Assembly: GCF_024653915.1 (NCBI RefSeq)
Contig: NZ_JANLGY010000017.1
Location: 51,088 to 115,087 of the forward strand
DNA from: Sulfuricaulis sp.
GTDB taxonomy: Bacteria; Pseudomonadota; Gammaproteobacteria; Acidiferrobacterales; Sulfurifustaceae
Reading direction: 5' to 3'
DNA: 64,000 nucleotides
Shown here: positions 1 through 64,000 of the stretch, one piece after another
Layout: each line of letters starts with the position of its first letter
How positions within the stretch are numbered: position 1 is the stretch's first letter
Translations under genes and position numbers: made by a program
Notes under the pieces: generated by a model
Databases searched by the model: none
What the model was told of the DNA's origin: nothing
What the model saw: the letters and a program-made list of their open reading frames with translations, nothing else

Positions 1-2
1 TG

Positions 3-227
3 CGTGTCACGCATCGTTCTCTGTTCGATGGCACGGTGCAGGGGTTGCAACGCACCGACAAGCCGGCGTTCTGTTTCCAGGGGCATCCGGAAGCCAGCCC
101 TGGCCCGCATGATGTTTCACCTTTGTTTGATCGCTTCATTGAATCGATGAATCAGAACCAAACCACAGGGAGCACGGGGAAGACTTCCGTTCAACCCGCA
201 TCTCCGCGTGCCCCTGTAGTCAAATAA
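3..227 (+). CDS. carA: Carbamoyl-phosphate synthase small subunit, 3' end (truncated by window edge)
   Basis: Reads [14 protein letters not shown]...[15 protein letters not shown], the conserved CarA C-terminal glutaminase motif; directly upstream of carB. Confidence 0.96.
161..222. repeat. Inverted repeat with 9-nt-periodic arms (CACRGGGRR units) inside the carA 3' end
   Basis: Left arm aaccacagggagcacgggga (161-180); imperfect right arm tccgcgtgcccctgtagt (203-220). Confidence 0.8.
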
Positions 228-229
228 TC

Positions 230-3200
230 ATGCCAAAAAGAACTGACATCAAAAGCATAATGATTATCGGGGCCGGTCCGATCATCATCGGACAGGGTTG
301 CGAATTCGACTATTCGGGCGCGCAGGCCTGCAAGGCGCTCAAGGAGGAGGGCTATCGCGTCATCCTCGTCAATTCCAATCCGGCCACCATCATGACCGAT
401 CCGGAGATGGCCGACGCGACCTACATCGAGCCTATCACCTGGCCCACGATTTCCAAGATTATCGAGAAGGAGCGTCCGGACGCGCTGCTCCCGACCATGG
501 GCGGCCAGACAGCGCTCAATACGGCGCTCGATCTGGCGCGCGAAGGCGTGCTGGAAAAATTCGGCGTGCAGATGATCGGCGCCACGCGCGATGCCATCGA
601 CAAGGCTGAAGACCGCGAGCGCTTCAAGAAGGCCATGGAAACCATCGGCCTCAAGTGCGCGCGCGGCGCCATTGCCCACAGTATGGAGGAAGCGTTGCAG
701 GTACAGGCGGCGATCGGCTTCCCCGTCATCATCCGCCCCTCCTTTACGCTCGGTGGCACGGGTGGCGGCATCGCCTACAACAAGGATGAATTCGTCATCA
801 TTTGCGAGCGTGGCCTGGATGCCTCGCCCACGCGCGAATTGCTGATCGAGGAATCCATCATCGGCTGGAAGGAATACGAGATGGAGGTGGTGCGCGATCG
901 CCTGGACAACTGCATCATTATCTGTTCGATTGAGAATATTGATCCCATGGGCGTGCATACCGGCGATTCCATCACGGTAGCGCCGGCGCAGACGCTGACC
1001 GACAAGGAATATCAGATTATGCGTGACGCCTCGATCGCCTGTCTGCGCGAGATCGGGGTGGATACCGGCGGCTCGAACGTGCAGTTTGCAATCAACCCGA
1101 AAGACGGGCGCATGATCATCGTGGAGATGAACCCGCGCGTCTCGCGCTCCTCGGCACTGGCCTCCAAGGCCACGGGTTTTCCGATTGCCAAGATCGCCGC
1201 CAAGCTGGCGGTCGGTTATACGCTGGATGAGCTGAAGAACGACATTACCGGCGGCAAAACGCCAGCCTCGTTCGAGCCCACGATTGATTATGTGGTGACA
1301 AAAATTCCACGTTTTACCTTCGAGAAATTCCCCAAGGCCGATCCGACGCTGACCACCCAGATGAAATCGGTGGGAGAGGCGATGGCGATTGGCCGCACCT
1401 TCCAGGAGTCGTTTCAAAAGGCGCTACGCTCGCTCGAAACCGGAAGCTACGGCCTCGAATCGCGACTCGATCCTGCCGCCGACAAGGACGAAACGCGCAA
1501 GCGCCTGGTGCTCGCGCTGCGTGTGCCGGGATCGGAGCGCATCTGGCATCTGGCCGATGCCATGCGCTTTGGTATGACTCGGGAAGAAATATTTGATTTA
1601 TGCCACATCGATCCCTGGTTTCTGGCACAGATCGCCGATCTGGTTGAAACCGAAAAAACCATTGCGAAGTTTGGCAGGAAGAAACCATCCGCCGATCTGC
1701 TGCGCGCCTGGAAGCGCAAGGGTTTTTCCGATCGTCGTTTGGCCCAGCTGATGAAAGTGCCCGAAAAGAAAGCGCGTAAATGGCGTCATTCAGCCAAAGT
1801 GCGCCCGGTCTACAAGCGCGTTGATTCCTGCGCCGCTGAATTTGCCTCGTCCACGGCCTACATGTATTCCACCTATGAAGAGGAGTGCGAGGCCGCGCCC
1901 GAGAAAAAGAAAAAAATTATCGTGCTGGGAGGCGGACCGAACCGTATCGGCCAGGGCATTGAGTTCGATTACTGCTGCGTGCACGCCTCCTTTGCGCTGC
2001 GCGAAGACGGCTACCAGACCATCATGATCAACTGTAATCCGGAGACCGTGTCCACGGACTATGACACCTCCGACCGGCTGTACTTCGAACCGCTGACGCT
2101 GGAAGATGTGCTCGAAATCATTCATCTGGAAAAGCCCGAAGGCGTGATCGTGCAGTACGGCGGACAAACCCCGCTCAAGCTCGCTCGCGGGCTCGAGGCG
2201 GCGGGCGCACCGATTATCGGCACCAGCCCGGAATCGATCGACGTGGCCGAAGACCGCGAACGATTCCAGAAGTTGCTTAAAAAACTGAAGCTGTTGCAGC
2301 CGCCCAACGCCACCGCGCGCACAGCACAGGAGGCGGTGAAGCTGGCCGACAAGATCGGATACCCGCTGGTCGTGCGCCCTTCCTACGTGCTCGGCGGGCG
2401 TGCCATGGAAATCGTGCACGCACGCGAGGACCTGGAAACTTACATGCGCGTGGCGGTGCGCGTATCCGAGGATTCGCCGGTGTTGCTGGATCGCTTCCTC
2501 AACGACGCGACCGAAGTGGATGTCGACGCCGTGTCCGACGGCAAGCAGGTCATTATTGGTGGCATCATGGAGCATATCGAGGAGGCCGGCGTGCACTCCG
2601 GCGATTCGGCCTGTTCATTGCCGCCGTTTTCCCTGTCGAAGAAAATACAGGATGAAATGCGCGAACAGACTGTCAAAATGGCCAAGGCACTGAAGGTGGT
2701 CGGGCTGATGAACGTGCAGTTTGCCATCCAGAATGGCAAGGTTTACGTGTTAGAGGTGAACCCGCGTGCCTCGCGTACGGTGCCTTTCGTTTCCAAAGCC
2801 ACAGGGCGGCCGTTGGCCAAGATTGCGGCGCGTTGCATGGCAGGACAGTCACTGAAGAAGCAGGGCGTGTCCGGGGAGATTGTGCCTTCCTATTACTCGG
2901 TGAAGGAAGCGGTGTTTCCGTTCATCAAGTTCCCCGGCGTGGATACGATACTGGGCCCGGAGATGAAATCGACCGGTGAGGTTATGGGTGTTGGCCGCAG
3001 TTTTGGTGAGGCCTTTACCAAATCCCAGATCGCCGCGGGCAGTCCGATCCCGAACAGTGGTCGTATTTTCATCAGTGTTCGCGATGCGGATCAGATAGGG
3101 GTGGTCGAGGTCGCACGCTACTTTAGCAAGCACGGATTTGAGGTTCTGGCCACCCGTGGAACCGCCGCGGTGCTGGAGGCCGGTGGTGTCACCACGCGCG

Positions 3201-3454
3201 CGGTCAGCAAGCTGTCCGAGGGGCGGCCGAATATCATCGACATGATCATGAATGACGAGATTGACATAATTCTCAATACGGTTTCTGATAAACAAAGTCT
3301 CGCCGATTCATACGCCATCCGGCGCGAGGCTTTGCAGCATAAAGTGACTAACTACACGACGCTCGCGGCAGCGAAGGCCGCCTGTGAGGCACACCGTGCA
3401 GCCGGGCACATGCGTGTCAGTCGGCTGCAAGACCTTCATAAGGAACTTGTATGA
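230..3454 (+). CDS. carB: Carbamoyl-phosphate synthase large subunit
   Basis: [30 protein letters not shown] start, duplicated ATP-grasp halves, C-terminal MGS domain, 1074 aa. Confidence 0.99.
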
Positions 3455-3927
3455 AAAAGACGCCCATGACCGTCACGGGGGCAGAGAAGCTGAAAGTCGA
3501 GCTTCACCGCCTGAAGACCGTGGAGCGTCCACGCATTATCCGTGCGATTGCTGAGGCGCGTTCACACGGCGACCTTTCGGAGAACGCCGAGTATCACGCG
3601 GCCAAGGAACAGCAGGGCTTTGTCGAAGGGCGCATTGCCGATCTCGACCTCAAGCTCGCGACGGCGCAGGTCATTGATCCCTTGACGGTCAACGCCAACG
3701 GTCGGGTGGTGTTCGGAGCCACGCTGAACCTCATCGATGAGCAGTCGAGTGAGGAGGTGACTTACCAGATTGTCGGAGATTATGAGGCGGATATTGCTTC
3801 GGGAATGATTTCCATCAGTTCACCGATCGCCCGCGCACTCATCGGCAAGGAATTGGGCGATGTGGTTGAGGTGCAGGTGCCGGGTGGTGTGCGCTCCTAC
3901 GAGATTCTTGCTATCCGTTATATCTGA
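3451..3927 (+). CDS. greA: Transcription elongation factor GreA
   Basis: [17 protein letters not shown] motif and [14 protein letters not shown]; ATGA overlap with carB. Confidence 0.98.
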
Positions 3928-3938
3928 TCTGTTTTCCT

Positions 3939-4232
3939 TTATTCTGGAAGTTTCAGGCGCGCTTTTTTCGCCCGGCGGTAGATGACCGCCATGCGGCCGA
4001 TTTCCTGCACGGCCTCGGCCCTGGTCGTTTCACAGATTTCCTCCAGCAGCGTGTGTCGCGCGTCACGATCGATCCCCGGCAGACGAATCTTGAGCAGTTC
4101 GTGGGCGTCGAGCGCTTGGGTTATTTCCTTGACTACCGCGGCCGTAACACCGGCATTTCCTACCTGTATCACGGGTTTAAAGTGATGGGCCAGCGCCTTC
4201 AGATATTTCCGCTGTTTAGCACTCAAAGCCAT
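3939..4232 (-). CDS. yhbY: YhbY/CRM-domain RNA-binding ribosome assembly protein
   Basis: LSAKQRKYLKALAHHFKPVIQVG...HELLKIR...QEIGRMAVIYR; conserved greA-yhbY-rlmE-ftsH context. Confidence 0.95.
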   Translation of the reverse strand: MALSAKQRKYLKALAHHFKPVIQVGNAGVTAAVVKEITQALDAHELLKIRLPGIDRDARHTLLEEICETTRAEAVQEIGRMAVIYRRAKKARLKLPE

Positions 4233-4303
4233 ATATATAATGAATCGCTACTCACTCACGTTCATGAATTTGCGCATCATACCGCAGCCCCGCCCAATCC
4301 CCC

Positions 4304-4927
4304 ATGCCCCGCACCAAGAGCAGCCAGCGTTGGCTGGCGCGTAACGCCAAGGACAAATACGTCAAGCGCGCGCGCGAGGAAGGCGCTCGTTCGCGTGCGA
4401 TTTACAAGCTTGAGGAAATTGACCGCCGCGATCACCTGCTGCGACCGGACATGACGGTGATTGATCTGGGCGCCGCACCGGGAGGCTGGTCCCAATACGT
4501 CAAAAGCCGCGTGGGTGAGTCTGGAAGGGTGCTGGCGCTGGATATCCTGCCGATGGAGCCGATTGTCGGCGTCGAGTTCATCGAGGGCGATTTCACGGAA
4601 CAGCCGGTGCTAGACTTGTTAATGCAGCGTATCCAGGGCAAACCGGTGGATCTTGTAATCTCGGACCTGGCCCCCAATATGACTGGTGTGGCCTCCGTGG
4701 ATCAGGCGCGTGGCATGAATCTGGCGGAACTTGTGCTCGAATTCTCCGACAAATCGCTGAAGCCGGGAGGTTCGCTGCTCATCAAAGCCTTTCAGGGCTC
4801 AGGGTTTAACGAGTTATACGCACAATTGCGCCGACGCTTCGAAAAGCTCGTGGCACGCAAACCATCGGCATCGCGCGCGGAGAGCAAGGAAATTTATCTT
4901 CTGGGCAGGGGGTTTAGAGGTGTCTGA
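4304..4927 (+). CDS. rlmE: 23S rRNA Um2552 2'-O-methyltransferase RlmE (FtsJ/RrmJ)
   Basis: RSRAIYKLEEID, DLGAAPGGWSQ, SDLAPN and KPSASRAESKEIY motifs. Confidence 0.98.
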   Translation: MPRTKSSQRWLARNAKDKYVKRAREEGARSRAIYKLEEIDRRDHLLRPDMTVIDLGAAPGGWSQYVKSRVGESGRVLALDILPMEPIVGVEFIEGDFTEQPVLDLLMQRIQGKPVDLVISDLAPNMTGVASVDQARGMNLAELVLEFSDKSLKPGGSLLIKAFQGSGFNELYAQLRRRFEKLVARKPSASRAESKEIYLLGRGFRGV

Positions 4928-5054
4928 GCAAAAACGTTGTTTGCCAGGAGACATCATAGGAAAATGCGGGTATGGGATGAAGGCGCCATTACGGGTGCTG
5001 CGGGCAAGGAAATAATGCGGCCCTACTTCGTTTGTTTTTATTAAGAGGTAATAC

Positions 5055-6962
5055 TTGAACAATCTCACCAAGAATCTCCTGTTGTGGCTCGTCATCGCCA
5101 TTGTGCTGATGTCGGTATTCAACAATTTCGGTAACCGCCAGCAGGCCACGCGCCCGATGGAATACTCGACCTTTGTCCAGAAAGTCCGCGGCGATGAAGT
5201 CGAACGGGTTACGATCCAGGGCCGTGAAATCACGGGCAAGCTCAAGGGCGGCGAGAGTTTCACCACCTACAATCCGGGCGACCAGCAGATCTTCAACGAC
5301 CTTATTGACCGCAAGGTTCAGTTTGAAGGCAAGCCGCAGGAAGAACAGTCACTGTTGTTGACCATTTTCATCAACTGGTTCCCGCTGTTGTTGTTGGTCG
5401 GTGTTTGGGTATTCTTCATGCGCCAGATGCAGGGCGGCATGGGTGGCCGCGGCGCCATGAGTTTCGGCAAGAGCAAGGCACGCATGTTGTCCGAGGAGCA
5501 GAACAAGATCACCTTTGACGACGTCGCCGGTGTCGAAGAGGCCAAGGAAGAAGTGGGCGAGCTGGTGGAATTCCTGCGCGATCCTTCCAAATTCCAGAAA
5601 CTCGGCGGCCGTATTCCCAAGGGCGTGCTTATGACCGGAGCGCCCGGGACCGGCAAGACGCTGCTCGCCAAGGCCATCGCCGGCGAGGCCAAAGTGCCGT
5701 TCTTTTCTATTTCCGGTTCTGACTTTGTCGAGATGTTCGTCGGCGTTGGTGCCTCGCGCGTGCGCGACATGTTCGAGCAGGCCAAGAAGCACGCACCCTG
5801 TATTATCTTCATTGACGAAATTGATGCCGTCGGACGCCAGCGCGGTGCCGGTCTGGGCGGCGGTCACGACGAGCGTGAACAGACGCTGAACCAGCTGCTG
5901 GTCGAGATGGACGGGTTCGAGGGTACCGAGGGCGTGATCGTGATCGCCGCGACCAACCGGCCGGACGTGCTCGACCCGGCCCTGCTGCGCCCCGGTCGTT
6001 TCGACCGCCAGGTGTACGTGCCGCTGCCCGACATCCGCGGGCGCGAGCAGATACTCAAGGTGCACATGCGCAAGGTGCCGGTATCGGATGACGTGGATGC
6101 CAATATTATTGCCCGCGGCACACCCGGTTTCTCCGGTGCCGATCTGGCCAACCTCGTGAACGAGGCGGCGCTGTTTGCCGCGCGCTTCAACAAGCGCCTC
6201 GTGGACATGCAGGATTTTGAGAAGGCCAAAGACAAAGTCATCATGGGCGCGGAACGCCGCTCCATTGTCATGCCGGAAAAGGAGCGCATGAACACCGCCT
6301 ATCACGAGTCCGGTCACACGGTGGTGGCGAAGTCGCTGCCGAACACCGATCCGGTGCACAAGGTGACTATCATCCCGCGCGGTCGCGCGCTCGGTGTCAC
6401 CATGCAGTTGCCGACGGAAGACCGCTACAGCCACGACCGCGAGTCGTTACTCTCGACCATATCGGTGCTAATGGGCGGACGCATTGCCGAAGAAGTGTTC
6501 ATGCACCAGATGACCACCGGCGCTTCCAACGATTTCGAGCGTGCCACTGATCTGGCGCGCAACATGGTCATGCGCTGGGGCATGTCCGACGTGCTGGGCA
6601 CGCGCGTCTATGGCGATAACCAGAGTGAAGTGTTTCTGGGACGCGACGTGATGACACACAAGAACATGAGCAATGCCGTGGCCGAGGCGGTGGACAAGGA
6701 GATTCGTCGTATTGTCGACGAACAGTATGCGCGGGCGCGCGCCATCATCGAGGAGAACCGCGAAAAAGTTGAAAAAATGGCGAAAGCACTGCTGGAATGG
6801 GAGACGCTTGAATCCGACCAGATCGAGGACATCATGAAGGGCAGGGAACCGCGCCCGCCGGCAGACACGGGTGGTAAGCCCAAGGGCGATGTTGGCAGCC
6901 CGAAGAAGCCGAGCGGCAAGGCCGTGAAGCCGCGCCTCGATTCACCCGCGGGCGAACACTGA
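5055..6962 (+). CDS. ftsH: ATP-dependent zinc metalloprotease FtsH
   Basis: Two N-terminal TM segments, Walker A GAPGTGKT, Walker [17 protein letters not shown] zinc motif; TTG start after an AGAGG RBS. Confidence 0.99.
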
Positions 6963-6968
6963 ACTGAA

Positions 6969-7811
6969 ATGACAGTTCTGGATTGCGCCGGGCGGCCGCT
7001 CGATTTGCGCCGTCCAGCGGTGATGGGCATCCTGAATATCACCCCCGATTCTTTTTCAGACGGGGGTGTTTTTTTGTCTCCTGATAAAGCGATTGCCCAG
7101 GCACTGCGGATGGCGGAGGCGGGTGCCGATATTATCGATATTGGTGGCGAATCCACGCGACCCGGCGCGCGGCCAGTATCGGCGCAGGAGGAAATTGACC
7201 GGGTGCTTCCGGTGGTGGAAGCGCTGCACAAGAAAATTCCTCTGCCCATTTCGATAGACACTTCCAAACCCGAAGTCATGCGCGCCGCCGTCAAGGCCGG
7301 GGCGGGGTTTATCAATGATGTGCGCGCCCTGCGCGAAGCCGGCGCACTGGAGGCGTCGAAGCAGCTCGGTGTGCCGGTGTGCCTGATGCACATGTCTGGC
7401 GAACCGCGCACCATGCAGGATGCCCCCCGCTACGCCGATGTGGTGGGTGAGGTTCGGGATTTTCTCGAGGAACGGCTGGGCGCCTGTATGAATGCGGGCA
7501 TTCCGGCGCAACGGCTGGTCATTGATCCCGGCTTCGGTTTCGGCAAGACGCTGGAACATAATATAGAATTACTGCGTGGCCTGAAGAAGCTGCAAAGTCT
7601 GGGCGCACCGGTGCTGGTCGGGTTGTCGCGCAAGTCCATGATCGGCCAGTTGCTGGGTTTGCCGGTGGAACAGCGACTGTACGCAAGTGTGGCGCTGGCC
7701 GTGATGGCGGTGCAGCAAGGTGCCTGTATTGTGCGGGTACACGATGTCGGTCCGACGGTCGAGGCGCTGCGCATGTGGGCCGCCGTGTATCCCGAAAGCA
7801 TGAGAGAATAG
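6969..7811 (+). CDS. folP: Dihydropteroate synthase
   Basis: MGILNITPDSFSDGG, DIGGESTRPG, IDPGFGFGKT and GLSRKS motifs. Confidence 0.98.
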   Translation: MTVLDCAGRPLDLRRPAVMGILNITPDSFSDGGVFLSPDKAIAQALRMAEAGADIIDIGGESTRPGARPVSAQEEIDRVLPVVEALHKKIPLPISIDTSKPEVMRAAVKAGAGFINDVRALREAGALEASKQLGVPVCLMHMSGEPRTMQDAPRYADVVGEVRDFLEERLGACMNAGIPAQRLVIDPGFGFGKTLEHNIELLRGLKKLQSLGAPVLVGLSRKSMIGQLLGLPVEQRLYASVALAVMAVQQGACIVRVHDVGPTVEALRMWAAVYPESMRE

Positions 7812-7814
7812 AAC

Positions 7815-9173
7815 ATGAGCCATAAACGCCGTTTTTTCGGCACCGATGGTATCCGCGGGAAAGTAGGTGAAGAACCGATCACGCCGGAAACCGTGCTCAA
7901 GCTTGGCTGGGCGGCGGGTCGTGTGCTGGGCCAGGGATCGACCGAACACGCTGTAATTCTGATTGGAAAGGACACGCGCGTTTCCGGTTACCTGCTGGAG
8001 TCCCTGCTCGAAGCCGGTCTCTCGGCCGCCGGGGTAGACATCCGTCTGCTCGGACCGATGCCGACACCCGCCATTGCCTATCTGACTCGCACGGCCCGTG
8101 CCCGTGCCGGCATTGTAATTTCAGCCTCGCACAATCCATTCGATGACAACGGCATCAAGTTTTTTTCCTCCGAGGGTACCAAGCTGCCGGATGATGTTGA
8201 GTTCGCTATTGAAGACATGATGCAACAGCCGCTGGCGACCGCTGGACCCGATGCACTGGGCAAGGCTTGGCGCTACGAAGATGCCGGAGGACGCTACATC
8301 GAATTTTGCAAAAGCACCTTCCCCCACCGTTTGAGTCTGGAAGGACTCAAGATTGTCGTGGACTGTGCGAACGGGGCGGCCTATCACATCGCGCCCCTTG
8401 TATTCAGCGAACTCGGTGCTGAAGTCGTGGCGGTGGCGAATGAGCCTGACGGCTTCAACATAAACCACGAATGTGGCGCCACCTTTCCGATTTTTCTCAA
8501 GAAGACCGTGCTGGCGCACAAGGCCGATCTCGGTATTGCGTTGGACGGTGACGGCGACCGGGTGATCATGGTCGATAGTCGAGGTGAAATCGTGGATGGC
8601 GATCACCTGCTTTACATCATTGCCATGGACCGGAAGCAGTCAGGGCGGTTGCACGGCGGGGTGGTAGGCACGCTTATGAGCAATCTCGGACTGGAACACG
8701 CCTGCGGCAGACTGGGCGTTCCTTTCAAGCGCGCGGCGGTCGGCGATCGTCACGTGCTGAGCATGCTGAACGAACATGATTGGGAGTTGGGGGGTGAGAC
8801 TTCCGGCCATATCATTTGCCTCGATCGTTCCAGCACGGGTGATGGCATCATCGCTGCATTGCAGGTGCTGGCGGCCATGCGCGGGACCGGCAAGACCCTC
8901 GCCGATCTCAAAAGCGGTCTCGAGATTTATCCGCAGACCATGATCAATGTGCGCATGTCACGCCGTTTTGACGTCAAGGAATCACCGCGTGTGCAGCAGG
9001 CCCTCAAGGCAGTTGAAAATGAGCTGGCGGACAATGGACGCGTGGTACTGCGTGCTTCGGGCACCGAGCCGGTGGTGCGTGTCATGGTCGAGGGCCGCGA
9101 CGCCGTGCAGGTCGAGCGTCTGACCCGTCATCTCGCCGATACCGTGAAAAGCGCGGCCGAAGCCGCGGCGTGA
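7815..9173 (+). CDS. glmM: Phosphoglucosamine mutase
   Basis: [16 protein letters not shown] (phosphoserine), DGDGDR and GGETSGH motifs. Confidence 0.98.
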
Positions 9174-9185
9174 CGGAAAGAAATG

Positions 9186-9453
9186 AATAGACAGGATTTA
9201 CAGGGCGAAGCGGAGTAGTCGCCGATGTACTTAACGTACATCGGCGCCGCTGAGCGCCCGCACATGGATGTGCGGGCCGGGGAAAAACGAAGCCCTGCCG
9301 CGACGCCAGGGAAGGCATACTTGCCGTCCCTGGCGAGACCATGAAAACTTCGACATACTCGGCCCCGCCATCCGTGGCGGGGCGCTCGCCGGGACGAAGA
9401 CATGTTAAGTGTCTTCGTCTGTTTCCGGCTCGCCCTGCTTAATCCTGTCCATT
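9186..9453. repeat. ACAGGAT-type inverted repeat enclosing five internal hairpins (composite palindromic element)
   Basis: Outer arms aatagacaggatttacagggcg (9186-9207) and cgccctgcttaatcctgtccatt (9431-9453); internal stems at 9220-9246, 9256-9277, 9304-9335, 9362-9383 and 9393-9419. Confidence 0.9.
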
Positions 9454-9476
9454 TTCTGGTTTTTGCCTTTCTGAAA

Positions 9477-9505
9477 TTGCTTTCCCACGCCGGCATCGGT
9501 AACAT
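9477..9505 (+). promoter_or_regulatory. Putative sigma70 promoter of tpiA
   Basis: TTGCTT-17 bp-TAACAT followed by GC-rich CGCGCCC. Confidence 0.55.
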
Positions 9506-9551
9506 CGCGCCCGTTTTTCGAGAGATTTAAGACGAATATGGGGAGGTCCTG

Positions 9552-10310
9552 ATGACGAAGCGTCGGCCACTGGTGGCGGGCAATTGGAAGATGAATGGCT
9601 CGCGGACGGAATCTGCGGCCCTCCTGGACGGAATCAAAAAAGGCATCAGTTCCACGTCCAAGGCAGAAGCGGCTGTGTGCCCCCCGTATGTCCTGATACC
9701 GTTGGCGGCCGAGAAACTGGCCGGGAGTGCGGTGGCTTGGGGCGGGCAGAACCTGTCGGTGCATAAATCTGGCGCCTTTACCGGCGAGATCTCCGGTCCG
9801 ATGCTCAAGGATTACGGCTGTACTTATGTTATCGTCGGTCATTCCGAGCGTCGCACGCTGTATGGCGAAAATGACGCCATGGTGACTGAGAAGTACGGTG
9901 CGGCCCAAGCCGTGGGATTGATACCTATATTATGTGTTGGCGAGACCCTGCAGGAACGGGAAGCGAATCAGACCGAGGCGGTTGTAGCGCGCCAGCTTGA
10001 TGCCGTGCTGAGCAAGCATGGCATCGCCAGTTTCAAGAATGCCGTGATCGCTTATGAGCCCGTCTGGGCCATCGGCACTGGCAAGACGGCGACACCCCAG
10101 CAGGCCCAGGATGTGCACCGTTTTATCCGCAGCCGACTGGCGACCAAGGATAAAACCATAGCGGAAAGCACGCGCATTCTTTATGGCGGCAGCATGAAGG
10201 GCAGCAACGCGAAGGAGCTTCTGGCCCAGGCAGATATTGATGGGGGCTTGATCGGCGGGGCGTCGCTGCAAGCGGACGAGTTCCTGACGATTTGCCACGC
10301 AGCCGACTGA
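9552..10310 (+). CDS. tpiA: Triosephosphate isomerase
   Basis: VAGNWKMN, VGHSERR, AYEPVWAIGTG, LYGGS and LIGGASL motifs. Confidence 0.99.
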   Translation: MTKRRPLVAGNWKMNGSRTESAALLDGIKKGISSTSKAEAAVCPPYVLIPLAAEKLAGSAVAWGGQNLSVHKSGAFTGEISGPMLKDYGCTYVIVGHSERRTLYGENDAMVTEKYGAAQAVGLIPILCVGETLQEREANQTEAVVARQLDAVLSKHGIASFKNAVIAYEPVWAIGTGKTATPQQAQDVHRFIRSRLATKDKTIAESTRILYGGSMKGSNAKELLAQADIDGGLIGGASLQADEFLTICHAAD

Positions 10311-10343
10311 CAATTGCATATCCATGTGCATCGGAGTTAATTG

Positions 10344-10691
10344 ATGAGAGACATAGTATTAGTTGTTGATGTCATTGCGGCCGTGGCGCTGATCGGCCTG
10401 ATCCTGTTGCAACAGGGTAAGGGCGCGGATATTGGCGCCGCTTTTGGCAGCGGCGCCTCGCAAACCTTGTTTGGCAGCCGCGGTTCGGCCAATTTTTTGA
10501 CGCGCACGACGGCAATTCTGGGAACGGTCTTTTTCCTCTCCAACCTGGGAATGGCCTGGTTGCATGCGCAACAGACGGTGCCAGCGAGCGTTACGAAGAG
10601 TGTGGTTATTGAACAGCCGGCAAAAACCGAGACGCCGGCACTACCCACCGATGTCCCCGCCGTGCCCAAGGCGCCCGAAGTGCCCAGGTGA
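10344..10691 (+). CDS. secG: Preprotein translocase subunit SecG
   Basis: LILLQQGKGADIGAAFGSGASQTLFGSRG...NFLTRTT; tpiA-secG-tRNA-Leu context. Confidence 0.97.
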   Translation: MRDIVLVVDVIAAVALIGLILLQQGKGADIGAAFGSGASQTLFGSRGSANFLTRTTAILGTVFFLSNLGMAWLHAQQTVPASVTKSVVIEQPAKTETPALPTDVPAVPKAPEVPR

Positions 10692-10726
10692 TGTAACGCG
10701 TTTCACGTTACGGGTTTTGAATTCAA

Positions 10727-10811
10727 GCCGACGTGGTGAAATTGGTATACACGCTACCTTGAGGTGGTAGTGGCGAAAGCCGTGAGAGTTCGAGTCTCTC
10801 CGTCGGCACCA
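10727..10811 (+). tRNA. tRNA-Leu(GAG)
   Basis: GCCGACG acceptor pairing with CGTCGGC-A-CCA; anticodon arm CTACC-TTGAGGT-GGTAG; long variable arm; GTTCGAG T-loop; 85 nt. Confidence 0.98.
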
Positions 10812-10947
10812 TTCAGTCTTGTGTTATCCCGCGTGTATTGTGTGACGTAAAATAATGTTTACACCGCTCGTATCAATAGGTGTTCTTTATACCCCTAAAA
10901 GTGACTTAACCCTTTGAAGGGTATCGGTTTGTGTTCCTGTTGTTTGC

Positions 10948-10977
10948 TTGACATCCTTTGCAGCGAAAGCCTAGACT
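10948..10977 (+). promoter_or_regulatory. Putative sigma70 promoter of the nuo operon
   Basis: TTGACA (10948-53), 18 bp, TAGACT (10972-77), about 60 nt upstream of nuoA. Confidence 0.6.
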
Positions 10978-11037
10978 CGCCGGCTCATTCATTTTCATGC
11001 GCGGATTGAACTCCGCTGGTGAATTCCCGGGGCTCGG

Positions 11038-11394
11038 ATGCTGCAAGCTTATCTTCCCATCCTGATATTTATTGGCGTTGCCCTGGTCATGGGTGGCGTT
11101 ATCGTTCTGGCTGGCCGGGTGCTGGGCCCGAATCGTCCGGACAGTGCCAAGCTATCGCCTTATGAATGCGGTTTTGAGGCATTCGAAGACACGCGCATGA
11201 AGTTCGACGTGCGTTATTACCTCGTCGCCATCCTTTTCATCATTTTTGACCTCGAAATTGCATTCCTGTTTCCCTGGGCCGTGGCGTTGCAGGAAATCGG
11301 TATGTTCGGTTTTGTTTCCATGATGGTATTTCTCGGCATTCTTGTGGTCGGTTTCATTTATGAATGGAAGAAAGGCGCTTTAGAATGGGAGTAG
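11038..11394 (+). CDS. nuoA: NADH-quinone oxidoreductase subunit A
   Basis: [25 protein letters not shown] and [10 protein letters not shown] motifs. Confidence 0.98.
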
Positions 11395-11398
11395 CGAC

Positions 11399-11548
11399 AT
11401 GAGCCGTGGAGCAGGGGCCCCGCGCATTGTGCGGGGATGCGACCGGCGAGTTGGCGCAGGCCGCCGACAAGAATTTACGTCCGTGTTGTACAGTTTTTCG
11501 GAGGCGGCGAAGGTGTTCTGTATTGTGGGGAAAGATCGTGGGTATTGA
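11399..11548 (+). CDS. Possible 49-aa small ORF between nuoA and nuoB (below the ORF-track cutoff)
   Basis: ATG 4 nt after the nuoA stop; [49 protein letters not shown]; its stop lies 11 nt inside nuoB. Translation is unproven. Confidence 0.3.
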
Positions 11549-12014
11549 AGGCGTTCTGGAGAAAGGCTGGGTGACCACGAAGGCTGACACGCTTATTAAT
11601 GCCGCGCGCACGGGCTCGCTCTGGCCCATGACTTTCGGGTTGGCCTGCTGCGCGGTAGAAATGATGCACGCGGCGGCCGCGCGCTACGACATGGATCGGT
11701 TCGGCATCGTCTTCCGGCCCAGTCCGCGGCAGTCGGACGTCATGATCGTGGCCGGGACGCTGGTGAACAAGATGGCGCCGGCCCTGCGCAAAGTCTACGA
11801 CCAGATGGCCGAGCCGCGCTGGGTGATTTCCATGGGCTCCTGTGCCAACGGCGGTGGCTATTACCATTATTCCTATTCCGTGGTGCGCGGTTGCGACCGC
11901 ATCGTGCCGGTGGACGTTTACGTGCCGGGCTGCCCGCCGACGGCCGAGGCCCTGTTGTACGGCATCATTCAGCTGCAAAAAAAGATTCGCCGCACCAATA
12001 CCATCGCCCGCTAG
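11538..12014 (+). CDS. nuoB: NADH-quinone oxidoreductase subunit B
   Basis: GTG start ([14 protein letters not shown]) after GGGGAAAG; GLACCAVEM and [20 protein letters not shown] motifs. Confidence 0.97.
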
Positions 12015-12033
12015 CGCCCGAGGAATCCGGACC

Positions 12034-12639
12034 ATGACTGATTCAAATCAGGAGCTTGTCGCACACGCCCGGGAATTGCTGGGTGCGTCGATCACGGCTG
12101 TGCGTGAGTCGGTCGGCCAGCTGACGCTGGAAGTGCGGCGCGACGATGTTCTTTCAGTCTGTACCCGATTGCGCGACGATCCCGCGTTTGCCTTCGTTCA
12201 ACTGATGGATCTGTGTGGTGTGGATTATCTCGATTACGGGCGGGAATCACCGGCGGGTCCTAGATCGGGGCCGCGGTTTGCCGTGGCGTATCAGCTGTTG
12301 TCACTGAAGCATAACCGGCGCATTCGGCTGCATGCCTGGCTGGACGATGAAATGCCGCAGATTGCTTCCGTGACCGGCATCTGGAACTCGGCCAGCTGGT
12401 ACGAGCGCGAGGCCTTCGATCTTTTTGGCATCGTGTTCGAGGGGCATCCGGACCTGCGACGCATCCTCACCGATTACGGATTCGTGGGCCATCCATTCCG
12501 CAAAGACTTTCCGCTCATCGGTCAGGTCGAGATGCGTTACGACCCTGAAAAACAGCGCGTTGTGTACCAGCCGGTGTCGATCGAGCCACGCGTGCTGGTG
12601 CCACGCGTGATCCGTGAAGAAGGTTTTGCCAAGGGTTAA
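12034..12639 (+). CDS. nuoC: NADH-quinone oxidoreductase subunit C
   Basis: [40 protein letters not shown]; ATG after AGGA. Confidence 0.97.
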
Positions 12640-12644
12640 TGATC

Positions 12645-13898
12645 GTGGCTGAGATCAGAAATTACACGATGAATTTTGGGCCGCAACACCCGGCGGCGCA
12701 CGGCGTGTTGCGCCTGGTGCTCGAACTCGACGGCGAGGTTATCCAGCGTGCCGACCCGCATATCGGCCTGTTGCATCGTGCCACTGAGAAACTGGCCGAG
12801 TCCAAGCCCTACAACCAGTCCATCGGTTACATGGACCGCCTCGATTACATCTCGATGATGTGCAGCGAACATGCCTACGTGCTGGCCATCGAGAAGTTGC
12901 TTGGTATCGAGCCACCGCTGCGCGCGCAATACGTCCGTGTGTTGTTCGACGAGATCACGCGCATCCTCAATCACCTGTTTTGGCTCGGCGCGCACGCGCT
13001 TGACGTCGGCGCCATGACCGTGTTCCTTTACTGTTTCCGCGAGCGCGAGGACCTGTTTGATTGCTACGAGGCGGTATCGGGGGCGCGCATGCACGCCACC
13101 TATTACCGGCCGGGTGGCGTTTACCGCGATCTGCCCGACAGCATGCCGCAGTACCTGCCGTCCAAATTGCGCGACGCCGATGACCTGACGCGGTTGAATG
13201 CCAACCGCCAGGGCTCGTTGCTCGATTTCATCTGGGATTTCACGGAGCGGTTCCCGAAACATATCGACGAATACGAAACCCTGCTGACCGACAACCGCAT
13301 CTGGAAACAGCGTACCGTGGGCATCGGCGTGGTATCGCCGGAGCGCGCGGTGCAACTTGGCTTCAGCGGCCCCATGCTGCGCGGCTCGGGCGTTGAGTGG
13401 GACCTGCGCAAGAAACAGCCTTACGAAGTTTATGACCGCATGGATTTTGACATTCCCGTGGGGGTCAACGGTGACTGCTACGACCGCTACCTGGTACGGG
13501 TCGAGGAGATGCGCCAGTCCAACCGCATCGTGCGCCAGTGCGTCGAATGGCTGCGGAACAATCCCGGGCCGGTAATGATTGGTGATCGGAAGATCGCCCC
13601 TCCGAAACGTGAAGACATGAAGGACGACATGGAATCGCTCATTCACCACTTCAAGCTTTTCACGGAAGGCTACTGTGTTCCGGAAGGCGAGGCCTATGCA
13701 ACGGTCGAGCACCCCAAAGGCGAATTCGGCGTGTTCATGATCTCGGACGGCGCGAACAAACCTTACCGGGTAAAAATTCGCTCCGCCGGTTTCGCCCATC
13801 TGGCGGCGCTCGACGAGATGACCCGCGGCCACATGATCGCTGACGTGGTGGCGATCATCGGCACGCTTGACATCGTTTTCGGGGAGATCGACCGATGA
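12645..13898 (+). CDS. nuoD: NADH-quinone oxidoreductase subunit D
   Basis: [15 protein letters not shown] at the start and DIVFGEIDR at the end; start is GTG 12645 or ATG 12639. Confidence 0.98.
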
Positions 13899-14404
13899 AG
13901 CCGCAATCGAATACGGTCCCGAAGACCGGTCTGCTCTCCGAATCTTCGCGCGCCGAGATCGACCGCTGGATTACCAAGTACCCCCCGGACCGGAAGCAGG
14001 CGGCCGTGATGGCGGCGCTGAGTATTGCCCAGGAGCAGAACGGCGGCTGGCTGTCGGTTGAGCTGATCGAGGCGGTGGCGGAATACCTTGAAATACCACC
14101 CATTGCGGCGCACGAAGTGGCGACCTTTTATACCATGTACGATCTCAAGCCCGTGGGCCGCCACAAGGTTTGTGTCTGTACCAATATTTCTTGTCAGCTG
14201 AACGGTTCCAGCCGGATCATGAACCATATCCAGAAGCGGCTCGGCATCAAACCGGGTGAGACCACGACCGGTGGAAAGTTTACGCTCAAGGAAGTCGAAT
14301 GCCTGGCCGCCTGCGGTGGCGCTCCCATGATGATGATCGGTAAAAAATATTACGAGAATCTCACCCCCGAGAGAGTGGATGAGATTTTGGGCAAGCTGGA
14401 ATAA
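13895..14404 (+). CDS. nuoE: NADH-quinone oxidoreductase subunit E
   Basis: VCTNISC and [11 protein letters not shown] 2Fe-2S ligands. Confidence 0.97.
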
Positions 14405-14408
14405 CGCC

Positions 14409-15695
14409 GTGGCCAACGAACTCTGTTTCAAGAATCTCCATCTCAACCAACCGTGGCGGCTCTCGGTTTACAAGGACACCGGCGGGTACGATACTTGGAA
14501 AAAAATCCTGAAGGACAAGACGCCGCCGGAAAAAATCATCGATGAGCTAAAAAAATCCGCCTTGCGTGGACGGGGTGGTGCGGGATTCTCCACGGGCCTG
14601 AAATGGTCCTTCATGCCGAAGAACACGCCGGGCCAGAAGTATATTGTGTGCAATTCCGATGAGGGCGAGCCGGGCACATTTAAGGACCGCGATATCTTGC
14701 GCTTCAATCCGCATTCCCTGATCGAGGGCATGGCCATAGCCGGTTACGCCATCGGCGCCACCGTGGGTTACAACTACATCCGCGGCGAGTTTTGGGAGCC
14801 GTTCGAGCGCTGTGAAGCCGCGCTCCGCGAAGCCTATGACGCCGGCCTGCTCGGCAAAAATATCCTGGGCTCGGGCGTCGATTTCGATTTGCATAACCAC
14901 TTGGGTGCCGGCGCCTATATCTGTGGTGAGGAAACCGCGCTGCTCGAATCCCTTGAGGGCAAAAAGGGCCTGCCGCGCTTCAAGCCCCCGTTTCCGGCGA
15001 ATTATGGTTTGTTCGGGCGGCCGACCACCATTAATAATACCGAGACACTGGCATCCGTTCCGGACATTATAAGGAATGGTGCCGACTGGTTTCTCAAGAT
15101 CGGCAAGCCCAATAACGGCGGGCCAAAGCTTTTCTCCGTATCAGGCCATGTCAACAAACCCGGTAATTACGAAGTCCCGCTCGGGATGCCGTTCGCGAAG
15201 CTGCTGGAAATGGCTGGCGGCGTGCGCCAAGGCCGCCATCTCAAGGCAGTTATTCCCGGAGGTTCGTCGGCCAATGTGCTGCCGGCCGGGGTCATGATGG
15301 AAGTGACCATGGATTATGACGCGCTCGCCAAAGCCGGTTCCATGCTGGGCTCGGGCGGGGTAATTGTGATGGACGACACGACCTGCATGGTGCACGCGCT
15401 GGCGCGTATCGCCCATTTTTATTTTGAAGAATCCTGTGGCCAATGCACGCCGTGTCGCGAAGGCACCGGCTGGATGTCGCGCGTTATCCATCGCATTGAG
15501 CATGGAGAAGGCCGGCCCGAGGATCTCGACATGCTCACGGACGTGGCCTCCAACATCGAGGGGCGCACCATCTGCGCACTCGGTGATGCCGCGGCCTGGC
15601 CGGTAAAAAGTTTCATCAAACATTTCCGCAGCGAGTTCGAATATCACATCGAGCATCGCCAGTGCATGCCGGGAACCTTGGGGAGCCGCGCATGA
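14409..15695 (+). CDS. nuoF: NADH-quinone oxidoreductase subunit F
   Basis: [29 protein letters not shown] and [12 protein letters not shown] motifs; GTG start inferred. Confidence 0.98.
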
Positions 15696-18112
15696 GCGTG
15701 AGCGCGGATAAAATGAAACTCCCGGTTGCGCCCGACACGGTCACGATCGAAGTCGATGGCCGCAAGTTGCAGGCACGCAAGGGCGAGATGTTGATCAAAG
15801 TAACCGATGCCGCTGGCATATACATTCCGCGATTCTGCTACCACCACAAGTTGTCGATTGCGGCCAACTGCCGCATGTGTCTGGTGGACGTGGAAAAAGC
15901 GCCCAAACCGCTGCCGGCCTGCGCCACGCCGGTGATGGATGGCATGGTGGTGAGCACCCGCTCCGAGCGGGCGCGCACGGCGCAGAAAGGCACCATGGAA
16001 TTTCTGCTGATCAATCACCCGCTCGATTGCCCAATCTGCGATCAGGGCGGCGAATGCGAATTGCAGGACTTGGCCGTGGGTTACGGCAAGAGTGCTTCGC
16101 GCTATGCCGAGGTTAAGCGCATTGTGAAGGATCGGGACATCGGACCGTTGATCTCGACCGAGATGACCCGCTGCATTCACTGCACCCGCTGTGTGCGCTT
16201 CGGCCAGGAGATCGCCGGCGTGATGGAGTTCGGTGGCTTGGGGCGCGGCGAGCACATGGAGATACGCACCTTCCTTAATCGCAGCGTGGATTCCGAACTG
16301 TCCGGTAACGTTATCGACCTCTGTCCCGTGGGGGCGCTGACCTCCAAGCCCTTCCGTTTCACCGCGCGCACCTGGGAACTGGCGGATCATGCTTCGATCA
16401 GCCCGCACGATTGCGTCGGCGCGAATATTATCGTGCAGACCTTGCACGGACGTGTGAAACGCGTGTTGCCACGTGAAAACGAGGCCGTCAACGAAGTCTG
16501 GTTGGCTGACCGCGATCGTTTCAGTTACGAAGCCTTGAACGGCGAGGACCGCCTGCGGGTTCCGATGATCCGGCGCGGCACCGAGTGGGAGGAAACCGAC
16601 TGGCCCACGGCCCTGGAATACACCGTGGCAGGCCTCAGAAAAGTGCTGGAAACGCATGGCCCTGAAGGCCTCGGAGCGCTGGCGGCACCCATCTCCACGT
16701 CGGAGGAATTTTATCTGTTGCAGAAACTCATGCGCGCCCTCGGCAGCGGCAACGTGGACCATCGCCTGCGTCAGATGGATTTCAGCGATGATGCCATGGC
16801 ACCACCGTTCCCATCGCTTGGGCGACCGATCGCCGAGCTCGGCAATCTTGATGTGGCGCTGCTGGTCGGATCCAATCCGCGCAAGGATCAGCCCCTGATC
16901 AACCTGCGCTTGCGCAAGGCCGTGCTCAAGGGCGCGAAAATTTTTGCCATCAATCCGCTTAATTATGACTTCAACTATAAGCTCGCGGGCAATGTAGTCT
17001 GCACGCCAGCCAATATGCTGCGTTCGCTTGCAGGTGTCGTGAGCGCCCTGGCAGCATTGAAGAAGTGTGCGCTACCCGCCACATTTACCTCTCACTTCGG
17101 GAATATCAGGCCGGAAGCGCCGGAACAGTCTATGGCCCAGGCGCTGCATCAGGGTGAACGGGTTTCCGTTCTGTTAGGAACATTTGCGCTCAGCCATCCG
17201 CAGGCGGCAGCGTTGCGCGCACTGGCGCAGCTCATCGCTGAATTGTCCGGCGCGAAGTTTGGCCAGCTCCCGGAGGCCAATGCTACAGGTGCATGGGTGG
17301 CCGGGTGCGTGCCTCATCGTGGACCGGCCGGCAAGGACGCAACGAAGGGGCGGCATGCATTGGACATGTTGCACAAGCCACTCAATGCCTATCTGCTGTT
17401 TGGCACCGAGCCTGAGTTCGACTGCCTGGACGGGTCGGCGGCGACTGCTCTGTGCACGGCTGAATTCGTTGTCATGATGACGAGCTTCAAACCATCGCCG
17501 TATCGCACGCGCGCGGTGGAGTATGCGGATGTGTGGCTGCCACTGGCGCCTTTTACCGAAACCGACGGCAGCTTTATCAGCGCTGAAGGCCGATGGCAGC
17601 CGTTCACCGCGGCGGCCACCTTATTGGGGGAATCGCGTCCCGGATGGAAGATTCTGCGCATGCTTGGGAATCTCATGGGGTTGCCGGGTTTTGAGCAGAA
17701 TTCGATTGAAGAGGTTCGCAAGGAAATGAATCTGCCGGCAATCCCGGTGGCACCGCCCATTACTTTTCCTTCGCTGCATGATGACACCGCCATGATGCCC
17801 GCGAACGGTCAGCTGATGCGTATTGCCGAAGTCCCCATGTATGTTGTTGACGCCATCGTACGCCGCGCGCCGTCGTTGCAGAACACGGCCGACAACCCGC
17901 CGCCGTCCGCGCGTCTCAATACGGCGCAGGCCGGCAAGCATGGTTTCGAGCAGGGCCAGACCGTGCAGGTGATCATGGCGCAGGGTGTGGCGCGCCTCAA
18001 TCTGGTGCTGGATGAACGCGTGCCGGATGGATGCGTTCTTGTCCCCGCTGGATATGCCGAGACCTGCATGCTGGGCGCACACGGCCCGGCAACCATCAAG
18101 GTGGCGTCATGA
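15692..18112 (+). CDS. nuoG: NADH-quinone oxidoreductase subunit G
   Basis: [31 protein letters not shown] and [10 protein letters not shown] motifs; ATGA overlap with nuoF. Confidence 0.98.
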
Positions 18113-19185
18113 GCAAAATCATGCTCGACATCTGGAACTGGTTTCCGGATTGGTCGCAGGTGGGATTGCTCAACCTTGGCAAGATCCTCCTCATCGCCGT
18201 TCCACTGATACTGACGGTGGCGTATCTCACCTTGGCCGAACGCAAAATCATCGGCTACATGCAGGCGCGCATCGGACCCAACCGCGTGGGCCCCAAGGGT
18301 CTGCTGCAGCCGTTTGCCGATGTGGTCAAACTTTTTCTCAAGGAAGTGATAATTCCGAACAAGTCGAGCAGGTACCTGTTCCTGTTTGCGCCGATTCTCA
18401 CTTTTGCGCCGGCCTTGGCGGCGTGGGCGGTGATTCCGTTTACTGACAAAATGTGGCTGACAAACATTGATGCCGGCCTGTTGTACATTCTCGCACTCAC
18501 ATCCATGACGGTTTATGGAGTTATCATCGCCGGCTGGGCATCCAACTCGAAGTATGCCTTCCTCGGCAGCCTGCGCTCGGCGGCCCAAATCGTGGCCTAT
18601 GAAATCGCCATGGGTTTCGCGCTGGTGGGCGTGCTGATGGCGGCCGGCAGCCTGAACTTGCGCGAGATCGTGCTGGCTCAGAGCGGAGGCCCGCATCAAT
18701 GGTACCTGCTTCCGCTGTTCCCGTTGTTCCTGGTGTATCTCATCTCCGGCGTAGCCGAGACCAACCGTGCGCCGTTTGACGTAGCCGAAGGCGAGTCCGA
18801 GATTGTGGCCGGCTTTCACGTAGAGTACTCCGGCACAGCGTTCGCCCTCTTTTTTCTGGCCGAGTATGCCAACATGATTCTGATCTCGGCACTATGCTCG
18901 ATCATGTTCCTGGGCGGCTGGCTGTCGCCGTTCGAAATTCTGCCCGCCAAGCTGCTGGCCGTACCGGTGATTGGCGCCGTGCTGGGCAATGGCATTCACT
19001 GGCTGCTGTTCAAGATCAGTTTCATTCTGTTTTGTTTCCTGTGGTTCCGTGCCACGTTTCCGCGCTATCGTTACGACCAGATCATGCGGCTGGGATGGAA
19101 GGTGTTTATTCCGGTGACGCTGGTCTGGATCGCCGTGATGGGATGCGTCATGTTTCTCACGCCTTGGGGGTTTATTTTCCACTGA
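18109..19185 (+). CDS. nuoH: NADH-quinone oxidoreductase subunit H
   Basis: [34 protein letters not shown] and PRYRYDQIM motifs. Confidence 0.98.
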
Positions 19186-19203
19186 GTGGAAGAGGGGACA
19201 ACC

Positions 19204-19695
19204 ATGCTCAAGACGGTCAAACGTTATCTGAATACATTCCTGCTCTATGAGCTGCTGAAGGGCCTGATGGTGACCGGGCGTCATCTGTTCATGCGCAAGT
19301 TTACGGTGCAGTACCCGGAGGAGAAGACGCCGATCAGTCCGCGATTCCGCGGCCTGCACGCGCTGCGTCGCTACCCCAACGGCGAGGAGCGCTGCATTGC
19401 CTGCAAGCTGTGTGAAGCGGTCTGTCCCGCGGCGGCCATCACGATCGAATCGGAAGTGCGCGCCGATGGCACGCGCCGCACCACGCGTTACGATATCGAT
19501 CTCTTCAAGTGTATCTACTGCGGTTTCTGCGAGGAGTCCTGTCCCGTCGATTCCATCGTCGAAACCAGGATTTTCGAGTTTCATTTCGAAAATCGCGGCG
19601 AGCATGTGATCCACAAGGAAGAATTGCTCGCGATCGGCGACAAGTACGAAAAACAGCTCGCGGAAGACCGCGCGACCGACGCGAAATATAGATAA
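19204..19695 (+). CDS. nuoI: NADH-quinone oxidoreductase subunit I
   Basis: [12 protein letters not shown] and [12 protein letters not shown] 4Fe-4S motifs. Confidence 0.98.
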
Positions 19696-19702
19696 GAATG
19701 TG

Positions 19703-19796
19703 GAACCGCAGATAAACGCAGATGAACGCAGATCGAAGCAAAGAACCAATAGAGTTATTTTTTAATCTGCGTTTATCCGCGTTCATCTGCGGTTTC
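19703..19796. repeat. Inverted repeat with 10-nt-periodic arms (CGCAGATRAA x3)
   Basis: gaaccgcagataaacgcagatgaacgcagat (19703-19733) and atctgcgtttatccgcgttcatctgcggtttc (19765-19796), between nuoI and nuoJ. Confidence 0.92.
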
Positions 19797-19812
19797 AAAG
19801 ATAATAATTATT

Positions 19813-20418
19813 ATGGAATTTAAACAGCTCATTTTTTACTTCTTCAGTGTGGTGCTGGTGTTCGCCGCCGCCATGGTGATTACCGTGCGCAACCCGGTGA
19901 AGGCGGCGCTGTTTCTGGTGCTGGCGTTTGTGAGCGCCGCCGGCCTGTGGCTGCTGCTGCAGGCGGAATTCCTCGCCATCGTGCTGGTTTTGGTCTACGT
20001 CGGCGCGGTCATGGTGCTGTTCCTGTTCGTGGTCATGATGCTTGATATCAACCTCGTGCGCCTGCGCGAGGGCTTTGGCGAGTACCTGCCGATCGGGGGG
20101 CTGGTGGCGGTGCTGCTGGTACTTGAGATGGGCATTATTCTGAGCACTGATCAGTTTGGTTTAAAACAGATGCCCGATCCGGGCTCGCTGCCCGCGGATC
20201 ACAGCAACACGCGCGAACTCGGGCGACTGCTGTACACGGTTTACGCCTATCCGTTTGAAATCGCGGCGGGCATTCTGCTGGTGGCCATTGTTGCGGCCAT
20301 CGCGCTCACCTTGCGTCGCCGCAAGGACAGCAAATACCAGGATCCGTCGCGGCAGATTAATATCGACCCGCGCGAACGTGTGCGTATCGTTAAGATGTCG
20401 TCAGAAAAGAAAAGCTGA
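19813..20418 (+). CDS. nuoJ: NADH-quinone oxidoreductase subunit J
   Basis: [26 protein letters not shown] and [13 protein letters not shown] motifs. Confidence 0.97.
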
Positions 20419-20450
20419 GTGATGACTGTGCGAAAAAGGGAAGGGAAACG

Positions 20451-20756
20451 ATGATTCCGTTGTCGCATTATCTGATTCTCGGGGCTATCCTGTTTTCCCT
20501 GAGCGTCGTCGGTATTTTTCTCAATCGCAAGAATCTGGTCATTCTGCTCATGGCCATCGAGCTGATGCTGCTCGCCGTGAACCTGAACTTCATTGCGTTT
20601 TCACATTATCTCGGCGACATCTCCGGGCAGGTTTTTGTGTTTTTCATCCTGACTGTGGCGGCGGCCGAGTCGGCCATCGGGCTGGCCATCCTGGTGGCGG
20701 TGTTCCGTAACCGCCAGACCATCAATGTCGAAGACCTGAGCAGCCTGAAAGGATAG
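20451..20756 (+). CDS. nuoK: NADH-quinone oxidoreductase subunit K
   Basis: [14 protein letters not shown] and [13 protein letters not shown] motifs. Confidence 0.98.
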
Positions 20757-22727
20757 ATGATGCAGAATTCCTTTCCTTTCGAGCTGATCTATCTCGCCAT
20801 TCCGCTGTCCTGCCTCGTGGGCGCGATGCTGGCCGGCCTGCTGGGCTGGAAGATCGGGCGTGTCGGTGCGCACAGCGTGGCGATTTTCGGTGTGGCCACG
20901 GCGTTCGTGCTGTCGGCTTTTGTGGTCCTGCCGGATGTGCTCGCAGGGAACAGTTTTAACGGGCCGGTTTATACCTGGGGCGTTTCTGGTGGCATCCCGC
21001 TGGAGATCGGATTCCTGATCGATCCCCTGACGGCGCTCATGATGGTGGTGGTGACCTTCGTTTCGCTCATGGTGCACATCTACACCATTGGCTATATGCA
21101 CGACGATCCCGGTTATCAGCGCTTCTTCAGTTACATCGCGCTTTTTACCTTTTCGATGCTGATGCTGGTGATGTCGAACAATTTTCTCCAGCTTTTCTTC
21201 GGCTGGGAGGCGGTGGGCCTGATGTCCTACCTGTTGATCGGTTTCTGGTACACGCGCGATTCGGCCACCTACGCCCAGCTCAAGGCTTTCCTTGTCAACC
21301 GCGTCGGCGATCTGGGTTTCCTGCTCGGTATCGCCGCGATCTACATGACCTTCGGCACGCTGGATTATGCTGCCGTGTTCGCGATCGCCCCGCAGATGGT
21401 TGCTAAGACTATCCAGGTGCTGCCGGGCGCTGAATGGAGCGTGATAACGCTCATTTGCATCCTGCTGTTCATTGGCGCGATGGGCAAGTCCGCGCAGGCC
21501 CCGCTGCACGTGTGGCTGCCCGACTCGATGGAGGGCCCGACGCCCATCTCGGCCCTGATCCATGCGGCCACCATGGTGACCGCCGGCGTGTTCATGGTGG
21601 CGCGCATGTCGCCGCTGTATGAGCTTTCGGAAACCGCGTTGTCAGTGGTGCTCGTCATCGGCGCGATCACGGCGCTGTTCATGGCCTTCGTTGGAATGGT
21701 GCAGAACGACATCAAACGCGTGGTGGCGTATTCGACGCTGTCCCAGCTTGGCTACATGATGGTCGCACTTGGGGCTTCGGCCTACAGCGTGGGCATCTTT
21801 CATCTGATGACGCATGCCTTCTTCAAGGCTTTGCTGTTCCTGGCCGCGGGCTCGGTGATTATCGCCCTGCATCACGAGCAGGACCTGCGCAAAATGGGCG
21901 GCCTCAAGCGGCGCATGCCGATTACTTTTATCACCACCTGGATCGGGTCGCTCGCGCTGGCGGGGATTCCGCCGTTCGCGGGTTTCTTCTCCAAGGACAT
22001 GATCATCGAGGCGGCGCATCACTCGCAATTGCCTGGCAGCGGCTTTGCCTATTTTGCCGTACTGACGGGCGTGTTCGTCACCGCTTTTTATACCTTCCGC
22101 ATGCTGTTCCTGGTGTATTACGGCAAGCCGCGCATGGATGAGCATACGCTCAAGCATGTGGAGGAATCGCCCTGGGTAGTGACGATACCTCTTATACTGC
22201 TCGCCATTCCCTCGCTTGTGACGGGTTTCATGTTCCTCGATCCGCTGGTGTTTGGCAGTTTCTTCGGCGAATCCATTAAAGTCCTGCCGGCGCATGACGT
22301 GGTTCAGCAGATCGCGGGGCAGTATGCCGGGCTCGGCCCCTTCATCGCCCATGGCCTGCAATCCGCACCGTTCCTGCTCGCGGTGGGGGGAATTGTTACG
22401 GCCTGGTTCATGTACGTCCGCCTGCCGCACCTTCCGAGCCGCGTGCGCGAAAAGGCCGGCGTGATCTACACACTCCTGCTGCGCAAATATTTCGTGGATG
22501 AGTTCAATGAATTCGTATTTGCTGGCGGCGCGCGCGCCATTGGGCGCTTGTTCTGGAAAATCGGTGACGTGAAGCTTATCGATGGCCTGGCGGTGAACGG
22601 CACGGCGCGCATGATTGGCTGGGTGTCCTCGGTCATCCGCCATATCCAGTCCGGCTACGTGTATCACTACGCATTCGCCATGATCCTGGGACTGTTCCTG
22701 TTGATCACTTTTTTCCTGCACAAATAA
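20757..22727 (+). CDS. nuoL: NADH-quinone oxidoreductase subunit L
   Basis: GWEAVGLMSYLLIGFW, KSAQAPLHVWLPDSMEGPTPISALIHAATMV and HAFFKALLFL motifs. Confidence 0.98.
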   Translation: MMQNSFPFELIYLAIPLSCLVGAMLAGLLGWKIGRVGAHSVAIFGVATAFVLSAFVVLPDVLAGNSFNGPVYTWGVSGGIPLEIGFLIDPLTALMMVVVTFVSLMVHIYTIGYMHDDPGYQRFFSYIALFTFSMLMLVMSNNFLQLFFGWEAVGLMSYLLIGFWYTRDSATYAQLKAFLVNRVGDLGFLLGIAAIYMTFGTLDYAAVFAIAPQMVAKTIQVLPGAEWSVITLICILLFIGAMGKSAQAPLHVWLPDSMEGPTPISALIHAATMVTAGVFMVARMSPLYELSETALSVVLVIGAITALFMAFVGMVQNDIKRVVAYSTLSQLGYMMVALGASAYSVGIFHLMTHAFFKALLFLAAGSVIIALHHEQDLRKMGGLKRRMPITFITTWIGSLALAGIPPFAGFFSKDMIIEAAHHSQLPGSGFAYFAVLTGVFVTAFYTFRMLFLVYYGKPRMDEHTLKHVEESPWVVTIPLILLAIPSLVTGFMFLDPLVFGSFFGESIKVLPAHDVVQQIAGQYAGLGPFIAHGLQSAPFLLAVGGIVTAWFMYVRLPHLPSRVREKAGVIYTLLLRKYFVDEFNEFVFAGGARAIGRLFWKIGDVKLIDGLAVNGTARMIGWVSSVIRHIQSGYVYHYAFAMILGLFLLITFFLHK

Positions 22728-24209
22728 ATGATGCTGGCCGAACATATCCTGAGTCTGGTGACATGGCTGCCGATCTTCGGCGGTATCGCGGTGCTTGCCA
22801 CCGGCAGTGATCGCAATGCCGATTACGCCCGCCAGCTGAGCCTCGTGATCGCTGTTCTGACTTTCATCGTTACACTGCCGCTGTATGCCAATTTCAACAG
22901 CGGCACGCATGCGATGCAGTTTGTCGAGGACCGTGCCTGGATCGAGGCTTTCAACATCCGTTATCGTCTGGGTATTGACGGCATCTCGCTGCTGCTGATC
23001 CTGTTGACGAGTTTCAGCACCGTGCTGGTCATTATTTCTGCCTGGAAGGTGATCGAGAAGAAGGTGGCGCAGTATTATGCCGCGTTCCTGATCATGGAAG
23101 GACTCATGATCGGCGTGTTCAGCGCGCTCGATGGCATCCTGTTCTACATTTTCTGGGAGGCCATGCTGGTCCCGATGTTCCTCATCATCGGCCTGTGGGG
23201 CGGGCCGAACCGCGTTTACGCCACCATCAAGTTTTTCCTTTATACCTTTCTCGGTTCGGTACTGATGCTGGTGGCCTTTATTTATCTTTACTATCAGGCC
23301 GGTAGTTTTGACATTCTCGCCTGGCACGGCGTTAAACTCGGGTCCACCCCTCAGATTCTCATCTTTCTCGCTTTCCTCACGGCCTTTGCCGTGAAGGTCC
23401 CGATGTGGCCGGTGCATACCTGGCTGCCGGATGCGCATGTTGAGGCGCCCACGGGAGGGTCCGTTATTCTGGCCGCGATCATGCTGAAAATGGGCGCCTA
23501 CGGTTTCCTGCGCTTCTCACTCCCCATCCTGCCGGACGCCTCGCATGAACTGGCGTGGCTCATGATCGCGCTCTCGCTCATCGCGATCGTGTACATCGGT
23601 CTGGTGGCACTGGTGCAGGAGGACATGAAAAAGCTGATTGCCTATTCATCTATTGCACACATGGGTTTTGTGACCCTGGGATTTTTCATATTCAACGTGC
23701 AGGGTATTGAGGGGGGTATCGTGCAGATGATCTCGCACGGTTTTGTTTCCGGCGCGCTGTTCCTGTGCGTGGGTGTTCTCTATGACCGTCTCCATTCACG
23801 CATGATCAAGGACTACGGCGGTGTCGCCAATCGCATGCCGGTGTTTGCCGCTTTCATGATGCTGTTCGCCATGGCCAACGCCGGTCTGCCCGGTACCTCC
23901 GGATTCGTGGGCGAGTTGCTGGTGATCCTGGGCGCGTTCCAGGCCAATGTCTGGTATGCCCTGGCCGCGGCCACGACGCTCGTGTTTGGCGCTGCCTACA
24001 CGCTGTGGATGTACAAGCGTGTAATTTTCGGGGCGGTTGCCAATGACAAGGTCGCCGCACTTACGGATGTCACTGCGCGCGAAATCGTGTTTCTCTCGCT
24101 ACTGGCCCTGGCCGTGCTGGTCATGGGGCTGTGGCCGTATCCGTTTCTCGATGTGATGCACGCGTCGGTGGATCACCTGTTGCAACAATCCATGACTTCA
24201 AAACTGTGA
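22728..24209 (+). CDS. nuoM: NADH-quinone oxidoreductase subunit M
   Basis: [11 protein letters not shown] and [23 protein letters not shown] motifs. Confidence 0.98.
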
Positions 24210-24216
24210 TAGCCGG

Positions 24217-25662
24217 ATGAAATTCGTCACGCCCGATATGATGCCCGCCATGCCCGAGATCTTCGTGTTCTCGATGGCCTGCGCGATCCTGGTGATCGAC
24301 CTGTTCCTGTCGGATCGTGCGCGCGTCGTTTCCTACTGGCTCACGCAGGCGACGCTGGTCGGCGCAGTTCTGTTGACGTTGAAAGTGGCAGCCACCGCGC
24401 CAGTATTCACCTTCAGCGGCATGTTTGTCGCGGACCGGCTTGCCGATCTGCTGAAGTTGGGTACTTACGTCATTACTTTCTTTGTTTTTGCCTATTCGCG
24501 TGATTATCTGCGTGACCGCGGGATGCTGCGAGGAGAGTATTTCGTGCTTGGCTTGTTCGGGGTGGTGGGCATGATGGTCATGGCCTCGGCCAGCCATTTC
24601 CTGACGCTGTATCTGGGTCTCGAACTGCTGTCACTCTCGCTCTACGCCATGATCGCTTTCCAGCGCGATTCCGGCACCGCGACCGAGGCCGCGATGAAGT
24701 ATTTCGTTCTTGGCGCTATCGCCTCCGGCATGTTGCTCTACGGCATGTCCATGATCTACGGCGCGACCGGCAGCCTCGAAATCGCCGCGGTTTCCAAGGC
24801 CATCGGTATGATGTCCCCGGACAATATCATTCTCATTTTCGGCCTGGTATTCGTGATTTCCGGATTGGCTTTCAAGATCGGCGCGGTGCCGTTCCACATG
24901 TGGGTCCCGGACGTGTATCACGGCGCTCCCACGGCCGTGGCGCTGTACATCGGCACGGCCCCGAAACTCGCAGCCTTCGCGCTGTTCCTGCGCCTGCTGG
25001 TCAGCGGGCTCGAACCGCTCGCGGGTTCCTGGCAATCCATGCTCATGATCATTGCCGTATTGTCCATGGCCGTTGGCAACCTCATCGCCATCGCACAAAC
25101 TAACATCAAGCGCATGCTGGCGTATTCTTCGATCTCGCACATGGGTTTCTTCCTGCTCGGTATATTGAGCGCGGAGCCGAATGGTTACAGCTCTTCTCTG
25201 TTTTATATCCTGGTCTACGCCGTCATGAGCGCCGGTGCCTTCGGCATGATCATCTTGCTGTCGCGCACGGGTTTTGAGGCGGAACGACTCGAGGATTTCA
25301 AGGGGCTCAACCAGCGTAGCCCATGGCATGCGTTTCTAATGTTGTTGCTCATGCTGTCGATGGCCGGCGTGCCGCCGACCGTGGGTTTCTACGCCAAACT
25401 GCTCGTCATCCAGTCCGTCATCAAGATTGGCATGATTCCGCTGGCCGTGGCGGCGGTGCTGTTCGCCGTCATCGGGGCCTACTATTATCTGCGCGTTATC
25501 AAGCTCATGTATTTTGACGATGCCACGGAGAAGGCCCCGATTCGCGCGAGCGGGGATATGCAGGTGCTGATCGGCTTCAATGCGCTGTTGCTCATCGGCA
25601 TCATGCCGTGGGTGGGCGCCCTTATCGAGCTGTGCCGGCAGGCGATCAGGACCTTGGCGTGA
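24217..25662 (+). CDS. nuoN: NADH-quinone oxidoreductase subunit N
   Basis: [30 protein letters not shown] and [11 protein letters not shown] motifs. Confidence 0.98.
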
Positions 25663-25677
25663 ATGGAAGGATTGTGT

Positions 25678-25706
25678 AAAAAAAAGCCCCTTTCGGGGCT
25701 TTTTTT
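25678..25706. terminator. Bidirectional intrinsic terminator after nuoN
   Basis: A8-GCCCC-TTTC-GGGGC-T7 between convergent genes. Confidence 0.92.
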
Positions 25707-25732
25707 CTTAATTTGATATTAAAATCTGAAGA

Positions 25733-25972
25733 TTAAAAAGAGGGGTAAACTTTCATCTCGCTCAGAAACTTGTCCTCTGTCTGCACCATCACCTGTGCAG
25801 GCGTATTTGTTTCTTCCAGGGAGTGCTCCACAAAAATTTCCTGTTCTGAAATGACGGGTGGAGTAGCGTTGTCAGCCTGATTGACGTCGAGTCTTTCCTG
25901 CGCAGCGAGTGAATGCGTAAGGCTGGCGATTACGACGGCTGACGCGATGGCGGTAATATGATTCAGTTTCAT
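25733..25972 (-). CDS. Small secreted acidic protein, unknown function (79 aa)
   Basis: AAGGA RBS; Sec-type signal peptide MKLNHITAIASAVVIASLTHSLAA/QE; acidic mature part. Confidence 0.65.
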   Translation of the reverse strand: MKLNHITAIASAVVIASLTHSLAAQERLDVNQADNATPPVISEQEIFVEHSLEETNTPAQVMVQTEDKFLSEMKVYPSF

Positions 25973-26234
25973 GATTCCTTTCTTCCCTGTTGTTCGAAGT
26001 AAATTCCGCGCGGACTCTTGGATACCCTATTCCCTGCAAGCGCCACGAAACAGGGCTGGCAAGATGGGTGTGATGGTTTCGCTGACTGGCGGTCAGGTTC
26101 GGGACCGCAGATCGTCTGGCTCGGGGAGTTCAGCCGGTCCTTGGCTCGAAGAATACCACTGTACTATTTTTAGCATTAATTGCTGATTCTGTCCAAGCGA
26201 TCTGCACGTAATAGGCTAACCATCGCCTGATTTC

Positions 26235-27635
26235 TCAGGCGGGACCGGACGAACGCAAACGCCGGCGGGTGAATGCCAGCATGTCGAAGAAAAGCTCCCC
26301 CAGCGCGTTGAAGCGCACCACCCGCAGCATCAGTCCTGCCGGTGTGAGCTTGCGCACCTCACGCACCTCACGCAAGGCCGGCGCCAGCGTTAGTGCCACC
26401 ACGCCACGCGCCAGACTCGAGACCACCAGCACGCCCCACAGGCTGCTGGTCCAGTGCCAGGATTTACCGAATAGTACGAAGTTTTCCGGGACCATCAGAC
26501 TCAGGAAGCCGCCCAGCAAGGCGCCGGCAAAGATAGCAATACTGGTGAACACGTTATGTAACGCGCTATAGGCAGCGCGGCGCTCGGGATTCACGGAGTC
26601 ATAAAGATAGTTGCTCGCGCTCAAGCTGAAGCCGGCCCAGAAGAGGCCGCCGAACATTTGCAATACCACGACGTAGGCAAAATGCGGTGAAACCAGCCAC
26701 AGCAGGGGGAAGAACGGAATCACGTAACCGGTAACGGTCAATATCAGACGATTGCCGAAGATATCCCCGATCCGGCCCCACATGTGCAGGCTGCCGAACT
26801 GCGCCAAGACGGCCAGCGCCGTGGCTGACATGTACTGGAGGTAAGAGAAACCGAGATCGCGCAGCATGTATACGACGAAGAAAGGTGCGGCGATTGCCGC
26901 CGCGAACTGCATGGCGGCGTAGAAAAAGGTGAAGCGCGCGCAGTCGGACCCGCGCAGTCGCTGCCACAGATCCGGCAATGCCGGCCAGTCGATAGCGCTC
27001 GGCGCGTGTTCCGGATCGTGCATGCGTGCCAGCTGAGTGGCGGAGTAGAGCCGTGCCAGCGCCGCCAGGGTAAAGACCATCATGAAGCCGAAGCGCACGC
27101 GATCTGCTATCTCAAACCCATACAGCAGCAGACCGGCGCCCACCAGCGCCATAAAATTCATCATGCTCATAAGCCGGGTACGCCGCGCAAAGAAACGCCC
27201 GCGTCGTTTTTCGGGCACGAGATCGCCCATGAGGCTGTTCCATACCGGCGTGGCCAGGTGACCGCCGGTGAAATACAGCGCGACGCACACGATAAGGATG
27301 GTCACGGCATGCGCGGGGAAAAAATATGGCAGCCAGATGATCGGCAGCCACATGGCAGTTTGAAGCACCACGCCAAACAGGATGATGGACTTGCGCCGGC
27401 CGAGGCGACTCGCCAGCCAGGCCGAGAACAATTGCGCGAACGAGCCGAGCAGTGACGGGAAGGCCGCGAGCCATGAAATCTGCGCGGTCGTGGCCTTCAG
27501 GAACAGGGCGTAGGCAGAAAGGTAGTGCTCGCCGGCGCCGGCCATGACGGAATAAGCCACGCCGTCGCGAACCGAATGTCTCAACGACTGTTCGGTACGC
27601 GGGTCCTTGGAATAACGCGGGAAATTCACACTCAA
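26235..27635 (-). CDS. Major facilitator superfamily transporter
   Basis: About 12 hydrophobic segments; MFS motif-A-like SAWLASRLGRRK and WGRIGDIFGNR in the two halves; GTG start. Confidence 0.9.
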   Translation of the reverse strand: MSVNFPRYSKDPRTEQSLRHSVRDGVAYSVMAGAGEHYLSAYALFLKATTAQISWLAAFPSLLGSFAQLFSAWLASRLGRRKSIILFGVVLQTAMWLPIIWLPYFFPAHAVTILIVCVALYFTGGHLATPVWNSLMGDLVPEKRRGRFFARRTRLMSMMNFMALVGAGLLLYGFEIADRVRFGFMMVFTLAALARLYSATQLARMHDPEHAPSAIDWPALPDLWQRLRGSDCARFTFFYAAMQFAAAIAAPFFVVYMLRDLGFSYLQYMSATALAVLAQFGSLHMWGRIGDIFGNRLILTVTGYVIPFFPLLWLVSPHFAYVVVLQMFGGLFWAGFSLSASNYLYDSVNPERRAAYSALHNVFTSIAIFAGALLGGFLSLMVPENFVLFGKSWHWTSSLWGVLVVSSLARGVVALTLAPALREVREVRKLTPAGLMLRVVRFNALGELFFDMLAFTRRRLRSSGPA

Positions 27636-27848
27636 CAGCTCACAGCGGCAGATTCAGACCGTGTCTGCTTTACACGGGGTTTATGCTTTTTCAGTATAGA
27701 CGGCATTTTCGCGCCTGATGATTACCGGCCGCCCGGCCCGACGAGCTGACATGGATGACCGATCAGGTGCCATCTCGCCGGCGAGCGCGTTGCCGGGTTT
27801 CACCCTGACAACGTAGAATGGACCGCCTACCGCCCGGAAGAAATAATC

Positions 27849-28124
27849 ATGACGCAAATCCTCATTGAGCACGACCCGTCGCCCATGAAACTGGATATTA
27901 TCGGCGTTTATGAGTGGCCGATCTGGACCAAGGAGATTTCCAAGTTTCCCTGGACCTATGAACAGAATGAAACCTGTTACATTCTGGAAGGCGAGGTTAT
28001 CGTCACGCCCGATGGCGGCGAACCGGTTAAAATAGTGGAAAACGATTATGTTTCATTCCCGGCGGGCATGTCCTGTACCTGGGATATCCTGAGTCCGGTC
28101 AAGAAGCACTATAATTTCGGTTGA
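27849..28124 (+). CDS. Small cupin-domain protein (DUF861/EutQ-like)
   Basis: WTYEQNETCYILEGEVIVTPDGGE...FPAGMSCTWDI cupin motifs. Confidence 0.9.
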   Translation: MTQILIEHDPSPMKLDIIGVYEWPIWTKEISKFPWTYEQNETCYILEGEVIVTPDGGEPVKIVENDYVSFPAGMSCTWDILSPVKKHYNFG

Positions 28125-28148
28125 GTATTATAAAATAAAATGAATTCG

Positions 28149-28237
28149 AACCACGGGGGACACGGGGGAAGACATGAAAGTTAAGAATGACATTCCCGTT
28201 TTTCTGATACTTTTTACTCCCCGTGTTCCCCGTGGTT
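28149..28237. repeat. Inverted repeat with 9-nt-periodic arms (CACGGGGGA x2)
   Basis: aaccacgggggacacggggga (28149-28169) and tccccgtgttccccgtggtt (28218-28237). Confidence 0.9.
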
Positions 28238-28283
28238 TAAGCTTTAGGTTTTGATTTTGTTAGGTTTCTTAATTACCTGACCG

Positions 28284-29039
28284 ATGCAGGAAGTTACTCG
28301 CGATGTTCCCGCGCGCACCGAGGGCGAACTCCGTTTGCATGCCGCCATCCGTGCTTTATTGAGCCCCGGCATATGGTTTGTATTAACAGCGCAAATCGCC
28401 CTGTTGTTTGTCCTGCAATGGCGCGCACCGGCGGATGCCACGACGCTGGTCTCGACGCTGGCCGTATTCCTGACGGCCACGTCCTTGATGTTGTTCTTTT
28501 ATCTGCAGGCGGGTGCTTTTTATGCCTTGACGCTGCGGCGGGAGGCTTTGACGGTCGGAGAAATCATGCGTGCAGGCCAGACGGTATTTGCCAGCTTTGT
28601 GTGGCTGACGCTCAAGGCGGGCCTGCTGTTTGCCTTGGTTGTAAATGTTCTGGTGCTGGTGGCGTTGATGCTCACGGGCTCGGACTTCAAAAGTCTGTTG
28701 CAGGCGCTGTCAGCATTTTTTGGTCCCGCAACTGGCGTGCTGGCTTTCGTTTTCGTCTACTGGCTGCCTTATGTATTCGTGCATCGGGAATTCCGTCTGC
28801 TGCCCAGCCTCAAGGCATCGCTGCAGATCGCCTTGAAAAGACTGCCTCATTCTGTTTTTTTGGTACTGCTGGTGCTTATTCCTGCCGTGGCTATCGGATT
28901 CATTCCCGTGGAAAGCCCGGTTCTGGTCGACGTACTGACGAGTGCGGCTACCGGTATCATGGGCTGGATCGCCTATATCTATTGCACCGATATCCTGCGG
29001 CTGCCCCAGCAAGTCGCCCCCGGCAAAATACCTGTCTGA
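28284..29039 (+). CDS. Hypothetical integral membrane protein
   Basis: 251 aa with about six hydrophobic segments; host-like codon usage; no recognised motif. Confidence 0.75.
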   Translation: MQEVTRDVPARTEGELRLHAAIRALLSPGIWFVLTAQIALLFVLQWRAPADATTLVSTLAVFLTATSLMLFFYLQAGAFYALTLRREALTVGEIMRAGQTVFASFVWLTLKAGLLFALVVNVLVLVALMLTGSDFKSLLQALSAFFGPATGVLAFVFVYWLPYVFVHREFRLLPSLKASLQIALKRLPHSVFLVLLVLIPAVAIGFIPVESPVLVDVLTSAATGIMGWIAYIYCTDILRLPQQVAPGKIPV

Positions 29040-29108
29040 TAGTCATGGGCGATGGGATAAATACCTTCACAAAAACCCATTAGTAATCGGTTAAGTCCCT
29101 CTTTTTCC

Positions 29109-29137
29109 TTGAATTAGCCCGAGCCCGCCGTTAGACT
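29109..29137 (+). promoter_or_regulatory. Putative sigma70 promoter of tRNA-fMet
   Basis: TTGAAT-17 bp-TAGACT followed by a GC-rich discriminator, 11 nt before the tRNA. Confidence 0.65.
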
Positions 29138-29148
29138 TCGCGTCCTGC

Positions 29149-29225
29149 TGCGGGGTGGAGCAGTCTGGCAGCTCGTCGGGCTCATAACCCGAAGGTCGCA
29201 GGTTCAAATCCTGCCCCCGCTACCA
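29149..29225 (+). tRNA. Initiator tRNA-fMet(CAT)
   Basis: 77 nt; CAT anticodon; three consecutive G-C pairs in the anticodon stem (TCGGG/CCCGA); unpaired 1:72 position (T:T); CCA end; metY-like position before rimP. Confidence 0.98.
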
Positions 29226-29232
29226 AACTCCA

Positions 29233-29259
29233 AAGGCCCTTCAAGGGCCTTATTGTTTT
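29233..29259 (+). terminator. Terminator after tRNA-fMet
   Basis: AAGGCCCT-TCA-AGGGCCTT followed by ATTGTTTT. Confidence 0.65.
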
Positions 29260-29339
29260 GGATTTCTGGCCACTTTCCGATTGTCGGGGAAGTGCTTATA
29301 ATTCAGCCGGGTTTCAGCCGTTTCAAGAGTAAGTATAAG

Positions 29340-29367
29340 AAGTGGGCCGCGTGCCCACTTTTGTTTT
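29340..29367 (+). promoter_or_regulatory. Terminator-like hairpin in the rimP-nusA leader
   Basis: AAGTGGGC-CGCGT-GCCCACTT-TTGTTTT, downstream of a perfect TATAAT (29297-29302). A leader terminator before rimP-nusA is consistent with known NusA autoregulation. Confidence 0.65.
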
Positions 29368-29383
29368 ATGGGGTCGGAAATTT

Positions 29384-29839
29384 ATGCAGGGTGCACGGGC
29401 GGATTTGCGAAAGCTGCTTGAGCCCGGTGTTAGCGCCCTGGGCTTTGAGTTGGTGGACGTGGAGATGGCCGGTAGCCACCACTACACCACGCTGCGGGTG
29501 TATATAGACAGTCCCCGGGGCGTAAACGTGGACGATTGCGCCAGAGTCAGCCGGCAACTGTCGGCGCTGCTGGATGTTGAGGACCCGCTGCCGGGGCAAT
29601 ACACCTTGGAGGTGTCATCGCCCGGCCTGGATCGGCCGCTGGTCAAACCGGAGGACTTCAAGCGGTTCGTGGGTGAAACGATCAAGGTGAAGATGCATGT
29701 GCCGTTGCAGGGGCGCAAGAACTTCTCCGGCAAACTGGTGGACGTGGCAGCGGACCATGTCGTGGTGGAAGTGGACAAAGAGATTTTTAACCTGGCGTTC
29801 GATGCCATGGAGCGGGCACGGTTGGTGCCCCGGTTTTGA
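29384..29839 (+). CDS. rimP: Ribosome maturation factor RimP
   Basis: LRVYIDSPRGVNVDDCARVSR and YTLEVSSPGLDRPL motifs. Confidence 0.98.
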   Translation: MQGARADLRKLLEPGVSALGFELVDVEMAGSHHYTTLRVYIDSPRGVNVDDCARVSRQLSALLDVEDPLPGQYTLEVSSPGLDRPLVKPEDFKRFVGETIKVKMHVPLQGRKNFSGKLVDVAADHVVVEVDKEIFNLAFDAMERARLVPRF

Positions 29840-29867
29840 ACGGCGGGTGTGACGGGAGATAGCGATT

Positions 29868-31370
29868 ATGATGGGCAATGAAGTACTGGTTATTGTAGAG
29901 GCGGTGTCGCGCGAAAAAGGCGTCAGCAAGGAAATCATTTTCCAGGCGCTCGAAGCCGCGCTGGCCACCGCCACGCGCAAGCGCCACAAGGGCGACATCG
30001 ACGCACGCGTTGCAATTCATCGCAACACCGGAACCTACGACACCTTCCGTCGCTGGGAGATTCTCCCGGACGAAACCGAAGTGGTGGAATTCCCGGACCG
30101 CCAGTACAAGCTGACCGAGGCCCGTGCGATGAAGCCGGAAATCCAGGTTGGCGAGTTCATCGAAGAACCGCTGGAGCAGGTCGAGTTCGGACGTATCGCG
30201 GCGCAGGCAGCCAAGCAGGTGATCATGCAGAAGGTGCGCGAGGCCGAGCGCGAGCAGATCGTCAACCTCTATAAGGACCGCCAGGGCGAAATGGTCACCG
30301 GGGTAGTCAAGCGCCTGGAACGCGGCGATGTTATCGTGGACCTGGGTAACGCCGAAGCCTTGCTTTCCAAGAGCACCATGATCCCTCGCGAGGGTCTGCG
30401 GCCGGGTGATCGCATCCGCGCGTTGCTGGAAGACGTCAAATCCGTTCCGCGTGGCCCGCAGCTGTTCCTGTCACGTGTGGCGCCCAGGCTGCTCATTGAA
30501 TTGTTCAAACTCGAAGTCCCGGAAGCCGGAGAGGGCTTGATCACCATCCATGGCGCGGCGCGCGATTCCGGCCTGCGCGCCAAGATCGCCGTGAGTTCCT
30601 CCGATCCACGTATCGACCCTATTGGCGCGTGCGTGGGCATGCGTGGTTCGCGTGTGCAGAGCGTGTCAAACGAACTCGCGGGTGAACGTGTCGATATCAT
30701 TCACTGGTCGGAGAATCCGGCGCAGTATGTTATTAACTCGCTCGCGCCCGCTGAAGTGCAGTCCATCGTGGTGGACGAAGAATCGCACAGCATGGACGTT
30801 ATCGTGGACGAAAAGCAGCTTTCCCAGTCCATCGGCCGCAGCGGCCAGAATGTGCGCCTGGCGTCTGAGCTCACCGGCTGGGAACTCAACATCATGACGG
30901 CGGAATCGGCCCAGGAAAAAGGCACCCAGGAAGCGGCCAATGCCATCAAGCTGTTCATGGAACAGCTGGACATGGACGAGAACGTCGCCACGGTGCTGGT
31001 GCAAGAAGGTTTCTCCAGCTTGGATGAAGTGGCCTACGTGCCGAAGCAGGAACTGCTCGCCATTGAGGAATTCGACGATGACCTGGTGGATGCCATCCGC
31101 GACCGCGCACGCGATCTGCTGCTGACCCGTGCCATCGCGCAGGAAGAAAAGATCAGTCTGGCCGAACCAGCCAAGGATCTGTTGGAGATGCAGGGCATGG
31201 ACGAAAACACCGCGCACCTGCTGGCGGCTCGTGGCATCAAAACCATGGAAGAGCTGGCGGAGCAGGCGGTGGATGACTTGCTCGAAGTTGAAGGCATGAC
31301 CCAGGAGCGCGCCAGCGAGTTAATCATGACGGCGCGCGCGCCATGGTTCGAGGACAAGCAGGCGGGCTAG
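29868..31370 (+). CDS. nusA: Transcription termination/antitermination factor NusA
   Basis: EFGRIAAQAAKQVI, S1 and KH domains (DPIGACVGMRGSRVQ; IGRSGQNVRLAS) and C-terminal acidic repeats. Confidence 0.99.
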   Translation: MMGNEVLVIVEAVSREKGVSKEIIFQALEAALATATRKRHKGDIDARVAIHRNTGTYDTFRRWEILPDETEVVEFPDRQYKLTEARAMKPEIQVGEFIEEPLEQVEFGRIAAQAAKQVIMQKVREAEREQIVNLYKDRQGEMVTGVVKRLERGDVIVDLGNAEALLSKSTMIPREGLRPGDRIRALLEDVKSVPRGPQLFLSRVAPRLLIELFKLEVPEAGEGLITIHGAARDSGLRAKIAVSSSDPRIDPIGACVGMRGSRVQSVSNELAGERVDIIHWSENPAQYVINSLAPAEVQSIVVDEESHSMDVIVDEKQLSQSIGRSGQNVRLASELTGWELNIMTAESAQEKGTQEAANAIKLFMEQLDMDENVATVLVQEGFSSLDEVAYVPKQELLAIEEFDDDLVDAIRDRARDLLLTRAIAQEEKISLAEPAKDLLEMQGMDENTAHLLAARGIKTMEELAEQAVDDLLEVEGMTQERASELIMTARAPWFEDKQAG

Positions 31371-31391
31371 TTGCCCCGCTTCCGGGAGTTT

Positions 31392-33845
31392 ATGACACAA
31401 ATTACTATCAAAGGCTTCGCAGACCAGATCGGCATCCCGCCGGAGACGCTGCTGCGCCAGCTCGATGCCGCCGGCATTGATGCCAAAGGCCCGGATGACG
31501 CGCTCACGGAAGACGAGAAGGCGAAGCTGTTTCATTATCTGCGCGCCAGTCACGGCGCAGACGATGAGGGTGCGGCCAAGAAAAAAATCACGCTCAAGCG
31601 CAAGTCCACCAGTCAGGTAGTGCAAAGCACGCGCACCGGCGCTACCCGCACGGTGCAGGTCGAGGTGCGCAAGAAACGCACCTTCATCAAGCGCACCACT
31701 GCCGAGGAATCTCCTGCGCTGGAGGAAGAGGCGCCGGTCGAGGACTTGGTTGAGGAGGCTGCCGCTGCGGCGATTACCTCAGAAACCCCTGTGCAGGAAC
31801 CGGTTAAGGCCGAGGCGGTCCCGGCCCCCAAGGCGGAGATTCCCGCCGCGCCGAAGATCGCGGTAGCAGCCCCGGTGGCCAAACACGCGCCGGCGCCGGC
31901 AAAAGAGGTAAAGAAACCGCACAAAAGCAAAAAGGAACGACTGGCGAAACTTGAAGAGCGTGAACGCGGCGAACTGCATCTCGCGGCCGGCAAGAAAGTT
32001 CGGCGCAAGGTCAGAATCGTCGCCAACAAGCCTGTCGTTACCAGCGCCACCGGTCAACACGGTTTTGAAAGGCCCACCGCACCGATCGTGCATGAGGTGG
32101 CGCTGCCGGAAACTGTTACGGTCGCTGAACTCGCTCAGAAGATGTCCATCAAGTCGGTCGAGGTCATCAAGGCGCTGATGCAGATGGGCACCATGGTCAC
32201 GATCAATCAGGTGCTCGATCGCGATACGGCCACGCTCGTGGTCGAGGAAATGGGCCATGTTGTCACGGAGGCCAAAGCGACCGATCCCGAGTCCCTGCTG
32301 GCCGGCTCCGGGGCTGATGCCGCCGTCAATGCTGAGCCGCGCCCGCCTGTCGTTACCGTCATGGGTCACGTTGACCATGGTAAGACCTCGTTGCTCGACC
32401 ATATCCGCAAGGCCAAGGTGGCCTCGGGTGAGGCCGGCGGCATTACCCAACACATCGGTGCTTATCACGTGGAAACGCCCAAGGGCGTCGTCACATTCCT
32501 GGACACGCCCGGCCACGAAGCCTTTACCGCCATGCGCGCCCGCGGCGCCAAGGCCACCGATATCGTCATTCTGGTGGTAGCGGCCGATGACGGCGTCATG
32601 CCGCAGACGATTGAGGCGGTGCATCACGCGCGCAATGCCAAGGTGCCGATCGTGGTCGCGGTGAACAAGATCGACAAACCCGAGGCGCAGCCCGATCGTG
32701 TGCGTCAGGAACTCACCAAACACGAAGTCGTTGCCGAGGAATGGGGTGGCAGCGATATTTTCGTGAACGTCTCCGCCAAGACCGGCGAAGGCATCGACAA
32801 GCTGCTCGAATCCGTATTGCTGACGGCCGAGGTGCTGGAGCTGAAAGCCCCCAAGACCGGCCCTGTCGCGGGTCTGGTGGTGGAGGCACGCCTCGACAAG
32901 GGGCGCGGTCCGGTGGCCACGGTGCTGGTACAGCGCGGCACGCTGCGCAAAGGCGACGTGATCCTCGCCGGGCGTGAGTACGGGCGCGTGCGCGCCATGT
33001 TCGACGAGAAAGGTCGGCAGATTAAAGAGGCCGGCCCCTCCATCCCGGTTGAAGTCCAGGGCCTTTCCGGCGTGCCAAGCGCCGGCGAAGAAGTCATGAC
33101 GGTCGAATCCGAGCGCAAGGCGCGTGAGATCGCGCTTTTCCGCCAGGGCAAATTCAAGGACGTGCAGCTCGCGCGTCAGCAGGCGGCGAAGCTGACCGAT
33201 GTATTCGAACAGCTGAAAGCGGACGAAGAAGCCAAGACCCTGAATCTCATCATCAAGGCCGACGTGCAGGGTTCCATCGAGGCGCTCACGGTCGCGCTCG
33301 AGAAGATTTCCACGGCCGAAGTGAAGGTCAAGGTGGTGCACGGCATGGTCGGCGGCATCACCGAGTCGGACGTGAACCTGGCGGTGGCGTCGAACGCCGT
33401 CATCATCGGATTCAACGTGCGTGCCGACAGCACGGCGCGCAAGCTGATCGAGCATCAGGGCGTAGACGTGCATTACTACAACGTCATCTATAGCGCGGTG
33501 GAAGAGGTCAAGGCCGCCATGAGCGGGATGCTCAGCCCGCAGATCAAGGAACAGATGCTGGGTCTGGCCGAAGTGCGCGATGTATTCCGCTCACCCAAGA
33601 TGGGTGCCGTTGCCGGCTGCTACGTGATCGAAGGAGTGGTAAAACGCAACCGCCCGATCCGCGTGCTGCGTGACAACGTGGTGGTTTTCGAAGGCGAGCT
33701 CGAATCGCTGCGCCGCTTCAAGGACGACGCCGGTGAAGTGAAGGCCGGGCTCGAATGCGGCATTGCCGTGAAGAATTACAATGACGTGAAGGCCGGTGAC
33801 CAGATCGAGGTCTTCGAACGGGTCGAGGTCGCCCGCACCCTGTAG
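31392..33845 (+). CDS. infB: Translation initiation factor IF-2
   Basis: [22 protein letters not shown] and NKID G-domain motifs. Confidence 0.99.
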
Positions 33846-33849
33846 AATT

Positions 33850-33942
33850 AATAGACAGGATTTACAAGATTAACAGGATTACGGCTGGGCACGTTTTCTT
33901 TTAATCCTGTAAATCCTGTAAATCCTGTTAATCCTGTCCATT
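33850..33942. repeat. Inverted repeat with 9-nt-periodic arms (ACAGGATTW; 3 + 4 units)
   Basis: aatagacaggatttacaagattaacaggatta (33850-33881) and aatcctgtaaatcctgtaaatcctgttaatcctgtccatt (33903-33942). Confidence 0.93.
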
Positions 33943-33951
33943 TCCGTTCTT

Positions 33952-34323
33952 ATGCAAAAAGTTTCCAATCGGCCGCGACGTGTCGCGGAACTCATCCGGC
34001 GTGAACTTGCCATGCTCATCCCGCGCGAGCTCGACGATCCCAAGGCGCACCAGATCACGTTAACCGGCGTGGAAATGTCGCGCGACATGTCTTCCGCGCG
34101 AATCTATTTTTCTTTGTTGAGCGGTGCCGTGGAGGCGAAAAAGTTGACCAAGTCGCTCAACCGCGCCGCCGGATTTCTGCGGCATGTCCTCATGGGAAGG
34201 GTATCGTTGCGAAGCGTGCCGGTGCTGCGGTTTTATTTCGATGAATCGGTGGAACGTGGCGCGCGCATCGACAGCCTGATTGAACAGGCCATCACCGAAG
34301 ACCAGCAGACCAAAAATAAATAG
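33952..34323 (+). CDS. rbfA: Ribosome-binding factor A
   Basis: RPRRVAELIRREL, TGVEMSRDMSSARIY and VPVLRFYFDESVERG motifs. Confidence 0.97.
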   Translation: MQKVSNRPRRVAELIRRELAMLIPRELDDPKAHQITLTGVEMSRDMSSARIYFSLLSGAVEAKKLTKSLNRAAGFLRHVLMGRVSLRSVPVLRFYFDESVERGARIDSLIEQAITEDQQTKNK

Positions 34324-34415
34324 ACAGGATCAACAGGATTCAGCAGGATTAACAGGATTTTTGAAATTTTGAATCTTTAATCCTGTAAATCTTGAGTAAT
34401 CCTGTTAATCCTGTG
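34319..34415. repeat. Inverted repeat with 9-nt-periodic arms (ACAGGAT; 4 + 4 units) overlapping the rbfA stop
   Basis: aatagacaggatcaacaggattcagcaggattaacaggattt (34319-34360) and aatcctgtaaatcttgagtaatcctgttaatcctgtg (34379-34415). Confidence 0.92.
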
Positions 34416-34446
34416 AAATTTTTTTCGAAATAAGGATATCGAAGCA

Positions 34447-35364
34447 GTGAAGCGGCAACGACGTAATTGTGATGCGATAAATGGCGTGATGCTGCTCGAT
34501 AAGCCGGTGGGGCTGACTTCGAACCAGGCCTTGCAAACGGTGAAGCACCTGCTCAACGCCTGCAAGGGTGGGCACTCGGGCAGCCTCGATCCCATCGCCA
34601 CCGGACTGTTGCCGCTGTTCTTTGGCGAGGCGACCAAGCTGACCCAGTTTCTGCTCAATGCCGATAAGCGCTACTGGAGCGTCTTCCGGCTCGGGGTTAG
34701 CACCACGACCTACGATAGCGAAGGTGAGGCGACCGCTACGCGTCCCGTCAGCGTCACCCGGCGCGATATCGAGCGCGCGCTGGAAAGTTTTCGTGGCGAG
34801 ATAGAACAGGTACCGCCGATGTATTCGGCCATCAAGCATCAGGGCGAGGCGCTTTATAAACTGGCCCGGGCCGGCGTGGTGATCGAGCGCGAAGCGCGCC
34901 ATGTGACGATCCATGAGATCAAGCTGGTGAGTTTCGAAAATGATTTGCTGACGCTGGAAATCGCCTGCACCAAGGGCACTTATGTTCGCAGCCTGGCGCA
35001 CGATCTGGGTGAGGTGCTGGGATGCGGCGCGCACGTGGTGCAGTTGCGCCGACTCGGCACCGGCCGCGTTGGTATCGAGCAGGCGATACCGCTTGACCGA
35101 TTGCAGGCACTGGAAAGCCCGGTGGAACGGGCGCAGCTGCTGCTACCCGTGGACAGCGTGCTGCATGAAGTTCCGGACGTGCACCTGACGACGCTGGCGG
35201 CCCATTACCTGATACAGGGGCAATCGGTGTCGACACAGCATGGCTTCAAACCCGGCTGGGTGCGCTTGTACGAGGGCGACAAGCGCTTTCTCGGCATGGG
35301 GGAGGTGATGGATGATGGGCGCGTGGCGCCGCGGCGCCTGCTCGCACTGGGTGAAAATCCCTGA
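34447..35364 (+). CDS. truB: tRNA pseudouridine(55) synthase TruB
   Basis: LDKPVG, GHSGSLDPIATGLL, QVPPMYSAIK and CTKGTYVRSLAHDLG motifs; GTG start. Confidence 0.98.
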   Translation: MKRQRRNCDAINGVMLLDKPVGLTSNQALQTVKHLLNACKGGHSGSLDPIATGLLPLFFGEATKLTQFLLNADKRYWSVFRLGVSTTTYDSEGEATATRPVSVTRRDIERALESFRGEIEQVPPMYSAIKHQGEALYKLARAGVVIEREARHVTIHEIKLVSFENDLLTLEIACTKGTYVRSLAHDLGEVLGCGAHVVQLRRLGTGRVGIEQAIPLDRLQALESPVERAQLLLPVDSVLHEVPDVHLTTLAAHYLIQGQSVSTQHGFKPGWVRLYEGDKRFLGMGEVMDDGRVAPRRLLALGENP

Positions 35365-35417
35365 AACAGGCATGAAACAGGCGGTCCGTACGGCGCGTTC
35401 GGACCTGATATTGGCGG

Positions 35418-35446
35418 TTGAGGCGGGGTCCCCCCGCAGGTAGAAT
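35418..35446 (+). promoter_or_regulatory. Putative sigma70 promoter of rpsO
   Basis: TTGAGG-17 bp-TAGAAT followed by an ACGCGCCC discriminator. Confidence 0.65.
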
Positions 35447-35492
35447 ACGCGCCCTTCAAAGTGTAATTGACAGCAAATTGAGGTAAATATTG

Positions 35493-35762
35493 ATGACCGT
35501 TACCCGCGAGACCAAGGCCAAGGTCATGCAGGATTACCAGGCGCACGAAGGAGACACCGGTTCGCCCGAGGTCCAGGTTGCCCTGCTGTCCACGCAAATC
35601 GAGGAATTATCCAGCCACTTTCAGGCCCATCCGAAGGATCATCATTCGCGCATCGGCCTTTTGAAAATGGTGAACAAGCGCCGTCAGCTGCTTGAATATC
35701 TGAAAAATAACGACAGCGACCGCTACCGCACGCTCATTGAGCGGCTCGGCCTGCGCAAGTAA
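35493..35762 (+). CDS. rpsO: 30S ribosomal protein S15
   Basis: [28 protein letters not shown] and LIERLGLRK motifs. Confidence 0.99.
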
Positions 35763-35800
35763 GCATTCAAGCCAGTAACGAATAACACGAGGACAAGGTC

Positions 35801-37897
35801 TTGGCAAAAATCACGAAATCATTTCAGTACGGCAAACATACCGTCACCCTGGAAACCGGCGAGATCGCGCGCCAGGCCAGCGGTGCCTGCATCGCCAGCA
35901 TGGGCGATACCGTGGTGCTGGCCACCGTGGTAGCGAAGAAAGAACCCATGCCCGGCAAGGATTTTTTCCCCATGACCGTGGATTATCAGGAAAAAACCTT
36001 CGCCGCCGGCCGCATCCCGGGTGGATTCTTCAAGCGTGAAGGCCGACCCTCGGAAAAGGAAATTCTCACCTGCCGTCTCATCGACCGTCCCATCCGCCCG
36101 CTGTTCCCCGAAGGTTACACCAACGAAGTCCAGATTATCGCCACCGTCATCTCGGTGGACCCGGACATCGATGCGGATATCGTCGCCATGCTTGGTTCCT
36201 CCGCGGCGCTCAAGCTTTCGGGCGCACCGTTCAACGGCCCCGTCGGTGCCGTGCGCGTCGGTTACAAGGACGGCCAGTACCTGCTCAATCCGGGTAACAA
36301 GGATCTCGTCGATTCACAGCTCAACCTCGTCGTCGCCGGCACCGTGAAAGCCGTGCTGATGGTCGAATCCGAGGCACAGCAACTGTCGGAAGAAGTCATG
36401 CTCGGCGCCGTCATGTTCGGCCATGAGCAGATGCAGACGGCTATCAAAGCTATCAACGAACTCGTCAAAGATGCCGGCGTGCAGCCCTGGGCCTGGCAAC
36501 CGCCGCTGGAAGACACTTCACTCAAGAACACCTTGGAGACCGAATTCGCCCCGCTCATTGTCGAGGGTTATCGCATCAAGGAAAAGACTGCACGTCAGGA
36601 CCGCATCGCCGAAATTCACGAGATGGCGGTTGGCAAGCACGCGGCCGAAGGCGCCCCCGCGGGCACCAAGGAAAAAGTCCAAAAAATCATTGGCGATATC
36701 GAATACCGCACCGTACGCGACAAGATTCTTTCCGGTGAGCCGCGCATTGACGGGCGTGACACGCGCACCGTGCGCCCCATCACCGTGCGTACCGGCGTGT
36801 TGCCGCGCACCCACGGTTCCGCGCTGTTCACGCGTGGCGAAACCCAGGCGCTGGTCGTCACCACGCTCGGCACCGGGCGCGACGCGCAAATCATCGACGC
36901 CCTGGAAGGCGAGCGCAAAGACCCCTTCATGCTGCATTACAACTTTCCCCCGTACTCGGTGGGTGAATGCGGTCGTGTCGGTAGCCCCAAGCGCCGCGAG
37001 ATCGGTCACGGTCGGCTGGCCAAGCGCTCCATGATTGCCGTATTGCCGGACATGGAAACCTATCCTTATATCCTGCGCGTGGTGTCTGAAATCACCGAAT
37101 CCAACGGCTCCAGCTCCATGGCCAGTGTGTGTGGCGCATCACTGTCGATGATGGACGCCGGTGTACCCATTAAAGCCCCGGTCGCGGGTGTCGCGATGGG
37201 CCTGATCAAAGAGGAAAAGCGCTTTGCCGTGCTCACCGACATCATCGGTGACGAGGACCATCTCGGCGACATGGACTTCAAGGTCGCCGGCACCACGAAT
37301 GGCGTCACTGCTCTGCAGATGGACATCAAGATCGAAGGCATCAACAAGGAAATCATGGAAGTCGCGCTCAAGCAGGCGAAAGAAGGCCGGCTGCATATCC
37401 TGGGCGAAATGGCCAAGGTGATTTCCACGCCGCGCGCCGAACTCTCGGAATACGCCCCGCGCATCATCGCCATCAAGATCAATCCGGAACGCATCCGCGA
37501 CGTCATCGGCAAGGGTGGCGCGGTTATCCGCGCGTTGTGCGAGGAGACCGGCTGCACCATCGATATCGAGGATGACGGCACGGTCAAGATCGCTTCGGCC
37601 GACAACGTCGCCGCGCAGGAAGCTGTGCGTCGCGTTAAGCAGCTCACGGCGGATATCGAAGTCGGCATGGTCTACGAGGGCAAGGTTGCCAAGCTCATGG
37701 ACTTCGGTGCCTTCGTCACCATCCTGCCCGGCAAGGATGGCTTGGTGCATATTTCGCAGATCTCGCGCGAGCGCGTCGAGAACGTTGCTGACAAGCTGAA
37801 GGAAGGCGAAATGGTCAAGGTCAAAGTACTGGAAGTGGACAAGCAGGGCCGCATCCGCCTGTCCATGAAGGCGCTGGAAGAAGAACCGGTCTCCTGA
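35801..37897 (+). CDS. pnp: Polyribonucleotide nucleotidyltransferase
   Basis: [34 protein letters not shown] and [12 protein letters not shown] motifs; KH and S1 domains; TTG start. Confidence 0.99.
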
Positions 37898-37917
37898 GCA
37901 TTGCACGCTTGAGCAGT

Positions 37918-37945
37918 AAAAAAGGGAGCTTCGGCTCCCTTTTTT
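37918..37945. terminator. Intrinsic terminator after pnp
   Basis: A6-GGGAGC-TTCG-GCTCCC-T6. Confidence 0.93.
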
Positions 37946-38032
37946 GTGCTTGTCTTGTTTAGGCCGTGCTGGCTGGTTAAGCTGGTGGACGTTAAATGAT
38001 TGGCTAGTTTTTTCAGAATCGGAGGATGCAAG

Positions 38033-38803
38033 ATGGCTAAATTCAAGATACAGGCCACTGGCAGATTCCTGATGCTATCGGCGTTCTGTATTGTCCTCAA
38101 CGGATGTGTAGGACTGGAAACTTACATAGTAAGTAGTCCAATAAGTAATTCATCACAAGTAGATATCAGCAAGAAAGGGCGGTTTGTACTTGATGACACA
38201 GTTATCTTTGTATCGCCAACAAATTACGTTCATGTAAATAGCGGTGCACTGTGGTTTTCTGTGATCCCGGTAACTGAGGATATTCCACAAAAGGACCAAG
38301 GTTTCAGCCCCGGTTACTATATAGGTTCTTTCCAGAAACCGGGATTCTTTATATTCGAGATATTCTTTGCTGTTGGAAAAACCCCCATTATATTTTACCC
38401 CGGTGACATTGTCCTTCGTCATCGTGGTAAAGAATGGCGACCAGTAAATACATACGAACTAGTCAAAATGCATGATGCAACCAATCCGTTTTGGGGCCAT
38501 GAACCATTTAGGCAACTTTGTGCTGGAAAAGAACAGGACACACACAAACGTCATTATTATCACAACCCGATTATGGTGACACATTATGATGGCACCACTA
38601 ATCAACTCCCAGGTATCGGTGTTCCCAAAAGAATCCAGCTTGAGCAAGATACAAACCGTTGTTATGCCCTAAAGTTCTTGGTTGATCCCCCAGATCCAAG
38701 AGAAGAGTTTGATATTGAATTTAGTTCTCTGCAGATAAATAATCGAAATGTTCCGATTCGGATTAAATACGCCCCATTAACTGTGAAGGAAGGACACGGG
38801 TGA
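38033..38803 (+). CDS. AT-rich hypothetical lipoprotein, probably horizontally acquired
   Basis: GGAGG RBS; signal peptide ending in lipobox-like VLNG/C; hand GC counts of 22/60 and 25/60 on lines 38101 and 38161, versus 42/60 on pnp line 36841. Confidence 0.75.
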   Translation: MAKFKIQATGRFLMLSAFCIVLNGCVGLETYIVSSPISNSSQVDISKKGRFVLDDTVIFVSPTNYVHVNSGALWFSVIPVTEDIPQKDQGFSPGYYIGSFQKPGFFIFEIFFAVGKTPIIFYPGDIVLRHRGKEWRPVNTYELVKMHDATNPFWGHEPFRQLCAGKEQDTHKRHYYHNPIMVTHYDGTTNQLPGIGVPKRIQLEQDTNRCYALKFLVDPPDPREEFDIEFSSLQINNRNVPIRIKYAPLTVKEGHG

Positions 38804-38843
38804 AGCCCATCAATCTCGGATCTCGCGATAACGGAGCTTCGCC

Positions 38844-39322
38844 ATGTCATTGACCCTGACTTCCACGGCGTTCCGCCACAACGGTGAAATCCCTGAGCGG
38901 TACACCTGTGACGGCGAGGATATTTCGCCGCTGTTAGCATGGTCAGGCGTGCCGTCCGAAGCCAAAAGTCTGATCTTGATCGTAGACGATCCCGATGCTC
39001 CCGATCCCACAAGGCGCCCAAAATGACTTGGGTGCATTGGGTGCTCTATAACATGCCACCGACAGCCACTGGATTACCGGATGCGGTAGCGGCAAAAAGT
39101 TTGCTCAAGGGAACGCTGATAGGAATCAACGACTGGAAGCGCACGGCTTATGGCGGTCCCTGTCCGCCCATCGGTCGCCATCGTTATTTTCACAAACTAT
39201 ACGCGCTCGACACGATGTTGCCGGACATGAACCGGCCAACCAAGGCTAAGGTGGAGAGTGCCATGCAAGGGCATATCCTTTTCCAGGCTGAGATCGTCGG
39301 CACTTATCAACGATCTCCATGA
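38844..39322 (+). pseudogene. YbhB/YbcL (PEBP/RKIP-like) protein split by a frameshift near 39009
   Basis: The 5' frame carries YTCDGEDISP...IVDDPDAPDP and stops at TGA 39024-26; the -1 frame continues KAPKMTWVHW...GPCPPIGRHRY. Confidence 0.85.
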
Positions 39323-39383
39323 TGCTTGTGTGGTCGGAGTGGCTTTACAGGAAGCGCATCGTCCTTTAGCCTCGGTGTCAGAC

Positions 39384-40280
39384 ATGTACATTGCCGGTCA
39401 AAAAAAGAATAACGATCCGCTGCAAAGCTCGCGCCTCCATTCTGCCCGTCTGTTGTTTGCAGTGGTCTGCCTGTCTGTCTTGGCGGCTTGCGGGACGATG
39501 AAGAACAGCCCCGATGAGGCGGCGGCAGGGGATTCCGGCGCTCAGATAGATGCGGCGACAGAGGAACGGAACAACGTCAAAGATCCGTTCGAGGGCCTCA
39601 ACCGCGTTATGTACACGTTCAACGACAAAATGGACCGGTACCTGCTCAAGCCGGTCGCCAAGGGTTACCGCGCGATCACGCCCAAACCGGTCAGCAAGGG
39701 CATTTCGAATTTTTTCAGCAATCTGCATGATCCGGCGATCATGTTGTACAACTTCCTGCAGGGCAAACCGAAGGCAGGCGCCTCAGACCTGGGGCGTTTT
39801 CTCGTTAATTCCACCATCGGCATTGCCGGCCTGTTCGATGTCGCCACCAAGATGGGGCTGGAAAAGCACAACGAGGATTTTGGCCAGACGCTGGCGGTGT
39901 GGGGCGTGGGTGACGGACCCTACCTGGTGTTGCCGTTCTTCGGGCCGAGCAATATACGCGAGGGCGCATCCATCCCCGTGGATTGGTATACCTATCCGCC
40001 CAATCACATGGAGGAACAGAGCACGAACGTCAAGATGTTTGCCGTGGAAGTGGTGGATCGGCGCGCGCAGCTGCTGGATGCCGGCGATATTCTCGATCAG
40101 GCCGCGGGAGCTGACCCGTATATTTTTGTGCGTGAGGCTTTCCGCCAGCGCCGTCTCAGCCTGATTTACGATGGCAATCCGCCGCAGGCCGCACCGCCCC
40201 CGGGCCTGTTCGAGGATGATGAACCGGTGCCCAACACATCTGCCCAACCCGCGCCGGGTGCGCCTCCTCAGTCGAGGTAG
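39384..40280 (+). CDS. mlaA: MlaA/VacJ family outer-membrane lipoprotein
   Basis: Lipobox LAAC; DPFEGLNR, RFLVNSTIGIAGLFD, EDFGQTLAVWG, PYLVLPFFGPS and DPYIFVREAFRQRR motifs; start codon uncertain. Confidence 0.93.
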   Translation: MYIAGQKKNNDPLQSSRLHSARLLFAVVCLSVLAACGTMKNSPDEAAAGDSGAQIDAATEERNNVKDPFEGLNRVMYTFNDKMDRYLLKPVAKGYRAITPKPVSKGISNFFSNLHDPAIMLYNFLQGKPKAGASDLGRFLVNSTIGIAGLFDVATKMGLEKHNEDFGQTLAVWGVGDGPYLVLPFFGPSNIREGASIPVDWYTYPPNHMEEQSTNVKMFAVEVVDRRAQLLDAGDILDQAAGADPYIFVREAFRQRRLSLIYDGNPPQAAPPPGLFEDDEPVPNTSAQPAPGAPPQSR

Positions 40281-40437
40281 CCGTAACCCAGCAGCGCAGG
40301 GAACTGCGCCGGATTGCGTGGTTTGACGGGAAATTGGTCGATTCTCGGTCAAAGCTTGTTATTCGCCGTTATCGTTACCGGGAAACAATGATCTGGCTCT
40401 GACTGCTGATTTTCAGCGGGTTTTTCGGCCGTGCCCC

Positions 40438-40466
40438 TTCATTTCTCGCGGTATCGAGGGTAAAAT
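40438..40466 (+). promoter_or_regulatory. Putative sigma70 promoter of the rpsP operon
   Basis: TTCATT-17 bp-TAAAAT followed by a CGCGCCC discriminator. Confidence 0.55.
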
Positions 40467-40537
40467 CGCGCCCTTTCTCGAACCTTGCAAGGCCCTGTCC
40501 GGCCGGGCGGGGCTTCTTAACGAAGTGAGGTAGATCA

Positions 40538-40786
40538 ATGGTAACCATACGTCTGGCCCGTGGCGGCGCGAACAAGCGGCCCTATTACCGCATCATTGTC
40601 GCTGACCGGCGTCGTGCGTTGAACGGCAATAACATTGAGCGCATCGGATTTTATAATCCGATGGCGACCGCAAAGGAAATCAAGCTGAAGGTGGACATGG
40701 AGCGCGTGCAGTACTGGCTGGGCAAAGGCGCCAAGCCGACCGATCGCGTGGCTGATCTGCTCAAGCAGGCCGCCAAAACTTCTTAA
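40538..40786 (+). CDS. rpsP: 30S ribosomal protein S16
   Basis: MVTIRLARGGANKRPYYRIIVAD...ERIGFYNP. Confidence 0.99.
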   Translation: MVTIRLARGGANKRPYYRIIVADRRRALNGNNIERIGFYNPMATAKEIKLKVDMERVQYWLGKGAKPTDRVADLLKQAAKTS

Positions 40787-40792
40787 GTCATC

Positions 40793-41308
40793 ATGGCCGA
40801 CCCGTCACGCCCTGACGGCTTGGTGCATTTCGGCCGAATCACCGGTCTGTTCGGTGTGCAGGGTTGGGTCAAGGTTTTTTCCCATGCCCGTCCGCGTGAA
40901 TCGATTATCGACTATTCGCCCTGGCTTGTGAAAACCGCCGGAGACTGGCGCGAGTTGGTGGTCGAAGAAGGGCGCGCGCAGGGCAAGGGCGTGGTGGCAA
41001 AGCTCGCCGGCGTGGATGACCGCGATCAGGCGAGCCAGCTGATCGGCGCGGACATCGAGATAAAGTTTTCGCAGTTGCCGCCGCTGTTGAAGGGCGAATA
41101 TTACTGGACGCAGCTGGTGGGGCTGGAGGTTGTCAATCTCGCCGGAGAACGTCTCGGTAAAGTGGACCACCTCGTCGAGACCGGCGCGAACGATGTGCTG
41201 GTGGTGCTCAACGGGAAGGAGCGCTGGCTGCCGGTGACGGCGAAAGTCATCCGCGGGGTGGATCTGGAAGCGGGCGTGATCCGGGTGGATTGGGAAGCGG
41301 ATTTCTGA
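40793..41308 (+). CDS. rimM: Ribosome maturation factor RimM
   Basis: GLFGVQGWVKV, GEYYWTQLVGLEV, ETGANDVLVV and VDWEADF motifs. Confidence 0.98.
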   Translation: MADPSRPDGLVHFGRITGLFGVQGWVKVFSHARPRESIIDYSPWLVKTAGDWRELVVEEGRAQGKGVVAKLAGVDDRDQASQLIGADIEIKFSQLPPLLKGEYYWTQLVGLEVVNLAGERLGKVDHLVETGANDVLVVLNGKERWLPVTAKVIRGVDLEAGVIRVDWEADF

Positions 41309-41311
41309 TCC

Positions 41312-42055
41312 ATGCGTATTGACGTTATAAGTTTGTTTCCGCCGATGTTCGAGGCCGTGAGCGCTCACGGCATTACCGGACGGGCGGTCAAGAACGGATT
41401 GCTGACGCTGCGGGTGTGGAACCCGCGCGATTACACGGAAGACAAGCACCGCAGCGTGGATGACCGGCCTTATGGCGGCGGCCCGGGTATGGTGATGATG
41501 AATGAGCCGTTGACGCGCGCGATCCGCGCGGCACGCGGCGAACAGACGCAGACGGCGAAGGTGATTTACCTTTCGCCGCAGGGCCGGCGGCTGGATCATG
41601 CCGCGGTGCTGGAGATGTCAAAGCGCGAGGGCATGATTCTTCTCGCCGGGCGTTACGAAGGTATTGACGAGCGCCTGATCGAGACAGAAGTGGACGAGGA
41701 GTGGTCAATGGGTGACTACGTCCTCTCCGGCGGTGAACTGGCGGCGATGGTATTGATCGACGCCGTGACGCGCCAGCTTCCCGGGGCCTTGGGCGACGAA
41801 GATTCAGCGCAGCAGGATTCCTTCGTGGAAGGCCTGCTGGATTGCGAACATTACACGCGGCCGGAAGAGTATGCCGGGCGTAAAGTGCCGGAAGTGCTGT
41901 TGTCGGGCGATCACGAAAAGATCCGCCGCTGGCGTCTCAAGCGGTCGCTGGGACGGACCTGGTTGCGGCGGCCGGATTTGCTGGAAAAGTTGACGTTGAA
42001 CAGTGAGCAGAAACAGCTGCTGGAAGAATTTAAAGAGGAATATTTGAATAAATAG
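41312..42055 (+). CDS. trmD: tRNA (guanine37-N1)-methyltransferase
   Basis: [26 protein letters not shown] and [11 protein letters not shown] motifs. Confidence 0.99.
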
Positions 42056-42132
42056 AACCACAGATAAACACGGATAAAAAACTTCCGGGTTTTTATTGAA
42101 TAATCTGTGTTAATCCGTGTCCATCCGTGGTT
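42056..42132. repeat. Inverted repeat with 10-nt-periodic arms (CACRGATAAA; 2 + 3 units) abutting the trmD stop
   Basis: aaccacagataaacacggat (42056-42075) and atctgtgttaatccgtgtccatccgtggtt (42103-42132). Confidence 0.9.
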
Positions 42133-42165
42133 AAAAGTATATTTTGAGAATCTAGAGGTGAAAAA

Positions 42166-42513
42166 ATGAGCAAGATCATGCAGGAACTGGAAGCGCGGAT
42201 GATGGCGGACAATAAGGTCCCCGAGTTTTCTCCGGGTGACAGCGTTATCGTCCATGTGAAGGTGAAGGAAGGTGAGCGCGAACGTCTCCAGGCCTTTGAG
42301 GGCATGGTCATCGCGCGCCGGAATAGCGGTTTCAACTCCTCCTTTACAGTACGCAAGACTTCCTACGGCGAAGGGGTGGAGCGTGTGTTCCCGCTGTACA
42401 GCTCGGCCATCGCCAAGATCGAGGTCAAGCGCAAAGGCGACGTACGCCGCGCCAAGCTTTATTATCTGCGTGATCTCGCCGGCAAGGCCGCTCGTATTCG
42501 CGAGAAGGTCTGA
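42166..42513 (+). CDS. rplS: 50S ribosomal protein L19
   Basis: [28 protein letters not shown] and RRAKLYYLR motifs. Confidence 0.99.
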
Positions 42514-42521
42514 GTTTTGTT

Positions 42522-42627
42522 GTCATGCCGGCGGAAGCCGGCATTCAGGTAGCACCAGAAAAGCCGCCCATCCGGGCGGCTTTTTATTTTCCCTCTCCCC
42601 TTGCGGGAGGGGGTTAGGGAGAGGGGT
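42522..42627. repeat. Composite: 27-nt GTCAT...CAG palindrome, intrinsic terminator (42559-42585) and 36-nt CCTCTCCCC palindrome
   Basis: GTCATGCCGGCGGAAGCCGGCATTCAG; AAAAGCCGCCC-ATCC-GGGCGGC-TTTTT; cctctccccttgcgggagggggttagggagaggggt. Confidence 0.88.
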
Positions 42628-42674
42628 GTAGTAATTCTGCCAAATCGCCTTCGGCGATGATTAACCGCTAATTG

Positions 42675-42886
42675 CGGGTTGCTCCGCCCCGCACCCTGGG
42701 TGACTTTTGTTTCGGCAAAAGTCACCAAAACCACTCCCCCCGGAGCGCGCGACTTCCTTCTCCGCTCCTCGCCCCACCGGGCGCTCGACCAACTCGCCGG
42801 GCGCGAAATACGCGCCTCGGGCTCAAACAGGGTCTCGCTTAAAAACTCCCGGCGGGGCTGCGGTGCTCGACGCGCGCTACGGGGTC
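42675..42886. repeat. About 210-nt multi-stem non-coding element upstream of ogt
   Basis: Perfect 11-bp stem GGTGACTTTTG/CAAAAGTCACC (42699-42726); long-range pairs ccccggagcgcgcg/cgcgcgctacgggg and ccccaccggg/cccggcgggg; inner GGCGCG-AAATA-CGCGCC. Confidence 0.75.
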
Positions 42887-42935
42887 TGAAGAAACCGTGG
42901 TGGCACTGATCGCTGTGCCCGTGGATAATGAATCC

Positions 42936-43481
42936 ATGCGGAACGGGAGAACATCCAAAGCCAGGGACTACGACGCGGTTGTGGCCACGCCCATCGGCCG
43001 GGTCGGGATCGTGGTGCAGGACGACGCGCTGGTGGACGTGAACTTTCTCGGCATGTCCGCCGCCTTGCAGGCCCCGCGCACGAACATGGCGCGCCGGGCT
43101 TGTCGCCAGATCCGATCCTATTTCATCAATCCCCGTCTTTCCTTTCGCCTTCCGTTGAAGCTGTCGGGGACGGCGTTCCAGCAGCGCGTGTGGCGCGCGT
43201 TGCAGCGCATTCCCGTGGGCCAGACGCTCAGTTACGGCGTGCTGGCGAAGAAACTCGATACCTCGGCACGTGCCGTGGGCAATGCCTGCCGTGCCAACCC
43301 TGTCCCCATCATCGTTCCGTGTCATCGCGTCGTCGCAGCGGGTTACGGCGATGTACAGGGAAGTACAAGTGTCGCGGGAAGCAGGAAGCTGAGAGCGACC
43401 GTCGGCGGTTTCATGGGCAAGCGCTCGGGTTCCCCGTTGAATCTGAAGCATTGGCTGCTGGAGCATGAGCGCAGGGAATAA
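42936..43481 (+). CDS. ogt: Methylated-DNA-protein-cysteine methyltransferase (Ogt family) with an extra loop
   Basis: FQQRVWRALQRIPVGQTLSYG, ARAVGNAC and NPVPIIVPCHRVV (active-site Cys) motifs, KHWLLEHE end; start uncertain. Confidence 0.93.
   Translation: MRNGRTSKARDYDAVVATPIGRVGIVVQDDALVDVNFLGMSAALQAPRTNMARRACRQIRSYFINPRLSFRLPLKLSGTAFQQRVWRALQRIPVGQTLSYGVLAKKLDTSARAVGNACRANPVPIIVPCHRVVAAGYGDVQGSTSVAGSRKLRATVGGFMGKRSGSPLNLKHWLLEHERRE
43344..43400. repeat. Palindromic element apparently inserted in frame in ogt
   Basis: TGTAC-AGGGAA-GTACA (43352-67) and GTCGC...GCGAC (43371-99); encodes YGDVQGSTSVAGSRKLRAT with atypical codons. Confidence 0.72.
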
Positions 43482-44361
43482 GGACCTCATCGAACGTTTT
43501 TGCGACGCTCTGTGGTTGCAGGATGGGCTGAGCGCGAACACGCTCGAAGCCTACCGGCGTGATCTGGAAGGACTGGATCGCTGGTTTACCAAACGCGGCA
43601 CGGCGCTGGCATCGGCCTCGCGCGCCGATCTGCAGGAGTATCTTTCCCAATGCGTCAGCAAAAAAAGTGCACGTACGGCTGCGCGATTGCTGTCCAGCCT
43701 GCGCCGGTTTTACGGTCATCTGGTGCGTGAAGAAAAAATCAAAACCGACCCTACGGCGCTGATCGACTCGCCCAAGCTCGGCCGGCCCTTGCCGAAATCG
43801 CTGTCTGAAGAGCAGGTGGAAAAACTGCTGGAATCGCCGGATGTCGCGAAGCCTCTCGGCCTGCGCGACCGCGCCATGCTGGAAACGCTCTATGCCACCG
43901 GCCTGCGCGTGTCGGAGCTGGTGGGCCTGACGCTGTCGCAGGTGAGCCTGACGCAGGGCGTGGTGCGCGTCATCGGCAAGGGCGACAAGGAACGGCTGGT
44001 GCCGCTGGGCGAAGAAGCCATCTCGTGGATCAGCCGCTATCTCGCCGAAGGTCGTCCCAAGCTGGTGCGCAGCCGCTCGACCGATGCGCTGTTCACCACC
44101 ACCCGCGGCGGCCCCATGACCCGCCAGGCCTACTGGCATAACCTCAAAAACCACACCCGCAAGGCCGGCATTGAACCCAAAAGACTGTCACCCCACACCC
44201 TGCGCCACGCTTTTGCCACGCATCTGCTCAACCACGGCGCCGATTTACGCGTGGTACAGATGCTCCTCGGCCACGCCGACCTTTCCACCACGCAGATTTA
44301 CACCCACGTCGCACAGGCGAGATTGAAGACATTGCACGAGCAGCATCATCCGAGGGGGTAG
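43465..44361 (+). CDS. xerD: Tyrosine recombinase XerD
   Basis: RDRAMLETLYATGLRVSEL, GKGDKERLVP, SPHTLRHAFATHLLNHGADLRVVQMLLGH and TQIYTHV; all catalytic R-K-H-R-H-Y residues present. Confidence 0.97.
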   Translation: MSAGNKDLIERFCDALWLQDGLSANTLEAYRRDLEGLDRWFTKRGTALASASRADLQEYLSQCVSKKSARTAARLLSSLRRFYGHLVREEKIKTDPTALIDSPKLGRPLPKSLSEEQVEKLLESPDVAKPLGLRDRAMLETLYATGLRVSELVGLTLSQVSLTQGVVRVIGKGDKERLVPLGEEAISWISRYLAEGRPKLVRSRSTDALFTTTRGGPMTRQAYWHNLKNHTRKAGIEPKRLSPHTLRHAFATHLLNHGADLRVVQMLLGHADLSTTQIYTHVAQARLKTLHEQHHPRG

Positions 44362-44497
44362 GGTATCGCGCGCTTTGCGCGCGATACCATTCAAGGCCTG
44401 GATTCCGGTTTTCACCGGAATGACGAAAGGGAAAAAGCCGCCTTTCGGCGGCTTTTTATTTACCCCTCTCCTTAATCCTCTCCCGCAAGGGGAGAGG
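44362..44497. repeat. Composite: 12-bp hairpin, inverted 27-nt palindrome, bidirectional terminator (44432-44457) and inverted 36-nt palindrome
   Basis: GGTATCGCGCGC-TTT-GCGCGCGATACC (44362-88); CTGGATTCCGGTTTTCACCGGAATGAC (44398-424); A5-GCCGCC-TTTC-GGCGGC-T5; acccctctccttaatcctctcccgcaaggggagagg (44462-97). Confidence 0.88.
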
Positions 44498-44504
44498 AGA
44501 GATA

Positions 44505-45251
44505 TCAATGATAAGCCGACCGATTAATCTGATCGTGATCCACATCCGGATCAAACACCTCCACTCCCGGTACTCGTTTGTAGCCGAGGACGAGGGCGAT
44601 CTTGTGGATGAGGGTTTTCCAGTTGAGTGAGTTGACGCGGCGACGCAGGACGTCGTTGACTTCTAGCGTCAGTTTTTCATGTTCCTTTTCCAGCGCCGGC
44701 AGCTTGTGAAAATAGCGCAGCGCGAGCCAGGCGTAGGCCACCGGCAGCAGTTTGACGATCAGGGACGGGTTTGCCATCGCAAGCCACATGACGATGAAGC
44801 TGACGCCGGCGAAAATGAAGAACAAACCATAGCGCACGGCCTTGGCGTACTCGTCGCGATTGCGTTCCATGGCCTCGCGCAGTCGCCGCTCGGCATTGCG
44901 TGAAGCGATGGAGTGCGCGTAATGGATGTCGCGGAACATGCTCAGCGTTTTGAGCATGCGCTCGCTATGACGCCGGTTCTCGATGCCGAATGAATCCAGC
45001 GCCGATTGGAGGCTTTCGCGGAACTGGCGGTAATTCGGCGTGGCAGCCGGTTCCTTGTAGCGGTCGGCGGTGTGGTTGATCAGGTAACGCAGTTCCAGCA
45101 CGTTCGCGATCTTCATCGGAAAGCGCAAGCTGATGAACTTGGTGTAGAACGTGTGAAAGCCGTCAGGCGTCAGGTTCAGCCCAGAGAAATCCTGCGCCAG
45201 TTCCCGCTGCTGAGCCCTTTCTTTCCTTCGTTTGCTAGTTGTTTTTTTCAT
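44505..45251 (-). CDS. Hypothetical protein with two C-terminal-half TM helices
   Basis: Long ORF with GC3-rich codons; hydrophobic pair GLFFIFAGVSFIVMWLAM and LIVKLLPVAYAWLAL; start ATG 45251 inferred. Confidence 0.75.
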   Translation of the reverse strand: MKKTTSKRRKERAQQRELAQDFSGLNLTPDGFHTFYTKFISLRFPMKIANVLELRYLINHTADRYKEPAATPNYRQFRESLQSALDSFGIENRRHSERMLKTLSMFRDIHYAHSIASRNAERRLREAMERNRDEYAKAVRYGLFFIFAGVSFIVMWLAMANPSLIVKLLPVAYAWLALRYFHKLPALEKEHEKLTLEVNDVLRRRVNSLNWKTLIHKIALVLGYKRVPGVEVFDPDVDHDQINRSAYH

Positions 45252-45421
45252 GAATGGAAAAGCTCGCTCAATATCCTGCCCCGTTTTCATGATATTGAAC
45301 CGTCCTGTAGTTCTAATGGAAACTAGGATAACGGATAAAGCAGGGGTTTTCTACCGCCGGGCTGGCGCCCCGGGAACGGTCGTAGCTTAGAGACTGTGTC
45401 AGAACAAATACAAAAATCATG

Positions 45422-45499
45422 AACCACGGGGTCCACGGGGAGAAATGAATAGGATCATGCCTTCATCCCAGCCTGGTTTTCCCCGTGCTCCCCGTGGTT
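45422..45499. repeat. Inverted repeat with 9-nt-periodic arms (CACGGGG x2) just after the rep stop
   Basis: aaccacggggtccacgggga (45422-41) and tccccgtgctccccgtggtt (45480-99). Confidence 0.92.
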
Positions 45500-45506
45500 G
45501 AAATTC

Positions 45507-47519
45507 TTAACTATTACCCAGCATGTTCCGCAGGTTGGCGACATGGATGTCGGCGCGGCCGAGCATAGCCTGAGCATCAGGCTCCCGGTCCGGCTCCTCC
45601 CACTTGAGGTCATCCGATGGTAATTCCCTGAGGAAACGGCTGGATTCGCAGATGATGACCTCGCCGCCGCGCTTGCGCCGGTCGACAAAGGAGAATGTCA
45701 GCGTTTGGCGCGCGCGCGTCATGGCCACGTAGGCGAGACGGCGTTCTTCTTCCACGCCGGCCTCCGACTTGTTCTGATGTTGCGGCATCAGGCCTTCTTC
45801 CATGCCGACGATGAAAACATGCGGAAATTCCAGGCCCTTGGCGGCGTGCACGGTCATGAGCGAAACCAGATCGCCGGGATTTTCCTGATCGCCTTTATCC
45901 AGGATGCCCGAGAGCGTCAGCCGCGCGACCAGGTCGCTGAGCGTCAAGTCCTCTTCCTGGCGCGCGAGACGCTGGATCCAGCCCACCAGTTCCAGCACGT
46001 TTTCCATGCGGCGTTGTGCGATCTTTTGATCGTTGCAGATGTCCTTGAGCCAATCTTCATAATGCAGGTCGGTCAGCATGTCGCACACGAGTTTGCCCGG
46101 CTCATCATCTTCCGACTTGGTGATCATTTCCATCAGCCAGTGCGTGAAACCGCGCAACGTTGTTTCCTGACGTGCGGTAAGTTTCGTGTCGATGCCGGGA
46201 TCCATGGACGCTTGCAACAGGCTCGTGTTCAGTTCGGCGGCATGCGCGGAGAGCAGCTCCAGTGTGGCCGGAACGATTTCGCGCCGCGGCGTGTTGATCA
46301 CGCGCAGGAAGGCATTGTCATCGCCCGGGTTGCATAGCAGGCGCAGATAGGCCATGACGTCCTTGATCTCGGTCTTGTCGAAGAATGACGTCCCGCCGCT
46401 CTGAAAATGCGGAATGCGCCGCTCGCGCAACACGCGCTCGAGCACGCGCGACTGATTGTTCTCCCGGAACAGGATGGCGTAATCCCTGAAATCCGTGTTG
46501 TTCTTGAATTTGTGATTCAGCAATTCGGAAATAACGCGCTCGGCCTCGTGCTCCTCGCCGCGTGCCCGCAGCACGCGCAGCGACTCGCCGTAATCGCGGT
46601 CGCACCACAGCGATTTCTCGAAGAGATGGGAGTTATTCGCAATCAGGGCATTGGCGGCCTTGAGAATCCGCCCGCTCGAACGGTAGTTCTGCTCGAGCTT
46701 GATTACCTTAAGTAGCGGGAAATCCTGTTGCAGCTGTTTCAGGTTCTCCGGATGTGCGCCGCGCCAGGCATAGATGGACTGGTCGTCATCGCCCACCACG
46801 GTGAGCGCACCGCGATCGCCGGCCAGTAGTTTGACGAGCTGGTACTGGCATAAATTTGTGTCCTGGAATTCGTCCACCAGCAGGTAACGCACGCGCTGGC
46901 GCCATTCCGCCAGTAGTTCCGGGTGCTCCTGGAGGAGCCGCACCGGCTTGAGGATGAGGTCGTCGAGATCCATGGCGTTGTACGCCTGGAGGTGGCGTTC
47001 GTATTCGCCGTAGATCCGCGCTGCCACGTCCTGGATGGTTTCGCCCCCGGCCGTGAGTGGCGCTTCCGCTGGCGACACCAGGTTGTTTTTCCATAACGAG
47101 ATCTGGTGCCGTACGGCCTCGGCAGGGTTAATCTTGCCGGTGTATTGTCCGCGCAGTAGCTTGCTGAGCAGTGCCTGGCTGTCTTCGCCGTCGTACAGCG
47201 AGAAGCCCGGCCGGTAACCGATATCGCTCAGGTGCTCGCGCAGGATTTTCAGGCCGAAGGTATGGAAGGTCGAGATGAGCAGTTCCTTGCTGTATTCGCC
47301 GTTCATCAGATCGGACACGCGCGATTTCATTTCGCGTGCGGCCCTGTTGGTGAAGGTGATGGCGACGATATGGCGCGGGGCAATGCCGTAGTCGCGGATA
47401 AGCCAGGAGATTTTACGGGTAATGACGGAGGTCTTGCCGCTGCCCGCGCCCGCCAGCACCAGCAGGGGGCCATTGACGTACTGCACGGCCGCTTTCTGTG
47501 GCGGGTTCAGTTTAGGCAA
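45507..47519 (-). CDS. rep: ATP-dependent DNA helicase Rep (UvrD/Rep family)
   Basis: LVLAGAGSGKTSVI, LLVDEFQDTN, VVGDDDQSIYAWRGA, LEQNYRS, TVHAAKGLEF and EEERRLAYVAMTRA; 670 aa without a UvrD C-terminal tail. Confidence 0.92.
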   Translation of the reverse strand: MPKLNPPQKAAVQYVNGPLLVLAGAGSGKTSVITRKISWLIRDYGIAPRHIVAITFTNRAAREMKSRVSDLMNGEYSKELLISTFHTFGLKILREHLSDIGYRPGFSLYDGEDSQALLSKLLRGQYTGKINPAEAVRHQISLWKNNLVSPAEAPLTAGGETIQDVAARIYGEYERHLQAYNAMDLDDLILKPVRLLQEHPELLAEWRQRVRYLLVDEFQDTNLCQYQLVKLLAGDRGALTVVGDDDQSIYAWRGAHPENLKQLQQDFPLLKVIKLEQNYRSSGRILKAANALIANNSHLFEKSLWCDRDYGESLRVLRARGEEHEAERVISELLNHKFKNNTDFRDYAILFRENNQSRVLERVLRERRIPHFQSGGTSFFDKTEIKDVMAYLRLLCNPGDDNAFLRVINTPRREIVPATLELLSAHAAELNTSLLQASMDPGIDTKLTARQETTLRGFTHWLMEMITKSEDDEPGKLVCDMLTDLHYEDWLKDICNDQKIAQRRMENVLELVGWIQRLARQEEDLTLSDLVARLTLSGILDKGDQENPGDLVSLMTVHAAKGLEFPHVFIVGMEEGLMPQHQNKSEAGVEEERRLAYVAMTRARQTLTFSFVDRRKRGGEVIICESSRFLRELPSDDLKWEEPDREPDAQAMLGRADIHVANLRNMLGNS

Positions 47520-47615
47520 TTCCGCTGGATCGTGATAGGAAGTGTCATGACTGGACGGGCATTCTAACCTTAATTCACAGTCGTTTGAAAGAAAAGTTTC
47601 CGGAAAAATTTATCT

Positions 47616-48521
47616 TCATTCCAGTTGCTCAAGAAAGTTTTTCATGCGTTCCCGCGTCGCGGCGGGTTTGTCCAGCAGCTGGCCAATGAGATCGAACAGG
47701 GCGTGGTGGCGGGAGCCGAACAACCGGTGGGCACGCACCATCTTCAGGGTGTGCACGCCTTCGCCTTCAAGCGCGCCGGTTTGGCCACGAACCAGCCGAC
47801 GACCCAGCTCGTGATGGTGGGAGCCCTTGCTGGTGGCCGTGGTAATCAGGTCGCCAAGGCCGGCGAGTCCGTGCGCCGCGCCCGCCGAACCGCCCAGACC
47901 GGTGACGATGCGCTCCAGCTCGTGCATGGCCGCCGTGGCAAGATAGCCCCGCATGTTGTCACCCAGGCCCAGCTCGTCTGCCACGCCGAACAGGATGGCG
48001 TAAACGTTCTTGAGCACGGCCGACCAGGAAATGCCCTCGGTGTCGGCGCTGTGTTCGAGGTAAAGCGAGGTACCGGCAAAGACATCGCGCAGGCGAGCAA
48101 AGATTTCAGCCCGTGCGGCGCCGGCTTGGGCGAAGGCCGGACGTCCGGCGCGGATTTCCTCCGAAATCATCGGTCCGTAAAGCACGGCAATTGGGGCTTC
48201 CGGACCCAGCGCTTGGGTAAGTGCCCGCGCCGCCGTGCGTCCCTCGTCGTCGAGCCCCTTGGCGATACTGACGCAGAACGTGTCCGGGCGCAGACGGGGC
48301 CGCAGCCGGGTGGCCAGCTCGAAATGGGGATTGGCCGGCAGACAGAAGATAATGATGTCCTGTTGTCCGGCGATGGATTCCAGTTCGACGGCAAGGCTGC
48401 CTGGTTGGGAGCGACGCTGCCAGACCGTGAGCGTGTGGCGCTGTTGCAGGAGGTATTCCATAGCCCGGCCCATTTCGCCGTGGCCGAGGATGAGGATTTG
48501 ATATTTATTTTTCACCGCCAA
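47616..48521 (-). CDS. NAD(P)H-dependent glycerol-3-phosphate dehydrogenase family protein (divergent GpsA-like)
   Basis: LGHGEMG dinucleotide motif, SIAKG, LKNVYAI and GLAGLGDLITT; start TTG 48521 or GTG 48515. Confidence 0.85.
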   Translation of the reverse strand: MAVKNKYQILILGHGEMGRAMEYLLQQRHTLTVWQRRSQPGSLAVELESIAGQQDIIIFCLPANPHFELATRLRPRLRPDTFCVSIAKGLDDEGRTAARALTQALGPEAPIAVLYGPMISEEIRAGRPAFAQAGAARAEIFARLRDVFAGTSLYLEHSADTEGISWSAVLKNVYAILFGVADELGLGDNMRGYLATAAMHELERIVTGLGGSAGAAHGLAGLGDLITTATSKGSHHHELGRRLVRGQTGALEGEGVHTLKMVRAHRLFGSRHHALFDLIGQLLDKPAATRERMKNFLEQLE

Positions 48522-48612
48522 GTCGCCAAGACGCCAAGAATTCAGAAAGTCTAACGAATCCCAGGGTTAAAATCCTGAATTTCATTGGCGTCCTTGGCGT
48601 CTTGGCGGTTAA
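48514..48612. repeat. Inverted repeat with 8-nt-periodic arms (CGCCAAGN x3) filling a divergent intergenic region
   Basis: accgccaagtcgccaagacgccaag (48514-38) and ttggcgtccttggcgtcttggcggttaa (48585-612). Confidence 0.92.
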
Positions 48613-48631
48613 GCACATATAGTTCCAGAGC

Positions 48632-49531
48632 ATGACTAATCGAATTATTTTCGTCCCGGGGAAAAATCCCAAGCCGCCCGCGGAAGAGCACCGGCGTCAG
48701 TTGGTGCGCAGCCTGCTCCGGGGTGTCGAGCGCGCCGACCCCGCTGTGGCGCTGGAGATCGAACGCAAACCCGACAGCTTCCAGTGCATCTCGTGGAATC
48801 CGCTCTACTATCAAAGCTACAAGCCGCTGGACGAGGATCTGCCGTGGATCGAGGCGTTGCTGAAGCAGGTTGGCCCGACCCAGGAAGATGTGCAGGAGGC
48901 GCTATCGGTTCGCCGTCGCTTCGCCTGGGTGCTTTATACGGTGGCGGATCTGTTTCATTTTCTCATTCCGTTGCTGCCGGACCCGGTCGTGAGGGCTACG
49001 ATCCGGGAAACCGCGCGTTACTTCAGCAACGACGGAGGCATCGGCCAGCAGGTACGTGAGTTGCTCAAGGTGCCACTGCGTAAAATGCTGGAGGCGGGAG
49101 ATCGTATCCTTATTATTGGCCACAGCATGGGTTCCGTGATCGCCTACGACAGCCTGTGGGAATTGACGCACATCGAGAAAAACCCCGGCCGGATCGACCT
49201 GCTCTCGCTGGGCAGCCCCTTGGGTATGCGCTTCACGCAGCAGCGCCTGCTGGGCGTGCGTGAAAAGGGGACGCAGCGTTATCCCCAAAATATCCGGCAC
49301 TGGACCAACATGACCGCGCAGGGCGACCTCACGGCCCCGGATCCCACGGTGCGCGATGATTTCAAGGCCATGCTGAAGCTGGGCGTGGTGGAGTCGATCA
49401 CCGATGTGAATGGCGGACTCTTCAATTATTTTCGCAATGAGCGGGGACTGAACGCGCATCGTTCCTATGGCTACCTCGTCAACCCCCGGGTGGGCGAGGT
49501 CATCGCGAACTGGTGGAAAGAGGGCGGATGA
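48632..49531 (+). CDS. Putative alpha/beta-hydrolase-fold protein
   Basis: Nucleophile elbow IIGHSMGS, LSLGSPLG, and a C-terminal His (NAHRSYGY). Confidence 0.75.
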   Translation: MTNRIIFVPGKNPKPPAEEHRRQLVRSLLRGVERADPAVALEIERKPDSFQCISWNPLYYQSYKPLDEDLPWIEALLKQVGPTQEDVQEALSVRRRFAWVLYTVADLFHFLIPLLPDPVVRATIRETARYFSNDGGIGQQVRELLKVPLRKMLEAGDRILIIGHSMGSVIAYDSLWELTHIEKNPGRIDLLSLGSPLGMRFTQQRLLGVREKGTQRYPQNIRHWTNMTAQGDLTAPDPTVRDDFKAMLKLGVVESITDVNGGLFNYFRNERGLNAHRSYGYLVNPRVGEVIANWWKEGG

Positions 49532-49532
49532 A

Positions 49533-50984
49533 ATGAAACAGATGATGCGGTGGAAATTCGCCATGCTTGTGGCGCTGGGCTTGTGCGGGCTTGGACCGGT
49601 TTCCGCTGTCTGGGCAGAGGCCGACAGGCTTCCCGAGCCGGTGGCGGCGGCGCTGAAGCGCCATGGCTTCCCGACGCGCGGCCTGAGTCTCTATGTGCAA
49701 GAAATCGGTCAGGACGAGCCGGTATTGTCCATTGCGGCCAATCAGCCTCGCTTTCCCGCCTCGACCATCAAGCTGCTCACCACGCTGGCGGCGCTGGAGG
49801 AACTTACCCCGGCCTGGCGCTGGAAGACCGAGGCCTATGTCACGCAACCCGTGCGTGACGGGCGCCTGGCGGGCGATCTTTATATTAAGGGTTACGGCGA
49901 CCCCTATCTGGTGATCGAGCATTTCTGGCGCCTGCTGCGTGCGCTGCGCGCGGCGGGCCTGGAAACCATCGATGGCAATCTGGTGCTTGACCAGAGCCAC
50001 TTTGCGCGTGAAGCGGGCGATGCCGCCGATTTCGATAACCAACCGCTGCGCGCCTACAATGTCCTGCCGAATGCCTTGCTGGTCAATTTTCAGGCGGTGA
50101 ATTTCCGCTTTATCCCGCAGTTGTCAGTCCAACGTGTTCAGATTATTGCCGATCCGCTGCCGGCGAATGTCGAGCTGGAGAATCGCGTGGTGCTGGCCGA
50201 TGCGGTGTGCCGCGGTTGGGCGCACCGGCTTGGCATGAAGGTGCGCCATGAAAAGGACCGCACGCGCGTGGTTTTCAGCGGCACCTATGACGCCGGCTGC
50301 GGCAACAACGAGCTGTTCCGCGTGGTGTCCGAGCCCGCGCCGTATATTCTCGGCCTGTTCCGCTTGCTGTGGACGGAACTGGGCGGGCGTTTTGCGGGCG
50401 ATGTGCGTGAGGCTACGGTCCCGGCCGAGGCCACGTTGTTCCACACCTCTTATTCGCCGCCGCTGGCGGACATCGTTCGCTCCATTAACAAGTACAGCAA
50501 CAATGTCATGGCGCGTCAGCTGTTGCTGACGCTGGGAGCCGAAAAGGCCGGAACGCCCGGTACGACGGATAAGGGTATTCAGGCGGTAAGCGAGTGGCTT
50601 AAGCGCCGTAATCTCATTTTTCCGGAACTGGTGCTGGAGAACGGGGCGGGGCTTTCACGCGAAGAGACGATCTCCGCGCGCCATCTGGGACAAGTATTAT
50701 TGGCCGGTTGGCGCAGTCCGTACATGCCGGAATTCATTTCCTCGCTACCCCTCGCAGCCATGGATGGGACCTTGCGCCGGCGCTTCAACAGTGGGGCGCT
50801 CGAGGGACAAATGCATCTCAAAACCGGCAGCCTGAACGATGTACGCAGCGTGGCGGGTTACGTGCTGGACCGCGCTGGCCGGCGTGTGGTGGTTGTCTGC
50901 CTGCATAATCAGGCTCGGGCCGACACCGCTGCCGGCGAGGCGGTGCAGGAGGCGGTGCTTCAATGGGTCCATGAGCGGCCCTGA
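49533..50984 (+). CDS. dacB: D-alanyl-D-alanine carboxypeptidase/endopeptidase (PBP4, peptidase S13)
   Basis: Signal peptide; SxxK (ASTIKL), KGYGDP, SxN (KYSNN) and KTG (LKTGSL) motifs. Confidence 0.95.
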
Positions 50985-51055
50985 TATTTCAGCACTGGAC
51001 AGTCCTTATGGTATGGTCAATCCTTAAGTTTTGGCGGTCACGACGGACACACACA

Positions 51056-52339
51056 ATGGCGACCAAATACGTTAATGCGGTAATCTCGGAAGAAAACAAC
51101 GATAACAGTCTGCCCGTGCTGGACGGCACGCTCGGACCCAGCGCGGTGGACATCCAGTCTTTGTACTCCCGAAACGGCCTGCTGGCCTACGATCCCGGGT
51201 TCCGCTCCACCGCCGCCTGCAAGAGCAGCATTACTTTCGTGGACGGCGACAAGGGTGTGTTGCTTTATCGCGGGTACCCGATCGAGGAGCTGGCCGAACA
51301 CAGCGAATTCATCGAAGTGGCCTATCTGTTGATGCATGGCGAATTACCCAACGCCACGCAACGCAAAAAATTTGACGACGCGATTGGCAGCTACAACCTG
51401 CTGCATGAGCAGGTGCTCTCGTTTTACCGTGGTTTCCGCCGTGACGCCCACCCCATGGCAGTTATGGTCGGTGTGGTCGGCGCGCTGTCGGCGTTTTATC
51501 ACGATGTCATGAACATGCGCGACGCCGATGACCGTGAACTGGCGGCCATCCGGCTCGTTGCCAAAATGCCGATGCTGGCTGCGGCCAGCTACACTTATTC
51601 AATCGGCCGCCCGCAACGCTATCCGAACAACACGCTCGACTACGCCTCGAATTTCCTGCAAATGATGTTCGGCGCGCCGAACCGGGACTACGTCGTCGAT
51701 CCAGTCTTAGCGCGCGCGCTCGACGTTATCCTGATCCTGCACGCTGACCACGAACAGAATGCCTCAACCTCCACGGTGCGGCTGGCCGCCTCCAGCGGCG
51801 CCAATCCTTTCGCCTGCATCGCCGCCGGCATTGCCTCGCTTTGGGGCCCGGCGCACGGCGGCGCCAACGAGGCCGTGCTCAAGATGCTGATGGAGATCGG
51901 CAGCGTGGAGAACATCCCGAAGACCATCGACCGCGCCAAGGACAAGAGCGATCCCTTCCGCCTCATGGGTTTCGGCCACCGTATCTACAAGAATTTCGAT
52001 CCGCGCTCGCTGGTCATTCAGAAGCAGGCGAAAAAGGTTTTGGCGCATCTCGGCAAGGACGACCCGCTGCTGGAAATTGCCATGCGGCTGGAGGAGATCG
52101 CGCTCAAGGACGAATACTTCATCGAGCGCAAGCTGTACCCGAACGTGGATTTCTACTCCGGCATCTTGCTGCGCGCCATGGGCTTCCCCATGACCATGTT
52201 CACCGCCGTGTTCGCGCTGGCGCGTACGGCCGGCTGGGCCAGCCACTGGCTCGAGCTGCAGGGCGAATCCCACGGCATCGATCGTCCGCGCCAGATTTAC
52301 GTCGGCAAGACCCTGCGGCATTATTCGAAGAAAAAATAA
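51056..52339 (+). CDS. gltA: Citrate synthase
   Basis: [40 protein letters not shown] and YPNVDFYSG motifs. Confidence 0.97.
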
Positions 52340-52405
52340 ATCCCTGTGTTGAGCTGGGCGATTTATCCGGACCTGCGTTTATCCAGACTCAAAGGACTTT
52401 TTGCC

Positions 52406-52795
52406 ATGAAGAAATATCTTTGGTTCGTGCTGGCGGGAATCTTGCTCGGTGGTTGCGCCTCGTATACCGCCACCTCCGGCCGGGTAGTCATCAAGGATGA
52501 CGGCAAAGCTGCCGACAAAGCTGTCGAGATTCGGCTCATCCCCAGCGATCGTGCGCTGATCAAGGATTACTACCGGAAATCCCCCGTCGCGAATACCGCT
52601 CCAGGGTCGATGCCTTTGATCAGGGGCGGCAACCTTCTGGCGGACGTCAAGGTGGAACCCCTGCCGCCCGTGCTGGAACGGAAACTATCGTCATTACCGA
52701 CCACCCATGTGCGCTGGATAACTGGCCGCGACGTCATTCTTGTTGAAAAGAAAACGCGCACCATCGTGGATGCGATTTACGACGTGACGAAATAG
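52406..52795 (+). CDS. Small lipoprotein, possibly RcnB-like
   Basis: Lipobox LLGG/C; C-terminal LPPVLERKLSSLP...GRDVILVEKKTRTIVDAI resembles RcnB-type repeats (recollection, not searched). Confidence 0.7.
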   Translation: MKKYLWFVLAGILLGGCASYTATSGRVVIKDDGKAADKAVEIRLIPSDRALIKDYYRKSPVANTAPGSMPLIRGGNLLADVKVEPLPPVLERKLSSLPTTHVRWITGRDVILVEKKTRTIVDAIYDVTK

Positions 52796-52799
52796 CGCG

Positions 52800-53921
52800 T
52801 CACTTTTTTATCAAGAATCTCCCGACTAGGGCGCGGCGTTTTTCGTAGGCCTCGCGCGCAATCGCCACGTCTTCCAGAAAGTAGGGCAACTCTTCCAGCA
52901 GCAACGCCTGCGGGCCGTCGACCAGGGCCTTGGTCGGCACCGGATGGAAATCCACCAGAATCATGTTGGCGCCGGCGATCACGCCCTGCGCGGTGACATG
53001 CGAAATATCGAGCATGCCATCGGGCGCGCGGTCGCGCGTGCCCACCGAATGCGAGGGATCGATGCACACCGGCATGCGCGTCAGGCGCTTGATCACCGGC
53101 ACGTGCGCGAAGTCGACGAAGTTGCGGTGCGGATCGCCCATGTTGGTCTTCATGCCGCGCAGGCCGAAGACAATATTCCGGTTGCCTTCGCTGGCCAGGT
53201 ATTCGGCGGCGTTCAGCGATTCCTCCAGGGTGATGCCGAAGCCGCGCTTGAGCAGCACCGGCAACTCGCGCTGGCGTCCGACGATTTTCAGCAGTTCAAA
53301 ATTCTGGGTGTTGCGCGTGCCGATCTGAATCATCACGCCGGTAGGTTTGCCGGTCTTGTGCAATGCCTCCTGGATTTCGATCAGATGTGAGTCGTGGGTG
53401 ATCTCCATGGCGATCACCTTGATGCCGTATTTTCCAGCGAGCTCGAACACCCACGGCAGGCACTCCTTGCCATGGCCCTGGAAGGAATAGGGATTGGTGC
53501 GCGGCTTGTACGCGCCCATGCGCGTGCATACCTGGCCGTTATCGCGCAATGCCTTCAGCATCATCTCGACATGAGTCGGATTATCCACGGCACAGAGACC
53601 GGCGAAGACGTTGAGATTGTCCTGGCTGAATTTAACGCCGTTGTACTCAAAGCCGGTCTGGCGGCCGTCGTCTTTGTGCCGTCCCAGGATGCGGTATTCT
53701 TCCGAGATGCGCACCACGCGCTCCACGCCTGGCAGACTTTCGATCTCGGTTTTGTCGAGCGAGGCGGTGTCGCCGATGAGATAAATTTCCGTGAGCGTTT
53801 GCAGCGTGCCGATTTCCTGGTGGACGCGTGTTTTGATGTTCGGTTTGTGCGCCAGAAAATCGAGAATCTGCCGGTATTCCGGAGTTTTTTCTCCCAGATT
53901 GGGTTTGAGGATAACGATCAT
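52800..53921 (-). CDS. DAHP synthase, class I-beta, with N-terminal regulatory domain
   Basis: GAYKPRTNPYSFQG, QIGTRNTQNF, LLKRG, IDPSH and DGPQAL motifs. Confidence 0.92.
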   Translation of the reverse strand: MIVILKPNLGEKTPEYRQILDFLAHKPNIKTRVHQEIGTLQTLTEIYLIGDTASLDKTEIESLPGVERVVRISEEYRILGRHKDDGRQTGFEYNGVKFSQDNLNVFAGLCAVDNPTHVEMMLKALRDNGQVCTRMGAYKPRTNPYSFQGHGKECLPWVFELAGKYGIKVIAMEITHDSHLIEIQEALHKTGKPTGVMIQIGTRNTQNFELLKIVGRQRELPVLLKRGFGITLEESLNAAEYLASEGNRNIVFGLRGMKTNMGDPHRNFVDFAHVPVIKRLTRMPVCIDPSHSVGTRDRAPDGMLDISHVTAQGVIAGANMILVDFHPVPTKALVDGPQALLLEELPYFLEDVAIAREAYEKRRALVGRFLIKK

Positions 53922-54014
53922 GCGACTTTTCCTTTATTATTCAATACGGCTCAAGGCTGGGTATTTTAACAATTTAACCGTGAAAGATATGTTTACAATG
54001 AGCCTCAACTCCGC

Positions 54015-54383
54015 ATGAGCCTGAAAGCCGTCAAATCCCCGCCCTACGCCCTGGACCGCGCCACCCTGGAACGCGAGGTGCGCGTGGATACCTATCGTGC
54101 CTCCGGCCCAGGCGGGCAGCACGTAAACCGTACCGAATCGGCGATACGCCTGACCCATGCACCTTCGGGGGTGGTGGTGACGGCCACGGAGAACCGCTCC
54201 CAGATCCGCAATCGCGCCATCGCCTTCGAGCGTCTTGCACTGAAATTGCGCGCACTAAACCGCGTACGCAAGCCGCGCAAGGCCACCCGCATCAGCCGGG
54301 GAATGAAAGAACGCCGGCTGGACGCCAAGAAGCGACGTGCCGCCCTGAAGCGCGAGCGATCACACCGCCGCGAGGAATATTAG
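54015..54383 (+). CDS. arfB: ArfB/YaeJ-like peptidyl-tRNA hydrolase (stand-alone GGQ domain)
   Basis: [29 protein letters not shown] and a basic tail [23 protein letters not shown]. Confidence 0.82.
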
Positions 54384-54501
54384 CGTTTGCTCAAGCGTCT
54401 TCCGGCTGAATTGTTTTGCCCGGGGAGTTGACGTAGGATGTTTTTACACCAGCCCCACCGCAGGGCGGGTGGTTTTAGTTCCAAATAATAAAGGGGGATG
54501 T

Positions 54502-54705
54502 ATGCAAACCGGTACCGTGAAGTGGTTCAATAACGCGAAGGGTTATGGTTTTATCACCCCGAGCGACGGCAGTGAGGATGTGTTTGTGCATTTTTCCACC
54601 ATCGAAGGAGACGGTTACAAGAGTCTGAACGAGGGGCAGCAGGTCGAGTTTGAGCACGCTCAGGGACCGAAGGGCAAGCAGACCACGCGCGTTCTCCCCC
54701 GCTGA
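54502..54705 (+). CDS. Cold-shock domain protein (CspD-like)
   Basis: [24 protein letters not shown] and QGPKG; AAGGGGG RBS. Confidence 0.96.
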
Positions 54706-54737
54706 AATACCGACAGGAAACAGCATTTGCAATTTCC

Positions 54738-54767
54738 GGCCCCGCCACCGTGCGGGGCCTTGTTTTT
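54738..54767 (+). terminator. Intrinsic terminator after the csp gene
   Basis: GGCCCCGC-CACCGT-GCGGGGCC-TTGTTTTT. Confidence 0.8.
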
Positions 54768-54850
54768 GTGCATGGCGCCCGGCGCGTTCCACGCTGGCGT
54801 GCCGTGGGCGTTTTACTACACTTGAGAGAAGACATTCCCGTTCGCATCGC

Positions 54851-57226
54851 ATGAACTGGCTGGGCAAGACACTGACGCGGAAGTTCATCATCCTGCTCGC
54901 CGGGTTTCTGGCGTTGCAGGCGCTCCAGCTCGGCATCGGCATATTCGGTATCCTGCATGTCGGCGAGGAGGGCACGGCCATCAACGAGGCCGGCCGTCAG
55001 CGCATGCGCATGTATCATCTGTTGTTTCTTACGCACGAGGCTCTGGAATACCATTCCTGGCCGAGTGAGGGGCGCAAGATCGTGGATGGCATTCTTGCCG
55101 ACTACGACGCCGAGTCCGACCGCCTTGATGCGCTGGCCGGTAAGTCGGCGAAGTACGAAAAATTCCGGGAAGCCGTTACCGCCGTGCGCGCTCACTGGGA
55201 CGGGGAGCTGAAACCGCTGTTGCTGGCGCTCGATCCGTCAAACCCTCAAGCGGCGTTGGCAACCTTGGCCCGTTTCGAGGCCCAGGTTCCCGGGCACGTG
55301 AGACATCTGGAGGAGGTCATGAGCCTGATGGAGCTGGATGCCGCCGAGGATGCTCGCGAACTCGCCATTTTTCAGGCCGTTATTCTTGGATTGACCCTGC
55401 TCCTCGGCGCGGTCGGTTTTGCCATGGCCCGCTATGTCGTGACTCTGCCGCTGCGGCAGCTGACGGAGGCAACACGTTCCATCGCCGCCGGCGCCTATGA
55501 CAGGCGTGTCGTGATTTCCTCGCGCGACGAAATCGGCGAGCTGGCCGGCACCTTCAACCGTATGGCGGAGGCCATCGGTGCAAAGACCTCGCGTATCGTT
55601 GCCCTGAACGAGATTGCCATTTATCTCACCTCAAAATTGTCATTGCGTGAGTTGCTGGATGAAATCATGAACCGCGGCATGCAGTTGACCGGCGCGCAGG
55701 CCGCCTGCATCGCTTTTTTCGATCAGAAGACGAGCCGCTTTAAAGAATGGGTCACGCAAGGTCTGTCGGACCATTTTGTTAAGAACATGTCTTTCCGCCC
55801 CGGTGGCCTGGCCCATGAGGCTTTTACTACTACTACTACTACTACTACTTCGGTCGGTACTTACATCCTCAGCAACGACCGGCCCGAGACAAAACACAAA
55901 CTTTCCCGGCTGACGCACGAGGAAGGCATCCAGTCGTTCACCTGCCTGCCGCTCACGAGCCACGCCAGCCGGCTGGGCGTGATTTATTTCTACCGCAAGG
56001 ACCGCGATTTCTTTTTGCCGGATGAAATCGAAACTCTGAACACCTTCGCCCACCTTGCCGCCGGCGCAATCGAGAACGCGCAGTTACAGGAGCAGACGCA
56101 GGACCTCGCCGTCACCGACAAGCTCACCGATCTGCGCAACCGCCGGTTTTTCGATCAGCGGCTGGCCGAGGAAATCCAGTATGCCATAAGGGATGAAAAG
56201 CCCCTTTCGCTGTTGCTGCTCGATATTGATGATTTCAAGCGCATCAATGACACCTATGGGCATGCTGCCGGCGACAAGATGCTCCAGACTTTGGGCCGCA
56301 CACTTTCGGGCCAGTTGTGGCAGGTTGACGTCGCCGCCCGCTACGGCGGAGAGGAGTTCACCGTCATTCTCCCAGGAACGGATTTCAATGCCGCGAGGCG
56401 CGTGGCTGAACGCCTCCGGCAGTCTGTCGAGGGTGCGACGACCCGCCTGGAGGGCGGTCGCACGATCAGTATGACGGTCAGCATTGGCATTGCCTGTTTC
56501 CCGCGTTGCGGGGACTCGGCGGAAAGCCTGGTCGAGCACGCCGACCAGGCTTTGTATACCGCCAAGCGCGAGGGCAAGAACCGCGTGTGTCTGTACCGTG
56601 AAATTCTCAAGTCAAGACTGGAGCAGAATCCGGATGAAATCGTAATGTTGCTCAAACAGGGCCTGGAGAATATTCAGCCCATTGTTACGGCTGTGTCCGC
56701 CAAGGCGGCGTTTCTTCACGAACACATGGCGCTGGTTGTCGATACGGCGATGCGGCTGGCGGATGTGCTCACGCTTAACCGGGAGGATCGTGAAACGTTG
56801 CGCCTCGCGGCGCAGTTGCATGAGATCGGCATGATCACCATATCCGACGAGGTCCTGAACAAGCGGGGCGCGCTAACCACCGAGGACTGGGCGCTGATCC
56901 GGCAGCACCCCGCCACCGCTGCCGGATTCCTGGAGCAGGTGCCCGCCTTGTGTCACCTCGCGCCGGTTGTCCGTCATCATCATGAGCGTTATGACGGCGG
57001 CGGCTATCCCGACGGGCTCAAGGGTGAGGCCATTCCCTATCTGGCGCGGGTACTGACGGCCGCGGACACCTATGCCGCGATGATAGGCGAATGGATCGGG
57101 CATAAGGCCAAGCCGGCCGCTGTGGCCAAAGCGCAGTTTACAGAATCCGCCGGGACCCAGCTTGATCCGCGGATCGTTTTGGCGTTTGTACAGGTGCTGG
57201 ATAAGGAGCAGGCACAGACAGACTGA
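54851..57226 (+). CDS. Membrane sensor: NarX/PilJ-like periplasmic domain, HAMP, GAF, GGDEF and degenerate HD-GYP
   Basis: TM; AINEAGRQRM (P-box-like); TM; HAMP (DEIGELAGTFNRMAE); GAF; DIDDFKRINDTYGHAAGD and ARYGGEEF; LHEIG and HHERYDGGGYP. ATG 54851. Confidence 0.92.
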   Translation: MNWLGKTLTRKFIILLAGFLALQALQLGIGIFGILHVGEEGTAINEAGRQRMRMYHLLFLTHEALEYHSWPSEGRKIVDGILADYDAESDRLDALAGKSAKYEKFREAVTAVRAHWDGELKPLLLALDPSNPQAALATLARFEAQVPGHVRHLEEVMSLMELDAAEDARELAIFQAVILGLTLLLGAVGFAMARYVVTLPLRQLTEATRSIAAGAYDRRVVISSRDEIGELAGTFNRMAEAIGAKTSRIVALNEIAIYLTSKLSLRELLDEIMNRGMQLTGAQAACIAFFDQKTSRFKEWVTQGLSDHFVKNMSFRPGGLAHEAFTTTTTTTTSVGTYILSNDRPETKHKLSRLTHEEGIQSFTCLPLTSHASRLGVIYFYRKDRDFFLPDEIETLNTFAHLAAGAIENAQLQEQTQDLAVTDKLTDLRNRRFFDQRLAEEIQYAIRDEKPLSLLLLDIDDFKRINDTYGHAAGDKMLQTLGRTLSGQLWQVDVAARYGGEEFTVILPGTDFNAARRVAERLRQSVEGATTRLEGGRTISMTVSIGIACFPRCGDSAESLVEHADQALYTAKREGKNRVCLYREILKSRLEQNPDEIVMLLKQGLENIQPIVTAVSAKAAFLHEHMALVVDTAMRLADVLTLNREDRETLRLAAQLHEIGMITISDEVLNKRGALTTEDWALIRQHPATAAGFLEQVPALCHLAPVVRHHHERYDGGGYPDGLKGEAIPYLARVLTAADTYAAMIGEWIGHKAKPAAVAKAQFTESAGTQLDPRIVLAFVQVLDKEQAQTD
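55826..55849 (+). repeat. (ACT)8 trinucleotide tract encoding Thr8
   Basis: Eight perfect ACT units in frame within the GAF region. Confidence 0.97.
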
Positions 57227-57287
57227 GTGCGCGCGGCGGAGGGTGTGCGCGACGCCGGAATCGGGGCCGGAGCCCCAGCTCCCGACG

Positions 57288-58541
57288 TTATCCCGATGTC
57301 CGCTCCAGCGCGACGGCATAGAATCCGTCGGTGTGATGGCGGTGCGGGTACAGCCGCAGGACGTCGTCCTCCATCGTCAGCGGCACGTGCCGTCGCTCCA
57401 GTATCTCGTTTACCGGGATCATGCGAAAGTCCGGGTGTTCTGACAGGAATTTTTCCACGATGTCATCGTTTTCTTCTTTCAGCAAACTGCATGTCGCATA
57501 TACCAGCCTCCCTCCGGGCTTGAGCAGCTCGGCCGCGGCGGCCAGGATGCGCTGCTGGGTGTCCGTCAGCTCTGCCAGGTTGATGTTGCGCCATTTAATG
57601 TCGGGATTGCGTCGCATCGTGCCGGTACCCGAGCAGGGCGCGTCTACCAGTACGCGGTCAATTTTCCCCTTCAGACGTTGCACACGCGCATCGCGTTCAT
57701 GGCTTATCGTGACCATGCGGACGTTGTTCAGTCCGGCGCGCCGCAGCCGTGGCTTGAGCCGGTCCAGCCGCTTGGCCAGTACGTCGAAGGCATACACCGT
57801 GCCGGAGTTGGCCATGAGCGCCCCCAAGTACAGCGTTTTTCCGCCGGCGCCGGCGCAGAAATCCACGACCATTTCCTGCCGTTTCGGCTCCAGCATCAGC
57901 GCCAGCAACTGACTGCCTTCGTCCTGTACCTCGAATAATCCCTCCTTAAAACAAAGCGTCTTGAAAATCGGCGCGCGCTCACGGCGTCGCAGACCGGAAG
58001 GCGAGTAGGGCGTAACCTCGCACGAAAACCCTTCTTGCGTGAGCCGCGTCTGGACCTCATCGCGTTTGGCCTTGATCGTGTTAACGCGCATGTCCAATGG
58101 CGCGGGCTGATTCAGCGCCTGCGATAACGCCAGCGTTTCCGCATCGCCGTATTGCGCACGCAATAGTTCCGCCAGCCAGTCCGGCATGTTCGCTTGAATG
58201 GCAAATGGCAGCGTGGTTTTGTCGAGCGTGCGCGCACGCTCCACCATCCCGCGCGCATCGCCCCGGAATCCCGTTTCTTCAAGTGCGCGGGCGCTGTAGT
58301 CGTGTGTCAGCAGGTATGCCGCCACCACATCCAGCAGCAGAGAGTTACCGGCAATGTGCTCCAGCCAGCGTTTCTCGCGCAGACAGCCGTAAACCGTCTC
58401 CGCCACGAAGCCGCGATCGCGCACGCCCATATTCTTGTGCGTTCGGAAATAACCCTCCATCTGCCGGTCGGCGGGTATTTTTTCGCTGAGAATGCGTTCC
58501 AGCAGCTCAGCGGCGGAATGGAGCAGGATGGGTTTGGCCAT
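57288..58541 (-). CDS. RsmB/NOP (Fmu/Sun)-family RNA m5C methyltransferase
   Basis: QDEGSQ, DFCAGAGGKT, VLVDAPCSGTG, YATCS and TDGFY motifs. Confidence 0.95.
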   Translation of the reverse strand: MAKPILLHSAAELLERILSEKIPADRQMEGYFRTHKNMGVRDRGFVAETVYGCLREKRWLEHIAGNSLLLDVVAAYLLTHDYSARALEETGFRGDARGMVERARTLDKTTLPFAIQANMPDWLAELLRAQYGDAETLALSQALNQPAPLDMRVNTIKAKRDEVQTRLTQEGFSCEVTPYSPSGLRRRERAPIFKTLCFKEGLFEVQDEGSQLLALMLEPKRQEMVVDFCAGAGGKTLYLGALMANSGTVYAFDVLAKRLDRLKPRLRRAGLNNVRMVTISHERDARVQRLKGKIDRVLVDAPCSGTGTMRRNPDIKWRNINLAELTDTQQRILAAAAELLKPGGRLVYATCSLLKEENDDIVEKFLSEHPDFRMIPVNEILERRHVPLTMEDDVLRLYPHRHHTDGFYAVALERTSG

Positions 58542-58583
58542 GGATGAATGTGGGAAAGGCTGCGGATGCGAATCGCAGCGGGA

Positions 58584-59471
58584 TTATTTGCCGTAGCGCT
58601 GGAGCAGATCCTGATAGGCGTCTATGCGCCGGTCACGAAAGAAGGGCCAGATACGGCGCACGTCTTCGGATTGTTTACGGCTGATTTCCGCCACCAGGAC
58701 CTCGGGCTTGTCGCTTGCGGCCTGCGCGAAATATTCTCCCTGCGGCCCGGTAATAAAACTCGAACCCCAGAATTGAATTCCTGACGTGCGGCCTGAAGGG
58801 TCCGGTTCGTGCCCCACGCGGTTGCAGGTGACGACAGGCAGGCCGTTGGCGATGGCATGCGCACGCTGGATGGTTATCCAGGCCTCGCGCTGGCGGCTTT
58901 TCTCGGCTTCATCGTCGCGCGGGTCCCAGCCGATAGCAGTAGGGTAGAGCAGGATGTCCGCGCCGTGCATGGCCATTAGCCGCGCGGCTTCCGGGTACCA
59001 CTGATCCCAGCACACCAGCACACCGAGCATGCCCACCGAGGTGCTGATCGGCACGAAACCCTGATCACCCGGCGTGAAATAAAACTTTTCGCAGTACCCG
59101 GGATCGTTCGGGATGTGCATTTTTCGGTATTGACCCTTCAGGCTGCCATCCGCCTCCAGCACCACCGCGGTGTTGTGATGCACGCCGGGGGCACGGCGCT
59201 CGAACAACGAGCCGACGATAACGACGCCCAATTCCTTCGCGATCTTGCCCAGATCCTGCGTGGTCGGGCCCGGGATCGCTTCGGCCTGATCGAAGCGCTT
59301 GGTGTCTTCCGTTTGGCAGAAGTAAACCCCGGTGTGCAGCTCCTGCAACAACACCAGCCTGGCGCCGCGCGCGGCCGCCTCACGAATCCCGGCAATCGAG
59401 GTGGCGAGATTTTTGTTCCGGTCCTCGGAACAGGTTTGTTGCACGAGGCCGATCTTGAGCGATGCATTCAT
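58584..59471 (-). CDS. aguB: N-carbamoylputrescine amidase (nitrilase/CN-hydrolase family)
   Basis: LQELH, YRKMHIPNDPGYCEKFYFTPGD, VCWDQWYPEAAR and FFRDRR; near agmatine deiminase. Confidence 0.88.
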   Translation of the reverse strand: MNASLKIGLVQQTCSEDRNKNLATSIAGIREAAARGARLVLLQELHTGVYFCQTEDTKRFDQAEAIPGPTTQDLGKIAKELGVVIVGSLFERRAPGVHHNTAVVLEADGSLKGQYRKMHIPNDPGYCEKFYFTPGDQGFVPISTSVGMLGVLVCWDQWYPEAARLMAMHGADILLYPTAIGWDPRDDEAEKSRQREAWITIQRAHAIANGLPVVTCNRVGHEPDPSGRTSGIQFWGSSFITGPQGEYFAQAASDKPEVLVAEISRKQSEDVRRIWPFFRDRRIDAYQDLLQRYGK

Positions 59472-59577
59472 GTCGCCAATGTTAGCATGTTCCCGCGTGA
59501 TTTTTGTTCAATGCTTGACACCGATGGCGGCCATTCCCTATCGTGCGCTTCCTTCTTGCAACAAAAGGAGTTGTTTC

Positions 59578-59841
59578 ATGAAACGCAAACTGATTCTTCT
59601 TGCAAGCTTGTTACTGATCAGTCCGCTGGCCATGGCCTACCAAGTTACCGGCCCGGTGGTGGAAGTGACTGATTCCAAGATTGTCGTGAAGAAAGGCAAG
59701 GATAACTGGGAATTGGCACGCGATGCCGGCACCAAGCTAATGGGCGATGTCAAAGTGGGTGACAAGGTGACGGTCGAGTACAGGATGACCGCGACCAGCA
59801 TCGAAGCCAAGAGCGGGGGCAAAGCCAAAGGCAAGAAATAG
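59578..59841 (+). CDS. Small exported beta-rich protein (87 aa), unknown function
   Basis: AGGAG RBS; signal peptide ending AMA/YQ; YQVTGPVVEV...VKVGDKVTVEY is OB-fold-like. Confidence 0.85.
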   Translation: MKRKLILLASLLLISPLAMAYQVTGPVVEVTDSKIVVKKGKDNWELARDAGTKLMGDVKVGDKVTVEYRMTATSIEAKSGGKAKGKK

Positions 59842-59870
59842 AAAAAACCAAAGATTACAGTTCGTGTATT

Positions 59871-59908
59871 CAAAAACGGGAAGGCCTAATACGGTCTTCC
59901 CGTTTTTG
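59871..59908. terminator. Bidirectional terminator between the small exported protein and aguA
   Basis: CAAAAACGGGAAGGCC-TAATAC-GGTCTTCCCGTTTTTG. Confidence 0.9.
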
Positions 59909-59927
59909 TTTGGACCGGCGACTGGTT

Positions 59928-60971
59928 CTAAAGCACCCCCTCCGGCAACTGCATCGTCACGCAGTGCAGGCTGCCAAACTGGTAAATGAGCGGCAGGCAG
60001 TTGATAGCGACCACTTCGCGGTCCGGGAAACACCCTTTCAGTTGTGTCAGCGCATCGTCATCAGCCGGGTCTTCATAGGTGGGTACCAGCACGGCCCCGT
60101 TGATGATGAGAAAATTGGCATAGGTGGCCGGCAGGCGGTTGCCATCCTCGTCGAATTTCGCGCTTGGCCAGGGCAGTGGCACGAGGCGGTAGGGCTGGCC
60201 GTCTGCGGCACGAAACACTTTCAGCTCGTCCTCCATCGCCTTCAGCTCTGCGAAATGTTCGTCTTGCGGATCATCGCAGCGGACATAAGCAATGGTGTGG
60301 CTGTCGCAAAACCGGGCGAGCGTGTCGACGTGGCTGTCGGTATCGTCACCAGCGAGATAACCGTGATGCAGCCAGAGAATGCGATTGATTCCGAGTAGTT
60401 CTTTCAGGTGCTGTTCCAATTGCGTCAGCGTCATATTCGGGTTGCGCGTGGGTGCAAGCAGGCAACGGGCGGTGGTGAGCAAGGTCCCGGAGCCGTCAAC
60501 CTCGATGGAGCCGCCCTCGAGTATCATCTCGACCGTCTGCATGGGTGTTTTTTTGAATACGTCCATGGTGTAAAGCTTGCGGTTGATCTGGTTATCGAGC
60601 TCAAAGCCGTATTTTCCGCCCCAGCCGTTGAATCCAAAGTCGAGCAACAGGGCTTCATACGTGCATAAAACGGTCATGGGTCCATGGTCGCGTGCCCAGG
60701 TGTCGTTGGAGGGCACGGTCCGCAGAATGACCCGCCCCATGTCCACGCCGGACTCGGACAACAGCTTGCCGACATATTCGCGGTGCTCCCGGTCGTAGCA
60801 GGAGATCAATACGTTTTCGCGCCGCGTCACCTGCCGTGCGATCTCAACGAATACCGGCTCGACCTGTTTCAGGCGTTTGGCCCAGTCGCCGTGCACATGC
60901 GGCCAGGTGAGCATGACGCCGCTTTGGGGCGCCCATTCAGCAGGGAGGTAGTTGCGGCAGGTGTCGGCCAT
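59928..60971 (-). CDS. aguA: Agmatine deiminase (PPAD family)
   Basis: PAEW, DTWARDHGP, FNGWGGK, LEGGSIEVDG, DDTDSHVD, ATYANF and GSLHCVTMQ motifs. Confidence 0.93.
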   Translation of the reverse strand: MADTCRNYLPAEWAPQSGVMLTWPHVHGDWAKRLKQVEPVFVEIARQVTRRENVLISCYDREHREYVGKLLSESGVDMGRVILRTVPSNDTWARDHGPMTVLCTYEALLLDFGFNGWGGKYGFELDNQINRKLYTMDVFKKTPMQTVEMILEGGSIEVDGSGTLLTTARCLLAPTRNPNMTLTQLEQHLKELLGINRILWLHHGYLAGDDTDSHVDTLARFCDSHTIAYVRCDDPQDEHFAELKAMEDELKVFRAADGQPYRLVPLPWPSAKFDEDGNRLPATYANFLIINGAVLVPTYEDPADDDALTQLKGCFPDREVVAINCLPLIYQFGSLHCVTMQLPEGVL

Positions 60972-61039
60972 CGGGTTTTTATCATGTCCTGGTCAAAACG
61001 CCGCGTATGCTAGCGTAGCAATTGCGTCGCGCCAAGCGC

Positions 61040-61106
61040 GTAGGGGCACAATTCATTGCGCCCGGTGAGGTGGAATTGAACAGGGCGCGATAAATCGCGC
61101 CCCTAC
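61040..61106. repeat. GTAG-type REP doublet (REPIN-like)
   Basis: GTAG-GGGCACAA-TTC-ATTGCGCCC (61040-63) and inverted GGGCGCGA-TAAA-TCGCGCCC-CTAC (61083-106), with a 19-nt spacer. Confidence 0.9.
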
Positions 61107-61181
61107 ATACCGAAACCCGGTTTGACCTTCGCCGGCAAGTGGTTTTGAATGTGCGCCTGTTTTTGTCTGCCCGGAGCTGAA

Positions 61182-62423
61182 ATGTCCCTGATTCGTCCTT
61201 TCACCGGCCTGCGCCCGGCGCCCCGTCGCGCCGGAGATGTCATCGCGCCACCTTACGACGTGCTTAATTCGGAGGAAGCGCGCATACGCGCCAAGGACAA
61301 GCCCTGGAGTTTTTTGCACGTCTCCAAGCCCGAGATCGATCTGCCCGTGGGCACCGACCCGTACAGCGCGGCCGTATACGCCAAAGGCAAGGAAAATTTC
61401 GCAAAGATTCTCAAAGAGGGCGTGCTCGGGCGTGACCCGGAGCCTTGTTACTATGTTTACCGCCTCGTGATGGGTGCGCACCAACAGACCGGGATCGTGG
61501 CGGCGGCTTCGATTCACGCCTACGACGCCAATCGCATCCGCAAACACGAATTCACGCGCCCGGACAAGGAAGACGACCGTGTGCGGCAAATCGAGGCGCT
61601 GAACGCCCAGACCGGTCCGGTGTTTTTGACGTACCGCCAATCATCCGCCGTAGATACGATCATCGACAAGCTAACGCTCGGTACAGCCGACGTGGACATC
61701 GCCGCCGACGATGGCGTGCAACATACGTTGTGGGCCATGCGTGATCCCCATCAGATCGATGCCATCACGGGCCTGTTCGATTCCATGGACCGTCTTTATA
61801 TCGCCGACGGCCACCACCGCTCGGCGGCGGCCTCGCGCGTGGCGGCGTCACGACGCGTGAAAAATCCGCAATTCACCGGCAATGAATCGTTCAATTATTT
61901 TCTCGCCGTGATATTCCCCGACAACCAGATGCAGATCCTGGATTACAACCGCGTGGTCAAGGATCTGAACGGTCTGTCGCGTGAGAGTTTTCTGAAACGT
62001 ATTGAAACGGCTTTTACCTTAATGCCGGAATCATCGATGGTAAAACCCGGCCGCACCGGTGAGTTCGGCCTGTATATGAAGGGCCAGTGGTACCGATTGA
62101 ACATTAAGCCAGATCGCATCCCCGCAGATGATCCGGTGCGACGACTGGACGTGAGCCTGCTGCAGGACAATCTCATCACGCCGGTGCTGGGAATCGACGA
62201 CCCGCGCCGTGACAAGCGCATCGATTTTGTTGGTGGCATTCGCGGCCTGAAAGAACTCGAACGGCGCGTGGACTCAGGCGAAATGGCTTGCGCGTTTTCG
62301 CTTTATCCCACCTCGATGGCAGACCTCATGAGCGTCGCCGATGCCGGTGAAGTCATGCCGCCCAAGTCCACCTGGTTCGAACCCAAGCTGGCCGACGGGC
62401 TGGTGTCGCACGTGCTGGATTGA
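61182..62423 (+). CDS. DUF1015-family protein
   Basis: APPYDV, IRKHEFTRPDKEDDR, YIADGHHRSAAA and MPPKSTWFEPKL motifs; GGAG RBS. Confidence 0.9.
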   Translation: MSLIRPFTGLRPAPRRAGDVIAPPYDVLNSEEARIRAKDKPWSFLHVSKPEIDLPVGTDPYSAAVYAKGKENFAKILKEGVLGRDPEPCYYVYRLVMGAHQQTGIVAAASIHAYDANRIRKHEFTRPDKEDDRVRQIEALNAQTGPVFLTYRQSSAVDTIIDKLTLGTADVDIAADDGVQHTLWAMRDPHQIDAITGLFDSMDRLYIADGHHRSAAASRVAASRRVKNPQFTGNESFNYFLAVIFPDNQMQILDYNRVVKDLNGLSRESFLKRIETAFTLMPESSMVKPGRTGEFGLYMKGQWYRLNIKPDRIPADDPVRRLDVSLLQDNLITPVLGIDDPRRDKRIDFVGGIRGLKELERRVDSGEMACAFSLYPTSMADLMSVADAGEVMPPKSTWFEPKLADGLVSHVLD

Positions 62424-62462
62424 GCCGAGCCGGCGATGGCGCGGCACAGGCCCCCGTACAGA

Positions 62463-63332
62463 TCAGGTGACCCCGGATTTCTGGCCCAGGTCGGGGCTGT
62501 AAACTTTAAAACCGCTCTGCGTGTGTTTGGCCTCGTACATCGCGGCGTCCGCGGCGCACATCAGACTATCGGTTTCGTTGCCGTGTTCGGGAAACAGGGC
62601 GATGCCGAGACTGGCGCCGATGTCGAAGTTTCGGTCGCCGATCTGGAGCGGCCTTGAGAACGCCGCCAGGATTTTGCGCGCTACCGTGTCGGACGCGCGC
62701 GCGCATGATTTGACGCGCGCCGCTGCCTGCTGTAATACCTGATCGCCGGCATGATGACCGAGGGTATCGTTGATATCCTTGAAGTGGTCCAGATCCATGA
62801 CCATCAACGCGAAACAGTGTTTCTTGCGGCGCCCGGTGAGCACGGCCTGCTGCAAACGCTCGGTGAACAAGGTCCGGTTCGGCAGATCCGTGAGCGGGTC
62901 GTAAAAGGCGAGATGCTGGATCCGCTCTTGCGCCCGCCGGTATTCGTGCCGCACCGCGGCCTCCTTGAGTTCGCGTTCAATGGCCGGAACCAGGCGCGCG
63001 AGGTTGCCTTTCATGATGTAATCGTGCGCCCCGGCCTTCATGGCCGCGACCGCGCGGTCCTCGCCGATGGTGCCGGAGACGATGATGAACGGTATGTCGG
63101 GCTTGAGTTGCTGCACGAGCCGTAGCGCCTCCATGCCGTTGAACCGCGGCATCGTGAAGTCGGAAATAACGATGTCCCAGTCCTGGCCGTCGAGCGCGGC
63201 ACTCATGGCATCGGCCGTTTCCACCCGCTCGCAGACCGGGTCGTAGCCGGCGCGGCGCAACTCGCGCAGCAGCAGCTCGGTGTCGGTCTCCGAGTCCTCG
63301 ACGATCAGGACGTGCAGTGGGGTGAGGGGCAT
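62463..63332 (-). CDS. Response regulator (REC) with a GGDEF-type domain lacking the GGDEF motif
   Basis: VEDS, ISDFTMP and IMK in REC; DPLTDLPNR, DLDHFKDINDTLGHHAGD, then SDTVAR joined directly to KIL, then ASLGIALFP and ADAAMYEAK. Confidence 0.88.
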   Translation of the reverse strand: MPLTPLHVLIVEDSETDTELLLRELRRAGYDPVCERVETADAMSAALDGQDWDIVISDFTMPRFNGMEALRLVQQLKPDIPFIIVSGTIGEDRAVAAMKAGAHDYIMKGNLARLVPAIERELKEAAVRHEYRRAQERIQHLAFYDPLTDLPNRTLFTERLQQAVLTGRRKKHCFALMVMDLDHFKDINDTLGHHAGDQVLQQAAARVKSCARASDTVARKILAAFSRPLQIGDRNFDIGASLGIALFPEHGNETDSLMCAADAAMYEAKHTQSGFKVYSPDLGQKSGVT

Positions 63333-63342
63333 CGGCGATCCC

Positions 63343-64000
63343 TTAATCGACAGGCCCGATTTTCCAGGGCGACGTCGGGAACCAGCTTTTCAGCGCCTCG
63401 CAGGTTTGTGGCCGGCATATGAAGTAGCCTTGGGCCTCGTCACAGCCGAGGGCGGCAAGCGCGTCGAACGTCTCCTTCGTTTCCACGCCTTCCGCGACGA
63501 CGGTGAGACCCAGGTTATGACCGAGCTCGACCACCGTGCGCACGATCATTGCGTCGCTTTTATTCGCAAGCATTCCCATGACGAATGATTTATCGATCTT
63601 GATCTCGTTGATGGGCAAGTGCTTGATGCTGGCGAGCGAGGTATAGCCGGTACCGAAGTCGTCAATGGAGAGCCATGTGCCCATGCGGCTTAGCGCCACA
63701 AGGGTCTCCTCGGCGCGTTTCGGGTCGAGAACGATGGCGCTCTCGGTGATTTCCAGCGTCAACTGGCCCGGTTCGGCGCTGGTTGCCTTGAGCGCTTCCT
63801 CGATTATTTCCGGCAGGTGCGGGTCGTGCAGCGAACGCGCCGAGAGGTTCACGCTCACCCGCAGTTGAATGCCCTGGCGGCGTGCGCCCTGGCAGTGGCC
63901 CAGCGCGTCGGTTAGCACCCAACGGGTCAGCGGGCTGATGAGCCCGGTGTGCTCCGCAGCCACGATAAATTTATCGGGCATGAGCAAGCCGCGGCGCGGG
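63343..64000 (-). CDS. EAL-domain c-di-GMP phosphodiesterase, 3' part (truncated by window edge)
   Basis: SVNLS, LEITES, IDDFGTGYTSL, IKIDKSFV, VAEGVE and AQGY motifs intact. Confidence 0.93.
   Translation of the reverse strand, partial: PRRGLLMPDKFIVAAEHTGLISPLTRWVLTDALGHCQGARRQGIQLRVSVNLSARSLHDPHLPEIIEEALKATSAEPGQLTLEITESAIVLDPKRAEETLVALSRMGTWLSIDDFGTGYTSLASIKHLPINEIKIDKSFVMGMLANKSDAMIVRTVVELGHNLGLTVVAEGVETKETFDALAALGCDEAQGYFICRPQTCEALKSWFPTSPWKIGPVD

What the first reader, a model, noticed from the sequence alone, without database searches (positions are those of the whole stretch)
161..48612. Nine inverted repeats with periodic arms: same architecture, different repeat units
Seen: nine elements, at 161-222, 9186-9453, 19703-19796, 28149-28237, 33850-33942, 34319-34415, 42056-42132, 45422-45499 and 48514-48612. 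Each has two arms of 2-4 tandem units in inverted orientation around an unrelated spacer, mostly about 18-50 nt and often AT-rich. Four unit types occur: CGCCAAGN (8 nt), CACRGGG-NN (9), ACAGGATTN (9) and CRCRGATNAA (10). Six begin (A)ACCRC and end GYRGT(T), despite having different units. Seven follow a stop codon closely or overlap it, mostly at junctions inside highly expressed operons (carA-carB, glmM-tpiA, nuoI-J, infB-rbfA, rbfA-truB, trmD-rplS). Established: REP-like hairpins near stop codons can stabilise upstream mRNA. Inference: shared architecture and termini with exchangeable units suggest a non-autonomous mobile or REP-like system, recognised by structure and moved by an enzyme encoded elsewhere. 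I do not recognise a named repeat family with this design.
Basis: partly seen in the sequence, partly recalled or inferred. Interest (0 to 1): 0.82.

Follow-up and report, generated by a model that had tools for sequence, protein, structure and literature searches.

The report
Gene-less hairpin copies of nuclease cassettes
The nine hairpins are real: they are gene-less copies of small DNA cassettes whose complete versions carry an uncharacterised nuclease gene between the same repeat-built arms, which gives a long-unexplained kind of bacterial repeat a candidate enzyme to test.

Summary
All nine elements exist as described. They belong to about 150 paired copies, plus about 35 partial ones, in this 2.73-Mb Sulfuricaulis genome, with at least nine unit types. 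They lie almost only between co-directional or convergent genes, usually 8-40 nt after a stop codon.

The key result is that complete versions carry a gene. In this genome one CGCCAAG-armed element (contig C10:75233-75705) encloses a 148-aa GxxExxY / PD-(D/E)XK nuclease-family gene. All 11 further GxxExxY loci examined in congeners, and one metagenome locus, also sit between periodic arms. Seven unit types are involved, and protein divergence follows unit type.

A second layer exists. Some copies sit inside shells with IS5-type terminal inverted repeats and 4-bp target duplications. Matching IS5-family insertion sequences occur in two congeners. One clean filled-versus-empty site was found.

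Orthologous junctions carry different unit types, or nothing, in sister species. Unit cores are 99% conserved against 72% for the rest of the element.

The architecture is already in print, unexplained, for Geobacter (2009) and Xanthomonas (2015). I found no paper linking it to GxxExxY. How the elements move is inferred, not shown.

The parts
161..222 (.). Degenerate CACGGGG-type hairpin at the carA 3' end, 7 nt before carB. It carries one compensated pair (CACAGGG / CCCTGT).
9186..9453 (.). 268-nt composite element bounded by AATRGACAGGATT ... AATCCTGTCMATT, between glmM and tpiA. It is one of three copies in the genome; the others are at C17:86465 and C29:29953.
19703..19796 (.). CGCAGAT-type hairpin with 3 units per arm, between nuoI and nuoJ. 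The same junction holds other unit types, or nothing, in congeners.
28132..28277 (+). CACGGGG-type element. The arms are at 28149-28237; the right outer end GTTAGGTTTCTTA is intact and the left outer end is missing. Six congeners have a 22-27-nt spacer at this site.
33850..33942 (.). ACAGGATT-type hairpin with 3 and 4 units, 4 nt after the infB stop.
34319..34415 (.). ACAGGATT-type hairpin whose A-rich left end encodes the last RbfA codons and supplies the stop codon. truB keeps its own ribosome-binding site downstream.
42056..42132 (.). CACRGAT-type hairpin starting at the trmD stop codon. In G014 and G003 trmD and rplS overlap (ATGA) and the site is empty.
45382..45509 (.). CACGGGG-type element with arms at 45422-45499, 7 nt from the stop of the minus-strand gene at 45507-47519.
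48514..48612 (.). CGCCAAG-type hairpin with 3 units per arm. Its arm type is the same as in the gene-carrying cassette at G000:C10:75233-75705, which lies outside the window.

Best explanation
The nine hairpins are gene-less miniature members of a family of hairpin cassettes. A complete cassette has two inverted arms, each made of 2-4 tandem 7-10-nt units (13 or more in one relative). Between the arms lies a small gene of the GxxExxY family (TIGR04256 / Pfam PDDEXK_3, PD-(D/E)XK nuclease superfamily). Each cassette lineage has its own unit, and the protein diverges in step with the unit.

What is shown:
- Gene-carrying and gene-less copies share the same arms.
- Loops of gene-less CGCCAAG copies still contain pieces of the 5' end of the gene, so they arose by loss of the gene.
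- The elements come, go and are swapped at gene junctions among congeners.
- Some copies lie inside IS5-type miniature-transposon shells with terminal inverted repeats and short target duplications, and one such copy is a clean insertion.

What is inferred:
- The nuclease recognises the arm units, or the hairpin or cruciform they form, and makes the break that lets a copy be pasted or copied into AT-rich sites next to stop codons. This would resemble the way a RAYT transposase keeps its REPIN population.
- Arm units expand and contract by slippage.
- Hairpins that have lost their nuclease persist as orphans, or hitch-hike in IS5 shells.
- The conserved cores are kept either by recognition or by selection on the stem.
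For: 1. G000:C10:75233-75705 has CGCCAAG arms 433 nt apart around a 148-aa ORF. The ORF scores 139.6 bits against TIGR04256 and 138 bits against PF13366. Its ATG lies inside the arm and overlaps the stop codon of the upstream gene.
2. The genus search found 15 GxxExxY matches in 9 of 21 genomes. All 11 loci fetched from relatives have periodic arms 360-430 nt apart. The unit types are CGCAAAG, CGCAGAT, ACAGGATT, CGCAGAG and CGCCAGG.
3. A metagenome locus (L111:12694-13129) has CACGGGG arms around a GxxExxY gene scoring 129 bits.
4. Protein identity follows unit similarity. Against the CGCCAAG protein it is 65% for CGCCAGG, 50-54% for CGCAAAG, 46% for CGCAGAG, 42% for CGCAGAT and 40-41% for ACAGGATT. 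G..E..Y, D and ExK are invariant.
5. The loops of gene-less CGCCAAG copies contain AAAGGCGGT and CAAAACTTGA, both found at the start of the ORF.
6. Evidence of mobility: CACGGGG arms number 54 here against 0-1 in 20 congeners. ACAGGATT pattern matches range from 0 to 251 per genome. A clean 144-nt insertion at C17:60836-60980 is absent from four congeners whose flanks are contiguous. Filled and empty junctions are seen.
7. In 34 CACGGGG copies, the 28 core columns are 0.990 identical to the consensus against 0.724 for 113 other columns.
8. The link was found independently in other phyla by earlier notes of this scan (e1-1069187, e1-1090715).
Against: - No nuclease or mobilisation activity has been shown.
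- This genome has one GxxExxY gene (CGCCAAG type) but at least nine unit types. G014 has 111 ACAGGATT pattern matches and no GxxExxY gene. Most families are therefore orphans here, and their 99% core conservation needs another cause.
- The only clean insertion, and the only clear target duplications, belong to the IS5-type shell, not to the cassette ends.
- The three copies of the 268-nt composite show no target duplication.
- Co-divergence of protein and arms could be plain co-inheritance rather than recognition.
- Several 'filled' alleles replace the whole native spacer instead of being simple insertions.
Confidence: 0.6

Rival explanations
1. [quoted passage not shown] The periodic arms are only microsatellite-like cargo grown by slippage. 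The GxxExxY gene is a passenger that happens to insert into hairpin loops.
For: - Full copies have the terminal inverted repeat GGAAyCTCTGA plus 4-bp direct repeats: CTAG, TTAG, TTAA (three copies), TTTT, TAAA, TAAT, TTTA and TTCA.
- IS5-family insertion sequences of 1177-1181 bp with the same ends occur in G011 and G012. Their transposases score 339-363 bits against NF033581.
- There is a clean 144-nt insertion with these ends and a TAA/TAG duplication.
- At least one matching end was found at 27 of 149 elements, against about 1% in the control.
Against: - Only 7 of 149 elements have both shell ends.
- The same shell also carries unrelated cargo.
- The insertion sequences themselves have no periodic arms.
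- G000 and G014 have no PF01609 transposase yet carry many hairpins.
- All 13 GxxExxY loci examined lie between periodic arms, and the two cassettes read in full show no IS5 end. That is too regular for a chance passenger.
Confidence: 0.17
2. The elements are host-serving sequences. They could be arrays of binding sites for DNA-binding proteins, as proposed for Geobacter ('global regulator binding sites'). Alternatively they could be mRNA hairpins that protect upstream messages. In either case they would be kept by selection rather than by mobility.
For: - Cores are 99% conserved while loops have drifted to 72%.
- Placement is biased: 76% lie between co-directional genes and 4% between divergent genes, against 19% divergent in the background.
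- The hairpins are very stable, with a median of -43 kcal/mol against -16.6 for shuffles.
- The nucleotides between units are free to vary, as expected if only the cores are read.
- The published interpretation for Geobacter is of this kind (PMC2700814).
Against: - There is no strand asymmetry of folding relative to transcription: 60 against 49, p = 0.56.
- CACGGGG copies show no orientation bias, 9 against 10.
- They are not terminator-like, and true terminators lie elsewhere in the window.
- Orthologous junctions are empty in many congeners and carry different units in sister species.
- Nine unit types would need nine separate factors.
- The elements share their arms with a nuclease cassette.
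Confidence: 0.15
3. The elements are REPIN-like repeats mobilised by a RAYT (Y1/HUH) transposase.
For: - The genome encodes Y1 transposase-like genes at C9:291-620, C8:11-256 and C24:129408-129764.
- The overall picture, hairpin doublets near the 3' ends of genes, resembles REPINs.
Against: - Those genes are flanked by other hairpins (GGGGTCAGTACCC and AAGCCCCCGGC), not by periodic arms.
- The arms are direct tandem units, not palindromic REPs, and lack a GTAG or CGTC head.
Confidence: 0.03

Closest known systems
REPIN / RAYT systems (REP doublets kept by a single-copy Y1 transposase gene flanked by its own repeats)
   Same: - Many gene-less hairpin-forming repeats near the 3' ends of genes.
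- One or a few gene-carrying copies in which the enzyme gene is bracketed by the same repeat.
- Family-specific repeat sequences.
- Orphan populations where the gene has been lost.
   Different: - The enzyme belongs to the PD-(D/E)XK (GxxExxY / PDDEXK_3) superfamily, not to the HUH/Y1 family.
- The arms are tandem 7-10-nt units rather than imperfect palindromes with a GTAG head.
- The gene lies inside the hairpin loop.
- No activity has been shown.
Paired tandem octa-, nona- and heptanucleotide sites of Geobacter metallireducens ('putative global regulator binding sites', Aklujkar et al. 2009, PMC2700814)
   Same: - Pairs of sites on opposite strands.
- Each site is 3-5 tandem 7-9-nt units.
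- The distance between paired sites varies.
- There are several classes per genome and tens of copies.
   Different: They were interpreted as regulator binding sites. No nuclease gene or mobility was reported, and the units are different.
GGGAATC heptamer repeats of Xanthomonas (Rehm et al. 2015, PMC4692102)
   Same: - 70-75 inverted pairs of tandem units per genome.
- They lie within about 28 nt of the upstream gene, some overlapping the stop codon.
- Most lie between co-oriented ORFs and they are depleted between divergent ORFs.
- Unit number is variable.
   Different: There is one unit type per genome. The repeats were discussed as G-quadruplex-forming simple repeats, and the authors found no link to mobile elements.
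Bacterial MITEs of IS5-family insertion sequences; Chunjie of Geobacter uraniireducens (inserted in an operon without disturbing it); Correia elements
   Same: - Small, gene-less elements with terminal inverted repeats and short target duplications.
- Many truncated copies that look like REPs.
- Tolerated inside operons.
   Different: Only a minority of copies here carry the IS5-type ends. The conserved part is the inner periodic hairpin, which is shared with a nuclease cassette.

Membership tests
Gene-less derivative of a GxxExxY (TIGR04256 / PF13366) hairpin cassette | Two inverted arms, each built of tandem 7-10-nt units | tested here: met
Gene-less derivative of a GxxExxY (TIGR04256 / PF13366) hairpin cassette | Complete relatives with the same arm units carry a GxxExxY gene in the loop | tested here: met
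   G000:C10; 11 of 11 congener loci; metagenome L111 with CACGGGG arms. Seven unit types are covered. No gene-carrying copy was found for the GCAAGTR and ACGGTTAC types.
Gene-less derivative of a GxxExxY (TIGR04256 / PF13366) hairpin cassette | The gene-less loop retains remnants of the gene | tested here: inconclusive
   This was seen by eye only, for CGCCAAG copies C5:52518 and C5:203102 against the start of the ORF. It was not seen in the window copy at 48514.
Gene-less derivative of a GxxExxY (TIGR04256 / PF13366) hairpin cassette | The nuclease acts on the arms and moves or maintains the copies | not testable with these tools
   This needs biochemistry and genetics. The single-sequence structure model was poor (pLDDT 38.9), and no solved relative was found by sequence.
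MITE of an IS5-family insertion sequence | Terminal inverted repeats that match an autonomous insertion sequence | tested here: met
   Met for a subset only. GGAAyCTCTGA ends match the IS5 copies in L061 and L062 of congeners. Both ends are present in 7 of 149 elements and at least one end in 27 of 149.
MITE of an IS5-family insertion sequence | Target-site duplication and a clean empty site | tested here: met
   4-bp direct repeats at nine full-shell copies. One clean insertion with a TAA/TAG duplication. No duplication at the 268-nt composites.
MITE of an IS5-family insertion sequence | A cognate transposase in the same genome | tested here: not met
   PF01609 gave 0 matches in G000 and in G014. 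No repeats of 250 bp or more resembling an insertion sequence were found.
REP / REPIN-RAYT | A RAYT gene flanked by the same repeat, and REP units that are palindromes with a GTAG or CGTC head | tested here: not met
Intrinsic terminator | A short GC-rich stem with a loop of 3-8 nt followed directly by a T-run | tested here: not met
   None of the elements is among the terminator-like sites. True terminators lie at 42558, 37916 and 29338.
Any Rfam RNA family | A match at the family's gathering score | tested here: not met
   Only two tRNAs were found in the window.

The most novel reading that the evidence does not exclude
GxxExxY proteins are the enzymes of an undescribed class of selfish hairpin cassettes. 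Each nuclease lineage reads its own 7-10-nt arm unit, so arms and enzyme co-evolve as a programmable pair. The enzyme copies its cassette, or its gene-less miniatures, into the stop-codon side of gene junctions. The unexplained paired tandem repeats of Geobacter, Xanthomonas and other phyla would then be relics of this one system.
Probability: 0.3. Interest if true: 0.85.

Novelty: new variant of a known kind. Interest (0 to 1): 0.68.

Why it matters
Paired arrays of short tandem units next to stop codons have been reported for more than fifteen years. They have been read as 'regulator sites' or as quadruplex-forming repeats, and no mechanism has been given.

Here, within a single genus, every GxxExxY gene examined sits between such arms, and the protein diverges together with the arm unit. 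That has three consequences:
- A very large protein family of unknown function (PDDEXK_3 is listed as 'unknown' in the 2012 superfamily survey) becomes testable.
- It offers an explanation for a common annotation puzzle.
- It shows how these elements reshape operon junctions. They supply stop codons, replace C-terminal codons (RbfA) and separate genes that overlap in relatives (trmD-rplS, rbfA-truB).

Tried and rejected
- **Y1/RAYT partner.** The genes exist but are flanked by other hairpins.
- **RNA-level selection.** Folding shows no sense/antisense asymmetry. An orientation bias appears only in the CGCAGAG family, 4 against 17.
- **Known RNA family.** Rfam gave nothing on the elements.
- **Terminators.** The elements are not terminator-like.
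- **IS5 shell as the whole explanation.** I first took this as the full answer. I then found that most copies lack the shell and that the insertion sequences lack periodic arms.
- **Copy with an ORF in the spacer.** The metagenome locus L142 holds an IS256-type transposase fragment, which is a nested insertion sequence rather than the partner.
- **Strain-level empty sites.** The look-up of encoding contigs found no exact-protein relatives.
- **Generic inverted-repeat scan.** A genome-wide scan followed by a periodicity filter was too noisy.
- **Outer ends with nhmmer.** The search lacked sensitivity.
- **Structure.** The single-sequence AlphaFold model of the nuclease was too poor for a fold search.
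- **Integron attC.** I considered a resemblance (TAAC...GTTA ends) and dropped it. The elements are dispersed, they do not form arrays, and I did not search for an integrase.
Full report
**1.
The nine elements are at the stated coordinates and appear as inverted repeats. As single-stranded DNA, eight of them fold far better than shuffles, with z-scores of -3.6 to -8.6 and 0 of 200 shuffles folding as well.

The window is C31:51088-115087 of a 2.73-Mb assembly in 31 contigs with 58% G+C. Named relatives are Sulfuricaulis.

Flanking genes are carB, glmM, tpiA, nuoI, nuoJ, infB, truB, trmD and rplS. Arms begin -5 to 24 nt from the upstream stop at six junctions.

**2. The elements are a genome-wide system.**
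- Unit-based scans find 149 paired elements (12.8 kb, 0.47% of the genome) plus arms whose partner is degenerate.
- Counts by commonest unit are: ACAGGATT 35, CGCAGAG 29, CACGGGG 29 (34-35 by profile search), CGCAAAG 23, CGCCAAG 15, CRCRGAT 12, CGCGAAG 2, GCAAGTR 2 and ACGGTTAC 1.
- Within a family the loops and flanks are homologous and have an orientation, so these are copies of masters, not independent inventions.
- Of the 149 elements, 109 lie between co-directional genes, 28 between convergent genes, 6 between divergent genes and 4 inside predicted genes. Among background gaps of 60 nt or more, 19% are divergent.
- Arms start a median of 17 nt after the upstream stop and end a median of 27 nt before the next start.
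- The elements match no Rfam family and are not terminator-like. Genuine terminators lie at operon ends.

**3. Anatomy of the arms.**
- Unit numbers often differ between the two arms. Only 9 of 35 ACAGGATT elements are 3/3.
- A relative has a run of at least 13 units (G085:C12).
- The 1-3 nt between units are mostly not complementary between arms: CACGGGG 0 of 29, ACAGGATT 4 of 61, CGCNRAG 16 of 107. Each stem is therefore a row of 7-9-bp blocks separated by mismatches.
- In 34 CACGGGG copies found by profile search, the 28 core columns are 0.990 identical to the consensus. The other 113 columns are 0.724 identical.
- Folding stability shows no bias towards the transcribed strand: 60 against 49, p = 0.56.

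**4. Turnover among relatives.**
- CACGGGG arms number 54 here against 0-1 in 20 congeners.
- ACAGGATT pattern matches range from 0 to 251 per genome in the genus. This genome has 91 and G010, its sister in the infB tree, has 7. The type also occurs in four other genera of the family. The control gave 0.
- The infB|rbfA junction is short (41-46 nt) in seven congeners. In the others it is filled by five different unit types, and sister species differ.
- The nuoI|nuoJ junction holds CGCAGAT (here), CGCAAAG, CGCCAGG, a CGCCAAG remnant, TTTCGRG, a minimal GAACCGC-GGCGGTTC hairpin, or nothing.
- In two relatives trmD and rplS overlap (ATGA). Here and in G010 and G020 they are separated by an element.
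- rbfA and truB abut in 13 congeners. Where the junction is filled by an ACAGGATT element, its A-rich end encodes the last RbfA codons and the stop.
- Alleles at these junctions are shared across clades of the infB tree. This points to recombination between species as well as to new insertions.
- Several filled alleles replace the whole native spacer rather than adding to it. I cannot explain this fully.

**5. First layer found: IS5-type shells.**
- Some copies of every major family carry outer ends resembling GGAAyCTCTGA or GGGAACCTCTAA, with 4-bp direct repeats. Examples are C21:36407-36537 (CTAG), C24:174541-174681 (TTAG) and C22:28793-29127 (TTAA).
- The C22 copy carries a nested element that has its own TTCA duplication.
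- The same shell also encloses non-periodic cargo.
- IS5-family insertion sequences of 1177-1181 bp with these ends occur in congeners G011 and G012. Their transposases score 339-363 bits against NF033581.
- G000 and G014 have no such transposase and no insertion-sequence-like repeats.
- One clean case: C17:60836-60980 is a 144-nt insertion with ends GAGTCTCTAACAAAATGAG...CATTTTGTTACGGATTC and a TAA/TAG duplication. It lies in sequence that is contiguous in four congeners.
- Only 7 of 149 elements have both shell ends, and the insertion sequences carry no periodic arms. The shell is therefore not the core of the matter.

**6. Second layer, the decisive one: nuclease cassettes.**
Earlier notes of this scan said that similar hairpins in other phyla are gene-less copies of cassettes carrying a GxxExxY gene. 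I tested this here.
- An apparently solitary CGCCAAG arm on contig C10 has its partner 433 nt away. Between the two lies a 148-aa ORF scoring 139.6 bits against TIGR04256 (GxxExxY) and 138 bits against PF13366 (PDDEXK_3). Its ATG lies inside the arm and overlaps the stop of the upstream gene.
- The genus has 15 matches in 9 of 21 genomes. All 11 loci fetched from relatives have periodic arms 360-430 nt apart around the gene. The units are CGCAAAG (four loci), ACAGGATT (four loci, two of them broken genes), CGCAGAT, CGCAGAG and CGCCAGG.
- A metagenome contig has the same arrangement with CACGGGG arms.
- Protein identity to the G000 copy falls in the order of unit similarity, from 65% down to 40%. 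G..E..Y, D and ExK are invariant.
- The two cassettes read in full show no IS5 end.
- The loops of two gene-less CGCCAAG copies keep motifs from the start of the ORF.

**7. Reading.**
- What the elements are (gene-less relatives of GxxExxY cassettes, some riding in IS5-type shells) is well supported.
- How they spread is inferred. The nuclease may recognise the units or the extruded hairpin and make the break that leads to copying, as RAYT does for REPINs.
- Points against this reading: this genome has one nuclease gene but nine unit types, G014 has none, and the only clean insertion has IS5-type ends.
- The 99% core conservation in orphan families is compatible with selection on the stem or on a binding site. 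This keeps the host-function rival alive.

**8. Relation to print.**
- The architecture was reported in Geobacter metallireducens as four classes of paired tandem-repeat 'global regulator binding sites' (PMC2700814).
- It was also reported in Xanthomonas as GGGAATC repeats, with 70-75 inverted pairs per genome close to stop codons (PMC4692102).
- PDDEXK_3 is listed with unknown function (PMC3424549).
- Three papers in the library hold the word GxxExxY. The two listed (one read at the matching passage, the other judged from its title) do not concern these repeats.
- A MITE review notes that truncated MITEs come to look like REPs.

**9. Limits.**
- No strain-level relatives were on record.
- My gene calls are home-made.
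- The structure model was poor, and no solved relative was found by sequence.

Noticed in passing
G000 contigs C6:33134-33265, C15:3944-4147, C17:31596-31725, C22:10108-10310, C22:28850-29052: These are MITEs with the terminal inverted repeat GGGAACCTCTAA and 4-bp target duplications (TAAA, TAAT, TTTA, TTCA). Their cargo is a pair of GTAGG-headed REP-like palindromes. One of them is nested in the loop of a CGCAAAG hairpin.
   Followed up: partly
G000 C9:255-975 and C8:1-740: Two RAYT-like Y1 transposase genes lie at contig starts. They are flanked by GGGGTCAGTACCC hairpins, a separate repeat family. A classical IS200-like tnpA lies at C24:129408-129764.
   Followed up: partly
window 34290-34323 (rbfA 3' end): The last five RbfA residues (QTKNK) and the stop codon are encoded by the A-rich end of the inserted element. 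Congeners without the element end in KTHKE or KTHKD.
   Followed up: yes
window 161-227 (carA 3' end): My predicted carA frame runs through the degenerate CACGGGG hairpin and stops at 227. The element may therefore add residues to CarA. This was not checked against relatives.
   Followed up: no
L142:20-1235 (metagenome contig SDBT01080257.1): An IS256-type (PF00872) transposase fragment lies between two CACGGGG arms 1.2 kb apart. It looks like an insertion sequence nested in a hairpin loop.
   Followed up: partly
nuoI|nuoJ and infB|rbfA junctions of 13-20 congeners (alignment A5): Near-identical intergenic alleles are shared by species from different clades of the infB tree. Examples are CGCCAGG in G006 and G008, and CGCAAAG in G009, G018 and G014. 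This suggests recombination between species at these junctions.
   Followed up: partly
G005 and G004, nuoI|nuoJ junction (alignment A5): A minimal hairpin GAACCGC-GGCGGTTC lies where relatives have full periodic elements. It looks like an internal-deletion footprint that keeps only the termini.
   Followed up: no
G085:C12:5-169: A run of at least 13 tandem ACAGGATTC units is followed by an inverted arm. This shows microsatellite-like expansion of one arm.
   Followed up: no
G000 C12:13269-13420: A CGCAAAG-type hairpin has a further roughly 55-nt insert inside one arm (GTCGCTCCCGCGCATCCC...). This is another nested small element.
   Followed up: no
window 42010-42190 (trmD|rplS) compared with G014 and G003: About 8-11 nt of target sequence (AATATYTYRA) appear on both sides of the CACRGAT element. 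This would be a longer duplication than the 4 bp seen at IS5-type shells.
   Followed up: partly

Follow-up and report, generated by a model that had tools for sequence, protein, structure and literature searches.

Between its genes, the 64,000-nucleotide stretch of the Sulfuricaulis sp. genome analysed here (the window) carries periodic repeats that open with ATG-initiated mini-ORFs. They raise the question of whether such repeats are emptied gene cassettes and whether the enclosed gene encoded the enzyme that mobilised them, as proposed in an earlier note on this DNA. On balance we favour the explanation that the repeats are gene-less hairpins belonging to a superfamily of cassettes that, when complete, carry a tiny nuclease-like gene, and that the ATG is part of the cassette end.

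Results

Periodic-arm hairpins in the window and the genome

We define a periodic-arm hairpin cassette as an element with inverted arms containing at least two tandem 7-10-nt units each. The 2.73-Mb genome holds approximately 140 such hairpins (138 elements counted) belonging to at least seven unit families, and nine of them lie within the window (Table 1). All except one (137/138) are intergenic, many of them inside operons such as nuoI/nuoJ and infB/rbfA/truB, and at 113 of 151 ends a host stop codon occurs no more than 30 nt from the first unit. The RNA folds of the window hairpins are strongly stable, with z-scores from -3.7 to -9.4. An Rfam search of the whole window at gathering score retrieved two tRNAs only, with no match to any hairpin, and a search of positions 9100-9560 gave only sub-threshold chance matches. 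Rho-independent terminators were also considered: a consensus scan of positions 28000-47900 called none of the five periodic hairpins there as a whole and placed classical terminators elsewhere.

Table 1. Periodic-arm hairpins and related sites in the window
Feature	Position	Strand	Remarks
Degenerate CACGGGG-type hairpin fused to carA 3' end	147..229	.	carA frame runs through left arm
carB start	230		within TCATG, after hairpin 147..229
Composite repeat, 273 nt, glmM/tpiA gap	9183..9455	.	ACAGGAT-type ends ATGAATAGACAGG ... CCTGTCCAT
Hairpin, 10-nt units (ACGCAGATRA), nuoI/nuoJ gap	19701..19797	.	RNA fold -49.3 kcal/mol, z -9.4
Empty site, nuoM stop to nuoN start, 7 nt (TGAtagccggATG)	24207..24219	+	relatives compared
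Hairpin, CACGGGG units	28140..28240	.	fold z -8.0; left end ATGAATTCGAACC opens 14-codon mini-ORF
Hairpin, ACAGGAT units, infB/rbfA gap	33850..33942	.	fold z -6.6
Hairpin, ACAGGAT units, rbfA/truB gap	34318..34418	.	fold z -7.3
Hairpin, CACAGAT/CACGGAT 10-nt units	42055..42133	.	fold z -3.7
Hairpin, CACGGGG units	45419..45499	.	fold z -5.2; left end ATGAACC opens 9-codon mini-ORF
Hairpin, CGCCAAG 8-nt units	48508..48620	.	fold z -8.7

The composite repeat in the glmM/tpiA gap, whose interior consists of about 200 nt of small GC-rich hairpins, is multi-copy, with full copies at C17:86476-86745 (90%) and C29:29957-30216 (89%) and partial copies at several contig ends. The mini-ORFs noted earlier on the plus strand, each closed by a stop codon, are exactly as read: MNRQDLQGEAE (9183-9218), MNSNHGGHGGRHES (28140-28184) and MNHGVHGEK (45419-45448). 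The minus-strand readings hold as well, with MDRIKQGE near 9455 and MDRINRIYRIYRI near 33941; the right end of the infB/rbfA hairpin reads ATGGACAGG on that strand. The peptide reported inside carA also exists, but it is the C-terminal tail of carA, read through the degenerate arm of its fused hairpin. Similarly, the rbfA stop (TAG, 34321-34323) falls within the element end AATAGACAGG of the hairpin that follows it.

Complete cassettes enclose a GxxExxY or a four-helix-bundle gene

None of the window elements has a GxxExxY or four-helix-bundle gene between its arms, which bears out the previous statement that no such ORF lies in the window. Elsewhere in the genome, on contigs C10, C2, and C5, arms do enclose one or the other. 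The only GxxExxY gene of this genome (G000:C10:75273-75620; TIGR04256, 139.8 bits, E 1e-40, for a curated cut-off of 35 bits) lies between CGCCAAG arms (75233-75705), the unit family of the window hairpin at 48508..48620. Residues G19, E22, Y25, D61, E71, and K73 show no variation among 12 aligned relatives that include this gene, and the presence of the GxxExxY motif together with D ... E-x-K nuclease-type residues predicts a PD-(D/E)XK-like protein, a putative nuclease. No PDB sequence matched the GxxExxY profile at E ≤0.01.

The earlier suggestion that the repeat arms are those of an arm-ORF-arm cassette with a GxxExxY gene, to be checked by a profile search, is supported in this genome, in its relatives, where inverted arms with periodic units (families A, C, D, E, or G) flank 18 of 19 GxxExxY loci, and in many phyla, with tandem CRCNRRK units upstream of 65 of 79 loci and unit cores that are conserved with the gene family. 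The search across phyla found more than 590 loci. Both here and in the relatives, periodic arms also surround a second family, the 23S-IVS-type four-helix bundle (TIGR02436), so that the nuclease gene is not the sole cargo; approximately 13 of 16 of these loci have arms of 7-nt units. Relative to both neighbouring genes, 54 cassettes were co-oriented and none anti-oriented. A full-text literature search found no paper describing periodic-arm cassettes, and the three papers using the word GxxExxY concern no repeats. The cassette system is widespread and apparently undescribed.

A conserved element end contains the ATG

We counted ATG within 22 nt outward of the first repeat unit at 276 element ends genome-wide and compared the result with 1000 shuffles. 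ATG occurred at 120 ends, whereas the shuffles averaged 78.1 (sd 7.3) and never exceeded 106, an excess of about 5.8 sd, and CAT occurred at 57, half the frequency of ATG (intergenic background, 27%). The enrichment suspected at the repeat ends is real and positional, but the conserved word is not the proposed ATG-AAY, which is found literally at only 24 of the 276 ends, whereas 90 of the 120 ATG ends read ATGA, and TGA is present at 144 ends. The ATG occupies offset -12 in the CGCAGAG (22/42 ends), CGCAAAG (15/40), CACGGGG (12/56), and CGCCAAG (4/28) families, and offset -5 in the ACAGGAT family (15/70). The conserved end, just outside the first unit, can be written as (T)ATGA followed by 4-7 nt and ACC, with an inverse copy at the other end.

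In this genome's own GxxExxY cassette, the stop of the host gene and the start of the cassette gene overlap as ATGA, and such a +1 stop/start overlap occurs in 11 of 53 cassettes that have a host gene close upstream, more often than any other single arrangement. The terminal ATG is in frame and opens into the domain in 14 of 23 cases; only about one-fifth of cassettes use it, and many start after the arm with a start of their own. A cassette gene read from the terminal ATG passes through the left arm and thereby acquires a low-complexity N-terminus, and the N-termini given in the earlier note are genuine read-through of this kind. Stop/start overlap and arm read-through suggest that the cassette gene is translated by coupling to the host message. 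In gene-less copies, the ATG-bearing end is sense to the operon in 25 cases and antisense in 27, without orientation bias, a weak test of in-place emptying because both cassette ends can carry the motif. The mini-ORFs are by-products, and their ATG belongs to the conserved end of the cassette rather than being the start of a real small gene.

Loss of the cassette gene

The view that the repeats are gene-less derivatives of the cassette finds support in two cases of emptying, one at an orthologous site and one in which half of the gene is deleted. At G000:C29:28553-28723, the outermost ACAGGAT units alone remain, with a nested CGCAAAG hairpin, where five relatives have the full cassette. In one relative (locus L021), about 45 codons including the ExK motif are missing from the gene and the arms are intact; further copies contain stops or frameshifts. 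Two relatives (G012 and G008) carry a CGCAAAG-armed GxxExxY cassette exactly at the nuoM/nuoN junction, which is an empty site in the window. When the loops of this genome (90-1500 nt) were searched with a profile of 12 relatives, no GxxExxY remnant appeared below E 0.3, and with no gene remnant in any loop, most copies cannot be shown to have been emptied in place. The window copies, which enclose no gene and have loops without remnants, are therefore gene-less members.

The idea that the GxxExxY ORF encodes the mobilising enzyme is not supported. Hairpin numbers are independent of the presence of the gene: the closed genome of a relative (G014) with neither a GxxExxY nor a four-helix-bundle gene has the most hairpins (180 CGCMRAG and 129 ACAGGAT unit pairs), and another genome (G019) possesses such a gene and only 9 CGCMRAG unit pairs. 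Also against the idea, the family of the resident gene, CGCCAAG, is not younger than the others (nearest-neighbour identity is 0.73-0.81 in all families), the ATG ends show no bias, and neither the family alignment nor the filled-versus-empty comparisons revealed target-site duplications or direct repeats, the outer boundaries being not sharply defined.

Discussion

A model for the cassettes and competing explanations

A complete cassette would consist of two inverted arms, with 2-6 tandem units each, around one small gene. Units of 8-10 nt (CGCAGAG, CGCAAAG, CGCCAAG, CRCRGAT, CACGGGG, and ACAGGAT cores) would go with a GxxExxY PD-(D/E)XK-like mini-nuclease as cargo, and 7-nt units with a 23S-IVS-type four-helix-bundle protein. 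Such cassettes would occupy the few bases from the stop of one operon gene to the start of the next, co-oriented with the operon, where the TGA of the end word can terminate the host gene and the overlapping ATG start the cassette gene. Loss of the interior, illustrated by the two cases above, would yield gene-less copies that remain as long hairpins in either orientation, their ATG being a leftover or a structural component of the end. As for the spread of copies, we would guess at an action of the nuclease, or of a host function, on hairpin or cruciform ends.

A substantially different explanation, possible but in our opinion rather unlikely, makes the hairpins primary: they would be REP-like structures that the host retains or tolerates in the role of mRNA 3' stabilisers, RNase III processing sites, or operon punctuation, with secondary acquisition of genes, and the short copies would never have been cassettes. 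Their abundance without a resident gene, their location inside operons directly after stop codons, their very high RNA stability, and their occurrence in either orientation agree with it, as do the five different unit families found in the infB/rbfA gap across one genus and the use of one design by two unrelated gene families. It accounts poorly for the emptying observed directly, for real cassettes that use the start codon of the end motif in frame, and for unit cores that track the gene family across phyla; moreover, there is no evident host need because at many orthologous junctions the site is empty and just 1-8 nt separate the genes. It is improbable that the repeats are REPIN-like and moved by a Y1 (RAYT/IS200-type) transposase instead of the GxxExxY protein, despite the general resemblance to REP doublets and the Y1_Tnp proteins encoded in the genome: all Y1 genes are without a periodic-arm hairpin in the surrounding 3 kb, the strongest Y1 match has different hairpins of its own, and the arms have no REP-type conserved head.

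Two further alternatives concern the ATG itself. That it is a chance outcome of AT-rich flanks, making the mini-ORFs meaningless, would fit the A/T richness of these flanks and the rarity of ATG-AAY, but the excess over shuffles, the lower frequency of CAT, and the single fixed offset held in four unit families make this very improbable. We find it scarcely credible that translation of the mini-ORFs yields small or leader peptides that have their own function, as the conserved ATG at element ends might indicate, given that an upstream ribosome-binding site is absent, lengths vary from 0 to 190 codons (median 19), the peptide sequence is set by the unit and unlike between families, and the ATG is antisense to the operon in half of the cases.

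Returning to the cassette model, a bolder version that we advance only tentatively is that GxxExxY cassettes and gene-less hairpins might constitute an undescribed class of prokaryotic mobile elements. In it, a PD-(D/E)XK protein of about 120 residues would recognise the tandem-unit hairpin ends; the elements would be parasitic on operon stop/start junctions via the ATGA overlap, and the four-helix-bundle cassettes and 23S rRNA intervening sequences (IVS) would form a sister branch. The arms would be repeatedly re-copied from each other, which would explain a one-base unit change present in every unit of both arms.

Comparison with known systems

REP/REPIN sequences with their RAYT gene (Bertels and Rainey 2011, PMC3116915) are likewise short, intergenic, palindromic, present in many copies per genome, and long-lived residents, with few associated protein genes that are themselves located between repeats. 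Here, by contrast, the associated gene encodes a PD-(D/E)XK-like mini-protein or a four-helix bundle in place of a Y1 HUH transposase, tandem 7-10-nt units make up the arms, many unit families occur in one genome, the gene is often missing while the repeats are still abundant, and the Y1 genes of the genome are not flanked by arms.

In Leptospira, 23S rRNA intervening sequences contain an S23p/PF05635 four-helix-bundle ORF. The same organisation is known from Coxiella (PMC4990558). As in our cassettes, inverted repeats enclose a small ORF that is inserted in a transcribed host unit, and the same protein family (TIGR02436) occurs between periodic arms here. The IVS stem is an RNase III substrate, by analogy a plausible model for these hairpins. 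Our elements differ in lying between protein genes or beside a tRNA and not in 23S rRNA, and in that most copies are gene-less.

With MITEs, the hairpins share small size, terminal inverted repeats, multiple intergenic copies, and a longer gene-bearing form that has the same ends and is connected to the short one by internal deletion. They differ from them in that no target-site duplication was found for the hairpins, the gene-bearing form encodes no recognised transposase, and the arms evolve in concert and differ among orthologous copies. Eukaryotic Foldback elements (Drosophila FB, Galileo; PMC3573991) also have long inverted ends of short tandem sub-repeats and mostly gene-less copies, a resemblance of architecture only, since they belong to another domain of life, have a very different size, and involve different enzymes.

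Implications

The hairpins have practical consequences for annotation and assembly, as they yield spurious low-complexity ORFs and false N-termini (of the MNHGEHGE-, MNRQDAK-, and MDRINRI- types), extend or substitute the C-termini of real proteins (here carA and rbfA), and break assemblies at contig ends. GxxExxY (PDDEXK_3) is a very large, functionally uncharacterised family, distributed from Archaea to Cyanobacteria, that is here tied to a specific DNA architecture. This architecture, together with the roughly 140 gene-less copies and the ATGA stop/start junction, leads to concrete hypotheses on the protein and on the repeats that can be tested. If the nuclease-driven mechanism is true, these cassettes would represent minimal mobile elements of a new kind.

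Periodic-arm hairpins and their terminal words

The Sulfuricaulis genome under study (G000, a 2.73 Mb draft in 31 contigs with 57.8% G+C) contains 138 hairpins whose arms are built of tandem short units, nine of them inside the window, according to a genome-wide search allowing loops of up to 300 nt. Their families are listed in the table; the unit period is 7-10 nt and the loops mostly measure 20-60 nt. Each site cited in the earlier note is a long hairpin of this kind, and the RNA folds reach -25 to -51 kcal/mol (z -3.7 to -9.4 against dinucleotide shuffles). With gene coordinates from a rough in-house gene caller, 137 of the 138 are intergenic, 101/136 have co-directional neighbours on both sides, and the first unit lies within 30 nt of the host stop codon at 113 of the 151 ends facing a gene 3' end; the rbfA stop codon, for instance, is the TAG within AATAGACAGG. 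An Rfam search of the window returned no match for any periodic hairpin, and we rejected a reading as rho-independent terminators, since a terminator scan of window 28000-47900 called none of the five periodic hairpins there as a whole. In the folded hairpins, isolated unpaired bases recur where one unit meets the next, so that the stems contain regular interruptions and are not perfect; these interruptions may shield the DNA palindrome or adjust recognition by RNase III.

The earlier note had described ATG-AAY mini-ORFs at the repeat ends, and the three that it cited, as well as its minus-strand readings, agree exactly with the sequence. With all ends oriented to read inward and ATG scored in the 22 nt that adjoin the first unit on its outer side, ATG occurs at 120 of 276 ends, against 78.1 ± 7.3 in shuffled controls (maximum 106 in 1000); CAT is found at 57 ends, and the ATG background in intergenic DNA is 27%. 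The preferred offset is -12 in families E (22/42 ends), G (15/40), B (12/56) and D (4/28), and -5 in family A (15/70). The end consensus, which leads into the first unit, reads ATATGA-n-TTTT-n-ACC, and the inverted repeat of the E subfamily with the strongest conservation extends to CTAGGGAAG-TCTGA ... TCAGAGA-TTCCCTAG. The ATG signal is therefore real, but ATG-AAY is rare (24 ends), whereas ATGA accounts for 90 of the 120 end ATGs and TGA is the commonest end word (144 ends). The end ATG is a conserved terminal word, not an ATG-Asn start.

Locations and families of the repeat features (window, the 64,000-nt stretch, C31:51088-115087; C-numbers, contigs of G000)
Feature	Location	Detail
Family A hairpins		unit core ACAGGAT; 35 copies
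Family B hairpins		unit core CACGGGG; 28 copies
Family C hairpins		unit core CRCRGAT; 13 copies
Family D hairpins		unit core CGCCAAG; 14 copies
Family E hairpins		unit core CGCAGAG; 21 copies
Family F hairpins		unit core NCAAGT; 7 copies
Family G hairpins		unit core CGCAAAG; 20 copies
Folded hairpin with unpaired unit boundaries (among others)	window 19701-19797	
Hairpin crossed by the carA frame	window 147-229	degenerate, CACGGGG-type
GxxExxY gene	C10:75273-75620	TIGR04256, 139.8 bits
Cassette remnant AATAGACAAGATT	C29:28553-28565	
Cassette remnant TTAATCCTGTGAATTCGAATG	C29:28703-28723	
273-nt block, full copies	window 9183-9455; C17:86476-86745; C29:29957-30216	89-100% identity
273-nt block, partial copies	ends of C2, C10, C19, C28; one near end of C18	
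Small repeats nested in hairpin loops	C22:28842-29075; C22:10110-10311; C15:3944-4143; C2:77735-78000	
IS200-type Y1 transposase gene	C24:129408-129764	123.8 bits

Cassettes with small genes between the arms

Profile searches of G000 detected a single gene for a GxxExxY protein (a PD-(D/E)XK-like mini-protein) and two four-helix-bundle genes (TIGR02436, 23S-IVS type). The association of GxxExxY genes with such arms, which the earlier note had proposed to look for, is borne out: the G000 gene is bracketed by CGCCAAG arms, its frame opening at ATGAACTGCCAAGACGCCAAG to give MNCQDAKTPEKG..., and in relatives, where the gene occurs in 12 of 40 genomes (0-3 copies each), 18 of the 19 GxxExxY loci lie between inverted periodic arms belonging to family A, C, D, E or G. 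Both four-helix-bundle genes of G000 are flanked by 7-nt-unit arms, AGTAGCAAGT for the gene next to rpsI and a tRNA and GTGATAAGT for the other; among the 40 relatives, arms are present at about 13 of 16 analysable loci of this type, always with 7-nt units. We also examined the best 80 of 590 confirmed GxxExxY relatives from a pattern scan with one genome per species, which span Planctomycetota, Cyanobacteria, Chloroflexota, Acidobacteriota, Verrucomicrobiota, Proteobacteria, Bacteroidota, candidate phyla and a Methanothrix. By raw count, 65 of 79 loci have two or more tandem CRCNRRK units upstream on the coding strand, which suggests that the protein and the unit theme are conserved together. 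The protein keeps residues G19, E22, Y25, D61, E71 and K73 and has no sequence match among solved structures. One of the cross-phylum loci, labelled Acidiferrobacteraceae (L079), has a left arm and immediate upstream flank identical to those of L004 (G012), which makes the genus a probable member of that family.

Shared sites reveal concerted arm change. Orthologous trpE|trpG cassettes (L006, L007, L017, L008 and L010, also L015) occur in five genomes from four families of the order, with CGCAAAG or CGCAGAG units, reflecting either an old insertion that was lost later or several insertions at this one place. At the C10 site, the two cassettes compared carry CGCCAAG (G000) and CGCCAGG (G006), and at both sites the one-base difference runs through all units of both arms. 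The rpsI|tRNA four-helix-bundle cassettes (L002, L028, L029, L031, L037), with the gene directly upstream of the tRNA and 7-nt-unit arms, have the unit GCAAGT in four genomes and GCGAGGG in a fifth, and the infB|rbfA gap, compared within a single genus, contains an A, C, F, TCAGCNG or GTTTCNG hairpin or is empty. This pattern points to one of three processes: selection for pairing, repeated arm-to-arm copying, or exchange with other copies.

The closest known systems include REP/REPIN-RAYT, MITEs and 23S rRNA intervening sequences, the last of which carry a four-helix-bundle ORF (PMC4990558), but the hairpins depart from each in at least one defining feature. Our literature search found no description of the periodic-arm cassette architecture.

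Emptied cassettes and the question of mobility

The earlier note regarded the repeats as possibly emptied cassettes of a mobilising nuclease. Emptying is supported at individual sites. Where five relatives have a full ACAGGAT-armed GxxExxY cassette (L019, L011, L012, L014, L020), G000 retains only AATAGACAAGATT and TTAATCCTGTGAATTCGAATG, with a complete CGCAAAG hairpin plus 40 nt of other sequence in between. In L021 (G021), intact CGCAGAG arms enclose a half-deleted, frameshifted gene that still covers positions 2-62 of the profile and has VLKDGIRRFVNG at its C-terminal end, having lost about 45 codons including ExK; further copies contain internal stops or frameshifts (L014, L015/L022, L016, L020). 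The trpE|trpG (40-nt spacer) and nuoM|nuoN sites of G000 are clean empty sites with cassettes in relatives. However, no GxxExxY remnant is detectable in any G000 hairpin loop, and while loss of the interior is demonstrated, loss in place cannot be for most short copies.

The evidence argues against a simple role of GxxExxY as the mobilising nuclease. The closed 2.9 Mb genome G014 is the richest in hairpins (180 CGCMRAG and 129 ACAGGAT unit pairs versus 0-4 in controls) and has no GxxExxY or four-helix-bundle match. G019, which has an A-type gene, shows 61 A pairs but no more than nine CGCMRAG pairs, G006 has three gene matches with 52 CGCMRAG and nine A pairs, and in G000 a resident gene is lacking for five of the six families with 8-10-nt units. 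All families have a nearest-neighbour identity of 0.73-0.81, the CGCCAAG family being no younger, no target duplication is visible at element ends, and the ATG-bearing end of gene-less copies is sense in 25 cases and antisense in 27, in sharp contrast with the co-orientation of gene-bearing copies. For these reasons, the hairpins are old residents. The Y1 transposases of G000 were also considered and are unrelated to the periodic arms; an IS200-type Y1 gene is flanked by GC-rich hairpins of a different kind, AAGCCCCCGGCTTTGCCGGGGG.

Repeats beside the cassettes

The peptide that the earlier note placed inside carA is the carA tail: the frame crosses a degenerate hairpin that adds about 27 residues before the stop, the repeat element therefore supplying the C-terminus of a real protein, and carB starts 4 nt after this stop, within the element's TCATG end. 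A 273-nt block is a multi-copy repeat of five hairpins with ACAGGAT-type termini and an interior unrelated to GxxExxY; its presence at contig ends breaks the assembly. The rbfA|truB gap of L041 (G009), L048 (G018) and L050 (G015) contains a different palindrome, GTAGGGTGGGCACCGCCCACC ... GGTGGGCGATGCCCACCCTAC, flanked in G009 by a duplicate of about 30 nt of the truB 5' end that looks like a long target duplication. Other small repeats, a 200-nt GTAGGTTGGGTC... element and a CCCCTCCC/GGGAGGGG hairpin, are nested in periodic-hairpin loops, which appear to be preferred landing sites for them.

Stop/start overlap in full cassettes

In the C10 cassette of G000, the TGA of the upstream heptosyltransferase-like gene overlaps the ATG of the cassette ORF (...AAAAATGAAC). 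In 53 cassettes the first in-frame start has, no more than 80 nt away, the end of a long host ORF that runs in the same direction; this overlap occurs at +1 (NTGA) in 11 of them, every other offset being found at most twice. At 23 cross-phylum loci an ATG precedes the first unit by no more than 24 nt, and at 14 of them it is in frame, opening into the domain and so producing the NHGDTE-, NHRGTE- and NRQDAK-type N-termini; the low-complexity N-termini mentioned in the earlier note are thus genuine read-through of the left arm. Other cassettes start after the arm, at times with a purine-rich stretch from the last unit. In 54 of 66 clear cases the cassette points the same way as both of its neighbours, and no cassette lying between co-directional genes is anti-oriented. 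Such a cassette would have no promoter of its own and would be carried on the operon message, and its ATGA end may act as a stop/start coupling device between the host gene and the cassette gene.

Follow-up and report, generated by a model that had tools for sequence, protein, structure and literature searches.

The spacer between glmM and tpiA in the window (the whole stretch of Sulfuricaulis sp. DNA analysed, 64,000 nt) very probably holds, at about 9174-9463, an insertion of a non-coding mosaic repeat that this genus carries in multiple copies; in this repeat a foldback shell carries two copies of a structured module, termed M, as cargo. This reading is carried by direct observations: the repeat is present in multiple copies, relatives have the site without an insert, short elements have the same arms, M also occurs alone, its stems covary, other species have other elements at this site, and short and long forms are found at orthologous sites. 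As a nested mosaic repeat the element is of a known kind (intergenic mosaic/foldback repeats). An earlier note on this DNA had described five hairpins nested inside an outer inverted repeat at 9186-9453. The five stems and the outer repeat all lie at the coordinates given there, four of the five stems being perfect, whereas the span itself was too short, since the insert as delimited by empty sites extends beyond it at both ends. The features of the locus, with strand where one applies, are:

7815-9173, plus strand: glmM (phosphoglucosamine mutase), from the ORF list, stop codon TGA at 9171-9173; NCBIfam TIGR01455, 635 bits
9174-9189: left outer A-rich end of the insert, CGGAAAGAAATGAATA, without counterpart in empty sites (empty-site alignment)
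9186-9198 with 9441-9453: outer arms AATAGACAGGATT and AATCCTGTCCATT, 13 nt, 92% complementary
9190-9204, plus strand: left arm, GACAGGATT followed by TACAGG, 1.5 units of the 9-nt ACAGGATTW
9205-9317, plus strand: module M, left copy (alignment and covariation; 131.7 bits with the covariance model R1)
9220-9230 with 9236-9246: hairpin 1, 11 bp, perfect, loop TTAAC
9256-9265 with 9268-9277: hairpin 2, 10 bp, perfect
9304-9317 with 9322-9335: hairpin 3, 14 nt, 93%, the junction of the inverted modules, where the 3' ends CGCCAGGGAAGGCA and TGCCGTCCCTGGCG pair
9322-9433, minus strand: module M, right copy, inverted and of the other subtype, with hairpins 5 and 4 (R1, 120.1 bits on the minus strand)
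9362-9370 with 9375-9383: hairpin 4, 9 bp, perfect
9393-9402 with 9410-9419: hairpin 5, 10 bp, perfect, with a basal helix
9434-9449, minus strand: right arm, CCTGCTTAATCCTGTC, the reverse complement of GACAGGATTAAGCAGG
9450-9463: right outer T-rich end of the insert, CATTTTCTGGTTTT (empty-site alignment)
9471-9520, plus strand: conserved tpiA upstream block with the putative promoter (TTGCTT at 9477-9482, 17 nt, TAACAT at 9500-9505)
9552-10310, plus strand: tpiA (triose-phosphate isomerase), from the ORF list; TIGR00419, 245 bits

The left copy of M directly adjoins the final ..AGG of the left arm and consists, in order, of GCGAAGCGG, a 5-bp basal helix (9209-9213/9247-9251), hairpin 1, GAGC, hairpin 2, a variable stretch and CGCCAGGGAAGGCA. 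Hairpins 1 and 2, like hairpins 5 and 4, are the hairpins A and B of one M copy each, and hairpin 3 is the junction between the two modules rather than an independent element; in single M modules it is absent or formed with an arm unit. The outer arms extend inward as CAGGGCGA.. and ..TCGCCCTG, and the left end at 9174-9189 resembles a weakly conserved A-rich flank at the ends of ACAGGATT elements (position-specific composition of 168 arm ends). The spacer as a whole (9174-9551) folds at -190.5 kcal/mol, compared with -132.4 +/- 6.1 kcal/mol for 100 dinucleotide shuffles, none of which did as well (z = -9.56), so that the earlier judgement that the stems are beyond chance holds. Equally, the distance of 23 nt between the span described before and the predicted tpiA promoter is arithmetically right. 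That promoter fails a simple sigma-70 consensus scan, and it is its conservation as part of the upstream block in relatives that speaks for keeping it as putative.

In the shell, a 9-nt unit, ACAGGATTW, is repeated in two inverted arrays, flanked on the outside by A-rich sequence. In this genome ACAGGATT occurs 307 times (about 83 expected) and forms 51 clusters, some 45 of which have plus-strand units followed by minus-strand units, giving elements of 60-110 bp with two to four units per arm; outside the arms, some 25 nt are A-rich and weakly conserved. GACAGGATT is found 94 times (about 21 expected). The genome of S. limicola (G014) gave 63 + 62 arm matches, against 0 for a reversed control pattern. 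There are 1.5 units per arm in the window copy and one to four in its sister copies. A parent insertion sequence (IS) was considered for the shell and rejected, no IS-sized ACAGGATT arm pair being found in this genome, where all pairs are at most about 310 bp apart, or among the G014 matches listed. The window also contains elements of the same build with other units, namely AACCGCAGAT, AACCACGGGG and ACCGCCAAG.

Inverted arrays of short tandem units around a variable middle, as found here, recall eukaryotic Foldback (FB) transposons such as Tm1 of the Mutator/Foldback family, whose long inverted ends consist of short tandem repeats (PMC3169594), and by analogy these appear to be the closest known published architecture. 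In both, the inverted ends are made of sub-repeats in variable number and the variable middle can carry unrelated cargo. The bacterial elements, however, are about ten times smaller, and their repeat unit differs between families at one and the same site.

The latter point emerges from the comparison of the glmM-tpiA spacer across the genus. Nothing is inserted in three relatives (G002, G008 and G018), where about 8 nt separate the glmM stop codon from a conserved ..TGAAATTGCATTC..GGCCGGCATCGGTAACATCGCGCCCGTTTTTC block that includes the putative -35 and -10 hexamers of tpiA. Since this upstream block is conserved in G002, G008, G014, G016, G018 and G020, with or without an inserted element, the comparison delimits the insert to about 9174-9463 and indicates that the block has been left untouched. 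The closest relative, G020, whose flanking genes are 87-88% identical, has at the same site a 136-nt foldback element with arms of CGCAAAG units. In G016 the site holds a CGCCAAG-armed element with an AT-rich middle; G014 shares this shell and its right junction, but there the middle is a single M. In further species, 0.6-10 kb of other DNA lies between the two genes. The glmM-tpiA site is thus a hotspot occupied by different elements in different species, and from the sites that are empty or otherwise filled it follows that glmM and tpiA do not need the element. Presence/absence variation at orthologous sites also contradicts the alternative that all copies are orthologous. No direct repeat indicative of a target-site duplication was visible at the ends of five copies or in the empty-site comparison, in which relatives are just 80-88% identical, so that a repeat of 2-3 bp could hide.

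A search of the 2.73 Mb of this genome (31 contigs) recovered two further intact copies of the 268-nt element, at C17:86465-86745 (90% identical) and C29:29953-30229 (88%), together with four half-copies, two left and two right, situated precisely at contig ends (C2 and C19 for one split copy, C10 and C28 for the other). There are at least five copies in this genome, and their flanks are unrelated. The half-copies imply that the repeat breaks the assembly; such repeats fragment short-read assemblies, and four contig ends here lie inside the element. Each of the three intact copies directly follows a stop codon and lies in a spacer between genes of the same direction, with one copy in the opposite orientation, and the lengths of the indels between copies are not divisible by three. 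Among other Sulfuricaulis species, at least six (G009, G010, G014, G015, G019 and G020) carry the unit of about 268 nt at 86-91% identity, S. limicola having at least six full-length copies plus two variants. Whether the hairpins recur alone or together was a question posed with the first description. M modules, with two hairpins each, also occur alone, in many relatives and in other genera, and the 268-nt composite is now copied as one unit, its copies being 88-96% identical to one another. Matches to a 23-mer pattern in contigs of Acidobacteriota, Alphaproteobacteria and Bryobacterales extended over only 25-26 nt and were set aside as chance. 'Bacteroidota' and 'Methylomirabilis' metagenome-assembled contigs with real copies apparently belong to genomes of this genus (L085 corresponding to G007:C4, and L067 to G002).

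Further evidence on how the composite spreads comes from foreign 268-nt copies, which we mapped by their flanks onto this genome. The corresponding positions were three empty sites, two elements of other arm families and three short ACAGGATT elements. For two of the short elements, C29:48738-48825 compared with G014:753006 and C5:30455-30538 compared with G019:C24:22909, the alignment is base for base over the right arm and across the point where it joins the flank, which means that the shell is orthologous and only the middle differs. In the third short-versus-long case (C24:135329) the outer flanks of the two species fail to align, and repeated independent insertion into a hotspot could be an alternative explanation there. 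The presence of a short shell at sites orthologous to those of the 268-nt form implies that cargo moves in situ, and the simplest reading of these alignments would be that cargo is copied from shell to shell by recombination between arms. The composite may have formed when M, inserting 3' of RGG, entered both arms of a ACAGGATT foldback element, and the main route by which the M-M cargo then spread would be recombination or gene conversion via the homologous arms of ACAGGATT elements, perhaps also with the help of whatever activity moves the shell. The element thereby illustrates how a mosaic repeat may be assembled, from a foldback shell with fast-evolving arms, a separately inserting structured module, and cargo that moves between shells.

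The mirror symmetry of the composite is evident from its comparison with its own reverse complement (68-70% identity by BLAST), the left and right M copies being about 50% identical in a global MAFFT alignment. M is about 115 nt long. Its consensus order is GGG[C/T]GAG, the 5-bp basal helix, hairpin A (loop CTTAACG), GAGC, hairpin B (GCCC....GGGC, loop YGGAWG), a variable stretch and CGCCAGGGAYGGC. In the composite the 5' end of each module, G[C/T]GAG, is joined to the ...ACAGG of an arm, and the two 3' ends meet as the central hairpin. The dimer combines two subtypes of M that differ in hairpin A (CGCCGATGTAC versus GACGAAGACAC). All dimers of all species show this pair of subtypes and this junction, which argues that the dimer arose once and was then copied. 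RNAalifold, applied to an alignment of 32 sequences, predicts 29 pairs, of which 19 have undergone compensatory double changes, with loops that are constant; examples are TGTAC/GTACA, TGCAC/GTGCA and TGCCC/GGGCA in hairpin A, and GCCGG/CCGGC, AGCGG/CCGCT and GTCAG/CTGAC in the basal helix. The stems are almost purely Watson-Crick, with 13 G-T versus 6 A-C among about 1,560 pair cells, and therefore give no hint as to which strand, if any, acts as RNA.

Such features have to be weighed against the other interpretation offered initially, a multi-branched ncRNA or 3'-UTR module, or more generally the possibility that the 268-nt region is a discrete structured ncRNA or a cis-acting 3'-UTR/5'-UTR module regulating glmM or tpiA. 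The predicted structure is indeed very stable, and M combines covarying stems with conserved loops and linkers, as functional RNAs do. However, the search against Rfam that had been suggested as a check argued the other way: in two scans of the region all covariance-model scores were sub-threshold, and no Rfam 15 family reached its gathering threshold, the best being RsmW (23.5 bits, gathering threshold 52) and twister-sister (21.2 bits, gathering threshold 34). The twister-sister ribozyme, matched on the antisense strand of M, was rejected because the likeness does not recur in 13 other M loci. Moreover, the site is empty in G002, G008 and G018 and holds unrelated elements in G020 and G016, copies lie beside unrelated genes in both orientations, and non-Watson-Crick pairs show no strand bias. 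The ncRNA reading is thus unsupported, and we consider it very improbable. For the glmM-tpiA spacer this means that a candidate ncRNA is removed, and that the DNA in question is inserted repeat DNA that relatives lack.

A mobile origin followed by co-option has somewhat better prospects, although it too seems unlikely. The element might then serve as a 3'-end stabiliser, as a terminator or insulator that separates tpiA from the folP-glmM unit, or, given its periodic arms, as a protein-binding array. REP/BIME elements stabilise upstream mRNA, and the copies of the present repeat immediately follow stop codons, as terminators do. The outermost stem, and no other, also has a T-rich run behind it (CATTTTCTGGTTTTT, 9450-9464). 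On the other hand, a scan for intrinsic terminators (hairpin plus T-run) returned 0 sites in 9000-9650, the hairpins having no T-run behind them, and the site is empty in three relatives. In addition, the arm sequence at this site is wholly different between species, which argues against a single sequence-specific binding protein. We favour the reading that the element at glmM-tpiA would be selfish or neutral DNA, tolerated because its position, right behind the glmM stop codon, leaves the tpiA upstream block intact. Read-through from glmM would give a very stable structured 3' end, as a by-product rather than a purpose. Since covarying stems and conserved loops would also be expected of a functional RNA or of a hairpin recognised by a protein, 'selfish' is a property that we infer from the distribution of the repeat.

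The nested, BIME-like stack of repeats proposed in the earlier note comes closer to what was found. It was right in that the arms belong to a family of short foldback elements, the interior is a separate module and the site is a hotspot, although the five hairpins are not independent elements and the repeat is not REP/BIME in the strict sense. Like the BIMEs and REPINs of Enterobacteria and Pseudomonas, the Sulfuricaulis repeat is intergenic, non-coding, multi-copy and a mosaic of palindromic units with inverted doublets, often lies just after stop codons, and turns over fast between species. BIMEs and REPINs differ in being built of 20-40-nt palindromes headed by GTAG/CGTC, as opposed to a 115-nt two-hairpin module and arms of tandem 9-mers, and in being mobilised by RAYT proteins. 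We therefore considered whether the hairpins could be REP/BIME-type palindromes (REPINs) moved by a RAYT, i.e. a Y1 transposase. Y1_Tnp genes are present in this genome, in G014 and in G024, the inverted doublet of two modules recalls REPINs, and a GTAG lies just 5' of hairpin 1 in the left module. The GTAG is missing, however, from the right module and from most M copies, being confined to the left-type module; the conserved head of M is GGG[C/T]GAG and not GTAG/CGTC, and a module of about 115 nt with two different hairpins is far from a palindrome of 20-40 nt. The Y1 genes themselves (230-237 aa) are flanked by an unrelated GGGGTCAGTACCCTT-type repeat, and an IS200-like copy has hairpins of its own. 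With Y1_Tnp flanks carrying unrelated GGGGTCAG..CCCTT repeats or IS200-type hairpins, a link to RAYT/REP is largely refuted, and mobilisation of this kind is hardly to be expected. An ERIC-like identity was also rejected, as R1 had 0 matches in E. coli K-12.

Bacterial MITEs (the Correia elements of Neisseria, ERIC/IRU, RUP) are a further point of comparison. They too are 100-300 bp long with terminal inverted repeats, have no ORF, occur in dozens of copies with presence/absence at orthologous sites, and form a long hairpin when transcribed. The present element correspondingly has terminal inverted repeats (13 nt, 92%), is small, non-coding and multi-copy with different flanks, and varies in presence and absence. 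It differs from MITEs in showing no visible target-site duplication in comparisons with relatives of 80-88% identity, where one of 2-3 bp could hide, and no parent IS among the arm pairs of this genome and the G014 matches listed, in having ends that are arrays of tandem units, and in that its cargo changes in situ. Looking for a transposase partner, a reverse transcriptase or a RAYT link, we found no mobilising enzyme for either the shell or M.

A more valuable by-product of the analysis is M itself, which is uncatalogued in Rfam, is present in about one in eight of the sampled genomes of its class, and has an unusual insertion signature. The covariance model of M, R1, finds 31 copies in this genome (G000), 41 in S. 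limicola and 21 in Sulfurifustis. In an evenly drawn class sample of 400 genomes from 320 genera of Gammaproteobacteria, R1 has matches at E <= 1e-6 in 51 genomes and 45 genera, with scores of up to 99 bits, and as checked by eye the distant matches keep the conserved linkers and loops. In a phylum-wide sample, matches at E <= 1e-10 were found only within Gammaproteobacteria. A limited literature search yielded no description of M or of these Sulfuricaulis elements, and the genome paper does not mention them.

M occurs singly or in arrays, in four kinds of context: inside foldback shells, whose units then end in ACAGG, GCCAGG or CCAAGG; near tRNA genes, one being present within about 200 nt in 8 of the 10 top distant loci fetched; at ORF starts; and exactly on ORF ends, where the TGA of GGGTGAG is the stop codon of the upstream gene. 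Examples of the last kind are a pstB-like gene at C19:126446 in this genome, rpmJ-like genes in G014 and G158, and rimK-like, guaB-like and xerD-like genes elsewhere, all names being read from translated ends. At tRNA genes and ORF starts M lies between direct duplications of its target, in the arrangement D-M-(t)-D-rest of gene. The duplicated segment D always ends in ..RGG, joined to the G[C/T]GAG of M, and M is separated from the second D by t, a variable, AT-rich filler some 8-20 nt long. D is 16-30 nt long where it copies the 5' or 3' end of a tRNA gene and 25-92 nt where it copies an ORF start, and copies of other DNA reach about 105 nt; the flanking duplication leaves an intact gene preserved. 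At one tRNA(TGT) locus, insertion of M is proved by a series of empty sites: M is present in G000, G020, G016 and G014, whereas promoter and leader run straight into the tRNA gene in G007, G008, G003 and G019. Arrays of M are built by reinsertion; in G065, one tRNA gene has seven D-M-t units on its upstream side and 2.5 on its downstream side, with two lengths of D.

Because many of the duplications begin at a tRNA terminus, an RNA-mediated origin, from the ends of mature tRNAs by template switching, was attractive at first. It was rejected, as in the younger or clearer cases D runs 4-16 nt past the tRNA or to about 105 nt, and there is no reverse transcriptase here: RVT_1 (PF00078) has 0 matches in this 99.8%-complete genome, compared with 1 in G014 and 3 in G024. 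In the clear cases D includes leader or flank beyond the tRNA, which points to duplication at the DNA level, and a DNA-level origin of the tRNA-end duplications is more likely. Candidate mechanisms for the insertion of M are a transposase making long variable duplications, site-specific recombination at RGG, and microhomology-mediated template switching.

Two known systems leave comparable traces. Insertion sequences of the IS1634/IS1549 type make long, variable target duplications. Integrating genetic elements leave partial duplications of tRNA genes, attL/attR (Williams 2002, as reviewed in PMC9897764). M resembles these in being flanked by direct copies of a tRNA end (16-30 nt) or of another target (up to about 105 nt). 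It differs from them in that its unit is just about 120-140 nt, without integrase, transposase or terminal inverted repeats, and in that it hits both ends of tRNA genes as well as the starts and ends of ORFs and reinserts into arrays. Tentatively, and with rather less than even confidence, we propose that M is a small, previously unrecognised, non-autonomous mobile element of about 115 nt, with two recognition hairpins and neither inverted ends nor an ORF, moved in trans by some enzyme. It would insert 3' of RGG, make long variable target duplications (16 to >100 bp) that spare tRNA genes and ORF starts, supply its own TGA at ORF ends, and reinsert into arrays; two M modules would then be hitch-hiking in a foldback shell, with the 268-nt element as their vehicle. 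If the insertion mechanism of M were found, it would explain partial tRNA-gene copies and tandem arrays near tRNA genes, and it could reveal a new recombination activity. Among single M modules in G014 there is no clear replication-strand bias, according to a rough hand count with the origin assumed at position 1. Shorter M-like variants were also seen, inserted after ..AGG in the hairpin B loop of other copies.

Four single copies of M, the ~115-nt two-hairpin module with the head GGG[C/T]GAG, adjoin tRNA genes in the genome that holds the window, outside the window itself:

C12:16902-17026, single M adjoining a tRNA gene
C18:56119-56241, single M adjoining a tRNA gene
C28:20133-20256, single M adjoining a tRNA gene
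C11:156-279, single M adjoining a tRNA gene

Before every one of them comes a 16-30-nt direct copy of the 5′ or 3′ end of its tRNA, and these copies terminate in GG. At the junction of tRNA copy and M in this genome (...GCTCAGTTGG followed by GTGAGC), a D-arm-like GCTC/GAGC stem is re-formed. In G065, which belongs to a different family, a tRNA(CAT) gene (locus L127, G065:C1:1015600-1017400) carries seven units upstream, each made of target duplication, M and AT-rich filler, and 2.5 inverted units downstream, the duplicated tRNA fragment occurring in two lengths, 18 and about 29 nt. This array is evidence that M inserted repeatedly into the regenerated target.

M is also placed exactly at ORF 3′ ends, where the TGA within its head GGGTGAG serves as the stop codon:

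C19:126446-126597, M on an ORF 3′ end, own genome
L111, M on an ORF 3′ end, G014
L129, M on an ORF 3′ end, G158
L138, L140 and L141, M on ORF 3′ ends, three 6-6.7-Mb genomes of a single genus
L143, M on an ORF 3′ end

By our reading of the C-termini, the genes stopped in this way are pstB-, rpmJ-, rimK- and guaB-like. Two Sulfurifustis loci, L094 (G024:C1:600100-720) and L054 (G024:C1:3713900-3714550), hold 2.5 repeats of a block made up of an ORF's initial 76-92 nt and an M. The truncated ORF copy of L094 reads in-frame through M and ends at a TGA that shares bases with the ATG of the copy that follows (GGATGA), an arrangement that would allow translational coupling.

M-type elements nest in one another, since a shorter variant (GGGTGAG, small hairpin, CGAACGCCCGGCC...) occupies the hairpin B loop of another M, after ..AGG:

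L053 (G014:C1:2616583-2617139), M-like variant inside M
C15:79671-79784, M-like variant inside M, own genome
L109, M-like variant inside M

Eight more foldback elements, built like the shell of the glmM-tpiA element, lie within the window:

161-222, foldback element
19703-19796, foldback element
28149-28237, foldback element
33850-33942, foldback element
34319-34415, foldback element
42056-42132, foldback element
45422-45499, foldback element
48514-48612, foldback element

They use four different tandem units (ACAGGATT; AACCGCAGAT; AACCACGGGG/AACCACAGAT; ACCGCCAAG), and the unit type differs between species at orthologous sites. The alignments exclude the copy of the 268-nt glmM-tpiA element in a MAG (L036/L061, G019:C24), whose hairpin 1 is partly masked by a run of N.

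Inverted GGGGTCAGTACCCTT-type repeats flank genes for a 230-237-aa Y1 (IS200-like/RAYT-like) protein:

C9:255-947, Y1 gene with these flanks, own genome
C8:1-750, Y1 gene with these flanks, own genome
L089 (G014:C1:1125776-1126102), Y1 gene with these flanks

Because two copies fall at contig starts, the Y1 gene is itself multi-copy in the own genome.

Follow-up and report, generated by a model that had tools for sequence, protein, structure and literature searches.

Ogt and its insert

The window, as the term is used here, is the whole 64,000-nt stretch of a Sulfuricaulis sp. contig that was analysed (NZ_JANLGY010000017.1, positions 51,088 to 115,087). It carries on its forward strand a gene for O6-alkylguanine-DNA alkyltransferase, ogt, with an insert just downstream of the catalytic motif. 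The features are as follows, in window coordinates.

42936..43481, + strand: ogt coding sequence, starting at the MRNGR methionine common to orthologues
43317..43328, + strand: PCHR catalytic motif, Cys codon at 43320-43322; P128, C129, H130 and R131 are invariant columns
43341..43348, + strand: accompanying extra bases GGTTACGG (plus C at 43349), from filled versus empty alleles
43349..43399, + strand: two-hairpin repeat unit, mobile in our interpretation, 51 nt or 17 codons, Y-GAYGTRC...GAGCGRC, with the in-frame reading (G)DVQGSTSVAGSRKLRA(T)
43352..43367, + strand: hairpin 1, TGTAC / loop AGGGAA / GTACA, with double changes in 3 of the 5 helix 1 pairs across copies
43371..43399, + strand: hairpin 2, outer stem GTCGC/GCGAC, with compensatory changes in helices 2 and 3
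43371..43399, + strand: interior of hairpin 2, a purine-rich 4x4 internal loop GGGA/GAGA and an inner stem AGC/GCT around GGA
43404..43418, + strand: GGFMG motif, where the conserved Ogt sequence picks up again after the insert

The open frame around ogt reaches back to 42897 (ORF 42897..43481, + strand) and encodes PCHRVVAAGYGDVQGSTSVAGSRKLRATVGGFMG. PF01035 (DNA_binding_1) matches this protein at 87.5 bits against a cut-off of 27, covering profile positions 1-65 of 81, and the match ends where the insert begins, at residue 156 of the ORF. Similarly, alignments to solved MGMT, Ada-C and M. tuberculosis OGT structures (4bhb, 1sfe, 1eh6; E 1e-19 to 1e-12) follow Ogt up to PCHRV and are then lost, which places the insert between PCHRV and the G-[YF] motif. 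In MGMT this segment is the active-site loop, which lines the alkyl pocket and is functionally sensitive in known MGMT proteins.

Ogt orthologues have the sequence PCHRVVA[AS]NGxGGFMG, and the allele in this genome has 18 extra residues at that point. In 120 close homologues, and likewise among the 22 Ogt genes from related genomes of the order (a count that omits two more distant MGMT-like matches), the loop consists of A[AS]NGx and leads into GGFMG; judging from these alignments, A[AS]NGx is the ancestral state. The insert is present in 2 of the 22 genes, namely in this genome (G000) and in Sulfuricaulis limicola HA5 (G014), a cultured type strain whose genome is complete, and it is therefore not an assembly artefact. 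More than 100 metagenomic Ogt homologues are without it, a few metagenomic alleles have it (P0001-P0004), and two others (P0006 and P0077) contain a second copy nested within the first in reverse orientation. The gene order rpsP-rimM-trmD-rplS-ogt-xerD is identical around empty, filled and nested alleles on orthologous contigs.

At the nucleotide level, empty alleles read GCx TCG AAC GGC xTx GGC and filled alleles GCx TCG GGT TAC GGC + 51 nt + xTx GGC, so that the extra bases and the element stand in place of the ancestral AAC GGC with a net gain of 54 nt. The ends of the unit were set by the unambiguous filled/empty junctions in cysS and dnaG, by nested copies and by flank statistics. Eight of the 17 element codons are rare in host genes: over 6,678 host-gene codons, the shares within synonymous families are 0.10 for GTA, 0.11 for GGA, 0.10 for AGT and 0.10 for ACA, while AGG and AGA each make up 0.01 of Arg codons.

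Much of this had been anticipated in the initial annotation. Its sequence for the insert agrees exactly with the translation of ORF 42897..43481 (+), its list of rare codons holds against the host-gene counts, and its statement that Ogt normally has few residues between PCHRV and GG(Y/F) is borne out by the A[AS]NGx of the orthologues, whose alignment, which it had proposed, defines the insertion and shows that the loop is not common to them. It had, however, drawn the element as 63 nt (43341-43403). The insert is real, but the mobile unit is 51 nt (43349-43399), and the 63 nt consist of this unit, 9 accompanying bases GGTTACGGC and one host codon.

An AF2 model of Ogt built from a 22-sequence alignment has a folded MGMT core and a low-confidence insert loop (mean pLDDT 68; pLDDT <50 at residues 135-166). 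The genome has a single ogt homologue (assembly 99.8% complete, 2.73 Mb). It is plausible that Ogt function is retained despite the insert, since this is the sole homologue and the catalytic motifs are intact; tolerance is nevertheless an assumption on our part, because the loop is sensitive in known MGMT proteins. That the insert might alter the access of alkyl substrates is speculation.

Just upstream of ogt lies another repeat (window 42692-42885, corresponding to contig C31:93779-93972), which is 92% identical over 195 nt to C29:39410-39610, the flank of another element copy, and which also partly matches contigs C19, C5 and C9. This is a different dispersed family.

A dispersed repeat with covarying hairpins

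An 81-nt query around the ogt site found 11 further places in the same 2.73-Mb assembly at 77-96% identity. Altogether, the genome contained 14 BLAST matches, 26 full-length copies by an iterated nhmmer profile and 29 by a covariance model. The consensus of the family is GATGTACAGGGACGTACAAGTGTCGCGGGAGGCAGGATGCCGAGAGCGACC, and all six of its frames are free of stop codons. An Rfam covariance-model search of 8 element loci gave no family at the element with E up to 1.

Across 24 aligned copies, 89.9% of the cells in the two hairpins were paired, with double changes in 8 pairs and 29 cells. This level was reached by 0 of 500 shuffles, and slid controls gave 13-46% paired. When folded alone, the insert segment has a mildly unusual DNA fold compared with shuffles (z = -1.9); because this single-sequence fold is weakly significant, the case for structure rests on the covariation. 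Compensatory pairs such as GTCGC/GCGAC to GCCGC/GCGGC (V to A, T to A) and GGCA/TGCC to GACA/TGTC change the encoded residues, and therefore it is the nucleic-acid hairpin that is conserved and not the peptide. Across distant Gammaproteobacteria the stems covary, and the loop sequences (CAKGGA, GGAYG) and internal-loop purines are conserved. The two stems that the initial annotation had read from the DNA, TGTAC-AGGGAA-GTACA and GTCGC...AGC-AGGAA-GCT...GCGAC, are thus backed by comparison of the 24 copies. Its proposed search for further copies yielded 26-29 in this genome and 0-140 in relatives, and what it had named as evidence against a repeat, protein-level conservation with no other copies, is the reverse of what was found, namely conservation of the hairpins and many copies.

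Copies lie in at least 17 genes of this genome, ogt included. The Pfam-confirmed hosts are genes for a FAD-dependent protein, CoaBC, DnaG, CysS, PurD, MiaB, HemN, a U32 peptidase, TrpF, MoaA, GltB, CopA, CopB, a ZIP transporter, Aat, a ferredoxin-reductase-type protein and Ogt. By their spans, the Pfam domain matches of CysS, PurD and MoaA exceed the profiles by 17, 16 and 17 residues, so in these proteins the insert is inside the conserved domain. Fifteen of 18 genic copies are in one orientation and frame, read as DVQGRTSVAGGRMPRAT (binomial P about 1e-9 against one in six). The MoaA and nested copies use the reverse frame (GRSRHPASRDT.TS.Y), and the Aat copy is in another forward frame. Around 8 of this genome's copies lie between genes, in some cases beside other repeat families. 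The initial annotation had envisaged an intergenic-type repeat turned into about 19 aa of protein, as in Rickettsia palindromic elements (RPEs). A dispersed in-frame repeat with 18 extra residues is indeed what is present, but most copies in this genome are in frame inside genes rather than intergenic. Since Pfam domains look split at such inserts, annotations and alignments are likely to contain artefacts caused by the element.

Some genic copies have features of their own. The one in the U32 peptidase gene (C19:92285-92342) contains a 9-nt internal tandem duplication GCAGGACGC in hairpin 2, which adds three residues and keeps the frame. At the 5' end of tilS (C21:42406-42456), a copy directly follows the stop codon of the upstream gene and puts GGGAGACAGGATG at the start of the frame, where it may provide a ribosome-binding site and start codon. 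The coaBC site is filled in this genome (C9:153148), and in three relatives (G005, G006 and G009; L091-L093) it has an unrelated insert of ~25-30 nt, GGCCCCGGCCTAAAGCATGCTGGGGCAGGCGCCGAAGC; insertion into this loop seems to have been accepted more than once.

For 14 genic sites, the joined flanks were searched in 20 other species of the genus and the orthologues aligned. At 12 of the 14, filled and empty alleles differed by exactly 51 nt. The exceptions noted were trpF (+54), the U32 peptidase gene (+60, with the 9-nt duplication) and the ferredoxin-reductase gene (+102, a nested pair). Almost every genic site was empty in the other species, moaA and ogt being the only two in common with S. 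limicola HA5, and most insertions in this genome are therefore recent. The filled/empty pairs at the 14 sites lacked target-site duplications, and terminal inverted repeats are likewise absent from the element, whose ends YGAYGT... and ...GAGCGRC are not inverted copies of each other.

A flank logo of 192 non-redundant copies revealed weak preferences and no clear target motif. The first base of the unit was a pyrimidine in 192/192 copies, the base following the unit was C in 80%, G stood at -1 in 55% and C at -3 and -4 in ~48%, these flank preferences being partly due to nested and tandem copies. Eight empty sites had no motif in common. Two patterns of self-targeting recurred in many genomes: a reverse copy at GTCG^CGGG inside another copy, and tandem arrays in which copies follow each other head to tail every 51 nt. 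Such arrays, 2-3 units long and exact in their period, were seen, for example, at G042 C48:341-493, G044 C181:7699-7851, G053 C130:12900-13001 and L137 (G016), in genomes of Rhodanobacter, Steroidobacteraceae, Thiohalomonas and Sulfuricaulis.

With the covariance model, the element was detected in 29 of 41 genomes of the order, with 0 to 140 copies and wide variation within the genus. A pattern scan of one genome per species gave, among the matches listed, Acidiferrobacterales, Chromatiales, Thiodiazotropha, Steroidobacteraceae, Rhodanobacter, Arenimonas, Thiohalomonas, Thiohalophilus, Colwellia, Gilvimarinus, Algicola, Oceanobacter and Serratia proteamaculans. The covariance model confirmed the full-length matches in scanned hosts, counting 104 copies in Thiodiazotropha, 91 in a Steroidobacteraceae MAG, 28 in Thiohalomonas, 11 in Rhodanobacter and 3 in Serratia. 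In many of these other hosts the copies are in short-ORF contexts, which suggests that they are mostly intergenic there. The element was not found in PLSDB plasmids or E. coli genomes. One MAG labelled Halobacteria (L210 / G052) had 32 copies and one labelled Spirochaetota (L187 / G051) had 4; mislabelled or contaminated bins are the probable reason, transfer being the alternative. No description of the element was found in the literature on RPE-like repeats and on Sulfuricaulis and Acidiferrobacter genomes, nor with its sequence and peptide strings, and it is a previously undescribed 51-nt, two-hairpin, six-frame-open family, widespread in Gammaproteobacteria.

Movement and maintenance of the element

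Two different hairpins, the lack of terminal inverted repeats and target-site duplications, strand specificity and tandem copies point to a single-strand mechanism of the HUH/Y1 type that recognises hairpins. A Y1-transposase partner was not supported: Y1_Tnp profiling of the 41 relatives and 10 further hosts gave no consistent co-occurrence. RAYT-like genes were present in all high-copy relatives. No Y1_Tnp was found in G056 (a complete 2.6-Mb genome with 23 copies), G048, G006 or G016, the last two having 15-22 copies. A covariance-model scan of 12 regions around the RAYT-like genes fetched found none flanked by the element. In one high-copy genome of another family (G030; L018, C73:1679-1853 and 10218-10347), tandem copies lie ~3.8 and 4.3 kb to either side of a RAYT-like Y1 gene, with similar 8.2-kb spacings on two other contigs, and this may be a composite unit.

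A larger parent element was also sought. The conserved flanks in G031, a candidate for such an element, were found to consist of nested element copies, and no full-length parent was found there or around the 'type B' copies of this genome. These latter copies (CTGTACAGGAAGTAC...GCGCAGGGATGCGC...; C9:164814 and C12:13340) adjoin other, unrelated repeat families and are at the centre of larger inverted repeats with periodic arms of the CGCAAAG type. Two further copies are close to tRNA sequences. One of them (C5:176172-176223) is in a degenerate tRNA-Gln-like duplicate just upstream of the real tRNA-Gln; it was not accepted as a copy inside a tRNA gene, as Aragorn made no tRNA call for the duplicate whether the element was removed or not. 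The other (C20:101884-101936) interrupts a duplicated tRNA-Ser 3' end (GGTTCGGAATCCT|element|TCCCTCTCCGCCA), and this duplicate looks like an att-site remnant.

The explanation that we consider very probable is that a non-autonomous mobile two-hairpin repeat inserted into the active-site loop of the sole ogt and is tolerated there, with at least 16 other housekeeping genes colonised as well. The 51-nt repeat entered ogt between the PCHR active site and GGFMG. The unit has 17 codons and no stop codon in any frame, so the gene is not broken, and the insert would be translated as about 18 extra Gly/Ser/Thr/Arg-rich residues forming a flexible loop that Ogt could tolerate. Surviving genic copies would be those filtered to one orientation and frame, as in RPEs. 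We infer the element to be selfish, that is, non-adaptive.

Could the insert be an ordinary lineage-specific loop under protein-level selection, its palindromy being coincidental? It is intact in several diverged ogt alleles, as such a loop would be, but this genome has the same 51 nt at more than 25 unrelated positions, in either orientation and not only within genes, the compensatory changes are non-synonymous, 8 of the 17 codons are rare and the orthologues have no such loop. The copies elsewhere in the genome had already ruled this reading out, and we give it almost no credence. It is somewhat less improbable, though still very unlikely, that the transcript loses the 51 nt or the ribosome passes over them, leaving mature Ogt with the ancestral loop. 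In T4 gene 60 the ribosome hops over 50 nt, and known bypass elements are of similar length. The length of the unit, its compact conserved structure and its strong orientation bias relative to host genes would fit such a process. Against this, a length of 3 x 17 nt, open frames and one codon phase in 15 of 18 copies would all be needless if the element were skipped, the opposite-orientation copies (moaA, nested) and the other-frame copy (aat) are also open in the host frame, and the consensus has no stop codon to hop over.

A more serious competitor, although we rate it as rather unlikely, is that the element is kept for a function at the nucleic-acid level, as a structured RNA or DNA site, a site bound by a protein of the host or of the element, a translational pause or an mRNA-stability signal; such a function would also be compatible with a selfish origin. 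The rare AGG/AGA codons and a Shine-Dalgarno-like GGGAGG run could be read in this way, as could the conservation of loops and internal-loop purines (CAKGGA, GGAYG) while stems covary, the possible ribosome-binding site and start codon that GGGAGACAGGATG supplies to tilS, and the ogt and moaA copies being far less diverged than flanking synonymous sites. However, close relatives have anything from 0 to 140 copies, nearly all genic sites of this genome lack the element in the 20 other species of the genus, the functions of the host genes are unrelated, no Rfam family was found, and near-identical ogt alleles are polymorphic for presence or absence of the insert.

The history of the ogt copy is not a simple one. 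In a tree of 79 Ogt proteins with the insert columns left out, the seven filled alleles are scattered and 7 changes are required, of which well-supported branches force at least 4. For example, P0002 (filled) and P0020 (empty) are identical over their shared length except for the last residue (E versus K), P0020 having 7 extra N-terminal residues. All filled alleles agree in their unusual variant AAGCAGGAAGCT and in the additional GGTTACGGC, and a single origin therefore follows. Compared among six filled alleles, the patch of 60 nt shows 2.6% difference (4.7% at third positions), as against 20% (33%) in the 240 nt upstream and 14% (26%) in the 84 nt downstream, so that the copy is about sevenfold less diverged than flanking synonymous sites. 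Divergence returns in the codons adjoining the patch, and no extended tract of low divergence surrounds it. The moaA copy behaves similarly between this genome and S. limicola HA5, with ~2/51 differences (counted on the alignment) versus ~24% in the flanks. In addition, three 'AESGI' alleles with GCA GAG AGC GGT ATT at this point retain GAGAGCG, the 3' end of the element, and have the following Ile codon in common with filled '...RAT-I' alleles. From their sequence, we read these as footprints of imprecise excision.

A neutral selfish relic alone does not explain the low divergence of the patch and the scattered filled alleles. Either there is constraint at the nucleotide level, or the patch moves between diverged alleles with sharp boundaries. 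Given the low patch divergence, the polyphyletic filled alleles and the GAGAGCG of the 'AESGI' alleles, we tentatively entertain the possibility that the element is a live mobile module adapted to coding sequences, self-targeting, spreading between diverged alleles or held near-invariant, and able to excise. If so, it would live in essential genes across Gammaproteobacteria in a homing-like manner or under functional constraint, and would not be a decaying relic.

Comparison with known repeat systems

To our knowledge, Rickettsia is essentially the one textbook case of palindromic repeats that have entered housekeeping genes in frame at high frequency, and there this is usually linked to weak selection in obligate intracellular bacteria. 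Nothing indicates that the element described here is related to RPEs in sequence; it is three times shorter than they are, is found in free-living sulfur oxidisers and occupies dnaG, cysS, gltB, purD, coaBC, moaA and ogt. These inserts are natural loop-insertion experiments in well-studied enzymes, and S. limicola HA5, with inserts in ogt and moaA, is a cultured type strain suited to their study.

A 2024 review of MITEs presents RPEs as an exceptional case (PMC10969869). As far as its summary of RPEs goes (Ogata et al. 2000, in PMC10969869), they and the present element are both hairpin repeats in frame in many unrelated housekeeping genes, with one preferred frame that gives a conserved peptide, and with host genes that are apparently functional. 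On the same summary, the element is set apart from RPE families by length (51 nt versus roughly 100-150 bp) and by host. Its hosts are free-living chemolithotrophic Gammaproteobacteria, whereas those of RPEs are obligate intracellular Alphaproteobacteria. Unlike RPEs, the element is also open in six frames, is frequently nested in itself or arrayed head to tail, and is apparently mostly intergenic in many other hosts.

Classical MITEs, among them intragenic ERIC and cyanobacterial MITEs (PMC10969869), are likewise small and non-autonomous and can form in-frame ORF fusions. The element differs from them in having neither terminal inverted repeats nor target-site duplications, and in-frame residence, occasional in MITEs, is the rule here. 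With REP/REPIN sequences, which RAYT (Y1 HUH) transposases mobilise, the element has in common that it is short, structured, high in copy number, free of terminal inverted repeats and target-site duplications and widespread in Gammaproteobacteria, with conserved single-stranded hairpins and inverted doublets. In contrast to REP/REPIN, it is built from two unlike hairpins instead of a single palindrome, and genes contain the majority of its copies in this genome. The RAYT-like genes fetched are not flanked by it, and such genes are missing in several genomes with 15-23 copies. PATEs derived from IS200/IS605 resemble the element in having a different hairpin near each end, no terminal inverted repeats or target-site duplications and a strand-specific architecture. 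The head-to-tail tandems of the element also fit a PATE-type insertion beside a sequence found at its own end. Unlike in PATEs, however, no conserved tetra- or pentanucleotide was seen 5' of its left end, where the flank logo gave weak preferences, its association with a Y1 transposase is inconsistent and no full-length parent was found.
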